Below, in pieces: positions 1-64,000 of a DNA stretch of 64,000 nucleotides. Position numbers and translations under genes: made by a program. The notes under the pieces were generated by a model. That model ran no database searches and was not told where the DNA came from. It was given only the letters and a program-made list of their open reading frames with translations. The DNA comes from Adineta vaga (lineage: Eukaryota; Animalia; Rotifera): contig CP075492.1 of NCBI GenBank assembly GCA_021613535.1, forward strand, positions 16,802,001 through 16,866,000, given 5' to 3'. The stretch's first letter is position 1, and each line of letters opens with the position of its first letter.

Positions 1-384
1 AATTTAACAAATAAACAGTATGACTATTTTCATGAAAAATATCTTCAAAGGACACTCGATTAACAGCTTCTTAAATATGTAGTTATTCATATGTAATCAT
101 ACAGAGAAGAGTACACGACTCTTACGGACAAAATTGACTTATATCTATAACTTAGTATTTATTTTATAGAAATTACACACACACACAACAATTAGAATGG
201 ATTACCATCAAATACACAAGAGACAATACAACATCCAGAACATAACAAAATACACCAAACAGATTCAAAAAATGAGAAGATAGTATGTGCAGAAAAATAA
301 AGAATTGTACAACAAACAAACAAACTTTGTTCATAAACTCTCAGTTCGCATTTTATTTGTTTCCGATGAACACGAATGTTGTCA

Positions 385-1389
385 TCAATGTCGACATAGA
401 ATTGATCTAAATGCACCTTTAATTAAATCGTACAATGCTTTTCGAAATAAAGATCCACCAGCTAATGTATAAATATAAAATGGCATTGCACTACCTAAAT
501 AAGTTAATAAAAGAACAATATTATAAACAAACATATCAATTGTAGCTTCCAATTGAGAATTGAATGTTGCTACAAATACTGAATATAATCGTTGAACTGC
601 TTGAGGAACTGTTAATACAGCAAGAACAATCACTTGAACAAAAACCATACGAAGAAGATGACGTTCAACCTTTTTAGATCGATTTTGGGTTTCATTGCTA
701 GCTGTTACCATTGGATTTGTCGTAGTTGTAGCCATATTTAATATACGACGTTGACTTTGACGTATATTGACGATTGTCATTAAACCAAATATAAGCATGA
801 CCACGATTGGAACTATTGTTGTAAAACATGCAAATGTCATATCAGCTACAAGTTGACATGCGTGTGTTTTAGCATAACATTTAAATGGAGCATTTACTAA
901 ATTAGCATCATAACAATAAAATAATTGACTGTAAATAATCATTGATACGATGATAACAAACAATGTTTCTCGTCGAGCATTTCTTATTGTACTTAATTGT
1001 CGACGATGAATTTGTACAGATGATGTTAACCATCGATCTATTGTAGCTAAAACAATTAACCAAAATACCATTGCTCGTGATGAAAATACAATGAATGTAC
1101 GAAGTTTACAAAACCATCCAATTGTATATGTTGGATCGACAGTCCAACCTGAAAGAACACGAGTTATAAGACCGAAATCAATTGATATAAGACTACAGAT
1201 TGATGAGATCAAAAAAAAGAAAATACATGGCATTTGACCAAGTGTTCGTTGAGAAAGGGTCAAAATATTGAGAATATTTCCAATTGTACCAACAAAAAAA
1301 ATAATGACTGGAAAATAACGACTCACTTGAGCTGATGCATTGACTAACAACTCGATCATTTGTGCATCTTGCGATGAGTTCGAGGACAT
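385..1389 (-). CDS. Rhodopsin-like (class A) 7TM GPCR, intronless
   Basis: 334-aa ORF with 7 hydrophobic segments, GNxxN in TM1, WFCKLR before TM3, IDRW (DRY-like) motif and FYIYTL in TM7. Confidence 0.9.
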   Translation of the reverse strand: MSSNSSQDAQMIELLVNASAQVSRYFPVIIFFVGTIGNILNILTLSQRTLGQMPCIFFFLISSICSLISIDFGLITRVLSGWTVDPTYTIGWFCKLRTFIVFSSRAMVFWLIVLATIDRWLTSSVQIHRRQLSTIRNARRETLFVIIVSMIIYSQLFYCYDANLVNAPFKCYAKTHACQLVADMTFACFTTIVPIVVMLIFGLMTIVNIRQSQRRILNMATTTTNPMVTASNETQNRSKKVERHLLRMVFVQVIVLAVLTVPQAVQRLYSVFVATFNSQLEATIDMFVYNIVLLLTYLGSAMPFYIYTLAGGSLFRKALYDLIKGAFRSILCRH

Positions 1390-2235
1390 TTTTGATTCGT
1401 GAAAAATATTGAAAAGTTGTTAACAAGTGAAGTAAGTAGATGTCTAATTCAAGTTCGAATATAAATGAAATTTTCGAAAGTTCATAGGCAACGATATAAT
1501 TTAAGTAAAAGAAAACGTTTTTCTTAGATACAATTTGTTGTTAAAATTATAAAAACATTTATCTATTATACGTGGTCGGAAAATGATAGAGCATCCAGCA
1601 GATATTATTTATGGGTGAACCTATATATACACAAAAAAAGATACTTTCCGTTAGATCAGTTTTTTAATTCAAATTATATAGACACGAATATATAATTGTA
1701 TAGGAAAAAAAAGAAAGAGTTTCCATTAGATCAACTTCATAATTTTAATTATATAGACATTGATAATAGATAATGACAGCTTTCATATTTTTGCGATACT
1801 TCTGTCGTTTTCCACTATTGAGTTATAATCTTTCTTTCAAAAGAATCATCGTTCAATCCTCTATTAACAATTTTAAAACGCTATTCTATAAAGTGTCATA
1901 CTGAAAAAATCCCGATGGATATAATGTGATACACAAATGAAATGCATTTTCTAACAGATTTTATTCGCTTTTCCCTTTCTTAAGATCCAAACATATCAGC
2001 TATCTACGAACTAAATATGCAATTTAGTAGCTCTTAAAAATCGGCATCTTTTTTCGGACTTAACGCACTTTTCAAGCAGAAACTAAGTACCACATAATAA
2101 GACTCATACTGCGATATCATACTTTCATTTATCACTCTATCTAACAAGAAATTATTACTTACTCTATAAGACTCAAGGAACAAAATTGATGTATACGAGT
2201 TTTTTTAATTTTAAATGTGCGCGAAGAGAGAATTT

Positions 2236-2290
2236 TTGGGTGTGGCTGTGGGTGTTGAAAAATAATGACCTACTTTTCCCATACTCTCAA
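2236..2290. repeat. Telomere-like inverted junction element (degenerate)
   Basis: ttgggtgtggctgtgggtg ... cccatactctcaa. Confidence 0.45.
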
Positions 2291-3830
2291 TATAGCCACA
2301 CATACTAATGAACGTCGTTCAAGGAAAAGGAGTCGCATATGAACATTTTTCTCTTCTCTGTTTGAGAATGTCAAAAAATCGGGAAAACAAAAATTTAGAA
2401 ACGCGATAAAATAGCTCGATACAATTATTTCTCTATCTGTGTCTTTTGAAAGAGGTCGAAGGCACAATTATCGAGATGATCCATGTTCGCGCTCTCTTCA
2501 TTTTAAACAATCGTTTCAACAAGCACATAAACAAAATTCATCCCGATACGTGAGAGTTCATTTTTCGACGACAAACTCTCAAGCTCAAGACTGATGTGCG
2601 AAGGAAGACGATGATGAAAACATTGGTGATCCAGATACAACGGTGACATAGATCACGTCGAACTTGTTAAAAGACTCTTATTACTGATGCCTTCAAAGAA
2701 ATAAACTTATAAGATTGTCTCTCACATCCTCATCCTGTCTCCTCATTATGCCTTATATAATGAATAGTTTTTTTTCCTTCTCCGGATTTATTATTTCTGC
2801 ATTGTTTCCGAATTTCTTGACAACACTTTCTGTTTTGGGGTCATTCTAACTCTGGGGTGATCGTCTATATTTTTCGTTTTCATCTTTGTTTGAAATAGAT
2901 CATTGAATACTTATGTAACACTACAATGTGTGTTGTTTTCTCTTTCATATACATCGACTTTTTATATTATATTATTAATTAACAAAAACAAAACTCATCT
3001 GGTTTTTTCCCTTGCTCTATAGACACTTACATATGAATGTAGGAAGAAAGAAAAAAGCGTGCATTGTAAAAATTGTATGATCAAAATTATATAGACACTC
3101 CATTCAGTCACATAGCATCACCACACAATAGAATACCCACTACGATCTCGATCTTCTGGTATCCACATTCATTATGCTGCCTTCTAGTAATGATGGCATG
3201 CCACTATCACAGTTAGTCCGATGCCCTTCGGTTACGATTCGACAAACCTGTATGTTGAAACCGGGTTCTGTCTATTTGAATTCAATTTGCGTTAGTTTTT
3301 GAGACATCCAGTTGCTTTAAACTATTTTCATCTACCTAAAGGCATTTCTCAGTAATATTAATTCGATGTGAAGTGGCCCGAAAAGTTTTCTGTTACGCAC
3401 ATCTCGGAAATAATTATTGACAATCAGTCTCAACCAACAACTTCCATGCTGTAGAAAGATCTGACTTTTTAATTAGAAGTAGATAATGAAACGAAAAGAT
3501 TTTGTTTCGTTTCTTATTAAAAAAGTATTTTAATAGAAATTTTTGTAACACATACAAATGTATCAGTATGTATTGAGACGTTGTCAAGATTTTTCTCCAT
3601 GATTATGGATGTTTATTCCTCAAATAGCACGTGTGAAACAACAAGAGTAAGCAAATGTTCGACAGTGCCACTGCGTGAAGTACAGGAAAGTAAAATAAAT
3701 CGTTAAAACTTGTTCTCCGCACATGAAAATGAGTTGTGAAAATAGGAATGTGAGTAGACGCAGACGCAATTTATCGTCAACGATTTTAATTTGGTTAACA
3801 AGTCATTTCAATGAAGTGAACTTAAATCAA

Positions 3831-3899
3831 CTTCAGGGTGGGTGTGGGTTTGGGTATGAATAAGATGTAAATCTTCACCCACACCCACGCCCTCAAGAT
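3831..3899. repeat. Telomere-like inverted junction element (two arms)
   Basis: cttcagggtgggtgtgggtttgggt-spacer-cacccacacccacgccctcaagat. Confidence 0.9.
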
Positions 3900-3988
3900 C
3901 TGTAGGAAAACGAGTTATAATCTAGTAATAAATGATATTTTATTTTAAAATATATGTTCACTATATAAGAAAAGCTTAATGCATATAA

Positions 3989-6900
3989 TCAGTGCACCGA
4001 TACAATGCGAACGTTGCGAAAGCGAAAGCGTTGTTTAAGATTTTGAAAGATTTTCACAAGATAAGGAACGAGAAATCGAATTACAATTGATAAACCAGCA
4101 AATATACTCAAAAATGTCGTTAACAATTCCAATGCATCAAATCGATAATGATATATATAAGTACAATAATTTGGAGAACAACTATTATAAAAACTTTCAT
4201 AAGATATATTACTTATCCATGATTCAATAAACATTTCATGTGTCAATGTCTCAATTGTATCATAAACACTGAATCGACTCAATGAATCGTTCAAGAGTTC
4301 AAGCACGTCATAATCAAAAGTATCTAAATCTAATATATCTCGAACAATGTGAATGCATTTTGGAAAATAGAAACATGATAATGATGAAAGTAAAGTTGTT
4401 TCTAATAGATGACAAGCAAATATCAAACCTTGAATAATAACTGACCGATTATCAGTAATAATTTCTGCTGGTATTGAACATGTTCGTGAAGTAGAACAAG
4501 AACAACTTATGTTTTGTTTTATTTCATTATGTATAACCGGTCTAGTGATAAATGAACTGTTTGATTCTATATCTTCTTCAATTTTGAGTATATCCCAATT
4601 TGATGCAAATGTTCCTAATAGAGAATTTCCTTGTATAGTCATACGTATAAGATCCAATGTTTGTGCAAAAATAATTGGTATTCTTTTTTGAAATTGATTT
4701 ATCGTTTGATTTATTTCGTCGATAAATTGTACTGAAGGTTGTAATTGATTAGTTAATATAGTTGATGTAAGGAAAATATCAATACTATCATCAATAGTAT
4801 CTTGTGATAATGAACAAAATAAAGTTAAAGATTCGACAAAGAATGGTGCCCATAATTGAAAATTTCTTTCATTTGAGACTTCGACCATTGCCTGGGTATT
4901 CGATCCTAAAACAACAAAGAACAGATTTTTCAAATTTTTCCATTTACAATTCTATTACCAGCAGTGAGAATTGTCAAAATCTTATCCGTTGTACAAGCTT
5001 CATGAAATTTATTCACTCGTAATTCATTAATAAATTCACCATATGGAATTGAAATCCGTGTACAAGGACAAACAATATCATCTTTTTGAAGATCTACTAA
5101 TAACTGTTGATAATCCATCATTGATGATACAGAATATGTTTTGGTTATACTACGTTCAACAATAGCTGTATAAAACAATAAAATACTAAGAGAAGTTAAA
5201 TAAAGAATTGAATAAATTCGAGTATAGATTTGTTGTTGATGAATCGACCTTTCATCGATTGATTCATTTCTAAATAAATTCATTGTTTTTATTGCTTGAT
5301 AAATATTAATGAAAAGATAATTGCCACGTCGACGATGACGTTCTTTCCACCAATGAATACAAGAAAAGAAAAGTTTGCCAAACAATGGCATAAGTAATCG
5401 AAAACCTTTGTTCAGACCGCCACATATAGCAATAAGAAGAAATAATGATGCTAAAAGATTCCGACGTTGTATTTTTGAGTATGTACAAGTTCTAGGTGCA
5501 CATTTATTATAAAATTGATCAAAATTAGTGTTGTTATTTATTGATATTTCTGAAAACATTTCACGAATTAATTCATTTGTTTCGATATCTTCATTAAACC
5601 GACTGGGCACTGATGCATTAAGAGCTTTAATATTTGGTGTAGATTGAGAATTAATAACGATTGAATAAGTTTCTTTAATGTATTGGAAATATGTGATATT
5701 GTACCACCAACTAATCTTTGAATTTTGAAATCCACTTAAAGGTGTGCAACCTATTTTGACTATTTTAAAAAATAAAGTTGATGGAGATTGATCAAAATAT
5801 GATGCATTTAAATACAATAAAGGTATAAGACGACAATCACCATCATAGGATACACATGAACACACACCTGCGGCAGTGAAATCAGTCTCAGAAAAACTTA
5901 AATAGATAGAATATGTAGGGAATATAATATCAAGTTGATTATCAATAGTTTCAGTAATCTGATAAACAACATTTGCTCCATTTAGAAAATGACTTCTACT
6001 GAATACAACATTGACCCAGTCAATCGTACGTGCAAAATTGTTTCGTGTTGTACTGATAAATGAATCAATTATTGTTTGAGTCTTCTGAAGAAAAACTGAT
6101 GGAGGAAGAACATGATCATTGATGAATTGAGTATTGATAAATATACGTTGTGCGTCATCGATATTCATTTGAATCATTGAACAAAAAGTTGATAAAAGTT
6201 GAAAATAAGAAGCACCTATTGTTCGAAAGTCACGAGTGCCATCAAAGCCTTCTTCTATTTCTGGAATAAATGTTAGATCTAATCGTGTCAAATAAGTTAA
6301 CCATTCAGATGAGACTAAATCACTTGAACATACTTGATGCGAAATAAATGTCACATTAAGAAATGATTTATATGGAATAGATATTTGTGAACAAGGACAT
6401 TGTAATGTTATTGAATGATCATCATACAATTGTAGATATGTAGTGAGAGATGGATCTTCAACGGTTATTAATTGATTTTGTTCAGTAAGGCAAATATAGA
6501 ATCCGACAATAATCGAAGAAATAATCATAAGAAGAATAAAGAATCTTGTGAATAATCGTTGACGATAGATATTATTAGGCGTACTTGGTGTTGAACTTTC
6601 AAAAATATTCAAAGAAAACACTTGTTCGTTGATATATTGTGGTAGAGATTGAATACGGGTCCATACAATGCGAACTAAAAATATATTCAGAACTCGATTG
6701 ATATGTCATTGAGAAAATGAAGTGCAACTTACTTCGGGATTGACGAAGTGTTTCAATTTGTGATACGATCGTATTCGGTAAGACACGATTTTTTCTACGT
6801 AATATAATTATTGCAATTAAAGGTGCAAAAAAGTTGATTCCAAATGACAAACCACCAAATATACCAATTATTGTTGTAACAACAAAAACAACATGAAAAC

Positions 6901-7990
6901 GACGTGTATATGAATATGAACAATATTTAGGATTACATTGAGAATAATATAAATCAAAGTGAGTGTTAATAATCATTTCTTCAACCATTAATTCATATAA
7001 AAGTATTTGAATTGTTGAATTCAATGAAAAATGTTTGAGCGAAGTATTTGATAGTGGTTGAATATTTATCGGTAATGATGAATGTAAAAGAGAAAAACAT
7101 GTTTGATTATAATAACATTCAAGTGTTGAAGAAAGTGTTGCATCAATCATAAGACAATCGATGATCATTCCAGGTATTGAAATTGAATGACCATCATTAT
7201 TAATAAATGAAGCAGAACGTGGACAACCTTCGATATTTAAACAAGAACAATTATCAAATACTCGAGGAGCTATTTGAACAGAACCAGATGGATGAGAAAA
7301 AAAATAAAAATTTGTTTGTAAACCAGAAACAATTTGATTTCCACTTATCATTCGACGAATAGCAAGTAAATTACGAGTCATTGTTGTTTGAGATAATTCT
7401 ATTTGATTCTTAAGAATTGTTTGAACTTGAATTCGAAGAGTTTCTTCATTAAATGTTGATGGACTAGCAAAAAGTAATACATTAAAATTTGCTAGAGCAT
7501 CATTCCAACTTTTTCGACTTGCATTACATAAACCTGCAATAATTTGCCAAAAGAAACTTAAAGTAACACGAAAATCATCTGTTGATTTAATTGAAATATT
7601 TTCATTTGTAAATATCATATCAAACCAACTTTGTTTAATAAATTGACTTGAACAAACTTCATGAAATTGAACCTGAGTTGTTACAAATGTCTGATAATTC
7701 ATTGCATATTTTGAACATGGACAATTCAAAGTATTTGAATATGCATATGTTAATTGTAAAAATCTTGTATGAGAAGGTTTGATTTCAGTTTGCTCGATCG
7801 TTCGAACTATAAATGCAGTAATAATTGTTATTGAAATTAAAGATATAATTAATGAACATACGTGAATACGGGTGGCAATTTTTTCTTTTAGAAGTGTTTC
7901 ATCAGTACTTGAAGATTTTTTAAAAAGATTTAATTGAAGAAATGATTGCCAAACACGATTGATTAAATTGAATGCCATTTGAACTATCAA
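3989..7990 (-). CDS. Large multi-exon membrane protein of unknown function with three repeated TM plus Cys-rich (CPC...CSS...C-x-P-x-x-C) modules
   Basis: Three adjacent ORFs (6599-7990, 4930-6621, 3989-4933) with mutually similar modules (LNLF...ATR/TR, LxCPC, FHxVCSS, YxxCxPxxCxY, IxGGL); candidate short introns near 6675-6733 and 4906-4960. Confidence 0.75.
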
Positions 7991-8499
7991 GGGCTCATCT
8001 TCACGACTTTCTGTAATTCACATATATATTTGTATTAGAAAGAAGGTTTTTCATCACCAATAACATCGTATAAAAACGATAAGAGAGAAGAAAACAGTAA
8101 AATACTGCTTTTCAATGGGAAAATTTAATCTTTATAGCAAATGTCCCAAGATAAATTATACCAACTGTTCAGACATTTTTCTTTCTGGAAGAAACATAAT
8201 GCAATCTTGAAAAGTGTTGACTCGTGTAGAACATTAAAAAAATAATAGTTACCATCTGCCATCTGTTATAGGAATCACTAATGTATGATCCATTCTCTTC
8301 TTTTTTGTTATCTCACCACTTTTCTCGTTCTCTTTTTATGTTATATATGTACACGTTCTTCGATTCTTTTGATTCAGTTGAATAAAGAGATCGTGCGTGA
8401 CTACACATACAGAAACATCTTTTCTCCCTCTCTCGAACGCTCTCTAATACCATCTAAATATTATGAGCTGTATCAATGCATATTGACATAACTGTTGTG

Positions 8500-9480
8500 A
8501 ATATGACTGGAGTTACATATTTTGATAGTTTTTCCGCTGAAATAATTCTTACATATATTTAATTATTTATCATCTAATGATTTAATTTATTCATTTCTTT
8601 CTCTTAACAAACGATACAACGATATTTTATTTCATTCTGATCATTTAATAAATAATATCCAAATACCAACAAGAAATTTAGATTTTTCAATTAATCGGAT
8701 CTAAAATTCAATATTTAACTTTAACAACAATAATGATTTAAAAATTCCTTGGCAGTTCTTTTTAAATTTAAAATCTTGATCAATTCCATTAAATTCCGAT
8801 CATTTTCATCTTATATTACAAAAATTTAAATCTTTTCAATATTTATCAACAGTATCACCTTTTCTAACAGTTGACGATATTTCCGGTATGAATATTAGTC
8901 CTCATTTAGAAAAACTATCATTAAAATTATGAGAATTTGAAACTATCTATTATATTATTCCATATTGTCCTAATTTAAAAGATTTAGAATTAATTATAAC
9001 TAAAATTTATCCAATTAAAAACAATGAAGAATTATCAAATCTATCTTCTATGGTTTTACTCATTTTAATCAAATTAATTCTGATTTAATAAAATTAATTG
9101 AAACAAAAATACCAAATTTAACTACAATTATCTTCAATATAACAGAATGGACTGATCGAAAAGATGAAGATTATAAAAATGTAAGTTTATCTAGTGTTCA
9201 TACTATTCATTTTAATGACGCATCTTTGAATCGTATTCAACCATTGATTATTTATTGTTTACCAAATTTAACACATTTATTTATTGAAAGTCTTCATATG
9301 GTTATGTTAGATCATCGAATAATCGAACCAAATGATTTTTATTTATTGAATGAAATCAACAAAAATTATCAAATCAAATATTTTGTCCTAAACTTACTTG
9401 AATCCATATTCATTCTGTTGCTACGATGATTAATTCTTTATCTATAGCTCTTTACATATTACTGGATGTTAACAATAACA
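8500..9480 (+). pseudogene. Degraded F-box/LRR-like gene
   Basis: FDSFSAEII-like start and LRR-like fragments (PHLEKLSL, YCPNLKDL, CLPNLTHL) broken by stops and frameshifts. Confidence 0.5.
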
Positions 9481-9569
9481 AATATTCTTATCTATCAAAA
9501 CATGAAACATATATGCATTTTCATATTATTTTATAAAAATGTTGAGTAAACGTTTCGTTTTCAAATTCA

Positions 9570-10317
9570 CAGTTATTTTCATATTATTTGGCACAATTGT
9601 TGCTGATTATATTCACAAACAATAAACCAACGTTTTTCATGTAGCCAAAATGGTTCTTGAAATGGAACAAGAAGTGAAGGAAGACTAATTACATCATTTG
9701 ATGAAATTTTGTAGAAGACTATAAATTCAAATATATCGAGAAAACTGAGTTCAGTTCAAATAAATTTTTCCCAAGGATAAATATCAGCAACAGATTTGGA
9801 GATCGCTTCGTGATAACCTATAACTTGAGACGACGAAGTTTAGGTGTTTCTAAAGTTAATGATCTACGATATTCTATCGGTATACTGAACAATTAGTAAT
9901 AATTAGACATATTAATGGCAAAATGAATAAGGAATTAGACGATGATGTACGCGTAACTTTAGTGTCCATAATACATTTATTCAGTTCAAGTGTTTTTAGA
10001 GAAGGTAATTGATGGCAGCTCAGAAAATATTGTGCAACTTGATGAATAGGTAGAATCGATTGTGAGTGAGACCAATTGTATGTAATTTATATTTGTGAAG
10101 AATATTTTCAGATGTTCTTCTCTTATGTATCATGAACTCTCAAATATCGAAGTTGTGTAAAACGAATATTAGATATATGAGCCAATAAGTTGTTAATTGC
10201 CCAAAAGCGCATGTCTCTGAACGATATATTCAAAGAAACGATAGAACGGTTTGCAATAACATGAAATATATGATGACGCATTTCGATGGGTAGATTGATT
10301 AGATATGTGTTTTCCAT
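9570..10317 (-). pseudogene. Degraded F-box/LRR-like gene
   Basis: MENTYLINLPIEMRHHIF F-box-like start, then RFTQLRYL and LPSLKTL LRR-like pieces with stops. Confidence 0.5.
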
Positions 10318-10635
10318 GTAAATGTATTAATCGACACGTTGAATATTCTTTGTGATAATCTAAAAAAATGATTGAAATCAATTAGAAAATTCAATATTAT
10401 TCTTCTCTAAATAAGTAATATCTGATACAATCTTTGGCCGGAATATAGATAAGATAAATACCGAAATTTTTTTTTAATATCATAATAAAACTTACAATGC
10501 CGAATAAAATCTTCTAATAAACGTATGAGTTATCTTTTGCATACAGATAACAATGTGTTTTTTTCTTCTTTTCAATTATTTACGTGCATTACAAGTAATC
10601 AAATCTTTTTATTCCTTATTGAATATTTATCAAAT

Positions 10636-10686
10636 ATCTTGAGAGCGTGGGTATGAATTGAAAAGAATACCCACACTCTCACCCTG
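10636..10686. repeat. Telomere-like inverted junction element (two arms, both GAGAG variant)
   Basis: atcttgagagcgtgggtat-spacer-atacccacactctcaccctg. Confidence 0.8.
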
Positions 10687-11160
10687 ATTTGATTTCTAAT
10701 TATGAATTTTTCAGCAAATGATCATATCAATAAATTATGCTTTTTCCAAATATGTTCCAGAAGAATGAATATATAAGAAAATAACGTATATAAAATCATT
10801 CTAGAACGAAATTAATAGAAAAAAATAGAAATAATTTATTGGCAAACTTTCATATTATATATTTGATTGCTTGAATAAAGAATGTAGTCTGGAAAAAATA
10901 TTTAGCAATGTTTCACTTATTTGCTAGAGAAAAAAAAACAAAATTAATACTTATTTTCATATATATCTCATATGATATGTAAATATAAAATAGTACTACA
11001 TACAGAATAATAACTTCTTGTTTGTTCCATCAATTTTCCTATTTTCGTTCCCTCTCTCTCTGTTTCTGTCCATATATATACGACATATCATCATAATTAT
11101 TTAACGAATCAATCATTATCGTACTCGTCCGCTACTAGACATCTCAATAGTACTATCAAA

Positions 11161-11409
11161 ATGTTTTCGAGTGGATTTTCATCTTCTGGATTTTCGTCTT
11201 CTGGGTTTTCATCTTCGAGATATGGCTATTCTCCCTTTGGTAGTTCTGTTAAATTTAGTGCAATAATACCTTTTGGACAGTTTCCTGGATGTTGTTACCC
11301 ATTCTGTTGTAATCCAATGCCATTAATTTGTTGTCAACCAAAACGTACTAGTTCTTATGTTACAGACACATATGACGATGATTTTCCCTTTTACGATTAT
11401 ACAACCTAA
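11161..11409 (+). CDS. Small low-complexity protein (SSGF repeats, Cys-rich middle, acidic/aromatic tail)
   Basis: 82-aa ORF with AAA-ATG start context, synonymously diverged SSGF repeats and downstream AATAAA signals. Confidence 0.6.
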   Translation: MFSSGFSSSGFSSSGFSSSRYGYSPFGSSVKFSAIIPFGQFPGCCYPFCCNPMPLICCQPKRTSSYVTDTYDDDFPFYDYTT

Positions 11410-11630
11410 TATGTATATATTTATTTTAAATTTTAGTAAAATAAGTTTTCAATAAACAAATAAATTTACAATAATTTTAGTCAATATGCTAAATAACAAT
11501 GAGCAATCTTCAAATAATACTGTTATCCATTAGGGGTAGTACATTTACTTCACTCTAGAGTTACATAACTACAAGAAAGTAATCACTTCAGTTACTAGGG
11601 ACTAGTAAATGACTGATGGTAACTCTAGGA

Positions 11631-11764
11631 TGGGTGTGAGTGAGGTTTTCTTGTGCTCACACTCACACTCAATAACTCTATTATTTCGTGGGCAAAGGGA
11701 GCATCCATTAAATACTATAGACTCTAAATTATTTCTATTCTAAACACACCCACACCCTCAAGAT
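11631..11764. repeat. Telomere-like junction element (degenerate pair 11631-11672 plus a perfect C-rich arm 11744-11764)
   Basis: tgggtgtgagtgag...ctcacactcacactcaa; acacacccacaccctcaagat. Confidence 0.8.
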
Positions 11765-12000
11765 GCTCAAGCAAAGAACGTTACACAAGAAGCATGCATT
11801 TTTCGGACTAAAACTCCTACTCTTACGTCATCCACTATTTTCAAAGAGACTACGATAAAAATTTCAAGTAATTGCAGAAGACACTGCAAAATGACATCAT
11901 TTTTATCTTTATTGCTTAAATATGAAAAAAAGAATACCTTTTAAGTTATTTTGTCCAAGATTGGCACACTAAATACGTTAAGTTAGTGTGGAAACATAAT

Positions 12001-12972
12001 ATGGAGTATTTAATTTATGTAATTTGGTATATCGTGTCTATACCTGCGTGCGTAATTAATATAGTTCTTGGTGTATTGGCGATTTACTTTTTTAATGTTC
12101 GTCGTCGATGGCGAACAGTTGACAATCTGTTTAGATGTAATACAGCCGTAGTATTGATTATCTACTCTTTTATTCAATTAGTTTCTATTCGAATAACTAC
12201 ATCATACAATCCGCTAACACATGATATCAATCGTATGCTTTCTGGGTATATTCACGGTGTTACTTTGATATCTGTGCTTTGTTCATGTGTAATGGAATCG
12301 TTTTACAGTTTACATTATACTAAATTATACAAAAATGAAGAACTTCTTACTTGGCATTTTCATCAGCATTTGATTCTATCGAACTATGGCATCACTATCG
12401 TCACGTCTATTGTTTCAATTTGTCTTTTCGTCAATACCCGACTAGAAGTAGATTATTATTCTTGTTTAATAACGAGCCCAGGATTTTACACATGCATACT
12501 TTGTTTTACACTCCCAAGTATAATTCCACAACGAATATTTAAAAAAATATTTAACATATTTAAGACTTATTTCGGACCAAGATCAACTTTTTCAAGATAT
12601 TCAGGTAGGCGCCAAAGTCATTATATGACAACAACGGCAGAGACCAACATACGTCACTTAGAACAGGGAAAGTTAAAATTCGACTTGGATTCGATAATAT
12701 TCTTAACTCTTATAACAATTTTCGGACTTATTTTCTTTTTTCCGACGTATACACTAACACGTAGATTGCCGAAAGCAACATCTTTATTGATTTTGCTTAC
12801 ACTAGTACCTTTTTTCATACACAAAATGATTTTACCGTTCGCTATGGATCCTGAAATGGTTTCTTTCGCAGAATATTATTGCCCGAAACTGGTAAAATTT
12901 TATAAAAATGTTTATCAACCCGTTCATGTTATTAATGAACATCAAGAGTATCGACGACATCGATTTCAATGA
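12001..12972 (+). CDS. Divergent 7TM GPCR-like membrane protein, intronless
   Basis: ORF of about 323 aa from ATG 12001 with about 7 hydrophobic segments; canonical motifs are eroded. Confidence 0.6.
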   Translation: MEYLIYVIWYIVSIPACVINIVLGVLAIYFFNVRRRWRTVDNLFRCNTAVVLIIYSFIQLVSIRITTSYNPLTHDINRMLSGYIHGVTLISVLCSCVMESFYSLHYTKLYKNEELLTWHFHQHLILSNYGITIVTSIVSICLFVNTRLEVDYYSCLITSPGFYTCILCFTLPSIIPQRIFKKIFNIFKTYFGPRSTFSRYSGRRQSHYMTTTAETNIRHLEQGKLKFDLDSIIFLTLITIFGLIFFFPTYTLTRRLPKATSLLILLTLVPFFIHKMILPFAMDPEMVSFAEYYCPKLVKFYKNVYQPVHVINEHQEYRRHRFQ

Positions 12973-13180
12973 TATCATTTTGTGAACCTTTGATTTTTCT
13001 TATCGTTTGTTAATTATTCATAAATAAAGAATGGGTCCGCATACCAAGTAAAATCTCCTCATTCTCAGATTTAGGAAATTCGCATATAAATCGATGCAAA
13101 ATGTGATGCTGAATCTTTTTCCAGTATTTTTAAAACAATATTGGTACATTTAAGTACGATTTCAAGTGAACACAAGAAAA

Positions 13181-13207
13181 CCACATCCACACCCACACCC
13201 TCAAGAT
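13181..13207. repeat. Telomere-like junction element (C-rich arm only)
   Basis: ccacatccacacccacaccctcaagat. Confidence 0.85.
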
Positions 13208-14232
13208 GGTTGTATTTATCATTATTCGTATGGGGAAGAAATTCCAGATATTTTTAGCGTTTTCATTGACAAATTTAGACAATGTACAAAAATATTGAAA
13301 ATTAGGTGTCTTCTTCAATAGAGAGGATAAACGAGCGATTTTCCAATGCGTTCTGCTTAATATGAAGATATTCTATGGATATGAAAATGACTATTGGATT
13401 AGTAAGTTCACGTTCATATAACTATATATCCCAATAAGAATAGATTAATATAATCAACGCCCTTTTTGACATCATACTTATTCATGGAAAACAATGGGAC
13501 TTATGTGATAATACTTTAATTATACATTAAGAAAAGAAAAATAAAACTAGGAGTATTTTTATCCGAGATTTGTCTTTATTTTTGAGCTCCATATCAATCG
13601 TCACATCGATCGATTTACATCTCCATCTAATAAATGATATTAGATGAGTTTTTTGTTCGTGACGTCATCAGGATTTTGATAATGTTAGCGGCACCGTATA
13701 TTTTTAGTTTCATGAAATAATGTTTTTATTAAACTTCGGTAATGGCCAGAAGTATGTTTTAAATGATTAATTAAATTCATTTACTTCAGAAAGGATTCTT
13801 TTTTGAATTTTATTAACAAAAATAAAAGTAATCTGATGTATTAATACCAATCGATGAAAACGGTATTGGTTATATACATATTTTCATTAAATATATATCA
13901 TAATTACTGACTTTCAACATAAATCTTAATGTCTAAATTTGAATATAAATAAACTATATTAATCGTACATTATTTTTTTATACTGGATGCACTCTTTGCA
14001 CATATTTAATAATGATAATGAAAAGAAAGAAAGAATATAAAATAATCCATGACGCACGTATGTGTTCTTGATAATATAATATTGAAAAGAAAAGTTGTTG
14101 TTTGTTTTTGCTACGAGATAATAAATGAATTTATTATCCGGAAGACAATCTCAAAAAAAAAGAAGAAAAATAAGAACTATAAAATAATTCAGTTTATTAT
14201 TCGTTCAACAAAAAAAAAGAAAGAAAAAGAAA

Positions 14233-15235
14233 ATGTCCTCATCAACAGTCAATGAATATATTCTATATCTTAATATAATATCTGATAATATTAATTTATA
14301 CATGAGTACAATATTATTTCTAATTGGTATTATAAATTGTCTATTGATTTTTCTTATTTTTCTTCAAGAAGAATATCGTCGATCACCATGTACAATTTAT
14401 ATAATAACAAAAACAATTTATGATATTATTGGTTTATTTATAACGGTATTTATGCGTTCATATACAGCTTTTACAGACATTGATCCAAGTCAAACAAATG
14501 AAATATGGTGTAGAGCACGAATAAGTTTATTTTATGTAACTGGATTTGGTTCATTAACTTGTATATGTTTAACTGGATTTGATCAATGGATGTCAACATC
14601 ACGTAGCGTTCGAAGACGAAATTTAAGTTCGAAACGTTTTGCATTTTATGCTATTTTTATTTCATTTCTTATTTCAATTCTATTTACTGGTATACCAATG
14701 TATATTATCATAGGTTTAGTAGGAACACCAAAATCATGTGGTTTTGCTACACTTGCTTATGCTGATTATGCAAGTTTCTTTTTTTTCCCGGTAATATTTG
14801 GAATATTACCTGTAATTATACCAATTATATTTGGTTTATTAACTTATCGAAATGTTCGTTTACTTCAACATCGTTTGTATTGAAACACAATTGACTCGAA
14901 TGATTTTATTACAATTAATTGCTTTAATATTAGCATCGATTCCATATGCTATTTATTATCTTTATATGGCAATTACACGACGTTTAATTAAAGATTCATT
15001 ACGTATTGCACAAGAAAATGTAGCAATGAGTATTATTCGAAATTTATTTTATATTAATTATTGTTATAGTTTTTATATATTTGTTATTTCATCAAATGAA
15101 ATACGTAAAACATTGAAACGATTGATTTTACGTATTTTTCTTCAACAACAAAACGAAATTACAATTAACAATAGTAATCGACAAATTGAACCAGTGATGA
15201 ATAATAGAAATTCCATAAATCCAGTTATTAATTGA
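14233..15235 (+). pseudogene. Class A GPCR with one frameshift (pseudogene or sequencing error)
   Basis: ORF 14233-14883 encodes TM1-5 (SPC, WCR, FDQW) and overlapping ORF 14852-15235 encodes TM6-7 (FYIF); frame break near 14870-14883. Confidence 0.8.
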
Positions 15236-15789
15236 AACTGAAATTAAACTATAACATTCTCAAAATTGAATTTATGTTGTCGTGTCATTTAAATTATTAC
15301 ATATCTGAAATAAATAATATGAATGTGAGCGCGAGTGAGCATATATGATATAGAAAACAAAGGATGATATCATGTTGAATGTTATACTTAATGACATAAT
15401 ACAATAATGCAGGTGTGGACGCAGAACGAAGCTGTTGTTCGTATTCAGGCTCACTCCGTATCTACATTCTCAAGCTGTTTTTAAATTCTTTTTTTTCCAC
15501 TTTGTATGCTATATCTTTTATTGGTTTACTAAAGTTTTATATTTCCATGCCAATATATTCAAGCGAAACAAATCACAGAAGCGTAAAAATAGAACTTATA
15601 CAGATTACGATCATAGTGAAGTTCAAAAAAAGAAGAGAAAGTTTATTTATGAATAACTTTTGACGATCGATGTGTCGTCTCAGGTGGGGATGATGATATT
15701 ACCGACTGATAAGGTCGCTTCGGATGCGAAAATGTTGAATCAGTGGTAACACTTGGTTGATTTATATTGAATATAGGCGTCTTTCTATT

Positions 15790-15863
15790 ATCTTGAGGGT
15801 GTGGGTGTACATGAGTCTAATCTATGCTCTTAACCCACACTCTCATCCATCCACCCTCAAGAT
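15790..15863. repeat. Telomere-like inverted junction element (two arms)
   Basis: atcttgagggtgtgggtgt-spacer-acccacactctcatccatccaccctcaagat. Confidence 0.9.
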
Positions 15864-15948
15864 TATCCATTAAACTCATGTCAAATGAACGAAGATGAAT
15901 AAAGTGTTCGATGTTAAAATATGAAAAAAAAGTTTAAATTGCTTTAGT

Positions 15949-16149
15949 TCATAGCGACTGATATGTGGCATCGAAATAGCATTTGAAAACTGAACGAAAA
16001 TCCATTAAATATTCATCATAACTAGCAACTATTGAATTATCATGATCAGTTATCTTCGAAAGTGCATAAGCTATTTTATGCGCTGAAAAATAGGCAAAAA
16101 TATGATGAACCAATTCGACGGAAAAACGATTTAACGGACACAACGGCAT
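15949..16149 (-). pseudogene. F-box N-terminal fragment
   Basis: MPLCPLNRFSVELVHHIFAYF resembles an F-box start; no downstream body before the junction element at 15863. Confidence 0.55.
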
Positions 16150-16529
16150 ATTATTGATGTCTTCTGTATACAAAAAACAAACAAGGAATGAAACAATGTT
16201 GCAAATAAAACGCAATGCTATATGAATTGAATTATGCGCCGTTTATGGGTTATCAACATAAAACACATATATCTGCTCTTTCGTTTTGATGTTCTATATA
16301 TCAGTTACTGAAAACAGGTTTTACACTTTCAATAAGGTATAAGATAAATTCTCGTTAAATAAAAGGAACGTTCTAATAGTATAATTCATAATAGAAATAT
16401 TGAACAGTAAAGTCAATATTGGAAAAGGATAGATTTTATTTTTTTCTCTCGAATAAATTCATAATAGTGAAATACAAAACACAAAGCAACATTAAAGTGT
16501 AAATATGTTAAGCATATTCGAAAAAACAC

Positions 16530-17429
16530 ACGAGGGAACCGCCCGAGGTGATAGACTCCGGTTTTCTTCGTTCATATCTCATTCGATAGAGGACTTTGAG
16601 GTAGAAAAAAGCCTATAAGGATTTGTGCCCAATCCTCTTCCTTCAGACTTTAGAGCCATTTTTCTTATCTTCGCAGCAAAAAATCGAAAAATCCATAACT
16701 CAACTGGGTAAAGCTTCAGGTTGTAAGTTTTAAATTTCTATCTTCTTTTCTTGCCGAACGATGATAGTTCAAGTTATACTTGGAGTTATATGATATTAAC
16801 CCTTCAGATTTCTTCGACAGATATCATAAGCATTATGATTTTGTGATTTTGGTATAAGTTTGATTTTCTTTGTTGTATTTGATTCTAGTGAATAATTATT
16901 ATGAAAGATTTACCACGTTTATGTATGCTGTATTTTTTTGTGAAGCGATTTGATTTTAGAAACAAAAAGCAGCAACCTTCTGATATCAAAGACTTATAGA
17001 TGGCTGAAAGGCGGCAACGTTTGTTGTGAGAATCGACGACTTACTCTGTCACAAAGACTTGTCTTATTTAAATCTTAAAAGTTCTACTCAAGCAACATGT
17101 ATTTTTATTTGAGAAAATTCATATAACTCCAAGTATAACTTAAACTATCATCGTTCGACAAGGAAAGAAAATAGAAATTTAAAACTTACAACCTAATTAG
17201 TAGTAGTTGTGAGTTGTTAGAACTGAAAATCTCAAGTGTATGAAGCTTTACCCAGTTGAGTTATGGATTTTTCGATTTTTTGCTGCGAAGATTAGAAAAA
17301 TGGCTCTAAAGTCTGAAGGAAGAGGATTGGGCACAAATCCTTATAGGCTTTTTCCTACCTCAAAGTCCTCTATCGAATGAGATATGAACGAAGAAAATCG
17401 GAGTCTATCACCTCGGGCGGTTCCCTCGT
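16530..17429. mobile_element. Non-autonomous long-TIR DNA element (MITE, Tc1/mariner-like ends)
   Basis: acgagggaaccgcccgaggtg... and its reverse complement at the ends; near-perfect IR of about 190 bp plus a further ~75-bp IR; no coding capacity. Confidence 0.85.
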
Positions 17430-17574
17430 CAGTTGATCCCGAATCCTTCCTTAGCGACTCTAATCATTAACACAAAATTTAAATATCGATTTTGCTCATC
17501 TTTGCATTATAAGAAAGTTAACCAATCTCAAGTGTCTTCCCAGCTGAAGATGAAATCTAGATTATGATAGCTAG

Positions 17575-17597
17575 TACACACCCCACCCACCCTCAAT
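17575..17597. repeat. Telomere-like junction element (C-rich arm only)
   Basis: tacacaccccacccaccctcaat. Confidence 0.7.
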
Positions 17598-17974
17598 ATG
17601 AATTAGAGTGCATGTAGAGAGAATTTGGTGTTGTAGGAGGAGCCTTATACAGAGTGTCCATTCGGAGAGGAGTTGTTGTTACAGTGGGGTGTTGGAATAG
17701 GAGGTGATTCGGAGAGTAGTTAGAGTGGTGTATAGCTGCAGTTGTCTCTATCGGATGTACACCGCGGAACATTCTCTGGTGATCGATGGAAAATTCTCAG
17801 GGACATCTGCACCTACATCTCCTGTCGTCTTCTAAGATGCCAAGTGTTGATCAAGTCTGTTGTATACATGCAATTAAATTCGAACAATGTTAGTATCGAT
17901 TAATATCGTGAATAATGTTGTTACATTTATATTTTTCAGCATTAGTTTGTGTCTTTGATTTACTTCCTGACAGG

Positions 17975-18039
17975 AAGAGGGTAGGTGTGGATGGGTATGC
18001 GAGTATTACATCTATCAAACACACCCGCACTCACCCTCT
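17975..18039. repeat. Telomere-like inverted junction element (two arms, diverged)
   Basis: gagggtaggtgtggatgggtatg-spacer-acacacccgcactcaccctct. Confidence 0.7.
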
Positions 18040-18706
18040 CCAATCCATACTTCCTAGAAAATTTATTTATTCAAAGCTCACACGAAATGGCAAGTCCAAT
18101 GCGCTCACATCATCGACTACTTAACATATGAGATTCAATTTCTATTTTAAAAATTGTACTGAGAACTACTAACTGTCCACAATGTCAGTCTTTAACGAAT
18201 TTCATCCAACCATTTATGAGAAGTATCATATGAAACTTTGTAAATACATTAAATTATCAGCGTTACCCTAGCTAATTTCGACGACCAGCTATAATAACAA
18301 TATCTTAAGCAATTTCCAGGCCCATCTAACACTAATTTCAATTCTTTTCAAAATATTTTGCAATCTCATGAATAGTAAAAATATTATACGTGAAGTATTA
18401 AGTCTGCCTCTCCGCAAGCTTCGTAGACACATAACAAATACAAAAGTCGACAGTTAAGAACACGAATGCTTCATATCGGAAAAAATACAGTTCATCAGCT
18501 TTCTCTTCTGAAAACCGAACGCATTCATTACGCCATGATTCAAAGATACGTACTACACAGAAATCATGTTTTCAAATTTGAACTATACTGCTCATTCATC
18601 TACTACAACCTCGACGCAGTATTTCAACCTATACACACCGAATAACCATTGTTCTATTCTGTTCTTATCAAAATATGTACTACGATTGAAAAAACTCCGA
18701 ACTTGT

Positions 18707-18734
18707 CTGATGAGTCCCTTAAGCAAGGACGAAA
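18707..18734 (+). ncRNA. Hammerhead ribozyme core-like motif
   Basis: CTGATGA-GTCC-cttaagcaa-GGAC-GAAA gives both conserved core boxes with a paired stem II; stems I and III are not clearly intact. Confidence 0.55.
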
Positions 18735-18767
18735 GGTAGTAAGAAGCCTGGAATTCTATTCGAATCT

Positions 18768-18795
18768 CATACACCCACATCCACACCCACACCCT
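18768..18795. repeat. Telomere-like junction element (C-rich arm only)
   Basis: catacacccacatccacacccacaccct. Confidence 0.8.
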
Positions 18796-18986
18796 GCAGC
18801 TATAAACTGATTGCCCCTAGGGTCAAACTGATTGTCTTTTGAATTTATGATTGTCTGGTCTTACACCAGAGCGGTAAAATCAGTCGAGGGTGAAGTGAGT
18901 CGTCCCGACGAGCGTTGTTTATGATTAAAAACAAAAGCTTAAATGTCTGAGCGCAAGAAAAGCGTTTATGAGTGTAATTTCTTTCA

Positions 18987-19457
18987 TTATTCTCCCATGA
19001 TAATTTGTGTGCCAATACCTCGTCTGATAAGCTGGCTAAATTCGGCTAAGTTCATTTTATAATCAGCATTTTTATCAATTGTTTTAATATGCGCCAGGAG
19101 TTTTGTCACACTGAAACCGGGCACAACAACATTCAGAAATACGACCAGTTCGCTAATATCGATTGTTCCTGATTTATCTGCATCTAAAATTTTAAATGCC
19201 TCATCTATCTCGTTTGATGACTGTCCCAACATAAATGTATATAACACTTTGACAAATTGATCCCATGGTAATGTATTTCTTCTTGATGCATGTATCAATT
19301 CTTTATATGTCGTGTCATCAATTGATACAGTTTTCTTGGATGCTTTACCATTGCTGTGAGTGGTTGTGACGGTAAACTCAACTGCAATTATTTTGTTATT
19401 CTGTGAGATGGTCCTTCCCTTAATAGCATGTGAAACTCCACTGGATGCCATTATCAA
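18987..19457 (-). CDS. Small EF-hand calcium-binding protein, intronless
   Basis: EAFKILDADKSGTIDISEL and DKNADYKMNLAEF EF-hand loops; probable ATG near 19451. Confidence 0.85.
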   Translation of the reverse strand: MIMASSGVSHAIKGRTISQNNKIIAVEFTVTTTHSNGKASKKTVSIDDTTYKELIHASRRNTLPWDQFVKVLYTFMLGQSSNEIDEAFKILDADKSGTIDISELVVFLNVVVPGFSVTKLLAHIKTIDKNADYKMNLAEFSQLIRRGIGTQIIMGE

Positions 19458-19857
19458 ACGCGAAACTGAATGGAGAAAATTTGGTTTTTATTTGCTCACG
19501 TGGATTTTTCAATTTCACTAGTAGCTGTTGGCGGCCAGATTCAAAGAGAGTGAAGCGTGAAATCTGAAACGCGTTCTTATATACAACCGTTACATTCACA
19601 TAAGATGTGCGCCACGGTTACTTGTACAAATAACCCACTCCTGAAAAGAAAAAGCAACGTTAAAAAACTGAAAGTTCATACACTTACTGATGCCCATTTT
19701 TTTTTCGTGAAGGAGAGTGTGGTGAAGCACATATCTTTAATGCATTTTTCCACTTTAAAAAAACTCTCATTTCTTTACAATAATGGGAATTTTTCCATGA
19801 TCTGTATATTTTATGTGTTGTCGCAGAGTTATACATTCGCCGAATGGAGGCAGTGCC

Positions 19858-19870
19858 GGTGTGGGTGTGT
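19858..19870. repeat. Telomere-like junction element (G-rich arm only)
   Basis: ggtgtgggtgtgt. Confidence 0.55.
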
Positions 19871-20008
19871 TTAAAATAAATATTGTAAAGAATTCGAACT
19901 ATTAATCTGTAGGATTTATCCACGAAGAAACGTCTTAAGATTTCGACAAAAATGCATCCACATATACGCGTCAATAAGTATGAGCAACTTATTAAACAAG
20001 GATCATTA

Positions 20009-20079
20009 AATCAGAGCAGAACTCGAACCTACATCTTTCGACAACCGGTCGGCTATTCTATCATTTAAACTATTCAATT
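20009..20079 (-). tRNA. tRNA-like sequence (pseudo-tRNA or SINE head)
   Basis: 71 nt on the minus strand: aattgaa-ta-gtttaaatgatagaat-a-gccga ccggttg tcgaa-agat-gtagg ttcgagt tctgc-tctgatt; A-box and B-box-like motifs, imperfect stems. Confidence 0.55.
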
Positions 20080-20100
20080 TTTCCCTCTGTCTTAAGCCAT

Positions 20101-20127
20101 CTGATGAGTCCATTAAAAAGGACAAAA
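20101..20127 (+). ncRNA. Truncated hammerhead ribozyme core-like motif
   Basis: CTGATGA-GTCC-attaaaaa-GGAC-aaaa; GAAA box lost at the junction with the NHL fragment. Confidence 0.45.
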
Positions 20128-20405
20128 ATGGTGAAGGAAATAATCTTAATCAATTATCTTCTCCCCACGGAATAATTGTTGATGATTATGGTCAAAGTTA
20201 TATTGCAGATTGGTGGAATGATCGAATAATGCGCTGGTGTGAAGAAAGTCGAGAAGGTGAAATAATTGTTGGTGGAAATGGAAAAGGATAAAAATCAAAT
20301 CAATTTTATTATCCCATGGATTTATCATTTGATATCGAAGAAAATCTTCATGTTACTGATTGGGGGGAAAATCGAATCCAAAGATTTGATTTGATTCGAG
20401 AATAA
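20127..20405 (+). pseudogene. NHL-repeat protein C-terminal fragment
   Basis: Manual translation NGEGNNLNQLSSPHGIIVDDYGQSYIADWWNDRIMRW...VGGNGKG*...YPMDLSFDIEENLHVTDWGENRIQRF; in-frame stop at 20289, 5' part absent. Confidence 0.8.
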
Positions 20406-21332
20406 AAATCTTTTAACTGTTCTTTCTTTCTTCACACTTTTCTTCCCAATGGACTTTGAAAATAATTTTTTATGAGCATGGCCAGCTAATGGCGAACCAG
20501 CGTGGCCAAATTTGAATAGACGATTTCTCGGATATGATACGATTGAATTTGTTCATTCAAAAATTTCCTAGAGGTTATTGCATATAGTCTCTCGATAAAT
20601 GTCATTTGGTTTGCAAAATGATGAAAAAGGGGCTTTGATATCTGTCATCATATTTCTCACACTACTGTACCGTTTACAATAACAGAACTAATAGTTGTGT
20701 TCTCGAAGATTGAGCTAAACCTTGAAATCAATTGATCATCTTTTATTGCTGTCTGAGCCATAAAAAAGATGTGCTTTTTCAGGGTGCTCAATTTTGATGA
20801 GTGCGTTATCCTAATATTTTGATAATAACTCTTTGTAGGAATAGAATTCAAAACAACAAATTACATCATCATCGGGCCTAATGTCTTGGTTTCAGATACA
20901 GATGATAACATTTTGTTCGTAGTGCGAATTTTTTTTAAATGTGACTGCTTTGGGGTGGCTCTGACGGAAAGGGTCCCTTTGAATGAGTGCATCACCACGA
21001 CTTCTTGTTATTCCCAGTTCGACAGTATTCTACCAAATGAAACGAAAATTTTAGTGCAACTAGGACCTTCATATATCTTCCTATAGTATGAATTTCAGCT
21101 CTCTATCACTATATGTTATTAAGTTAATATTTTTAGAAACGGTAATTAATCAATATGTTATGATAAATAGGAATTTTTTATGTCTAATATTATGGCATTT
21201 TCATTATTTATCAATAGTGCTGCACCTTTTTCATACCTATATGATTATATCGAAAAATAAAAAGAAAATTACGAATAATTCATGGCTAACGATTTCATTT
21301 AACTAACTTCCTTTTTTTCTAATTTTACATAT

Positions 21333-22361
21333 TTATTCATGTGAATATGTTTTCAAAGAATAATTAGACTGTTTGTCGGATCTACGATATAAATATGGAG
21401 CATCCATGAGGAAAAAATTAGTGAACATGAAAACAAAGTGCAAGAAAAGAAAAATATGTGCCATCCATCGACATGGACAATCAAATAAACCGATTCCAAG
21501 CAAGAAACCGACTAATGCACCACCAAAATGAGCTGAATGTGCAATATTCATTTCAAGTGTAAATATTGTTACAATAAACATAGGTAATACAACTAATAGA
21601 ATCAATTGTATGGAAATGAAAAAACGATAATTAGGATTCATTCTTCATGCAGAAAGACGTTCCGTAATGAAAAACAATACTAAACCAATATATAGCACCA
21701 GAAGCACCCACACACCCTAAAAAATACAAATATATCTAAAAGTAAACATATATAAACTATTTACATTCTCATGGTTGCAATAATATGAAACATAGTATAG
21801 CACCAACATTTGAAATCCAATAGATAATAATTATTCGTATTGAACTATATTTACGTTCTAATAGAATATCGAGCAAAAGTTGTATAAAAACATTAGATAA
21901 TAAATGTAACCAATGTAAATGAGCGAAATAAACAGCTATCATTTGCCACTATTGATGTGGATATAAAAAAGAGAAACATCTATTTTTCATTATATCATCG
22001 TAACAACATGTTACATTTTGTTTCAATGATCCACAATAGATTTTAATTCGACGATTTTGTTCTAATGTTGGTCGCATACAGGGTACAAAAACCATACAAA
22101 GATTATATAATGAATATGAAACTGTCGATTTTTCCAATAAATGTTGATTTCTATTGTTAAATGAAGAAAGATATGAAAAAGAGATATAATAATAATGAAA
22201 AATGGATGATAATGATTTTCATTTGGTGCAATATCAAGTATGAAGATTTGTCGAAACCAACAACGAATTGTATTTTTTTCTTCTAGAAATTGAAGGTATT
22301 GGTAATGGTTCTTCGATTTCCAAGTGAAAGTGATCGTTATATTCCATTCTTCAACAAACAA
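21333..22361 (-). pseudogene. Rhomboid intramembrane serine protease, frameshifted
   Basis: PFFIIIIS, HLLSNVFIQ, CVGASGAIY (GxSG) and AHSAHFGG (catalytic His) segments lie in different frames. Confidence 0.8.
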
Positions 22362-23035
22362 ATTCTCTATCTTATGAATTCAGAAGAGAAACGTCAAGTT
22401 ATATTTTTTTATATGCTCTTTCTTGAGATATGTTTATAGAAGAAAATGACATACGTTTCTTCTTGCTTTTTCTTTCTTTCTAGATTAAAAAGAATTAATG
22501 TTGACGGAAGCGTATGCGTCTCACTCAGAAAGTGTCTATTTCCACTTATTTCGTCTTTTCCGGAAGAAAATTAGTTGTCACATATAATTATACTAACTAT
22601 ATACTCCGTTCACACAAGGTTTAGTTCATTAAATCGGCATATGAAGTTACTTTGTAGTATCTGAACTGCGTAAAGACATATGCTTTGACATTGTAATCCA
22701 TTATGTCTATTTAAACTATCTCGTATTGCACCAGTATATACTACTTGAAATTCCCTAATACATTGTTTATATCATGACCAATTTTTCCAATAACCTCAGG
22801 GTATTTCAAAGGTATCATTATTGAGTTTTTTTTCACAAATATAAAAGATTTCTGAAGAACATTATTTTCTGAATTTATATTTGAAATTTGATTGAATTAT
22901 ATAATGAATAATACAACCGAGAACGAAAATAAAATTGTGCGATTCTGTAAATATGCAAGAATCAAGAACTGTATGCACACGCGGCGTTATTAAAGCACAT
23001 ATGTTGCGAAACAATGAATCATGATGCATTTAAAA

Positions 23036-23098
23036 GAGGGTGTGGATGTGGATGGTTGTATATATCATTTAACGTTCTAAACTCACACTCATACCCTG
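23036..23098. repeat. Telomere-like inverted junction element (two arms, diverged)
   Basis: gagggtgtggatgtggatgg-spacer-actcacactcataccctg. Confidence 0.75.
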
Positions 23099-23872
23099 AC
23101 TATACTTGTACTTCGTTACAATTATCCAGACTGATTTGTTTTCTCTTTTCCTTCATGAATAACTTGTCTAACCAATAATATTTACAAGCGGAAATTTTCC
23201 ATTCTATAATATTTCCATTCTCCCTATGAATAGCGTCATCTATTAGCAGTGTAACACATTTACGAACTCCCGGTAAATTGATAAAAGGCAAAAAATCAAT
23301 TCCGAACACTTTGTTTCATTACCGGGTGTCCGGGACACCTAGTACCAAATGTCTTTATTCTTCGGTTTAGATTATATATAGGATGATTTTTTTATGCAGG
23401 AACAAGACATATCAAAAGTTCTTTGTTTCAGTATCCGATGTTTTGTCATGAAATGTCTTATTTCTATTCTTTACTATACTGTCTCATCTACTCTCAATAC
23501 GAATACATAAAAGGAAAAGAAAAGAATAACTAAATTTATCATCAGCACACAGTACTACCCAAATGCATATAAGAAAGAAACAGTCTACTTGTTGTATTCT
23601 ATCGATGTATTGTGTGCAATCGTTACAATGCGTTACTACGACAAGAAAGAAGGAACAATGTGGAGAAATACCACACATATATCTATATATACTGCTTTCC
23701 ATACTATATTTTATCGACGAAGAAAGAACAAAACAATCTCTAAATATAGACATCAAGTATTCCGTACATATCATTTAAAGTTGGTAATTTAAGATATTCA
23801 TCAATTTCTTAAATCGTTTTCTTGCACTTCACTAATCGAATGATGTCACTTAATTATTTTTGACCTCCCATA

Positions 23873-24385
23873 ATGATTATTAGCTTGATTCCGATATTTA
23901 ATAGTACAATTTTAACAACTTCTTCAAGTTATAATGTTTTACATCGATATCCAAATGCAGCAATGAGAATGAGAGTCGTTTTAAACATAAGTCGAATTCG
24001 CCAAACACGTAAACCATATCGTTCTTTGTTTAAATCAAGAGAATTATATCGCGAATATCATAATCTACTTAAAATTTTATGGACCTGTTGCCCTTCGCAA
24101 AGAAATTTTCTATTTGATACACGAGATATACATCAAACTATGCTTGTTATGTCTGATTGTCGTGAACACATTAAGCTAGATCAAAATCAACTGTCGATCG
24201 AGTGTTTATCTAATCTAAAATTATTTGATCCAACAATTAGAGACTTCCCAAAGTGTGATGGAGGTCTACTTCGAAATATTGCTGATGAATATATACTTTC
24301 GTTGTACAACTGTATAACTATACCAAACAATTTTGTGTCGATGGTTTTCATTTCAGCGTTATCCCTTTTAATATTTCTCAGGTAA
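23873..24385 (+). CDS. Hypothetical secreted or membrane-anchored Cys-containing protein
   Basis: 170-aa ORF with hydrophobic N- and C-termini and 6 Cys. Confidence 0.5.
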   Translation: MIISLIPIFNSTILTTSSSYNVLHRYPNAAMRMRVVLNISRIRQTRKPYRSLFKSRELYREYHNLLKILWTCCPSQRNFLFDTRDIHQTMLVMSDCREHIKLDQNQLSIECLSNLKLFDPTIRDFPKCDGGLLRNIADEYILSLYNCITIPNNFVSMVFISALSLLIFLR

Positions 24386-25483
24386 TTCAATGTGAACGTA
24401 CCATTAGACAAAGAGTAATGAACAACCCTCAAACTTATGATAATTACGATGCTCTCAGCAACAATTTACGGCGTACCTATGTGCATAGCTTGAATAATTG
24501 TTATGACTGTAACTATTCTAACTTATGGAAGAATCAAGAACAACCCAATGAACAAATGAGCAAAATTATTTTATCAATATCGATAAATTTTGTAAATAAC
24601 TTATACTAACTATGTTGTTTTATTTCTCTTCTTTTCCTTTCTGATTTTTTCTGCTTTTTCTCTCCTTTTTTTGTTTTCTGTCTGTAATGTCGAAACAGCT
24701 AAAACATAATGAAAGAAAATGAGAGAGCAATCAGAAATTTCGTACTTTCCAAGTAAACAGAAGATCTTATGAATCCTATCTATTTTACTTTAGTGTCATC
24801 ACTCATTTCAATAATCTTTTTTATTTCTGATAAACCCTATTCCAAAGAGGATAAGGAATGAACAATAACGTGTGAATCTTTGAGGTTGTCACTTGTGTAT
24901 ATCTTCACTACTTCATTTGACTGGATCAAATTTTTTCTGAATGTTCGACATTGAAAAAGAGAAATTTAATCTTTTGTATATGTGATTCTAGAAAACATCA
25001 CGCAATATTTCTTCGCATCATTTGAATTTCGTAACATATTCTCATTTAAAGACTATTCAGATCTATAGTATTAATTTTAGTGATGTATACTTTGATGCGA
25101 ACTCACAAGGAAGTATCGTACTTATCATTAAAACAAGAACGATAGGGCGCATTCAGTTAATAGCTTTGGTGTATGCTTCTTATTAATGAAAACTTGAAGA
25201 ATTTGTTCAATTATTTGGAAAAATAAAATTATCTAGTTAAACCAAATAGCGGGGGGCGTTGAAAAAGTTCATCTATAAAAAACTTTTATGGCACCTTGTA
25301 TCATAGTCAAATATACCGAAACGACTAATAACTTGCTCGGGATTTTACAAAAATTGCGTAGCATTTTTTCAGGCCCATGCAACTCTTGAAATCACTGATA
25401 ATATTTGCTCTTCATATATACATTCAGATAAAAGGAGTATAACAAAATTAATGCAAGAAAGAATTATCTTGCGTATTTATCGG

Positions 25484-25527
25484 TTGAGGGTGTGGGTGTG
25501 AGCATATCATCTTCACCCACACTCTCG
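25484..25527. repeat. Telomere-like inverted junction element (two arms)
   Basis: ttgagggtgtgggtgtg-agcatatcatct-tcacccacactctcg. Confidence 0.85.
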
Positions 25528-26229
25528 ATACGGAATTAAGTGTTTTTTTAGCGTAATTCAGATGGATTTCAGCGTAATCGGAACGCAATACAATGTAGTG
25601 AGGCTAGAATCTGGTTTAATGTTGACGTTATCCTTAGTATCCTAGAGCAATTGTTGTTGTAGTTTTGAGTAATCTCCTTAAAGTTCGTGTGATATATTAA
25701 TGCGTCCGACAGGACCTGGAGAGAAACGGTCGAATCGCCTGGGCTTTTCTTACTTTTCAGAAAATCTGGTCGCTCTGGTGTCGAAAGAAACGATTAAATG
25801 TCTATATGGAGAGTCACTTCAAAGATGAGTTTTGAAAGAGTTTCAGGTTGCTTGAATAAGTATTTGCAGGAACTTATAGTAAGAATTTTTTTATTATTTA
25901 AAAGGGCATAAGCGTTCTAATTATAATAACTTTTCAGTACAGAATAAGCAACAAATACACCACATTCCTTATCAATTTAAATATGTCATACCTTCTGGAA
26001 AAGCTAAAGAAAACAAGAGAGAAAGGAAGTGTATGTAGAATGAAATGATGACAAGTCTTAGTTGAAAACATGCAAGAGAAAGTTTCTATTAACTTTAGCC
26101 ACAATCGATAAGTAAGAAATTCGTAAATATTTTTGTGCTAAGATAAAGCCATATGATATTGAAGTCAGAAAAAACATTGATTCGTCTTGAAAATGGCATT
26201 TGTTTTCAATTAATTGTTTTGACACTATC

Positions 26230-29200
26230 GTCGAATTCTTTTTTGATAATGAACAATAGTTTTTCGAAGTTCAGCTTTATAGAAAGTAGATGGTAATATG
26301 AATATTAAAGATGTTATAATTGATGGAATAAATGAAATAAAATATCCCGAAAGATATAACTATGAATCATTATTTGATTTTAAACATTTTGATATATATG
26401 ATATAACTAAACGTGGAATTGAAAGAATAATTAAAACAATTGGTGCAATAAATAAATGTTTATGTTCATGAAATTGTTCACTAAAAATTTGTCGAGTATT
26501 CTTACGATTAGTTTTCATATTTGATTGTTGTTGAATTAATTTTGTTAAAAGAATAATTGTTGAAATTAAATTGATTAAAAAAGGAAGAAAAAATGAAAAG
26601 AATTTAAAATGTGATTATAAATCTGTAGATTTGATGAATAACGAACAATGCACCATATTCGTTTCATATCATTTAAATCTTCATTTTCTTCTTCAATCAA
26701 TTGTCGATTGATTGGATCATGAATATTTGTTCCAATAATCATTAAAATAAGAATACATATAATTAATTTAGCTAATTTTTTACTTTTTTTCTTTTCAAAT
26801 CGAACACCTTGACTAACAGTCATTGCTCTTTCAATAGCAATAAATGCATCTAACCAATGATCAAGATAAAGAGAAATTCGAAGAAAAAAATCGAATGAAT
26901 AACATTGAATTCGTAAGAATGATTGATTTGTTAAAATATTCATTTGTGCTAAAATTAATATCAAAAATTTCAATCCGAACATTATTGTTGTTAATAAACT
27001 CGTTATTGATGTTCCTAATAAATATAAACCATAACCAACTTCTCGAATAATGGCTCTCTGAAATGTAATTAATGCAATAATACTATTGATTAATCCAATA
27101 ATAAAGAAAAATATCGTTAATATTAAACTAAATTTCACAATAGATGATTGAGACATGAAATTTAAATTTGGAATAATATGATAACCTAAAATAGCATCAA
27201 GTGATAAACCAAATTCACTTGTTGTAAATTGACATCGTTTTCCATAATAACATGATTGACAAGAACATATAGATCTAGTTGGACATTTTAAACTATCTCG
27301 AAAGTATTGACCATGATTTTCACAAACATTTTGACTTGAACAATCAAATGTTTGATTATGATTAAATTCAAAACAATTAGCCAAACGTTTCTTAGTTTTA
27401 TGTTGATAACATAAACAAAAATGTTTATCATCATGAAAACAAGAAAGATTTAATGATTGATTTAAACAGGGTAAATGATAATATTTCATTCGACGAAGAA
27501 TATCAAGTTTAACAAATGTTTCATTAAAGATTTCATTTATTGAAGGACAACGATCTGATGGATTAATTGTTATTAATTCATCTTTCAATGATATATTCTT
27601 ATTTAAAACAGAATAGAAATAATAATTTTTCTTCGAATTCTCTAAGAAAATCAAATGAAATATTTGTGACCAAAATAATGTTATTATTTTCTGTTGAAAA
27701 TGATGAATTGGTTGAATTATTGTAGTTCTTATCGGATTAGCATCTTTTAATATTTGAATAAAATGAATAAATATTGATTGAAAAAGAATAATATCATCAT
27801 GAAATGATATTCTTAAATGATAATTTTCTTTTAATTCACATCGATCTCCACGATAACCTTTTAAACAAATACAAATAAAGCTTTCTTTCAATGTAATCTG
27901 ATCATTGTATACAATACACTGACCATCATTTTGACAGGTCGAATTTTCCATGTCACATATGAAATGAGTAAGAAGACATCGAGGACCAAACTTATTCCTA
28001 GAGCAAATACATATCGATCGATTATTTACAGTTTTTCCAAGACATAATGAATCGGATGAACATGTATAAGTATGTTTAATATGACAAAATTTCCCAGACC
28101 ATCCTTCTTTACATTGACAAAAATATTCATCTATATTGGAATATTTCATACATTTTCCATTTTGACAAGAAATTAGAGAACATTTTGGGGAATTTTCATT
28201 TTTTCCTGGAATTTCAATGATCATTGGTAAACGATAAACAGATAGAAAGACAAATATTAATGGATATAAATAACTAGCTCGATATTCTAACGAATGTTTC
28301 TGATAAATATCAATATGTATAAAATATTGTTTTGTTGCATCATTTGATCGATTTGAATAAAATAAATGATTGTTGAATTTTGCTTGACAATGTTTAATTG
28401 ATAAATAATTATATTGTTCAAATGAATGAATATTTCTTTCAGTTGTATTATCAATAAGCAATATATTAATACTAAATAATGTTTGCCAAGAATCAGATAA
28501 TGTTCGATATTGAATTTCAAGACTAATACGTTGTTTTTGATATTGACATTGTGAACCATAATAGGTTGGTGAACAAAGGCATGTATATCTTTTCGAACTA
28601 TTTTTACTAGTTGCCCAAATACGAACACCAATTCCGCCATTACAGGCATATTCAGATACATAGTTGAATGTAAAAGGTGGTAAAGTGACAGTTATCGAGA
28701 ATTCATTCGTTTTGCTTGGAATTATCGTTCCATCATGATTGTGATTTATTGAAAAATATTTTCATTTATTCGACAGACATTGCCACATTGTATTCATGCA
28801 AAAATCAGCAATAAAACCCAATGATCGATTGTCCATTTTTACCATACAGTTCTTTATTGGTCTAAACGATATTTCGGAAGACCAGGTCATATGTTCGAGA
28901 CACCTGCATGGTTCACTAATACACTTTTCAACAGTTGATTGAGAGGTACAATGAACTTCTTGGTCAGAAGGACATAGATTTGGTTCATCAAAAGTATCGT
29001 AACAATCAATTATACCATTATTGATTTTTTCAATAGGTAAACATATCATTTGTTTTGTAACAAATGAAATACACGCATGAAAATTTAAAGGACATTTTAA
29101 TTTCAAATTTGATGGACAATCAGTTTCATCTTGACCATCTGGACAATTCCATATTCCATCACATTGAGTATAATAATTATTACATTCCCAATATTCACAT

Positions 29201-30718
29201 TCAGTTTCATCTGTTATTAGTTGATTATTAGTAAGATTTTCATAGATTTCTGTATAACCATCACATAGAGTTTGAAATGATAAAACGTGTTTATCGCCTA
29301 TGGCCAGATTTGGTTCGTCTTCTGTATAAATAAGTCGTTCAATCATACAGTGTGGGTATCCATCATTAACTTCTCTCTTAAGAATAAGTTTATTAAGCAT
29401 TGGACATTTAAACTGTTCATGTTGTGGTCGTAGTTTTATAAAATAGTCATTTTTGTTAAATATATCTTCATCATCGAGATAAGGACAATCAATATGTTTA
29501 TCTCTGAAACGAAACGCAGGAATACATTTAATTGATCCAAAACATTGATACATATCTGGTTCACGACAAAAGATTGAAGATGAATTAATACTTAGGTGAT
29601 AACTTCCATAAAACTGATACACTTTATATAATATTCTATTAAAATCCAATTCAGTACTTGATTGTATAATATTATTATTTTTCAGAAACTTCTTTGACCG
29701 AAAACATGTTTGATTATTAAAAACGATAACTGTTACATCGTTGGAGAAATTTTGATATTGAACAAGATTAAAACAAATATATGGATAACGATAATTTTGA
29801 ATAATATCATATTTCGCATAGAGTAAATATATATCAACGGATAAAATTGAAATATTTGGAAAATAGAAGAAATCGGGACATTGACTTTCAATTACAATTT
29901 TACATCGATCATTTTTGCACATATCTTTACACAATTTGAATGTATTATCGGGTACTTCAAGAATACATTTCATTGCTAATTGACAGTCGATTGAGATTGA
30001 ATTATTTTCTATTGAATAAAGTTTTTGGATTAAAACTTCATTTCGTCCATTTTCACAAGAACGTGAGAAAAACAAACGTGGGCAAAATATAAAATCGTCT
30101 CCAAAAAACGAAAGAACAACGTGTAGACCTTCATCAGAATGATCAAGACAATCACGTGTAAATACAAGATCGTGATAAAATTCTAATGGTATACATTGTC
30201 CATTATTGCATTGAAATTCATTATCTTTACATTTATTCATTTCTAATTGCCAACAATGTTGTTCATCAATTCCATTATTAAGACAATCAATTTTTCCATC
30301 ACAAATTTCAGTCCAATGTAAGCATAAGAAATTCAATCTGTAATTGCAATTCAACTCATTGTAACATGTTAAATCCACTTTCATAAATCGAGTCATAAAA
30401 TAGAAATCCAGAATCAGTTTGCTGAGAATTTCATCAGAAGATACTGGAAATTCAAATTCTTACTGACACATTCGACGAAATTTTGGCAGCGAACAATTAT
30501 AATAAATCGTTTGTCCAATTGACGAATCATTTGATGTCTGATAGTTGATTTAGATAAGATTGATAATCTTCAATGAGATCAATTGGTGCAGACCAAAGCA
30601 ATAATTGTTGAGAAGTTATGTTATTCTTCGCGAGATTAGCAAAAGTGAAGTTTGGAAAGGAATTCTTTTCATCAATATGCAACTGTGATGGTACTTCATT
30701 TAAACAAAAATAAAACAT
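26230..30718 (-). pseudogene. LDL-receptor class A / EGF-repeat GPCR with several frameshifts
   Basis: LDLa repeats (ICDGKIDCLNNGIDE, CDGIWNCPDGQDE), EGF repeats (CQCKEGWSGKFC, CICLKGYRGDRC) and a 7TM with AIERA, split over ORFs 30527-30718, 28762-30396 and 26575-28461 plus a downstream frame. Confidence 0.85.
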
Positions 30719-31072
30719 TTCATATTGCTCTGTTACAGAATTTGCTTTTGAATTTGTTCCGTTTAGAAAAGCTTGTGAAAATGTTAATCTTTGAAAGACT
30801 ATCTCAGAATGAATTTAAAACAAGAAGAAAACCCTAAAATCGAACAATATTTTCATTCAAAAGAAAAGTCTTGCAACAAAGGAATCGTTAATTTAGTGAA
30901 ATCCATCTTTAAAATTTGAATCTTGACGATTTTCAGTGATAAATTCGTTTTTCAGCGAGAAATGTCTTATGTAATTTCACCGTTAGAATATCTCTAGTAT
31001 TTTCAATAAAGGAAGTGCGAAAATGCTGTCGATACCAACGTGCAGTGGACATGTCACAGTACTGATATCATG

Positions 31073-31126
31073 CTTGAGGGTGTGGGTGTGAGAAACAGAG
31101 GAATAGTCACACCCACAGCCACCCTC
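31073..31126. repeat. Telomere-like inverted junction element (two arms)
   Basis: cttgagggtgtgggtgtga-gaaacagaggaatag-tcacacccacagccaccctc. Confidence 0.9.
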
Positions 31127-31390
31127 TTCCGCGGGGAAATAACCCTGAACATAGATGTAATATCAATAATGAAATGCAAAAATTTCAATTATTTCCCCTA
31201 TATTTTCATTTTCTTTTCCCAATAAAAAATTAGATAACCATAACAAACAATGTTAATGTAAAAAATGAGAATGTCACACTTCCCTGATTTTTTTCACGTG
31301 TTTCGTTGTATATTTGTACCTGTATGTGTAAACAAGACATTCACCGTATATATTTTTCAACATTTTATTTTCAATTCACTTATTCTCATA

Positions 31391-32229
31391 ATGGCATGCT
31401 ATCGAGTATATTCTCCATGTTTTTGGTCAAGTTCATGTGATGAACTAGATTGTTCTGATTCGGACTGTGATTGTGATTCTGATTGTGATCTATGGGATTG
31501 TTATTGTGATACATCTTCAACAAATAAAACAGCACAAGCAAATAAATCAGAAAATACAGACATAAAGAATAACAAGAAAGATCTGGAACCAACAGCAACT
31601 CCAACAAAACTCGAAAAATTCTGTATTTGTGTTGATGTAGCTGGATTTGATCAAAATGCAGTTCAAACAAAAATTAAAAAAGGAAAAATTATTGTCGAAG
31701 CTAAGCAAGAAGAATATGGTTGTGTTATTCGACAAATTAAAAATTCATATGAATTACCCGAATATGCTGGTAAGTACCAATTCAATTTTGAATTCATCAG
31801 TTTTTTTTATTTACTGAATCTATAGATGCAAGACGTATGACTTCACGTATGATCTCAAGAAATAGACTTCTCATTGAAGTGCCTTATGGTAGTGTACAAA
31901 ATGAAACTCATCTTCAATCAACAGAAAATATAGAAAATCAAAATTTAACACAGTTGAATGGATCAGATGATTCTACAGGTTCTGATATAAAACAGGTGAT
32001 AGATGCAGATTGGCATCCACGTATTGTTGATCAAAATGATAATACAAAAATATTGGAAATGACACCTGATGTTTCCATAAAAGATAATTAATTAATTAAA
32101 CACAATGAAAAAAATCATTTAAAACGAGAACGTTTCTTTCAATCAACCACATTACCATCTGGTGTAGATACAAAACAATTTAATAAAGATGAACAATTAA
32201 ATATTCAAATCTCACTTACACTCGACTAA
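31391..32229 (+). CDS. Small heat-shock protein (HSP20/alpha-crystallin), second domain damaged
   Basis: KFCICVDVAGFDQNAVQTKI...IRQIKNSYELPEYA, GT-AG intron 31770-31825, then LLIEVPY; second domain remnant (FFQSTTLPSG) after a stop at 32089. Confidence 0.75.
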
Positions 32230-32306
32230 ATATAAACATAGATTTTTGATCATATTCTGTATATTTGTACTTTTATTTTAATTTATAAAAAAAAGAATAC
32301 ACTCGA

Positions 32307-32967
32307 TTATAAATGAAGGTGTTGTTCTAAATTAGATATTTTTTCTTTAGATTCATATGAATTTAATTGATTATTCGATGTTGAAATATTATGTAAGCGT
32401 TTGAAAAATTCTAATGCTTTCGAATAGTATTTTTGATGTTCGTAAGTACTAGCAATCTTATTGTATAATTCCATTAAAATCAGATGATCGAACGATAAAC
32501 ATTTTTCTTCAATTTCAGTTGCTTTATTATAATAAAGAAGTGCATTGAAGTGCTCTTTCATGTTATCATAAACTGAACCTGTATATCTATAAGTTACACC
32601 AATATATGAATGATCGAATGGAACAGACTTTTTGAGGATTTCCAGTGCTTTTATACAATAGGAAAGTGCAATTGAATAATTTCCTATCTTATTATTTAAT
32701 TTACCAATATTTTCATTAATAATGGCAAATTGAAGATGATCAGGAGAAAGACTTTCTTCAAATATTTTCATTGCATATCGATAATTTAATAATGCATTTG
32801 AATAATCTTTCATACTATCGTAAAATCGTCCAATATTATTGTATCCTATACCTGTATGAGGATGGGTGGAAGGAAGAGATTTTTGCTCTATTTCAAGTGC
32901 TTTCTCATAGAACTTGAGAGAATCTGAATAGTCTCTAAGTATGTTTTTTATAATTGCAATATGATTG
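32307..32967 (-). pseudogene. TPR-repeat protein, 3' fragment truncated by a transposon
   Basis: Repeated YxNIG...YSxALxxYxKALEI units; the apparent N-terminus of ORF 32307-33023 is transposon TIR sequence. Confidence 0.85.
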
Positions 32968-32969
32968 TA

Positions 32970-34281
32970 ACGGGTGCGGCAGAATAAATGAGCCTCTCCG
33001 TATTTTTCGGATAACTCGCTCAAATTTCATTGAATCCACGTGATTCTTTTTCCGATCGATTCGTCTATCGATTCTCTACAAAATTGGGTACTTTTCGTTT
33101 GAGTCAATAAATCTAATCACTTTCCGAATAATGAAAAGTAAAGACGTACAAAAAATCGTACTTTCAAAGTACCAGAATGGTGATACTCCGACAGAAATCT
33201 ATCGCGATTTGAACGGCGGAGTCAGTCTAGCAACAATCAAAAGATGGTGCCAAATGATCCGACGATCCGGCGGTATCAAACTAGCAAGTCCACCCGGTTG
33301 TCCACGCATTGTGAGAACCAAGGAAAACATCCGAAAAATAAAGAACCGTTTACGCCGTAAAGAAAAGAGTATCAGCCCGAAAACTATCGATGGAGCTCGA
33401 TATTTCTGATAGGAGTGTTCGGCGAATATTAAAAACCGATCTAGGGCTACGTCCCTATAAGAAAATAATCGAACCGGCGCTTTCTGATGATCAGAAAGTT
33501 AAGCGAAAACAATTTGCGATTTGGGTTCGAACAAATTTTCAAAAAAAAGAGACTTTGAAAAATCTCTTTTCTGACGAGAAATTTTTTGACATCGATGGTG
33601 TCTATAATTCTCAGAATGATCGAGTGTGGGCGGTAGATCGTGCTGATGCCGATAAAAAAGGTGGCGTTAAGCAAAAACGGAAATTCCCACAGAAAGTAAT
33701 GGTGTGGCTGGGCGTCTGCTCTGAGGGTATCACACCCTTGGTGATAATAGATAAAGGAACTGTCGATCATGCTTGCTATATCGAAAAAGTGCTTCCTATA
33801 GCCTTAGAGTATGGCAATAAGGTCTTCGGTAATGACTGGATCTTTCAGCAGGACGGCGCAAAGCCACACCAACATCATTTAACGCAACAATGGTGCCGCG
33901 ATAACTTTCCATCATTTATTGACAAGGATCGTTGGCCTGCAAATAGTCCGGATTTAAATGCTCTAGACTATTCAATCTGGGACGAATTTGCCAACGCTAT
34001 CAATTGGAACAAAGTCAAGTCAAAAACAACATTGATTCAGCAATTAAAATCATCAGTGGAAAAGATTCGCGAATCAGTTGTCTTTGAAAGTTGTGCTAAT
34101 TGGACCAGTCGATTGTATCGCGTTTCTCAAAATGATGGGAACTATTTAACATAATAAAAGAAGATAATTGTTGTAGAACTTGATAAGACGAATGTTTTAA
34201 AAAAAGATCAGCTTGATTCGATGGAAAATGGAGGAGTTATTGCAAAAATACGGAGAGGCTCATTTATTCTGCCGCACCCGT
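32970..34281 (+). mobile_element. Tc1/mariner-superfamily DNA transposon, DD37D (maT-type), transposase frameshifted
   Basis: TIRs acgggtgcggcagaataaatgagcctctccgtattttt and reverse complement, flanked by TA; ORFs 33131-33409 (HTH) and 33390-34154 with FSDEK, FQQDGA and SPDLNALD; 37 residues between the 2nd and 3rd Asp. Confidence 0.92.
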
Positions 34282-34283
34282 TA

Positions 34284-35730
34284 TCATTACTATCAAAATT
34301 AACAACAACTATATCAACATTAATATCATTATCAAAATCTCCAACAGTTGCTGCATATGGATTAGCTCCAGATGAATACGCTCTTTCATATGTAAATGGT
34401 CCATCCTCAGATCCAAGACCAATGATCATTATACCACTATTATAACCAAGAATTATCAAATCTGATATCAAATCATGATTAATTATAAATCTGGAAAAGT
34501 ATTAATATTAAAATAGTCTATATATGGAAAACCTTGAAAATATCCATGAAGAATATTAATATTTCTCGTATCATTATTAACAATAATTGCATCTAATCTT
34601 TTATCTTTATTTAAATCATATAAAGCAAATGAAATTGATGAAGAAGATCCTGTTGATCTCATTATTTCTTCTTCGAAACTTCCATTGTTATATCCAAGAA
34701 ATAATCCAATATTATTCTTTCCGATATTAATAATAAATAAATCAAGATGATCATCTCCGTTAAAATCATCAATACCAATTGAATATGGAGAAACAGGATC
34801 TATTGAATAAAATTTGTGTTTTGAAAATATTCCTTCACCATCACTTAACATGATACATATCATATTTTTACCAGAATTTGTCACAACAATATCAAGTTGA
34901 TGATCAGAATTAAGATCTGCAACAACAACGGAAGTTGGATGAGAATTTATTCCAGTTGAAATCATTATTATGATTCGCATAGAATATTCCAATATTATTT
35001 GTTCCCTAATTGGTAACAACAAAATCTAATCGATTATCATTATTTAAATTGCCAGTAGTCAATAAATATGGATAAGAATCATAACCCGTTGAAAAAGTAA
35101 TCGAGTTTGAATAAAATTCATTTGAATTTTCATAAAAAATCGTAAAACTATTTGTACCATAATTAATAACAATTATATCACAAAATGAATCTTCATTTAA
35201 ATCAATTAAATCAATTGATATTGGTTTTGATTTTCCTGTAAAAATTTCAATTTGATTTTCAAATGATCCATTACCAAAACCATAGAAAATTCCAATTGAA
35301 TGTTTTCCATAATTAGCTACTACAATATCCAGATAAGAATTCCTATTTAAATCATGAATAGCAACCATCATTGGATTTGAATTAATTCCAGTTGAATAAT
35401 AAAATTCTTTTGAAAATGTTTCATCATTTAATCCAAAATAAATATCAATTTGATTAACAAATGAATTAACAATAACCATATCCATCCACGAATCATTATT
35501 AAAATATACAATAGCAACTGATTTGGATTTTTTCTTATAAAATTTAATTCACATTGTTTCACTAAAAAAATAATCAAAACACATCTTCATCATAATTCTA
35601 TGTGTTATAGAAAAAAAGAACAAACTTTCTAGTTTCGCCGTAGTTAAACAAACGATTATAATTGCAGTTGTGATTAGAGTCATCACAACGAAAGAAACCA
35701 GTAAAATAACAACGAGTTGATTCCATGAAA
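34284..35730 (-). pseudogene. FG-GAP/VCBS repeat membrane protein, truncated and frameshifted
   Basis: Multiple DLNxDxxLDIVVxN repeats across ORFs 35006-35485, 34483-35022 and 34284-34471; hydrophobic N-terminal segment at 35620-35730. Confidence 0.8.
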
Positions 35731-35732
35731 AT

Positions 35733-35818
35733 TTGAGGGTGTGGGGTAGGTCTGGGTCTGGGTGTGTTTATTCTGTACTCTCATCTACACCTACACCCGG
35801 ACCTACCCGCACCCTCAA
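35733..35818. repeat. Telomere-like inverted junction element (two arms sharing a private GGTAGGTC variant)
   Basis: ttgagggtgtggggtaggtctgggtctgggtgtg-spacer-ctacacctacacccggacctacccgcaccctcaa. Confidence 0.9.
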
Positions 35819-36229
35819 CCACTCTTGATCCAAACATAAGGGCCACTAATATATTTCTGCAAATGTATTTAAATCTTAATAAAGTTGAAACACAATCCTA
35901 AAACACAAACAAAAATATTTATATGATCAAAGAAACTCACTAAGAAATCCGAAATAGCCTTTGGTCTACAAAAGAAATTGAAAAATTAATTTAAAATCAC
36001 AGCTTCTAGACACATATTCACTATATCTCTGATGGGATAACGAGGGAATCATATAACTAGCTAGTCCATTCGTCGTTAGAGCATCAACTACCAACTATTA
36101 TAGAGCAGAAAGAGAAAAGGCAATAAAAAGAAAACAGGTTCATCCACTTAAAACCAACATTACATACCTTATTCAAATCACGGTACAACAAAAATATTGC
36201 ATCACATTTTTGATTCCAGTGATACTCAA

Positions 36230-36445
36230 CGACGATATAGAAAAATTACTGACGGACGATCTACATGAATGTTGACTAGTGGTTTAATAAAGTCGTTGAT
36301 AATATCGAAAAAACTTCTGACGGACAGTCTATATGAAGATATGGTAGTCACTCAATAACAGTCATAGATGACATGATGAAATTTCTTACAGACGGTCTAT
36401 TTCGAAACGGGCTAGTCACTCAATGATGGTCATTGATGATATAGA
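36230..36445. repeat. Diverged ~68-bp tandem repeat, about 3 copies
   Basis: tgacggac/tacagacg and tagtcactcaat motifs recur at ~68-bp spacing. Confidence 0.5.
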
Positions 36446-36589
36446 TGATTCCTTACCTCACAGTCAGTATAAGTTCAGACTACCTGCATTCTTCAGAGTT
36501 ATCACTTATTTTGCACTCCGAAGGATTTCTGATATCATCTATAGATTTCGTACGGCTCATACGGCAGTATAACCAGTTTCGTATTACTG

Positions 36590-37560
36590 AAAAGGATTCG
36601 GTATTCATTGCCCGAAATCCTGGAGAGTTCTGTAAGAAATTAGGAGGTTCCGTGTCTATTCCGCCAAGCCTTCAAGCGCTCTGTAACTGGTCAGAAGGTT
36701 CAGTATTCATTCCGTGAAACCTTGAAGGGTCTTAAAAGTTATGGGAAGGTTCTGTATACATTCCCCGAAACCCCGGAGAGTTCTGTAAATGGTAACAGAG
36801 TTCAGTATTGATTTTACGAAACCCTGAATAGTTCTGTAAGTGGTCGGAAAGTTCAGTATTCTATGTGCGAAACGTTGCAGGCTCTTTAAATGATTGGAAG
36901 ATTCTATGTAGTTTCCTCAAAACCCTGGAGAGTCCTGTAGTTGGTTCGAAGGTTCAGTATTCATTCCGCGAAACATCGGAAGGTTGTGTGAGTGGTGGAA
37001 AGGTTCAATATAATTTCCTTGAAACCCTGAAGGATTCAGTAAGTAGTTGTGAGGCTCGTTGTTCATTTCGCGAACCCTTGGAAGGATCTTTAAGTTGTTG
37101 GAACGTTCCGTATAGTTTTTCAAAACCCTGGGAAATTCTATATGTGTTTGGAAGGTTCAGTATTCATTGCCCAAAACCTTGTAGAGTTCTGTAACTAGTT
37201 TAAAGTTTCAGTATTCATTCTACGAAATCCGGAAGAGTTTAGTAGATCTGATGATGGTTCGATATTCTCTTTACGAAGCCATGCACAGTGCAGTAAATGA
37301 TCTAAGAGTTCGGTATGAAGTTGACGTAACCAGAAACAGTTCCGTGCATTACTTAATCGTTCAGCATGAATTTTACGAAACTTTTGATCGTTTGATTGAT
37401 CACTTGGAGGTTTGGTATGCTTCTTACCAAACCACACTGAGTTTCATAAAGTTTCGGAGGGTTCCGTGTACACAGTGGGAAACCGTTTTAGTTTCGAAAA
37501 TAATATAATAGTTCAGTATAGTTTTACGTAACCACTCATGGTTCCGTAGAAGATGCACGA
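36590..37560. repeat. Highly diverged 51-bp tandem array, about 19 units
   Basis: Periodic aggttcagtattcatt...cgaaacc...gagttctgtaa; 17-aa periodicity visible in ORF 36865-37194. Confidence 0.8.
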
Positions 37561-37849
37561 AACTATTCTAGCAACTACGAAATCTCAAAATGCTTTACGG
37601 AACTATCAATGGTTTTGTATCAAAGATTCTAAACTAATAAAGTTCAGTACAAGATGCGCGGAATTTCGCTAATGTTTCGATGTTTGACTTCAGAACTTCC
37701 GTGAAATTTCGGAGCTTAACCCTTTTTGGCCGGCTACCAGAAGACAACAAGAAAAAGATGTTAATTCTGCATATTCTCTGTGTTCTATGTATGAGGACTA
37801 TGGAGTTTTAGCGCCAAGTTTAAAAAACTAGCATTGAGCCGTATGTCAG

Positions 37850-38442
37850 CATGTTGCCTTTTGATAACATCCGGCCGTACGAGTACAAACAGGTGAGACA
37901 ATTCACTCCATTGTCCTCCACGGAAGCTTAGTAATTTAGTATTAAGTGTGTTCTATATTATCAAAAGAGAACATATTTAGCTCATCTGTCCATCTCATGA
38001 AGCGTCGCAGTGCAATATATTTCAATAAAGCCCCAGTATTGACAGAATACTATGAATTTCATCAGTTCGGTCGAATTCTCTTACGATCACTTACCAAATC
38101 AATGAGCTACTGTCGAAATTTGTGATGTTTTATGATAGATAGTTCTCACAACAACAGTATGGTGTGCTATAAATCTTGTCGGAAACTCATTGATTTGGTG
38201 AGTGATCGTAAGAGAATTCGACCGAACTGATGAAATTCATAGTATTCTGTCAATACTGGGGCTTTATTGAAATATATTGCACTGCGACGCTTCATGAGAT
38301 GGACAGATGAGCTAAATATGTTCTCTTTTGATAATATAGAACACACTTAATACTAAATTACTAAGCTTCCGTGGAGGACAATGGAGTGAATTGTCTCACC
38401 TGTTTGTACTCGTACGGCCGGATGTTGTCAAAAGGCAACATG
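37850..38442. mobile_element. Fold-back element with 257-bp near-perfect inverted arms (MITE-like)
   Basis: 37850-38106 is the reverse complement of 38186-38442 with few mismatches; 79-bp spacer. Confidence 0.85.
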
Positions 38443-38799
38443 TGGATATTCTGTTATTCGAGCAAACTGATTAATTCATTTTAGAAGTCTAATAGACAGC
38501 GGAATTAGATACGAAAATTACCCACTAGTCACCCCCACATCCAGTAGTTAGATAAGTGATACGGAGATCATTTCCATTCGGAAGCGTTTTTAGATGTTTT
38601 GGGAAAATTTATCCCACTCGCTAACAGTTGGATTTTTCTTTCTTGTAAGTGCATAGATTTATGCTAAAATACATGCAGATAATTATCGAACACTTTCAAA
38701 AACTATATCTCATCGCTTTAAGATAAATCTTGGACAAACACTAATAAAATGTTGCCAAATGGCAACATGCGTAAAGCGCATATAAGCGAGTGTCACAGA

Positions 38800-39804
38800 A
38801 ATGAGTACAATATGATTGTAATTTTGTTGCACATTTTTATGTAGCATACGTAAATAAGAACGAGTAAGATCACGCCTATTAACTTGTTCATATTTTGGAT
38901 CAACATCAGTCATGAGATTGTTGAACGATGTATGGTTGACGATAAATAATGGAAGATCCATATTTATTATTAAATCTTGAATTATACTATTGGTTAGCTG
39001 CTGTTGTCGTTTGTTGAATCAACAACAACAAAAAATTGTTGCACATTTTCTTCTATCAGGACTAAATATATGGTTTAGTTTCGATTGATTTTTATGTTTT
39101 GTGCATCGATCATTATTCTTCTTCCATTCATCATAAATAGATTGATGTTTGTTTTTCAAATGCTTCACAAAATCTAAAGTTGTTTTATAAGTATCGGTAA
39201 CTGTTAAAGGACAAAATTTACATTTCGATGAACATCGACTTTTCTCCAAATTAAGACATAAATTCGAGAAAAAATCGTTGATAACTAATAGACAATGTAA
39301 TTTGTCGTGGATAACAATAACATCACGATCATACGTATTATCAGTTATAGGAAAATTTGTAGCCATGATTAGTAAATCAATGAAACAATAACCAATAATA
39401 ATAAGAAATCAGTTAGATAATAACCAATAATGAGAAATCAACGCATTCAAAATAACACTGATATAACAACAACAACAACAACATTAAATAGAGAATTGTT
39501 CAAAACAACCAAGTATGTTTATTAAAAATGAAGAAAGGAAAAAAAGAGTTGAATTACTAATAGCAAATAAAAAAGAAGATGCGAGGAGAATAACGAAAGT
39601 AGAATATGGCGATCATAATAGGACTTATATCGTATAGATAGCTATGTATATTGGTATCGATATCAAATAGAAGATGTAACCCGCTGTTCTCATTCTGAAT
39701 TATAAAAACATAATTAATTTTTTGTTAAACGCGACTGTCTGAAATTTCATACAATGAATCAACGAGCGCGAGTACGAGTACTTCGAGTATTTTGCCCATC
39801 TCTG
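38800..39804 (-). mobile_element. Truncated hAT transposon with BED zinc-finger transposase remnant
   Basis: KCKFC...FVKHLKNKH (BED finger), DLPLFIVNHTSFNNLM...PKY (hAT DNA-binding region); terminal CAGAGATGGGCAAAATAC plus gagtac subterminal repeats at 39770-39804. Confidence 0.75.
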
Positions 39805-40184
39805 CCGTCCGACAGGACCCCATGTACCCATTTCTATCTGAGCAAGATTTTTATACCTGTACCGAATCGTCCTTGTAGCTGCTTGTCTATTTCGTCATTC
39901 AGGTAAAAATGAAAATACATGCTTCAGCAATCACTACAGTAAAGAAGAGACAAATTTTGTGTTTGTGAAATATTGTCTCCTTATATCATATCCATAGTGA
40001 TTCTTTACACATACAGGTGGAAAAAAACATTATGTATACTTTTTTTTCTATGACTAGTTCTTGTTTCTATCAAACTAGACACAAGAATGTGTATCTACTA
40101 GTGATGACTAAGTTTGACGATTTTCGATGGAAGAGATGCATGCGTTAATGGGACTACACCTTTTTTTTAAAATTTTTCCTTTCA

Positions 40185-40330
40185 TAAATCGCATCGATAT
40201 GATACAAAATACACGCTTATATGTTCATCTGTCAATAGAAGAAAAGGAAAGATAATTGTAAAGTACATCAAAATGTACCGAAGTGAGGAGAAACAGCATG
40301 CGTACAGCACATGTAAGCGAGAGTGTCACA
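40185..40330 (+). repeat. Dispersed repeat, also at about 51665-51828 and partially at about 38765-38797
   Basis: Shared taaatcgcat..gatacaaaatac.cg..tacatca.aatgtaccgaa..gagag.gtcaca. Confidence 0.65.
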
Positions 40331-40405
40331 TTAAGTATAGGAAAATTAGATATTTCTGTGAATCACGTTTTATACATGACGTCATATTCTCGAATGTTCC
40401 CTTTA

Positions 40406-40510
40406 TTTCTACAGGCGAAAAATTACGACGCAATTCTGGATGATTGGGTCTTGTTTTTTCTACAGGCAAAAAATTACGACGCAATTCTGAGTGATTGGGT
40501 CCTGTTTTTG
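40406..40510. repeat. 51-bp direct tandem duplication
   Basis: tttctacaggc.aaaaattacgacgcaattctg..tgattgggtc.tgttttt occurs twice. Confidence 0.85.
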
Positions 40511-41780
40511 TAGAAATAAACAGAAATATTATGATTTACACTTTATTGATCCCTGCAGTTTAAAGAAGTGTATAAGACGGAGAACTTCTAGCATTTTTTT
40601 TTCAGTTTTATTATGCTTATATTAATCGTATTTAACTACTTCGATTCTCCAATGTTATTTATCAAGGTAACTACCAATTATATTATTTTTTTTTGTAATA
40701 TTTAACCGAAGGGTTGTTTTCTTACAGCTTCTTACTTAAAGATAACTAGGATTTCGATGTGTATTGTTTTTTAAGTTCATGTTAACAAGTCATATAGATA
40801 TGAGGTCATGACAGATCTCAAATTGGTACCAATTTCTACTAAATGTCTGATCGTTGATATCTGATTATACGAAGGAAATCAGATATTTACTTAGACACAT
40901 GATTTATAGCCATAATTGAACTACAGATTTCAGATAATTATATTTAATGCTAATTTTTCAACTTATCAAGGAAACATGATGTGTGAATCATTAAATACTA
41001 CCTACAAATTTCAGAACTTCGTAGATCATTATATATTACATATTTACTTTCTTCCAAATTTTCAAACATCCGAGAGACCTATTGTAGACCTTAGTTTTAG
41101 ATAGACACCAGATATTCAGATATCAGATATTTATCTGCTGAAAATTTCTAAATATCATACAGATTATTGTATGTTCTACACTTTGAAACTGTAGTCAGAT
41201 ATGAGACGTCCAATTCCATGTACGATTATCAAACTACTGTTACAAGAGAATTAAGTCTATATATTATATTTATTTAAGTAAAGATGACAATCGGTTAATG
41301 AAACGGAAGCTCTATTCTCTATGTATTCCCCTTGTATAGGTCAAAAATACTGTTTGTATGGAGAATTGAATTTTATTATTCGTTTTTGAAGTTAAAAGAT
41401 ATCGGTTCTAAACTGAATATTATTGTACAGTGTTACAGGAAAATATCCTAGGACCTAGACTATAAGGTAGGTAGGTATATATCTGATATCTGATATCTGT
41501 TCACTATTTGAAATATTTAGCACATCTTCAAGTTTCATAATATTTATGAGTCTTTCCTTTCATGAGCACATACATGAAACATATTCGTAGGAGTTTTAAA
41601 AATTTTCACGTTTAGAAATTGTTTACATGTAGCAGTTAAAATTGGTACCAATTTGAGATTTCTCATTCCTTGGATTTCAGTTACTTTTAAATTAGTTTAC
41701 TGAACTAGAATATGATTATTATATTAAATATTTGTCGGTGTATTTTGAATAGAAGAAGAACTCTTTCTTCATTCTTTTCT

Positions 41781-41835
41781 ATCTTGAGGGTGTGGGTGGG
41801 TGTAAAAGAGGAGAAGATACCCACACCCACACCCT
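41781..41835. repeat. Telomere-like inverted junction element (two arms)
   Basis: atcttgagggtgtgggtgggtgt-spacer-acccacacccacaccct. Confidence 0.9.
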
Positions 41836-42632
41836 AGGTGCTTTTGAGAAAATCTAACTACAATAATTCTACTTAATACACCGTTTTACCATTGAAAAAT
41901 ACGATTATTATTTACGATTAATTCTTCTTTTAAAATACGTAATATATTTCATTTAAATAAATAAAAAATAATGAACAAATGAATAGCGTTTATTCGCACA
42001 TCATTGACAAGGAAAATATTGTACTATTTTCTATTTTTTTTCAATCGAATAAATGTAATTTAATATTTATTTTGAATTCTAACATCTATTGTAATATCTG
42101 TGTTAATCCTAGATTACAAAAATATAATGCTATTTTTGCATTACCTCATTAAAAATTATTCAATGAAAGACGATGTGAATGAAGAAAATGTCTTTATTCA
42201 CATTCATAAGATTCAAATATACGAAGAAAAATGAAGTGAACATAAAAAATGTGATCAGTATTTTTAGTAAAATACATAATTGTGTTCGATCGAGCATAAC
42301 CCGATACTTTATCACTATAGTATGCCCTTCAATAAACATTAATTTTTAAAGATAAAAAAATATATATATCCATTTATGAATCATATGTGACGAAAAACCA
42401 AATACCTATATTAGAAAGTTTTACATGGCAAATATAATAAACGTGTAAAGGTCTGTTTATGTTCAATAGAAATTATCTTTTTCATGAAAAAAAGTATGAT
42501 TGTATAAGTTATATACTTATTAACTTTTATGTAATAGATGAGTTTTTCTTTCAGAAAAATTTATTTTTATCTATAGACGAAACAAATAATTTTCTGTTAG
42601 TTTCAATATAAGAATCAACAGTCAATTTTGAG

Positions 42633-45600
42633 ATGATTAAATGGACACGGTAAAAGTCTAAATTATTATTATCAATGTTATTATATTTATTTTCTTTTCA
42701 TTCGTAGAATTAAGTTAATTTTGAAACGTTTTTTCCAATGTTTGTTTTTAACATGGCTTTTGGCAGTTTTCGTTGGTTTTATATTTGCATTTTTACCAAG
42801 ACAAGAAAATAAACAAGATGCTGTAATTGGCTTCACTGATACTGCATGTATGAATAGAATAAGTGATTTTTAAATAAAAATTATATTGAATTCATGGATA
42901 TTTGTAGCATCAGCTAATTTAACAATCAATTATAGAACGGATATTCAAAGTAATGATTCATTGATTGTTTCCGATCCATCACAATTAGCGAATCAAGTAA
43001 CCATACAAATATTTTATTATGAGATTCTTATTTTTGTTTTTAAGATTGCTAAAGCATACAGTGTGTCTCATAATATGGTTCGAGTATTTTCCGCCAGATT
43101 TACTAAAAGTCTCATTTTAACACGACGAAGACGAGATGCGTAAGTATTTTCTTCTCAGACAAAAAATTACCGAATAAAAATATAATTTACGGAAATTTAA
43201 TTTAAGTACATCATCTACCAATGATGCAACAAATAACACTTCTTATATGCTTGTAATTGATTTCCAAGTTGATTATCCCCGTACATGTGGTGGTGTTACA
43301 GTATGTAATGATCGTTTTGTTACTAGTATATATAAAACAATTCGAACAGTTTCACCCACACTTTCCCTCACGATGTCATTAACAAACGGTAAGAAATTAG
43401 ATACTAGACTTGTCTTTGAATCAATAGGGAAAACTAGCGTTACCACTATCACCAGCACCACCAGCACCAGCACGAGTAGCACCAGCACGAGTAGCACCAG
43501 CACCAGACGCCCTAGCACCACCAGCATAAGAACCAGCAGCACTACCGAGACCACTAGCACCACTTCCGACACCACTGGCACCACTACCGACACCACTAGC
43601 ACCACTACTGACAGCACTAGCACCACTAGTGACACCACTAGCACCACTACCGAGACCACCAGCACCACCAGCACTACCGACAACACCAGCACTAGCACCA
43701 CTACTGACACCACTAGCACCACTAGTGACACCACTAGTACCACTTCCCAGACCACCAGCACCACCAGCACTACCGACACCACCAGCACTACCGAGACCAC
43801 TAGCACCACCAGCACCACCAGCACTACCGACAACACCAGCACTAGCACCACTAGTGACACCACTAGCACCACTACCCAGACCACCAGCACCACCAGCACT
43901 ACCGACACCACCAGCACTAGCACCACTACTGACAGCACTAGCACCACTACCCAGACCACCAGCACCACCAGCACTACCGACACCACCAGCACTAGCACCA
44001 CTACTGACAGCACTAGCACCACTACCCAGACCACCAGCACCACCAGCACTACCGACAACACCAGCACTAGCACCACTACTGACAGCACTAGCACCACTAG
44101 TGACACCACCAGCTCCACCAGCACTACCGAGACCACCAGCTCCACCAGCACTACCGACACCACCAGCACTAGCACCACTACTGACAGCACTAGCACCACT
44201 ACCGAGACCACCAGCACCACCAGCACTACCGACACCACCAGCACTAGCACCACTACTGACACCACTAGCACCACTACCGACACCACCAGCACTACCGGGA
44301 CCACCAGCACTGCACTAGCACCACTACTGACAGCACTAGCACCACTACCCAGACCACCAGCACCACCAGCACTACCGACAACACCAGCACTAGCACCACT
44401 AGTGACACCACTAGCACCACTAGTGACACCACTAGCACCACTACCGACACCACCGGCACTACCGAGACCACCAGCACTAGCACCACTACCGACACCACCA
44501 GCACTAGCACCACTACTGACAGCACTAGCACCACTACCGACACCACCAGCACTAGCACCACTACTGACAGCACTAGCACCACTACCGACACCACCAGCAC
44601 TACCGAGACCACCAGCACTAGCACCACTACCGACAGCACTAGCACCACTACTGACAGCACTAGCACCACTACCCAGACCACCAGCACCACCAGCACTACC
44701 GACAACACCAGCACTAGCACCACTACTGACAGCACTAGCACCACTACCCAGACCACCAGCACCACCAGCACTACCGACAACACACGCAGCACTGGCACCA
44801 CTACTGACAGCACTAGCACCACTACCCAGACCACCAGCACCACCAGCACTACCGACACACCAGCACTAGCCACCACTACCGACACCACCAGCACTAGCAC
44901 CACTACTGACAGCACTAGCACCACTAGTGACACCACTAGCACCACTACCGACACCACCAGCACCACCAGCACTACCGACACCACCAGCACTACCGAGACC
45001 ACCAGCACTAGCACCACTACTGACAGCACTAGCACCACTAGTGACACCACTAGCACCACTACCGAGACCACCAGCACCACCACCACTACCGACACCACCA
45101 GCACCACCAGCACTACCGACACCACCAGCACTAGCACCACTACTGACAGCACTAGCACCACTACCGAGACCACCAGCACCACCAGCACTACCGAGACCAC
45201 CAGCACCACCAGCACTACCGACACCACCAGCACTAGCACCACTACTGACACCACTAGCACCACTACCGAGACCACCAGCTCCACCAGCACTACCGAGACC
45301 ACCAGCACTAGCACCACTACTGACAGCACTAGCACCACTAGTGACACCACTAGCAGCACTACCGAGACCACCAGCACCACCACCACTACCGACACCACCA
45401 GCACCACCAGCACTACCGACACCACCAGCACTACCGAGACCACCAGCACTAGCACCACTACTGACAGCACTAGCACCACTAGTGACACCACTAGCAGCAC
45501 TACCGAGACCACCAGCACCACCACCACTACCGACACCACCAGCACTAGCACCACTACTGACAGCACTAGCACCACTACTGACAGCACTAGGCACCACTAC

Positions 45601-48225
45601 TGACAGTACTAGCACCACTACTGACAGCACTAGCACCACTACCGAGACCACCAGCACCACCAGCACTACCGAGACCACCAGCACCACCAGCACTACCGAC
45701 ACCACCAGCACTAGCACCACTACTGACACCACTAGCACCACTACTGACACCACTAGCACCACTACCGAGACCACCAGCTCCACCAGCACTACCGAGACCA
45801 CCAGCACCACTAGCAACACTACCGAGACCACCAGCTCCACCAGCACTACCGACACCACCAGCACTAGCACCACTACTGACACCACTAGCACCACTACCGA
45901 CACCACCAGCACCAGCACCACCACCACTACCGACACCACTAGCACCACTACCGACACCACCACCACCACCACCACTACCGACACCACCACCACCACCACC
46001 ACTACCGAGACCACCAGCACTAGCACTATAACAACAACAACCACAACTCAAACTACTACGACAACTTTAGCACGTAAGAAAAAGTTATACGATCTCTATG
46101 TGAAAGATTCGCCGAGTTTCCTATTTATCACCCTGATATTATATGAGTTATGTTAAAATAGATTTAACTAAGATTTCTCGATGGTTTTATTCATGAGATG
46201 TAGATTAAATACGTATGTGTTTAATAAGAAAGTAGAAAAGACATAGTTTTAAATGATTTTTCTTAGATCTATATATATAAAGAAGAAAGTTTGTCTGTCT
46301 GTCTGTTCGCTATGCATTCAGTCGCTGTAATAGCTACGATCACCAAACTTTCCACAATACTTCCCTCGGTCCCGAGGAAGGTCGACATGGGGTTAGAATG
46401 GCCATCAAGGGATGGCGGTGGCAGCGTGTGTGAAATTTCGCTCTCAAGATGGCATATAGGAATGAGGGTGGGTGTGGGTGTCTGCATCCAGGATAGACAA
46501 CTACAAAGCGTGGGTTGGGTTCTCAAAAAAACTGAATCTGGAGTGAAATGACTACTCTACCTGTATAGAGTAGAAGTGAAGTTTATAAAGTAGAGAATGA
46601 CTTGCAGCGGGACAGTGGGTGTAGAATGGGACCTGAGTTGCAGCGGGACAGTGGGTGTAGAATGGGACCTGAGTTGCAGCGGGACAGTGGGTGTAGAATG
46701 GGACCTGAGTTGCAGCGGGACAGTGGGTGTAGAATGGGACCTGAGTTGCAGCGGGACAGTGGGTGTAGAATGGGACCTGAGTTGCAGCGGGACAGTGGGT
46801 GTAGAATGGGACCTGAGTTGCAGCGGGACAGTGGGTGTAGAATGGGACCTGAGTTGCAGCGGGACAGTGGGTGTAGAATGGGACCTGAGTTGCAGCGGGA
46901 CAGTGGGTGTAGAATGGGACCTGAGTTGCAGCGGGACAGTGGGTGTAGAATGGGACCTGAGTTGCAGCGGGACAGTGGGTGTAGAATGGGACCTGAGTTG
47001 CAGCGGGACAGTAGTAGTGGATTTAATAGGAACAGAGCTGTATGTCGTATGCATAGCGAGACAAGACCATTAGGAAAGGGTTAATGAAGAGATGTGAAAA
47101 GTTCTTAAAAAAAGACCTGGTGAATGACGCGAAAAGGGTATGAGAGGAGCCTCAGTACAGAGGAGAAAGACGTGGGAAAGACAGGTGACGCGCGCTGACT
47201 GACAATCTGAAGGATTACACTTGCTAATGCAGATTGGGAAAGGAAGATGTGAGGATTTTTTTATACACGACGGGTAAATACCAACGGAGAGGTCCGGTGA
47301 GTGATGAGAAGAGCATTGCTGTAGATGGAAAATGTAAGTTGTGTCCTCTTTGCAGCGGGTATCTCCGCTAGTGTTTTATAATTCACCTCGAAAAAAGATG
47401 CATATCTTCTTCTTTCACTGTCTCAACAATTTAGTATTTTTAGTGTACTCAAAGAAGTGAGTACAGTACTAGAATCGGTCAATGTAGTCGGCAATTTACG
47501 CGATAACTCTTCAAAATTACATCCGATTAAGTTGAATTTTTTGTGCGCAGAATTGCTTCATCAATATCTCGGTCGAGTTTAAAGATGGGAAGGATCCCTC
47601 AAGAAATGGCTGAATCATCCTAAGAATTCTCATTAATACCAGTCTATCTCTGAACAGGAGTACAGGAATTTTTTACAAAATAATTATCTCACTGATGTTT
47701 ACTAAATATATAAGTTGACACAGTTTGATTGCAGTACCTATAAGGTTTTCTAACTAGTCAAAAGAACTACCGAAAAAATACAAGTCATCAGAAAACATTT
47801 ACACCAAAAAGATTTCTGATGTTAAATTTGATATAGAGCTATTTCCGAATGACTTAACACTTTTGTACACTTTTTCCAGTAAACATAAATCTCGGATAAA
47901 ATCTGAAATTTCCACATTTATTTGATTCTATTATTTAGCTACGTGTGCTGATAAGTGTCCCAGCGGTGCTTCGTCTAGTGATACAACAACCTGTGGTCGA
48001 ATTTGTGTCACTAATACCGTCTATAATGTTGGAGACACAGGTCTTTGTGCTACTAATTCTACGTATTGTCCTGATGGTAATTACACCATACATCGTAATG
48101 CTTATAGTACTGTGAATTTTGATTGTGCCAATGCTTTTGGTTGTAATGCTTATGGAGGCTGTTGTACTATTATGGTTTCAGTAGCTTTAAAGTATCTTTG
48201 GTGTATTTCATGTTCATATAACTGA
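42633..48225 (+). CDS. Mucin-like protein: N-terminal TM, furin-like RRRRDA site, ~2.6-kb Thr/Ser repeat, Cys-rich C-terminal exon
   Basis: Short exons from ATG 42633; T/S-rich frame from 43440 (TTSTTSTTD units) with a few frame slips; GT-AG intron 46074-47938 joins in phase (LAP-TCADKC); last exon ends WCISCSYN* at 48225. Confidence 0.75.
46268..47371 (+). mobile_element. Non-autonomous Helitron in the mucin intron
   Basis: A|TCTATATATATAAAG...(gtct)n 5' end; 3' hairpin agcgg-gtatct-ccgct ending CTAG|T; inserted between A and T with no TSD. Confidence 0.8.
46602..47011. repeat. Perfect 36-bp minisatellite, about 11.4 copies
   Basis: tgcagcgggacagtgggtgtagaatgggacctgagt repeated identically. 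Confidence 0.97.
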
Positions 48226-48399
48226 GAATTCGAACAAAATATTCAATCAATGAAAATCATTGCATTAAAAAATATTTTTCTTTTTATTACATATTCAAAA
48301 GAGATATTCGATATTGTTCCTTAATCTGAAAAGAAACTATACAAAAGAAAAAAAAAGTATTGAAAATATTATTTCTAATCTAAAGTCGTCAGTTAGTAG

Positions 48400-49260
48400 A
48401 ATGTTTATTTGTTTGATTTGGATCAACATAATTTTATCAACAATGATTTATATAAATATCATATAGAATATATTTAACTTGTCGAAGAAATCGTTTCGAC
48501 ACAAAAAATAAGTGTAGAATAAATTCTAAAAATAAAATTTAATTTTCTTATTTAAAAGTTAGTGTAATAATATTAATTAAATTGATTTCTGTAAAAACAG
48601 AATCACGATTTGTATTCAATACTAGAAATCTATTTATAATTGATTATCGTAATCGTATACAAATATAGACACAATATTTCAACAAGAACTATTACTGTTA
48701 ATTGATTATCTGATTTACGTCGAACAGGTAGATTTATTAGAGTTGTTAATGTGTGAGTATTTCGATAAGCCATTATTGGAAAAAGATTAATATATCTTAT
48801 ATAATGTTTCATGTATTGTCCATGTAATTGAAACAATAACAGTTGAATAATGAGCTAATTTTACATTTGATCATTATTGTCGTCGTGGATGAGTACAAGT
48901 TGAAAAATATTGATCAATGATGTAGCTAAACTTAATAATGTTACTGTACCGATAATATACGTTGCATCAAAAAGACTTTGAATTTGACAATAATAAATAA
49001 TGATAGATGATCAATTGATAGAAAATTCCATTAATATAATAACAAATGATGTTCTAAATATTAATTGAATAAAATTAAATAATGACATTAAGGAAAGATA
49101 AGATGTACAGAAATTCTGTCGAAAAATTGTTAAACTGAGAAAAAAGATATTACGAAGAAATTCACAAATCAAACTAATGAAAAAGTTCGTAATAGAAAAA
49201 GTATAATGTGCAAACTGTAATCGTGCATTATAAAGTGGAGCAATATATTCTATATTCATT
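48400..49260 (-). pseudogene. Degraded class A GPCR
   Basis: Fragments NIFFLSLTIFRQNFCTSYL and IDQYFSTCTHPRRQ**SNVKLAH with stops and frameshifts. Confidence 0.65.
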
Positions 49261-49703
49261 TTCAATTATATAAATCAATGTTGTTTCTGTTAAACGAAGT
49301 AAAACTTATTAAAAATGGTTGATCTATTTATCTTTTTTTTTCAAATTAATTTCAAATCATAAAAACGGAAATTAATGTTTATTCTTTCTTAAAAATAATA
49401 AAGTACTACTTAATTAGAAATATCTATTTTTAACTTTTTAACACTTGAAAAATCATTTTTTTCTCGAATAATTTCTGACATAGATCACAAATTTCATGTC
49501 GAATGGATAATACACATGAAACGGATATATATATATTTTAATGAAAAAAAAATTAGTTAGACTCAGTAATTTTGATCTAACATCACCAAAATTTCACATT
49601 ATCAGGGAAATAATGATAGATTCAAATAGTCTGTGAAGTTCTCTACAGTTCTATATAAATATTTTTCTAACCGTATTTAGTTTAAATTTTTCTTTAAAAT
49701 ACA

Positions 49704-49755
49704 AGAGTGTGGGTCCAAGATAAAAAAGGCTACTCTCATTCACGCCAGCACCCTC
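49704..49755. repeat. Telomere-like junction element (degenerate)
   Basis: agagtgtgggt ... cacgccagcaccctc. Confidence 0.45.
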
Positions 49756-50440
49756 GTTTATTTGAAATATAATAAACGTTATATCCAAGTCGTTCAACGA
49801 ATGGAGCTTGGAAAAATTTCTTTTTAAATTAAATTGTTGATTCTTTACTGGATTTATCTGAATTAGTTTTTACTTGGCGATATTCGGTTAAAAATTTATC
49901 AAATAATTAATTTCAATGTTTGATATTCATAATCTCTCGCCTTTTTTTAAAAATTTAATCTAAATTAAACAAAAGTACCAGTATAGATAACTAATTCGTG
50001 TTCGAATATAAATGAAATTCTTCGAAAATCTTTCACAGGAGATGACAATAGGGGCAAAAGTTTCTCTTGGTTAGGATTGAACAGCCGTGAATAGTTTTGA
50101 TCGTACTTAAGATCCCCATCAGATGGCATACATTAGTTATGCAACTTTAATGCTGTATCTCCTCGACTCCAAGAGTTGATTTGCAAATTCATTGTCATTT
50201 GACACAATCCTTGATAAAGATCGAAATCAAATATGGCTTTTTATTCTCACATATAAATGATTAATTATTAAACTGATATGTTGCACAAAACTCCTACCAA
50301 TTCCTACTAGTTAAAGCAAATGAATTTTATTTCACATAACTAACATATTAAACACAGAAAAAAGAAGAAAAAACATTGATTAAACAAATGTCACATGTAT
50401 ATATATATATATATATAATGAATAAATTGAATTATAATTC

Positions 50441-50550
50441 TTATTTTTCTATATTTCTTTGAGAACAATGACTTTTCTTAGTTAATTCTTTAGCACATTG
50501 ACTTTCTGTATATATCATTTCAGGATTTTGTACATTTTTCAACCAATCAA
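50441..50550 (-). pseudogene. C-terminal fragment of a paralog of the 50978-51304 gene
   Basis: FDWLKNVQNPEMIYTESQCAKELTKKSHCSQRNIEK aligns with FKLPQSIQNIIYTKTQCPKEIIDRSRCYQNVI. Confidence 0.7.
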
Positions 50551-50621
50551 ATCTTGGGTGTGGGTTGGGTGTGGGTGTGAATGAGAGCATAGTCTTTTTA
50601 ATCTCACATCCATCCTCAAGA
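50551..50621. repeat. Telomere-like inverted junction element (two arms)
   Basis: atcttgggtgtgggttgggtgtgggtgtga-spacer-ctcacatccatcctcaaga. Confidence 0.9.
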
Positions 50622-50977
50622 GCGTACAAACTGAAATCTACTAATTCACGTATTTATTGTAGTTATGATTGTCTTGGAAATGATCTTTTTTGCTTTTTAT
50701 ACACCACCCTAGGATTGTGTAGTTAATTGTGTTTAAACGACTAAATGTATTCATGTTGCTTATTCGCAAACATATAACCATACATGTTATAAAAAAAAGA
50801 TTTATCTTCGAAAAGAAAATCAGAAGAAATACTTTACAAAACTATTAAAATAGGCATGTTTATAGTAGTAGGACATGATTCACATATGTGTAATAATCAA
50901 CAATCATAGTTTATTAATGATTCTTTAGCTTATGGGCACGGTTTTATGACATTTGAATCAACTTCAAATACATATTT

Positions 50978-51304
50978 TTGTTGTATGTATGTTACAAATT
51001 AAATTTTATCAATCATAAATCAATGCATAAAACGATGATTGTTCAGATTATTGATCATGAGGAGGATTTTATAATAAACATACCAAATATCAAATTATAT
51101 GCTACAAAAAGTGGTGTTTATTATGTTAGAGAATGTCACAAGCAATGGCAAAATGATAATTTTAATAACGAGTATCTTTTAAATATAAAATCACATGAAG
51201 AATGTTTTAAACTTCCTCAATCAATACAAAATATTATCTATACCAAGACACAATGTCCAAAGGAAATTATTGATAGAAGTCGATGTTATCAAAATGTTAT
51301 TTAA
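50978..51304 (+). CDS. Small hypothetical protein (true start uncertain, may have an upstream exon)
   Basis: 108-aa ORF whose C-terminus has a diverged paralog at 50441-50550, supporting coding status. Confidence 0.55.
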   Translation: MLYVCYKLNFINHKSMHKTMIVQIIDHEEDFIINIPNIKLYATKSGVYYVRECHKQWQNDNFNNEYLLNIKSHEECFKLPQSIQNIIYTKTQCPKEIIDRSRCYQNVI

Positions 51305-51449
51305 TTATCTTTGTTGATTTTGATTTATGTAGAATTTTTTCATTTATCTTAAATAAATTCATTTTGAAGATATACTTTGCAATATGTAAGAGAATTCGTA
51401 AGAAAACTAAAGAATATTTATCAGATATTGATCACATGATTCAATGGCC

Positions 51450-51514
51450 ATCTTGAGGGTGGGTGTGGGTGTGAGTATCAGATAAATGTAGTACCCATAC
51501 CCGCACCCTTTCAA
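51450..51514. repeat. Telomere-like inverted junction element (two arms)
   Basis: atcttgagggtgggtgtgggtgtgag-spacer-tacccatacccgcaccctttcaa. Confidence 0.9.
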
Positions 51515-52050
51515 TTTTAAAGTATGTTAAACAGTAAAACTCAATGAATTAAGTCGTTTCGAAGTATGCTTGACATAAATATACAAATAAACAACTTTTT
51601 CCTTATGATATTCACTGAGTTACATTGTATTTTCATGAAACTGCACTTTTATTCTTTTTCCTCTTAAATCGCATGGTTTTGATACAAAATACGCGTTTAT
51701 ATACTCGTCTATAAGAGAGAATAAAAGAATATATCATGTCAAAATACATCAGAATGTACCGAAATTAGCTGAGAAGAGTCACAAGAACTGATAAGAAACG
51801 TGCAACTCATATAACTGAGAGCGTCACAGTTTTTGTCTATGAATATTTTTATTTTATGTTCTTTTAAAATAAGTAAACAAGTTTTGTAAAATTTTTTATT
51901 TCATTCTTAAAAATGACTCAAAATAACTCCAACTAATATTTTGAAGATTTGATCTAAATATCTTGGCTTTTCATATATCTATTTCAAATATTTGAATAAA
52001 TAATGTAAATTGTTTTCATAAGCCAGCGAGGTACTTATTTTGATGTTATA

Positions 52051-52270
52051 ATGATGAAGAATTTTCGCTTGCTAAAATTCTTTTTCTATTTCAATTTGGA
52101 AATCTTTTTGTAAATGCAAATGAATTCCAATGTGATAGAAGTTTATCATGTGGTTGTGGTGAAACGAATGTTCAGTCTCGTGAACAAATAAATCCTTATA
52201 GTTGGTCAATGGTTGTTTCAGTACGTTTTAATAATAATCATATTTGTAGTGGTTCAATTATAAATAAATC
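52051..52270 (+). pseudogene. Trypsin-like (S1) serine protease N-terminal fragment
   Basis: Manual translation ...NANEFQCDRSLSCGCGETNVQSREQINPYSWSMVVSVRFNNNHICSGSIINKS, ending just before the expected LTAAHC. Confidence 0.75.
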
Positions 52271-52335
52271 AGGGTGTGGGTGTGGTTGTGGATAATGAAT
52301 CAATACCCATATCCACCCACACCCACACCCTCAAG
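52268..52335. repeat. Telomere-like inverted junction element (two arms)
   Basis: atcagggtgtgggtgtggttgtggat-spacer-acccatatccacccacacccacaccctcaag. Confidence 0.9.
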
Positions 52336-52370
52336 CAACAGTTTATTTGTCAAAAGTTTATGGTTTTCCG

Positions 52371-55300
52371 CTAATTGAGTTTCTCCTCAACTAAACGATG
52401 ATAATGACCTTGAAGTGCCAATAATTCTCGATGTGCACCTCTTTCCACGACAATACCGTTGTGTATAACACAAATCAGATTAGCATTTTGAATTGTAGAC
52501 AATCGGTGAGCAATACAAATCGAAGTACGATTTTCTTGCGCACGTTCTAATACTTCCTGTATGATTTGTTCATTCTGAGCATCTAAAGCACTGGTAGCTA
52601 GATAGAAGATCACAATATACTTCAGATTATACCGAATTAGACTACCTTCATCTAGCAGCAAGATCTTCGGATTGCGAATCAATGCCCGAGCAATAGCTAA
52701 AATCAATCATTACACAATACAATAGATATATTAAAAAAGAAGATTTACCAATACGTTGCTTTTGACCACCTGATAGTTGAGTTCCTTTAGCACCACATTG
52801 TGTCTCATAACCCTTTAATAGACATGTTGAAAACTATCGAGATAATACAGTTGATACTGACCTCTGGTAATTGTTGTATGAATTCATGAATATTAGTTTT
52901 TTGTGCAACTTGAATAATTTCTTCAAGAGAAATATTTTCTCGACTTGTATCGCCATAAGCGATATTCTCTCGAATAGACATATCGAAGAGAACGGGTTCT
53001 TGAGAAACTAAACTAACTGTCAAAAAGAAATGAATAAATTTTCAATCGAAGAACACTTATGAATACTTACTTTGTGATCGGTACCATTGAAGATCGAGTT
53101 TACGAATATCTTTTCCATCAATTAACTTGTAAATGAAAAGAAGAAATCAACCAAATGAAATATGACAAAGAGAGAACGAAACATACGAGACCACCGTCAG
53201 TCACGTCATAGAAACGTTCGAGTAACTGAATAATTGTTGACTTCCCTGAACCCGATATGCCTATACAAATCAATAGTATTTCAATCTTTCAGTGTGATAT
53301 ACATACCAACCAGTGCGACTTTTTGACCTATAAAATAATAAAAATAATATTATTTGATCGAGAAGATGCACCGAATATACCTGATTCGATTTTAAGATTG
53401 AAATTTTGTAGAATAATAGCTTCAGATCGACTAGGATAAGTAAAGTATAAATGATTGAACTCAATCTGTCCTTGAAAATGTGTCTAGAACACGAATGATT
53501 ACTCACAATTAATTCATCGATAAATAAATCAAGTAAAAACAATCGACTTACAAGATGTTCGCCATGAGAAGATCGATTGTCAATAGTAGGTTGTCGAGTG
53601 AGTACATCTAAAATATTCTTAGCTGCTTTCTTTGCTGGTCCAAAATTAAGAACCCTGAAATGCATAATATGAATCAATGAAACTACATAATAACTGACAT
53701 CAATCTTACATCGATACATTTTGATCAATACTTTGTGCACCAAAGACAATGCAATTAAAAACTCTATAACATAGTAACAATCAATTCTTGTAACATCATC
53801 GAAAGCGAAATCTTTATACTTACAACAGAACATCTTCCAATGTGATTTGATCTTTTTCAACTAAGAAAGCTCCAAGAGCAAAGAGAGCTGCCAAAGTAAA
53901 AAAGAAGGTAGAAGTACTCAAAGCATAAAATAAACCAAAGATATGTGCTCGTTTTATAGATGATCTACAATCTATATAAAGTACAACAATAAGTTAGATA
54001 AACTAGATTACCGGTATGAAGTATCGAGACATTGTTGATATTGTTCATAGAAATATTTTTCTTTAGTTAGTTGTACTATAGTTCGAATATTCTGAATAGT
54101 TTCCAATGAGATCTAAGACGAGTATTATGGTGTATAATCGAGAAGAAGAGGATCTTTTTTTTCTCACCTTCCATGATTCGACTAAGGCTCCGTTATTTTT
54201 TCGCTCGAAACCGGTCATAAGACGGCTTTGAAGAAGGCCTCCAAGAATGTTCAATGGTAAGAATCCGATGACAAGTAAAGTCAATTGCCACGAAAAGATA
54301 AAACCAAGTAAAAGTCCAATACCAAGTGCGCCTGCATTTTGACACATAACACTAAGATAAATACCGATAACACCTTGTGCAGCGGATGTATCATTGGCAA
54401 TATGGTTACATAGTGCGCCTGTATTGTTCTCTGGTTCATCAAAGTAAGCGATTTCCTGATGAAGAAGAGCATCAAATAATTTTAGACGCAATCGTTCAAC
54501 CAATGCTTCACCCGATCGAATAAATAAATAATTCTATCAAACAGAAAATTAGAAAAAAAATATCACTTCTCTTACACAGCTTACTTGTAGAGACATAATA
54601 ATAAGAGTGAAAACTCCCAATCCAAGCAATAATAGAATGATTGTGAGTACTCGTTGCTCCTGTACTGTATTACTGCATTCTTGAAAGACCTGATCATAGA
54701 AGAAAATGCTATGTTTTCTCAATTATTAAAACAAATGATAAATACGCACCGAAAACATTTTGCTCAGTAGAATACCTCCAATAGGTTGATTAGCTCCATT
54801 GATAATAGCCATCAAACACCCAAATAAGAGAAGTAACCATTCTGGCTTATTCATCTTGAGTATTGCCCAAATAATATTTTCTCTAACCGATGTTCGATCT
54901 ATCACTTCTTCTTCAACTATTATCTTCGAAGGAATCATAGCAGAAGCACATTTTTGTTTGTCCTCATTATTCATGTATACATCGTTCTCCAAGATATCTT
55001 TCACTTCAGACAATTTATGTTGTTTAATTAGATTATAGTAAATGCCTTGCAAACGAATCAAAGATTCATGTTTACCTTCTTCAACAATTGCACCTTGATG
55101 CATCACTACAATTTTATCTGCATCTCGAATGGTTGAGAGACGATGAGCAATGATGAGCATGGTACGATCTAATGATAACAAATCAAAGAAAAACTACTAG
55201 ATACATTCGATACTCACTTTCAGCAGCACGGCGAAGAGCTTCTTGCACAACCTTTTCACTTTCATTATCCAAGGCACTTGTAGCTAACGCGAAAGTAACA

Positions 55301-57671
55301 GATATTCTATAGTTAATAACAAATAAACAAACAAGAAATTAACCTTCATCTAAAAGTAAGATTTGTGGATTTCCTATCAATGCTCGGGCAATAGCTTAAG
55401 AGGAAAAAAAAGTATATTAAATAACTTATGAATCGATCCTACCAATTCGTTGCTTTTGACCACCAGAAAGTGTTGCACCTCTTGCATCTACTTGAGTTTC
55501 ATATTTCTACGAAGGAATATTATAACGATCAAAATCCAAGGAAACATTCATTTTAGTGTCATCACCAACCTGCGGAAGATTCATGATAAAATCATGAGCA
55601 TTTGCCATTTTTGCTGCTTCTTCTAACTCTTGATCAGTGGCTGTTTGTTTACCAAGCAAGATATTATCACGAATAGTACCATGAAATAATATTGGTTCTT
55701 GATTAACTACACCGATCTGTTGTCGTAACCATTTCAAATCGTAATCCTGTATTGATATGCCATCGATCTTTATCGATCCCGCATGAGGATCATAGAATCG
55801 CTCGAGTAAATGAACGCATGTTGATTTTCCACTGCCAGAAGAACCAACGAGTGCAATCGTTTGACCTGGTTTGATATCAAATGAAACTCTATTAAGAATT
55901 AATATATCTGGTCGAGATGGATATCGAAAGCACACTTCAGAAAATTGAATATCACCCATTAAAGAATTTTTAGTCAAACCTATCTTTGCATTTGAGATAA
56001 TTGTACATGGCTATTATAGATATTGTTAAATAGTATAATGTCAAGAGTATGATTTCATCACTTTACCGCATCAATTAGCTGCCAGACTATGAAAGCAGTC
56101 GCTCGTGCTTGTACCAGAGCTTGGATGTGAGGTGCAGCTTGACCCAACTGAAAGATACCGATTATAATTGCGAAAAAGACCTACGAACAGAAATCAATTG
56201 CTGATAAGCATAGATAATGTATCACTTACGGTAAACACTTGACCACTAGTATATTCACCGTCTCGAACTAGTTTAGCACCGTACCAGAAACCTAGAATGA
56301 TACTCGTACGATGCCGTAGGATGTTCTAAACGTATAAAATCATACCTAATGCATAGGTACAATAGATAACCAACCATACAAAACTCATCGTCGCACTAGT
56401 GGTCATTGTTTTTTTAATGCTACTTTTCTTCACTGCTTCCAAATGTTGTCCATACCTAAAAATGTGATTATTTCCACGTATAGTATGGCAATAAGTGTTA
56501 ATCAAACCGTTTTATCTCATGATCTTGTCCATTGAAAGCAAACACTGTGCGAATCGAGCTTAATACTTCTTCGACCACTGCTGCTGCCTTTCCGCTCGCT
56601 TCCAACTCCACTATCGTCAAACGAGTAGCTAGCTGAATATCATATCTTATGGTCTAAGGTTATTTTCCAAATCAGCACAACTTACCCATGAGAAAAAAGC
56701 AGCTGGAAGAAAAATAAAGGAAACAATCGAGAGAATAACGAAGGACAACTTCCATCCAGTAGAAAATCCTAAAATTCTATAATAATAAAATTCATTTCTA
56801 TCATATCATTGAAAATACCGATTATAAAACCAGTGATCAACGAGGCAAGAAACTGGATCAGTGTGCCAATTTTGTGACCAATACCATCTTGAATTTTTGA
56901 TACTGATTGTGATAGATGAGCGTCAAGTTCACCAATTTTATGTGTATCAAAAAAAGACATATCTTTATCAAGAATATTCTGGAAAAGAGTCTGTCGAATG
57001 ACTCGACTCTGATTTTCTGCAGACATAATCCAGAAGGATACTTGGACATAAGCAACTACAATTATGATACAACCGACAGCTACTAAGTATAGTACTTGTC
57101 TTTGGATTGTATCCGTTAACATAGATGTACCGAGAGTGAAATTAGCATAAGTTATATTGCATTGTCTAAAATAAAAAAGGTAGGTAGAGAGAAAGAGAGT
57201 TTATGATTTATCGATGAAATCCTACGAGATAAGCGTGCTGATATTTATTGAAGTGAATGCCATAGAATCTGGACAATATTGTAGAGAAAGAGTCGTAAAA
57301 TTGATTGAACAGAAAGTTTTCGCTTGGTCAGTAAAAGAATCAAGAACATGACCGAATATTAAAATAAGAAGTGGTAATCCGCTACCATGCGCCAAAGCAG
57401 CGACTGTACCGATCGTCATGAATACAATATCAATTGAGGTGGCGTACCGAAACTATAATATGCATAAAGCTATAAGCTATAACAATCTCATCATTAATGT
57501 CTTACCAATTTTTTCAAGCTTAATGTTTTGATTTCAGTTAAATTTTGGACAATATTGTCTTTCTTCGGGGTATCTTCGATGTGCTGCGAAGATGCTCTAT
57601 TCGATGATCAATTTTGCAAAAAAAGTATACTATGATTACTCATATGTTGAAAAACACTTACTTGTCTTCAT
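52371..57671 (-). CDS. ABCB full transporter (P-glycoprotein/MDR-like), many short introns
   Basis: Two TMDs and two NBDs: [37 protein letters not shown] and IAHRLSTI in both halves; exon 1 is ATGAAGACAA followed by a GTAAGT donor. Confidence 0.95.
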
Positions 57672-58624
57672 GATCGAAATTCTTTTTTGTAGTATGTATT
57701 TTCATTTGAAGTTTATTCTATAAACTAACAAAGACTTTTCAACTGCCTTCCTAGAAGTAGATGGATATGATATTCTTCTTTATTTACTATTCTTGTCGTG
57801 TCTTTTTAAATTTTGCGTGATTTGTCATGAATCATTGCGTAGCGCGTGTTTGATTTATTCTAAATGCGCGAAATATACCTTATTATCTGTCCATAATACA
57901 GATTCAATGTACATTTTTTTTCTTTTTCTCTGTATTTAATGGATATATCGTTTTATATATGCAATCATCGACTATCAAGGTGAGCATTTTTTTCCTTTAG
58001 ATTTGTTTATTATGCTAAAAGTAGGATGATTGATAAATAATACTAACAACGTGACATAGATTAAATAAACTCCTAGTATTTTGCGAATATTTCCATTCGT
58101 TTTTTACTTATATACTTGAGCTTTTTTCCAAAAGCTGGTAATTAAGAGTTCTTCTAACGGATGATTATGGGATTATAATCGACCAATATGACAATATTGA
58201 AAAATGGTCCACTTAAAGAATAATTCTTTTATATTTACGATTTTACATCTCTATCTTTTCGACATAGGAGTAGACGGTGAGAACTCTTTGTTATTAGTTC
58301 ATATAGAGACTTTCGCAAAATACGGAGACCCGTATCGCCTCTTTTTGAATGACTGCAATGCAATTTACGCGCGCGAAATTTTCCCGCATTACATTATTAC
58401 ACTTACACCTGCTTGACGAATATTTTTCATTAATTAGATTATCTATACCAATGGAGTGCTAAGTCAGATCATATAATTAACTAATAAACAAAGGTTATGT
58501 CTATCATTCTTTTAAGTAAAAATAAAGATCAATATCTTTTCGAAAGATTTTGTTTTATTCATGATGGGAGTAAATACTTTCGGTCAATCCGATTTCATCA
58601 TGTAAATTGGTACGAGTCAACGAG

Positions 58625-60287
58625 TCACAAATAAGTTGAATTGTTGCGCATATAGTTTTGTCCACCAGAGAAGGCTGAGGAAGAAGACAAAACAGATGAT
58701 TGACAATGTAGGAAACTCCAAACCGCATTCAACGAGTAGGGCAGTTTTGCTGGCAGAAGAGGTAGCTTGACCGACCAATAACTGATATTTCTGAGCAAAT
58801 CTTCGTGCTTGAAATGCATTAAAGATGCATAAGACTGTTCGATGGAGGCCACTGTTAAAACACAGAAAGAAAAAATAAAAACACAGTTTAATATTCGTAC
58901 CTTAGACATCCAACAAATATCACACAACCTGTCAACAGTTTACTATTCATTTGTTCACTCATTGTCAAGTTGTGGATCAAACCAAAATAAAGTATTAGTC
59001 CGAGAAGTAAACCCTAGAAAACAACTTTGAATTGAAATATAATACCAGATTGTTTTAATGATACCTTAGAAAAACCGATGCAACTATAGAGAAAGCAATG
59101 CATTCGATGTTGACAACATAGTCCGAGTGTTCGAAATTCTGCTTCATACTGTATTGGCATGGGCGATGAGTGGTTTTTAGCAGGGTTTGAATCGCACAAC
59201 TCTAAGAAGGCAATAACTTTCCATTTTCTCATCATTATTGATCTTTCTCTTCTACATACCCAACAGTTCTTTATTGATTTCTTGAGCATGTTCACTGATC
59301 AAGTCGTGTCCTGCAAGCTCGAAATTAACAAGTTTACATCCCAGTATCTAGTAACCAGACATAAGAGACACTTTGATGAAAGGAAAGAGATTATACCCTT
59401 TGTAACATATAAGAATTCACTTCGTGAATGATTTGATCTTCGGCACCCACCATAATCGTACACGGTATATTTGAATATCGAATTTTTAATAGCTCAGAAT
59501 AACTTATGTAATGTCGTTGAACGGCTAATACTTGACCAAAAGCTCCAATTACTGACAATGGAACTCGAATTTCCATTTTCTCCCGCCAATCATTGTAGAA
59601 TTGCTAGAAGATGAATGTACACTTCTTATTTTTCATCAATTCCTGACTTACCTGTCGTTTCTCAGGATCGTTTAATGTCTTTTTACCATAAAATATGCGA
59701 AGCATATTTTTAATAAGTTGATCTTCGTCGCGGATTAGAAACCATTGTAGAAAAAAATGAAGAGCAGCGAACGGCGGTCGACTGATGAGACCACCCGCAT
59801 GTGTAGCTATAAGAGTGAGTGATAGTATTTTTCGAGGTGCTAGTAGAGCCAGCTCCAGTGCAATCATGCCTCCAAGCGAAAAGCCCACAACATGACATTG
59901 ATTCCAATTCAAATGGTCAATTAATATCAGAGCATCTTTGGCCATTTGAACGGTTGTATATTCGAGTGTTTTCGGTGCCGATGATCGACCACAGCCACGA
60001 TTATCATAAGTCACACACTATTCAAGTTGTATATATATATATATATATAATTCATAATCATCTCACTCACCTGATAACAAGATTGCGCAGAAAAAAAGTC
60101 AGTCTACAAAAGAAAACTGAAGTTACCTACGATATCTCTTATTGATAGCATTCCTTACTTGATATTTCCAAGCTCGACCTTCGGTCCACAGACCCATGAT
60201 AAATAGGATTTTGATTGGACCCGATCCATGTACTTCATAGTAGAGTGTAACATTTTGATGAGATACAGGCAAAGTTACATACGGCAT
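58625..60287 (-). CDS. Alpha/beta hydrolase, multi-exon (3' end uncertain)
   Basis: YYEVHGSGPIKILFIMGL, YDNRGCGRS, GFSLGG nucleophile elbow, GAEDQI, AGHDLISE. Confidence 0.8.
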
Positions 60288-60738
60288 ATCTATATTAAAA
60301 GATATCTAATTTTTCGGTTTTTTATTTCACTACTATACAAACCGTGTCACTTCTTGCTGTTCTGATTATCATAAAATTACTGATACTACGTGCGAATAAA
60401 TTGGAGGAAATAGTATATCTGCGAAAAGTATCACGCGAGAGAAAATAGAAGAAAGTATATCAGGAAGGCTTTTCGCAAAAAGAAGTAACCAAGAGAAGAC
60501 AATTGAGAGACTAACGAAATAGGTGAAAAATAAAATCAGCGAAGTGTAAAATAGTCATTTCTCATCTTAATCAACATGAAAATAATACTACAAGTACATA
60601 TTATAATGTTTCGAAAAGCTTACGTATGTAATTCATACTTTGCTAAGAGAAGCATTTCGATTAGGAATAATCTAATAGAAAGAATAATGTATTCTTCAAT
60701 ATCTTTTTTTTTATTACTTAGATTTTATTCAACTTTTA

Positions 60739-62322
60739 ATGGACACATACAACAATAATTGTGCTCATACAGTACCTTTAAAAATCAAAATCATATGTAG
60801 TATATTAATATGGTTTCCAATTTTATTTCCATTTATAACAATACATTATTTTCCACATGCTACTATTATTTATAATATAATCATATCCATTTATATTATC
60901 ATCAGTCACTTATTAACATATGGAACTTGTTTTACTATTTTTAGGAAACAACAGAAAATTATTTATGAATTTTTTCGCAGCAAAAACTGGAGTGAAATAA
61001 AGAATAATTACATTGAAAATCGACGAATCGGAATAAATAATAACAATGAAGAAATATTACACATGGTTATCATACCTATCTATAAAGAAAATCCGAATAT
61101 TGTGGAAAATACATTAAAATCATTAATAAAACAAAATGTTCCAATGATTATAGGCATCGGATTAGAAGAACGAGAAACGGACAGTAATACAAAATACGAT
61201 GATATCATAAAACAATATGAGAATCATTTTATTAAAATAATTAAAACAATACATCCAATGAATTTAAAAAATGAAATACCTGGTAAAGCATCGAATTGTA
61301 ATTATAATGCTCAACAATTAGTTAAATTTTATGAAGAAAATCATATAAATTTAAGATGTCTCTACAAACATGTAATGATAACTGTATGTGATTGTGATTC
61401 AATTTGGATAAATGATTATTTTTTATACTTAAACTATTTGTGTGAACAAAATAATATGAAAAATTTCAATTACATTGCTTATGTACCAAATATCACTAAT
61501 TTCCAAGATTTTTCATTGAATCATATCTTAAGTAATTGGGTGTCTGTTCTTCGTTCAATAGGTACGCATGGACATTTTTACTTTCTTGGTTATGTTCGTG
61601 CGTTTGTTAGTGAATATCATATTCCATTAGAATTATTAAAAAGAATTGATTTTTGGGATAGTGATTTAGTACAGGAAGATATACATATGCACAACAAGTT
61701 AGCGATATTAGATGAAAAACATTTTGTTGTCAAACATACTTTTCTCCCATGTGATAATCAGATTCCAACAGATATCAATTCATTTGTTGGAAGTTTTCAA
61801 ATACTTTGGAATCAAACATCACGTTGGAATTTATTTATTTATGAATTGTATTATTTATTTTATGAATTATTATTGAATATCTTTGGCATCAAACGTTATG
61901 GAAATTTTCGTACAAACACATCGAAAATTTTTGTACAAATTATTAATAATTATGAAAATTTATTCTTTTTTGGCATGTGTCCTATTTCAAATAATATCTT
62001 TTGGTTCTTTTATCTACATATTTGGAATGAACATTATCTTAATAGTATCGTTTATCATTTATTAAATAATATTCAACCATGGTTTATCATCATACATCTC
62101 TTCTTAGGAATTCTATATGCTGCATTCATTTGGTATGCAAGTTTCGAACATATCAAAGATAGACCATATAATTGGATAAAATTTACAATTTTCTTATTAG
62201 GATTTATTCCTCTTCCATCATTATTCTTCATTTGTCAAGCTATTAATCTAACAAATGCATGGATACAAACATTGAAGAGTAATCAAACTCATTCGGAGTC
62301 GGCACCAAAAGTTCTTTTCTAA
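60739..62322 (+). CDS. GT2-family integral-membrane glycosyltransferase, intronless
   Basis: 527 aa with IIPIYKE, GKASNCN, DCD (DxD), QED and QTSRW (QxxRW) motifs plus N- and C-terminal TM helices. Confidence 0.85.
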   Translation: MDTYNNNCAHTVPLKIKIICSILIWFPILFPFITIHYFPHATIIYNIIISIYIIISHLLTYGTCFTIFRKQQKIIYEFFRSKNWSEIKNNYIENRRIGINNNNEEILHMVIIPIYKENPNIVENTLKSLIKQNVPMIIGIGLEERETDSNTKYDDIIKQYENHFIKIIKTIHPMNLKNEIPGKASNCNYNAQQLVKFYEENHINLRCLYKHVMITVCDCDSIWINDYFLYLNYLCEQNNMKNFNYIAYVPNITNFQDFSLNHILSNWVSVLRSIGTHGHFYFLGYVRAFVSEYHIPLELLKRIDFWDSDLVQEDIHMHNKLAILDEKHFVVKHTFLPCDNQIPTDINSFVGSFQILWNQTSRWNLFIYELYYLFYELLLNIFGIKRYGNFRTNTSKIFVQIINNYENLFFFGMCPISNNIFWFFYLHIWNEHYLNSIVYHLLNNIQPWFIIIHLFLGILYAAFIWYASFEHIKDRPYNWIKFTIFLLGFIPLPSLFFICQAINLTNAWIQTLKSNQTHSESAPKVLF

Positions 62323-62812
62323 AAAGAAAATTAAACTAAACTTAAAAACTAGAATTCTATATTTTAATCATTCTATTTATTGACCATGGCATCGTTTTGT
62401 TTTTGTTCTAAGAATTCTCCTTATCAAATGATGTCATTTTTATCTATACGTAATTAGAAGCATAAGCTATATGCAACTGATGTTCATACCTTAAATACGT
62501 TGTATCTGCTCTCTATAACATTCACAATACAGAAAAGAAATGAAATTATACAGCCAAGGCCAAAAAAGTGTGCAGATATGAGAAAATCATAAGGATTTCA
62601 CTAAGGAGGCAATCTAAATCAAAGAGAACTCCAATAGAACAGACTGTTCACGAAGGTAGAATAATCCATTAACAGCTTGATTCATTATTCAATTGGATAC
62701 ACATGTACATATCAATACGTACAATGTTATCTTCTTATCATGTGAAATATATTTGACACTCATGCGATTTGTTCATGTGATACGACGAGAGAGAAAACAA
62801 TGACATACTCGA

Positions 62813-62910
62813 TTGAGGGTGTGGCTGTGGTTGAGGATATACGTTTAATCTAAACTCCCTCAGCCACATCCTTACACCCACACCCACACCCACATTCACA
62901 CCTTTAAGAT
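62813..62910. repeat. Telomere-like inverted junction element (two arms, long C-rich arm)
   Basis: ttgagggtgtggctgtggttgagg-spacer-cctcagccacatccttacacccacacccacacccacattcacacctttaagat. Confidence 0.85.
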
Positions 62911-63341
62911 GATTTTTCTTCATGTATAAAACTGTTGTTGTCTGTATTTTCTTCGTTTCCTTCGCAATGCTTTCATGTGTGTTTTCGTTCTTTCTTCTTT
63001 TCGTTTTTGTCTTTTTTCTTTTTCTCTTTTGTTGTTGCTGCTAACCCGCACTGTTAGGATTTTATGATTATAGTTTTTTAAGAAAATAAAAAAAGAGTAC
63101 ATTCATTTTAATACATCGGTTTTTTTTAGTTTTCGATTTTTTTCGTGAATGAAACTAGATTACTTTTTATTGTGTCTTTTATATCGTATCGGCACCTGAA
63201 TGAATCATGCATACTCAAGAATGTAAAAAGAAGCAAAAAATGTTTCATATTAATAGAACGGAAGTAAAAGAATGAGACATAGTAAAATATTGTATATATC
63301 TTCTCTTTGAAAATAAATAACGACAGACGATTGTTTTAAAA

Positions 63342-64000
63342 ATGGCTTGTACATCAAATAAAGCATTTGTTACGTTTGATAATGGTATAGAAGATTTTGT
63401 TCTTGTTTGGTTGGACACACGTACGCCACAAACAATCGAAACAGAAGAAACTCATGATGAAAGTATCAAACGTCAATCTCAATTGCAAACAATCATTAAT
63501 TTTACCCGGACATTTAATGATATAGATGAATGTCGTACATTTATTCAATCCTCGAAAACTGAAAAAGTCTTTCTTATTGCTTGTGGATATCTTGGTGAAA
63601 TTTTTATACCAACAGTTCATGATATACCACAACTTGAAGTTATTTACATTTTTTGTATTAACCAACAAAAACATACAGGATGGACAAAGCAATATAGTAA
63701 AATTCGTACAGTGTGTGCAACAACAAATGAATTGTTAACAGCATTAGCTAAAGATGTATCGATGTATGCTAAGAATTTAACACCATTAAGTATTTTTGCG
63801 GCTGATTTGAGCAAAGAGGTATCATTACACTCACTCAAGGCTGAAGAAAGGCGATTTATGTGGTTTCATTTATTACTTGAGTTAATTCTTCGTATGCCGT
63901 CAAATGAAATTGCACAAAATGATATGCGAAATGAATGTGAACGGGCCTATCGAGGTAATCCTGTTGAATTAGCGAAAATCGATGAATTCTTTAGGATCTA
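63342..64000 (+). CDS. 5' part of a probable ADP-ribosyltransferase/TPR-family protein; runs off the window
   Basis: Open frame from ATG 63342 (not in the ORF track): EDFVLVWLD...KVFLIACG...HDIPQLEVIYIFC...WTKQYSKI...FMWFHLL...IDEF, which I recognise as the N-terminal region of this family. Confidence 0.7.
   Translation, partial: MACTSNKAFVTFDNGIEDFVLVWLDTRTPQTIETEETHDESIKRQSQLQTIINFTRTFNDIDECRTFIQSSKTEKVFLIACGYLGEIFIPTVHDIPQLEVIYIFCINQQKHTGWTKQYSKIRTVCATTNELLTALAKDVSMYAKNLTPLSIFAADLSKEVSLHSLKAEERRFMWFHLLLELILRMPSNEIAQNDMRNECERAYRGNPVELAKIDEFFRI

Follow-up and report, generated by a model that had tools for sequence, protein, structure and literature searches.

The window analysed here, a stretch of 64,000 nucleotides from the bdelloid rotifer Adineta vaga, lies at 16.80–16.87 Mb of C3, one of the six contigs of the 100.8-Mb genome. 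It contains about 21 short elements laid out as a G-strand arm, a short spacer and a C-strand arm, and the segments bounded by these elements carry receptor, EF-hand, TPR and FG-GAP genes. Searches used the ORFs of single exons, with no spliced gene model assembled. A protein-homologue search with the ORF at 11986–12969 gave no match at E ≤ 1e-20, a result that holds for relatives of similar length only, and an Rfam search of the window returned no family.

Telomere-repeat elements in the window

Every position listed in a preliminary description of this DNA was found to carry a telomere-like tract in the geometry given there. Clear two-armed copies are located at 3831–3899, with the right arm ending in CCCTCAAGAT and a core (the spacer between the arms) resembling family C; at 10636–10686, where ATCTTGA opens the left arm; and at 15790–15863, with the outer motif at both sides and a family A type core, of which a 5-nt variant was present in other sequencing runs. 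Two further copies flank the LDL-A/EGF receptor gene, one about 46 nt from the end of its last ORF (25484–25526) and one upstream of it (31073–31125). The copy at 35733–35819 joins two truncated paralogue segments: the left one is the flank of an FG-GAP gene and ends at about 35735, and the right one belongs to another family and starts at 35825. The remaining clear copies are those at 41781–41836 (family C core), 50551–50620 (family A-like core), 51450–51510 (left arm opening with CCATCTTGA, family B core), 52268–52337, about 35 nt past the last ORF of the ABC transporter gene, and 62813–62910, which has longer arms.

Degenerate two-armed copies were observed at 2236–2300, where the G tract (2238–2252) persists and the C arm has decayed, at 11631–11680, with a core similar to that beside 13181, at 17975–18040, with a family B-like core, at 23036–23098, and, in weak form, at 49704–49755. 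Five single arms are genuine. The C arm at 11744–11764 has the canonical outer motif and its partner arm is absent; the one at 13181–13207 carries the full motif TCAAGATGGTT and a core-like stretch on its inner side, its G arm being nearly lost. Single C arms also lie at 17575–17600 and 18768–18801, and the arm listed at 19858 is a single G arm (19855–19869). Arms and cores in the window have decayed freely. The tract at 46463, earlier counted as a single arm, had to be removed from the family: it is internal to a 1.1-kb dispersed repeat with 36-bp tandem repeats (46257–47383, forward strand), whose insertion is clean when compared with a paralogue. The idea that consecutive elements enclose one gene applied to some units, but the units of the window hold one to four genes each and many intergenic gaps have no element.

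Contigs from independent sequencing runs, compared over 6000 letters, cross the element at 11744 including both its flanks, as well as the spacer of the element at 15790; the elements are therefore not assembly artefacts. These contigs were 250 to 640 nt long and broke at repeats. RNA runs gave next to no coverage of the 6000-letter stretch compared.

Genome-wide distribution and anatomy of the units

The telomere repeat of the host is (TGTGGG)n (PMC8494291, PMC7943196), and contig C4 opens with a terminal array of it. The G-strand arms are composed of irregular TGTGGG, TGGG and TGAGGG repeats over a length of 9 to 150 nt; they are made of the same irregular repeat as the host telomere, as is expected of interstitial telomeric tracts (ITS) and as the preliminary description had supposed from the TG(T/A)GGG type of the arms. 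When a 20-mer of the arm was searched allowing at most 3 mismatches, 11 matches were obtained in the window and none in 100 shuffles. The wider census was based on pattern counts and on 324 kb of sequence. A scan of the genome gave 458 matches to the strict G-then-C pattern versus 3 for the reversed control, nearly all of them within 4 Mb of the chromosome ends, and in 312 kb examined for pair geometry, 35 pairs were G-then-C and none C-then-G. Of the family A cores, 96% are no more than 4 Mb away from a chromosome end, and the elements are spread very unevenly among the chromosomes. In bdelloids, the subtelomeres are a collecting place for transposons, rearrangements and horizontally acquired genes. 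A metagenome scan with the family A core returned 0 matches, while a scan with the 18-mer terminus returned 49; high-GC bacterial contigs account for 46 of these, all by chance, and low-GC rotifer-like contigs for 3.

The canonical unit measures about 66 bp. It begins with CCATCTTGA followed by 15 nt of repeat; an 18-nt core comes next, and the first part then returns in mirror image. The spacers had been described as different in every copy. They do differ in detail, but they fall into a few related families of asymmetric cores, 17 to 23 nt long, and one 18-nt core was found about 110 times, compared to 4 times in the control; the flanks of 20 copies fetched for this core were mutually unrelated. 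Among 35 unselected elements, 13 had a family-type core, where about 2 were expected by chance. Mirror-image pairs of half-cores were absent, which indicates that the core is copied whole; the same absence ruled out that its halves are independent run-on products from either end. Such whole cores stand at hundreds of places amid unrelated flanks.

The outward CCATCTTGA terminus, placed 5' of the G tract, was present on about 394 arms versus 0 in the control. The conserved outer motif is longer than previously noted, the fuller form being (AA)CCATCTTGA. The motif occurred on either side whatever the polarity of the core, so that a restriction to one side was rejected, and this is not predicted by a simple one-primer cDNA model. 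Motif-bearing arms showed no clear difference in length from the others. The sole true terminal junction in the assembly is devoid of the CCATCTTGA motif. Two identities proposed for the termini were also discarded: CCATCTTGA is not a target-site duplication, as its two copies are inverted and not direct, and the units are not Helitron-like, as the 3' end is not CTRR. A pristine copy, at locus L038, has perfect arms of 24 nt, i.e., terminal inverted repeats as in a MITE, and is 93% identical over 70 nt to the copy at L046 on a different chromosome. Across the units, the center is the best-conserved part and the ends are variable or truncated; the point at which unique DNA begins is not fixed and can fall within the repeat or beyond it.

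Boundaries with paralogues and origin of the elements

At six boundaries a paralogue shows the older sequence, and at all six homology ended at the outer edge of the arm. These are W35735 and W35825 in the window, L001:4245, L005:991, L005:6247 and the left flank of L038; the number is small because most flanks have no paralogue, and one gene family partly determined which loci were chosen. Homology with L058–L061 stops at the arm edge at W35735, and at W35825 the loci compared, L055 and L056, continue to match each other over at least 700 bp past that point. The two L005 boundaries enclose a 5.3-kb copy of a host receptor gene, which shares 93% identity with the source, L002. This copy is bounded 5'-C-arm…G-arm-3', the source has no arms there, and the telomere tracts sit directly on the broken sequence with GT microhomology. 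At L038, homology stops at the very end of the unit, and the paralogue does not have the other flank. No alignment spanning an element was found among the paralogue comparisons. For one flanked gene, 9 of 20 paralogue loci had no arms at all, and the elements were therefore rejected as a part of that gene. Together with the spacer families and the arm range of 9 to 150 nt with CCATCTTGA ends, the ending of homology at arm edges is new relative to the preliminary description.

Each judged arm thus caps a segment that breaks off where its paralogues continue, with the tract pointing outward and unrelated DNA beyond; its appearance is therefore that of a short telomere tract sitting on an end that had once been broken. 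As the elements are placed exactly where unrelated or duplicated segments meet, they resemble repair seams rather than ordinary transposons or integron-like sites. On balance, we lean toward the view that they mark where breaks in subtelomeric DNA were repaired by rejoining, with telomerase-healed ends linked via a copied palindromic unit. Variable arm length and irregular repeat units are as made by telomerase, and gene-sized segments end up bounded 5'-C-arm…G-arm-3'. Broken ends would receive short telomerase tracts, and a unit already present in the genome would then be copied to bridge the capped ends. The template of such a copy might be a putative small RNA or cDNA, with telomerase RNA as a possible source, as at vertebrate TERC-ITS loci; alternatively, a healed G tail could invade an arm of an existing unit, copy through the core and pair with the G tail on the opposite end. 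Joints made at the very end of the unit would have left arms ending in CCATCTTGA, and joints inside the repeat arms devoid of it.

The preliminary description had suggested telomerase-capped fragments joined end to end, and homology ending at the arm edges and the bounded L005 copy agree with capping and joining, but plain fusion would not explain an asymmetric core that is conserved and duplicated as one piece. Untemplated scars of telomere-to-telomere fusion, or of end joining between two healed ends with random filler as spacer, would account for the order of the strands (G then C), the differing arm lengths and the truncation of paralogues at arm edges. As a full explanation they are contradicted by the recurrence of the 18-nt core amid unrelated flanks, the relatedness of the core families and the repetition of the outer motif, which makes such an origin highly improbable; it could apply to copies with unique spacers. 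A tiny non-autonomous mobile element of about 66 bp (foldback, MITE or hairpin retro-element type), whose arms later became fragile or recombination-prone so that breakpoints piled up, seems rather unlikely to us, even though the canonical unit has defined ends, near-identical copies at L038 and L046, core subfamilies as in transposon families, and unrelated flanks. Interstitial telomeric tracts reportedly promote rearrangements (PMC11626172), and if breaks recurred at fragile palindromes, they could produce the same coincidence of homology ends with arms. The preliminary description had named empty sites with target-site duplications, the marks of an ordinary MITE, as evidence against its own reading. 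They were looked for and not found: none of the six boundaries showed an empty site or simple insertion, since the paralogue continued differently and the other flank was unrelated, and no duplication accompanied the six copies with both outer motifs (W15790, L010, L033, L038, L041 and L046). In addition, a conserved center with variable ends is the reverse of what a transposon needing its ends would show, and the window yielded neither a transposase nor a reverse transcriptase. The ordinary MITE and the random fusion scar therefore both fail the tests.

Selected cis-elements would explain the tight position of the units beside gene ends. They could be putative paired sites for a telomere-repeat-binding protein, serving as boundary or insulator, promoter or terminator, or ready-made sites of breakage and healing like the nematode SFE; a cut in the spacer would leave a telomerase seed at the end of both products, and in Oscheius tipulae, neotelomeres are seeded by conserved sites of the SFE, a degenerate palindrome (PMC13060919). 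We regard such a function as improbable in view of the armless paralogue loci (9 of 20), the many intergenic gaps of the window that have no element, the free decay of arms and cores, and the very uneven distribution among chromosomes. An integron-like system, in which site-specific recombination at palindromes moves gene cassettes, has on its side the palindromic sites and the gene-sized, arm-bounded segment at L005 with its unflanked source. However, the attC-like role once proposed for the elements gained no support: no recombinase domain was detected among 20 large ORFs of the window, gene orientation is mixed, 9 of the 20 paralogue loci are armless, junction points vary with no fixed crossover point, and the telomere tracts were added straight onto broken sequence with GT microhomology. 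Integron-like recombination, which we consider scarcely credible, is thus unsupported, and so is programmed breakage among the short contigs of the sequencing runs.

A stronger form of the repair reading, a dedicated bdelloid end-joining route, is conceivable but doubtful: broken or incoming fragments would be capped by telomerase and stitched into subtelomeres via a templated palindromic adaptor (core plus CCATCTTGA terminus), possibly copied from telomerase RNA or a small hairpin RNA. If true, it would provide a mechanistic basis for gene-sized shuffling and foreign-gene capture at chromosome ends. Several hundred seams with a readable anatomy would amount to a direct sequence record of fragment joining; their number, their age as judged from decay, and their differences between haplotypes and species could all be studied. 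The constant CCATCTTGA beside the repeat predicts the template-adjacent sequence of a putative telomerase RNA (the template, then ...UCAAGAUGGUU), and from the core a template or donor is predicted that can be sought by its sequence. Should irradiation or desiccation give rise to new seams, the route would become open to experiment.

Comparison with known systems

In the literature, we found no published description of these inverted telomere-repeat pairs. As short, dispersed, intergenic palindromes in many copies, they are similar to MITEs and foldback elements, to bacterial REP/BIME palindromes and to the attC sites of integrons. They differ from these in that neither target-site duplication nor empty site was found, the ends are less conserved than the center, and no transposase or integrase is linked to them in the window.

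Telomere-bearing transposons are known from ciliates, where Tel-1 of Tetrahymena has inverted telomere repeats at its ends. The TBE elements of Oxytricha likewise are internal segments with inverted telomere repeats at both ends and the C strand at each 5' end (PMC4724952). However, these ciliate elements are transposase-encoding Tc1/mariner elements with target-site duplications, whereas no transposase was found between the telomere-repeat ends described here; the bounded segments hold ordinary host genes (receptor, EF-hand, TPR and FG-GAP), and the tracts were added to broken sequence. The SFE of O. tipulae also resembles our units, as each half of this degenerate palindrome, once separated by a break, serves as a seed for a new telomere (PMC13060919). 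Breakage and healing at the SFE were shown experimentally at a few subtelomeric sites, while the rotifer arms are already full telomere tracts.

Closer parallels exist within the bdelloids. Neotelomeres arise at breaks in A. vaga (PMC13564844), and both these and the additions of Athena, an endonuclease-deficient Penelope-like element, involve the same group of organisms and the same repeat, tracts on broken or truncated ends, and an enrichment in subtelomeres (PMC13564844, PMC8557442, PMC3846280). Athena additions nevertheless have all tracts in one orientation and a retroelement body, while the units described here are non-coding inverted pairs of about 50 to 300 bp.

The vertebrate ITS and TERC-ITS loci share with our elements short internal telomere tracts laid down in break repair (PMC2246262, PMC8537989). 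In vertebrates, telomeric insertions flanked by telomerase-RNA sequence occur at sites of break repair, a few of them head-to-head (PMC8537989). At some TERC-ITS loci the constant flank is copied from telomerase RNA next to the template; for the constant CCATCTTGA of the rotifer a similar derivation is conceivable. TERC-ITS are rare (41 loci in 30 genomes) and mostly one-armed, with a head-to-head arrangement at 3 of the 41 loci, whereas the rotifer units number in the hundreds, have a conserved core between their arms and are head-to-head as a rule. Furthermore, the vertebrate loci are simple insertions with an empty orthologous site, while the rotifer units are flanked by unrelated segments. 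In our best reading, the elements are the bdelloid counterpart of the interstitial telomeric and TERC-ITS repair insertions of vertebrates.

Geometry and arms of the elements

Telomere-like tracts in the arrangement claimed by the preliminary description, a G-strand arm, a short spacer (core) and a C-strand arm placed head-to-head, were present at every position it had named. We counted 11 clear two-armed copies, 5 decayed copies and 5 real single arms in the window, and a 20-nt arm gave 11 matches at ≤3 mismatches, compared to none in 100 shuffles. Within 312 kb of sampled sequence (the window, 20 paralogue loci and 12 contig ends), a G arm was followed by a C arm within 45 nt in 35 cases and the opposite order never occurred. 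Over the whole genome the strict G-then-C pattern matched 458 times and the same pattern read backwards, i.e., the opposite order, 3 times; genome-wide counts here and below are pattern counts and represent lower bounds. As contigs from independent runs span the element at 11744 with both flanks, and also the spacer of the element at 15790, the elements are not assembly artefacts.

The arms are 9 to about 150 nt long and are composed of irregular units (TGTGGG, TGGG and TGAGGG); within a single element the two can be very unequal in length. Many arms carry (AA)CCATCTTGA at their outer boundary; the 18-mer CCATCTTGAGGGTGTGGG was found 394 times in the genome at ≤1 mismatch (both strands counted; 0 in the control), and ATCTTGA lies at the edge of 29 of 144 arm-like tracts in the sampled sequence, compared to 3.5% of random positions. 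This outer motif occurs on either side, on both sides or on neither, independent of core polarity. A pristine copy (L038) forms a perfect 24-nt stem with a 17–18-nt loop, about 66 bp in total, and is 93% identical across the whole unit to a copy on a different chromosome (L046). The centre is the best-conserved part of the unit and the ends are variable.

The bdelloid telomere repeat is (TGTGGG)n (PMC8494291, PMC7943196), and contig C4 starts with a C-strand array of it at the terminus. The left end of C4 (C4:1-4000) is the only contig end starting with a terminal array; a 160-nt G-strand array pointing inward lies 2.5 kb in. The right end of C1 (C1:18142848-18146847) is made of a ~530-bp tandem repeat with telomere-like tracts embedded in each unit.

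A recurring core

Although described as different in every copy, the spacers are not random, and the same ones recur in a genome-wide listing. One core, TTAAGAGTATAG(T/C)CTGAC between GGG and (T/C)CAC (family A), has about 110 copies at ≤3 mismatches genome-wide, compared to 4 in the control; the copies are spread over all chromosomes and occur in either orientation. A second type carries TAGATAGATGTA(A/G)TAC(TCTCA) and a third GAGTGAAGAAGATGTAC or AAAGAAGAGGAGATAC; both share blocks with the TTAAGAGTATAG core and with each other, and the three types therefore look like diverged versions of one ~20-nt core. In an unselected sample of 35 two-armed elements, 13 had a core whose score against the consensus sequences exceeded the 95% level obtained with shuffled spacers, and the spacers of the other 22 were unique or too decayed for assignment. 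A search permitting both mirror-image pairs of half-cores returned essentially one asymmetric combination alone, and the core is thus copied as one piece. The flanks of 20 family A copies shared nothing outside the element; the unit thus spreads independently of its surroundings.

Genomic distribution and gene content

The genome comprises 100.8 Mb in six contigs; this size and contig number, together with a G+C content of 32% and the telomere repeat, agree with the chromosome-level assembly of Adineta vaga described in PMC8494291. The window (C3:16,802,001-16,866,000) is 3.5 Mb away from the right end of C3 (20.35 Mb). Family A cores are enriched near chromosome ends: 96 of 100 listed cores lie ≤4 Mb from an end, in zones making up 48% of the genome (binomial p ~3e-26). 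The distribution of these 100 cores among chromosomes is very uneven, with 48 on C3, 23 on C1, 19 on C5, 4 each on C4 and C6, and 2 on C2, and no orientation bias was seen among them on a given chromosome arm.

Pfam matches bore out the gene content claimed for the window (rhodopsin-type receptors, an EF-hand protein and an LDL-A/EGF receptor) and added TPR and FG-GAP genes. The LDL-A/EGF seven-transmembrane receptor gene (25572-30814) has more than 30 paralogues of 66–82% identity, mostly subtelomeric. At 43178-46153 several reading frames remain open on both strands over a long stretch that has no Pfam match and is probably coding sequence of low complexity or repetitive nature. The proposed division into gene-sized cassettes held in part: elements do flank genes, but several intergenic gaps of the window have none. 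Moreover, 9 of 20 receptor-family paralogue loci had no arm within 10 kb and at the others arm positions differed; the elements do not accompany specific genes. In moss-associated metagenomes, three low-GC contigs carry the CCATCTTGA terminus beside long telomere-type arrays, one of them with a two-armed unit and one beginning inside an array; they are probably environmental bdelloid DNA. The remaining 46 matches of that scan fell in bacterial DNA by chance.

Unrelated segments are joined through the arms

At all six informative boundaries, the comparison being with paralogues within this one genome assembly, the element marks a breakpoint relative to a paralogue with the older state, and no alignment spans an element. 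To the right of the element at 35733, the segment from 35825 matches a C5 locus at 89% and a C4 locus at 78% identity. Homology between these two loci extends at least 700 bp further upstream, where the window has first the C arm and beyond it unrelated DNA, with alignment scores at the level of shuffled sequence. To its left, the upstream flank of an FG-GAP gene can be aligned to four paralogues as far as 35721-35736, beyond which these continue together and the window goes into the G arm. Two truncated segments of different origin thus meet at this one element. A receptor gene copy elsewhere (L001), 82% identical to that of the window, ends exactly at a long C arm. A 5.3-kb segment at C3:18.8 Mb (L005) contains a whole receptor gene and is 93% identical to a locus at C3:0.42 Mb (L002). 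In L005 a C arm forms the left boundary of the segment and a G arm the right one; L002 lacks arms at the corresponding boundaries and runs on into other sequence. At the right edge of L005 the repeat directly follows ...AAGAGTGT, where L002 reads ...AAGAATGT and then diverges, and the joint looks like repeat addition onto a GT-rich end. A paralogue of the left flank of L038 (91% identity) ends no more than 2 nt from the edge of the unit, and the right flank is missing from it. Arms thus sit on truncated ends, facing outward, and connect unrelated segments.

Clean insertions are detectable by the paralogue approach, as illustrated by a 1.1-kb dispersed repeat at 46257-47383 (>50 copies, 83–96% identity, twelve 36-bp tandem repeats), which has inserted cleanly when compared with the paralogue at C3:942,560/942,562. 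This repeat contains CTCAAGATGG, then 10 nt and a G tract; other copies have the exact CCATCTTGAGGGTGTGGG there, and it may therefore be related to the terminus of the unit. Another dispersed repeat, with many copies at 70–81% identity, starts at 37716-37900, directly after the end of a segment paralogous to C5:1330626-1332161.

An empty site with a target-site duplication, the outcome expected of an ordinary MITE, was found at none of the six boundaries, and six copies carrying both outer motifs had no such duplication. A small mobile palindrome that inserts and later becomes a fragile site is a less probable reading. It would account for the defined ends and the subfamilies, but each informative copy would need an additional event, and a centre better conserved than the ends speaks against it. 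The preliminary idea of capped fragments joined end to end agrees with the outward-facing arms on truncated segments; plain fusion scars, however, leave the recurring core and outer motif unexplained. Among the 20 large ORFs of the window, Pfam detected no recombinase, transposase or reverse transcriptase, and an integron-like system with attC-like sites is very unlikely, as no recombinase turned up among these ORFs, the crossover point is not fixed and gene orientations are mixed. A regulatory or boundary role, or ready-made breakage sites like nematode SFE, seems improbable.

We favor seams of break-and-rejoin repair in subtelomeric DNA. Broken ends would gain short telomerase tracts, and a copy of a unit already present would then bridge the capped ends. 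The copy would come either from an RNA or cDNA template or from a healed G tail that invades the arm of a unit elsewhere, copies the core together with part of the C arm, and anneals to the G tail of the second broken end. Such a model would account for the strict geometry, variable arms, missing target-site duplications, random polarity and unrelated flanks. Two de novo joints start with TTGAGGG or TTGAAGGG and one with GAGGG after native T's, which suggests that the TGAGGG variant is laid down first.

No paper describing this telomere-palindrome unit was found in a literature search with incomplete coverage of the key bdelloid telomere literature. In A. vaga lines, telomere repeats and Athena fragments were reported at deletion breakpoints and termed scars (PMC13564844), in agreement with the first step of the model. 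A few head-to-head loci have been reported, together with the suggestion that telomerase acts on both sides of a break (PMC8537989). The flank of the Xenopus type C locus derives from sequence immediately downstream of the telomerase RNA template (PMC8537989). The constant CCATCTTGA adjoins the G tract on its 5' side, in the same position as this Xenopus flank. Telomerase RNA is a candidate origin of the outer motif and of the core.
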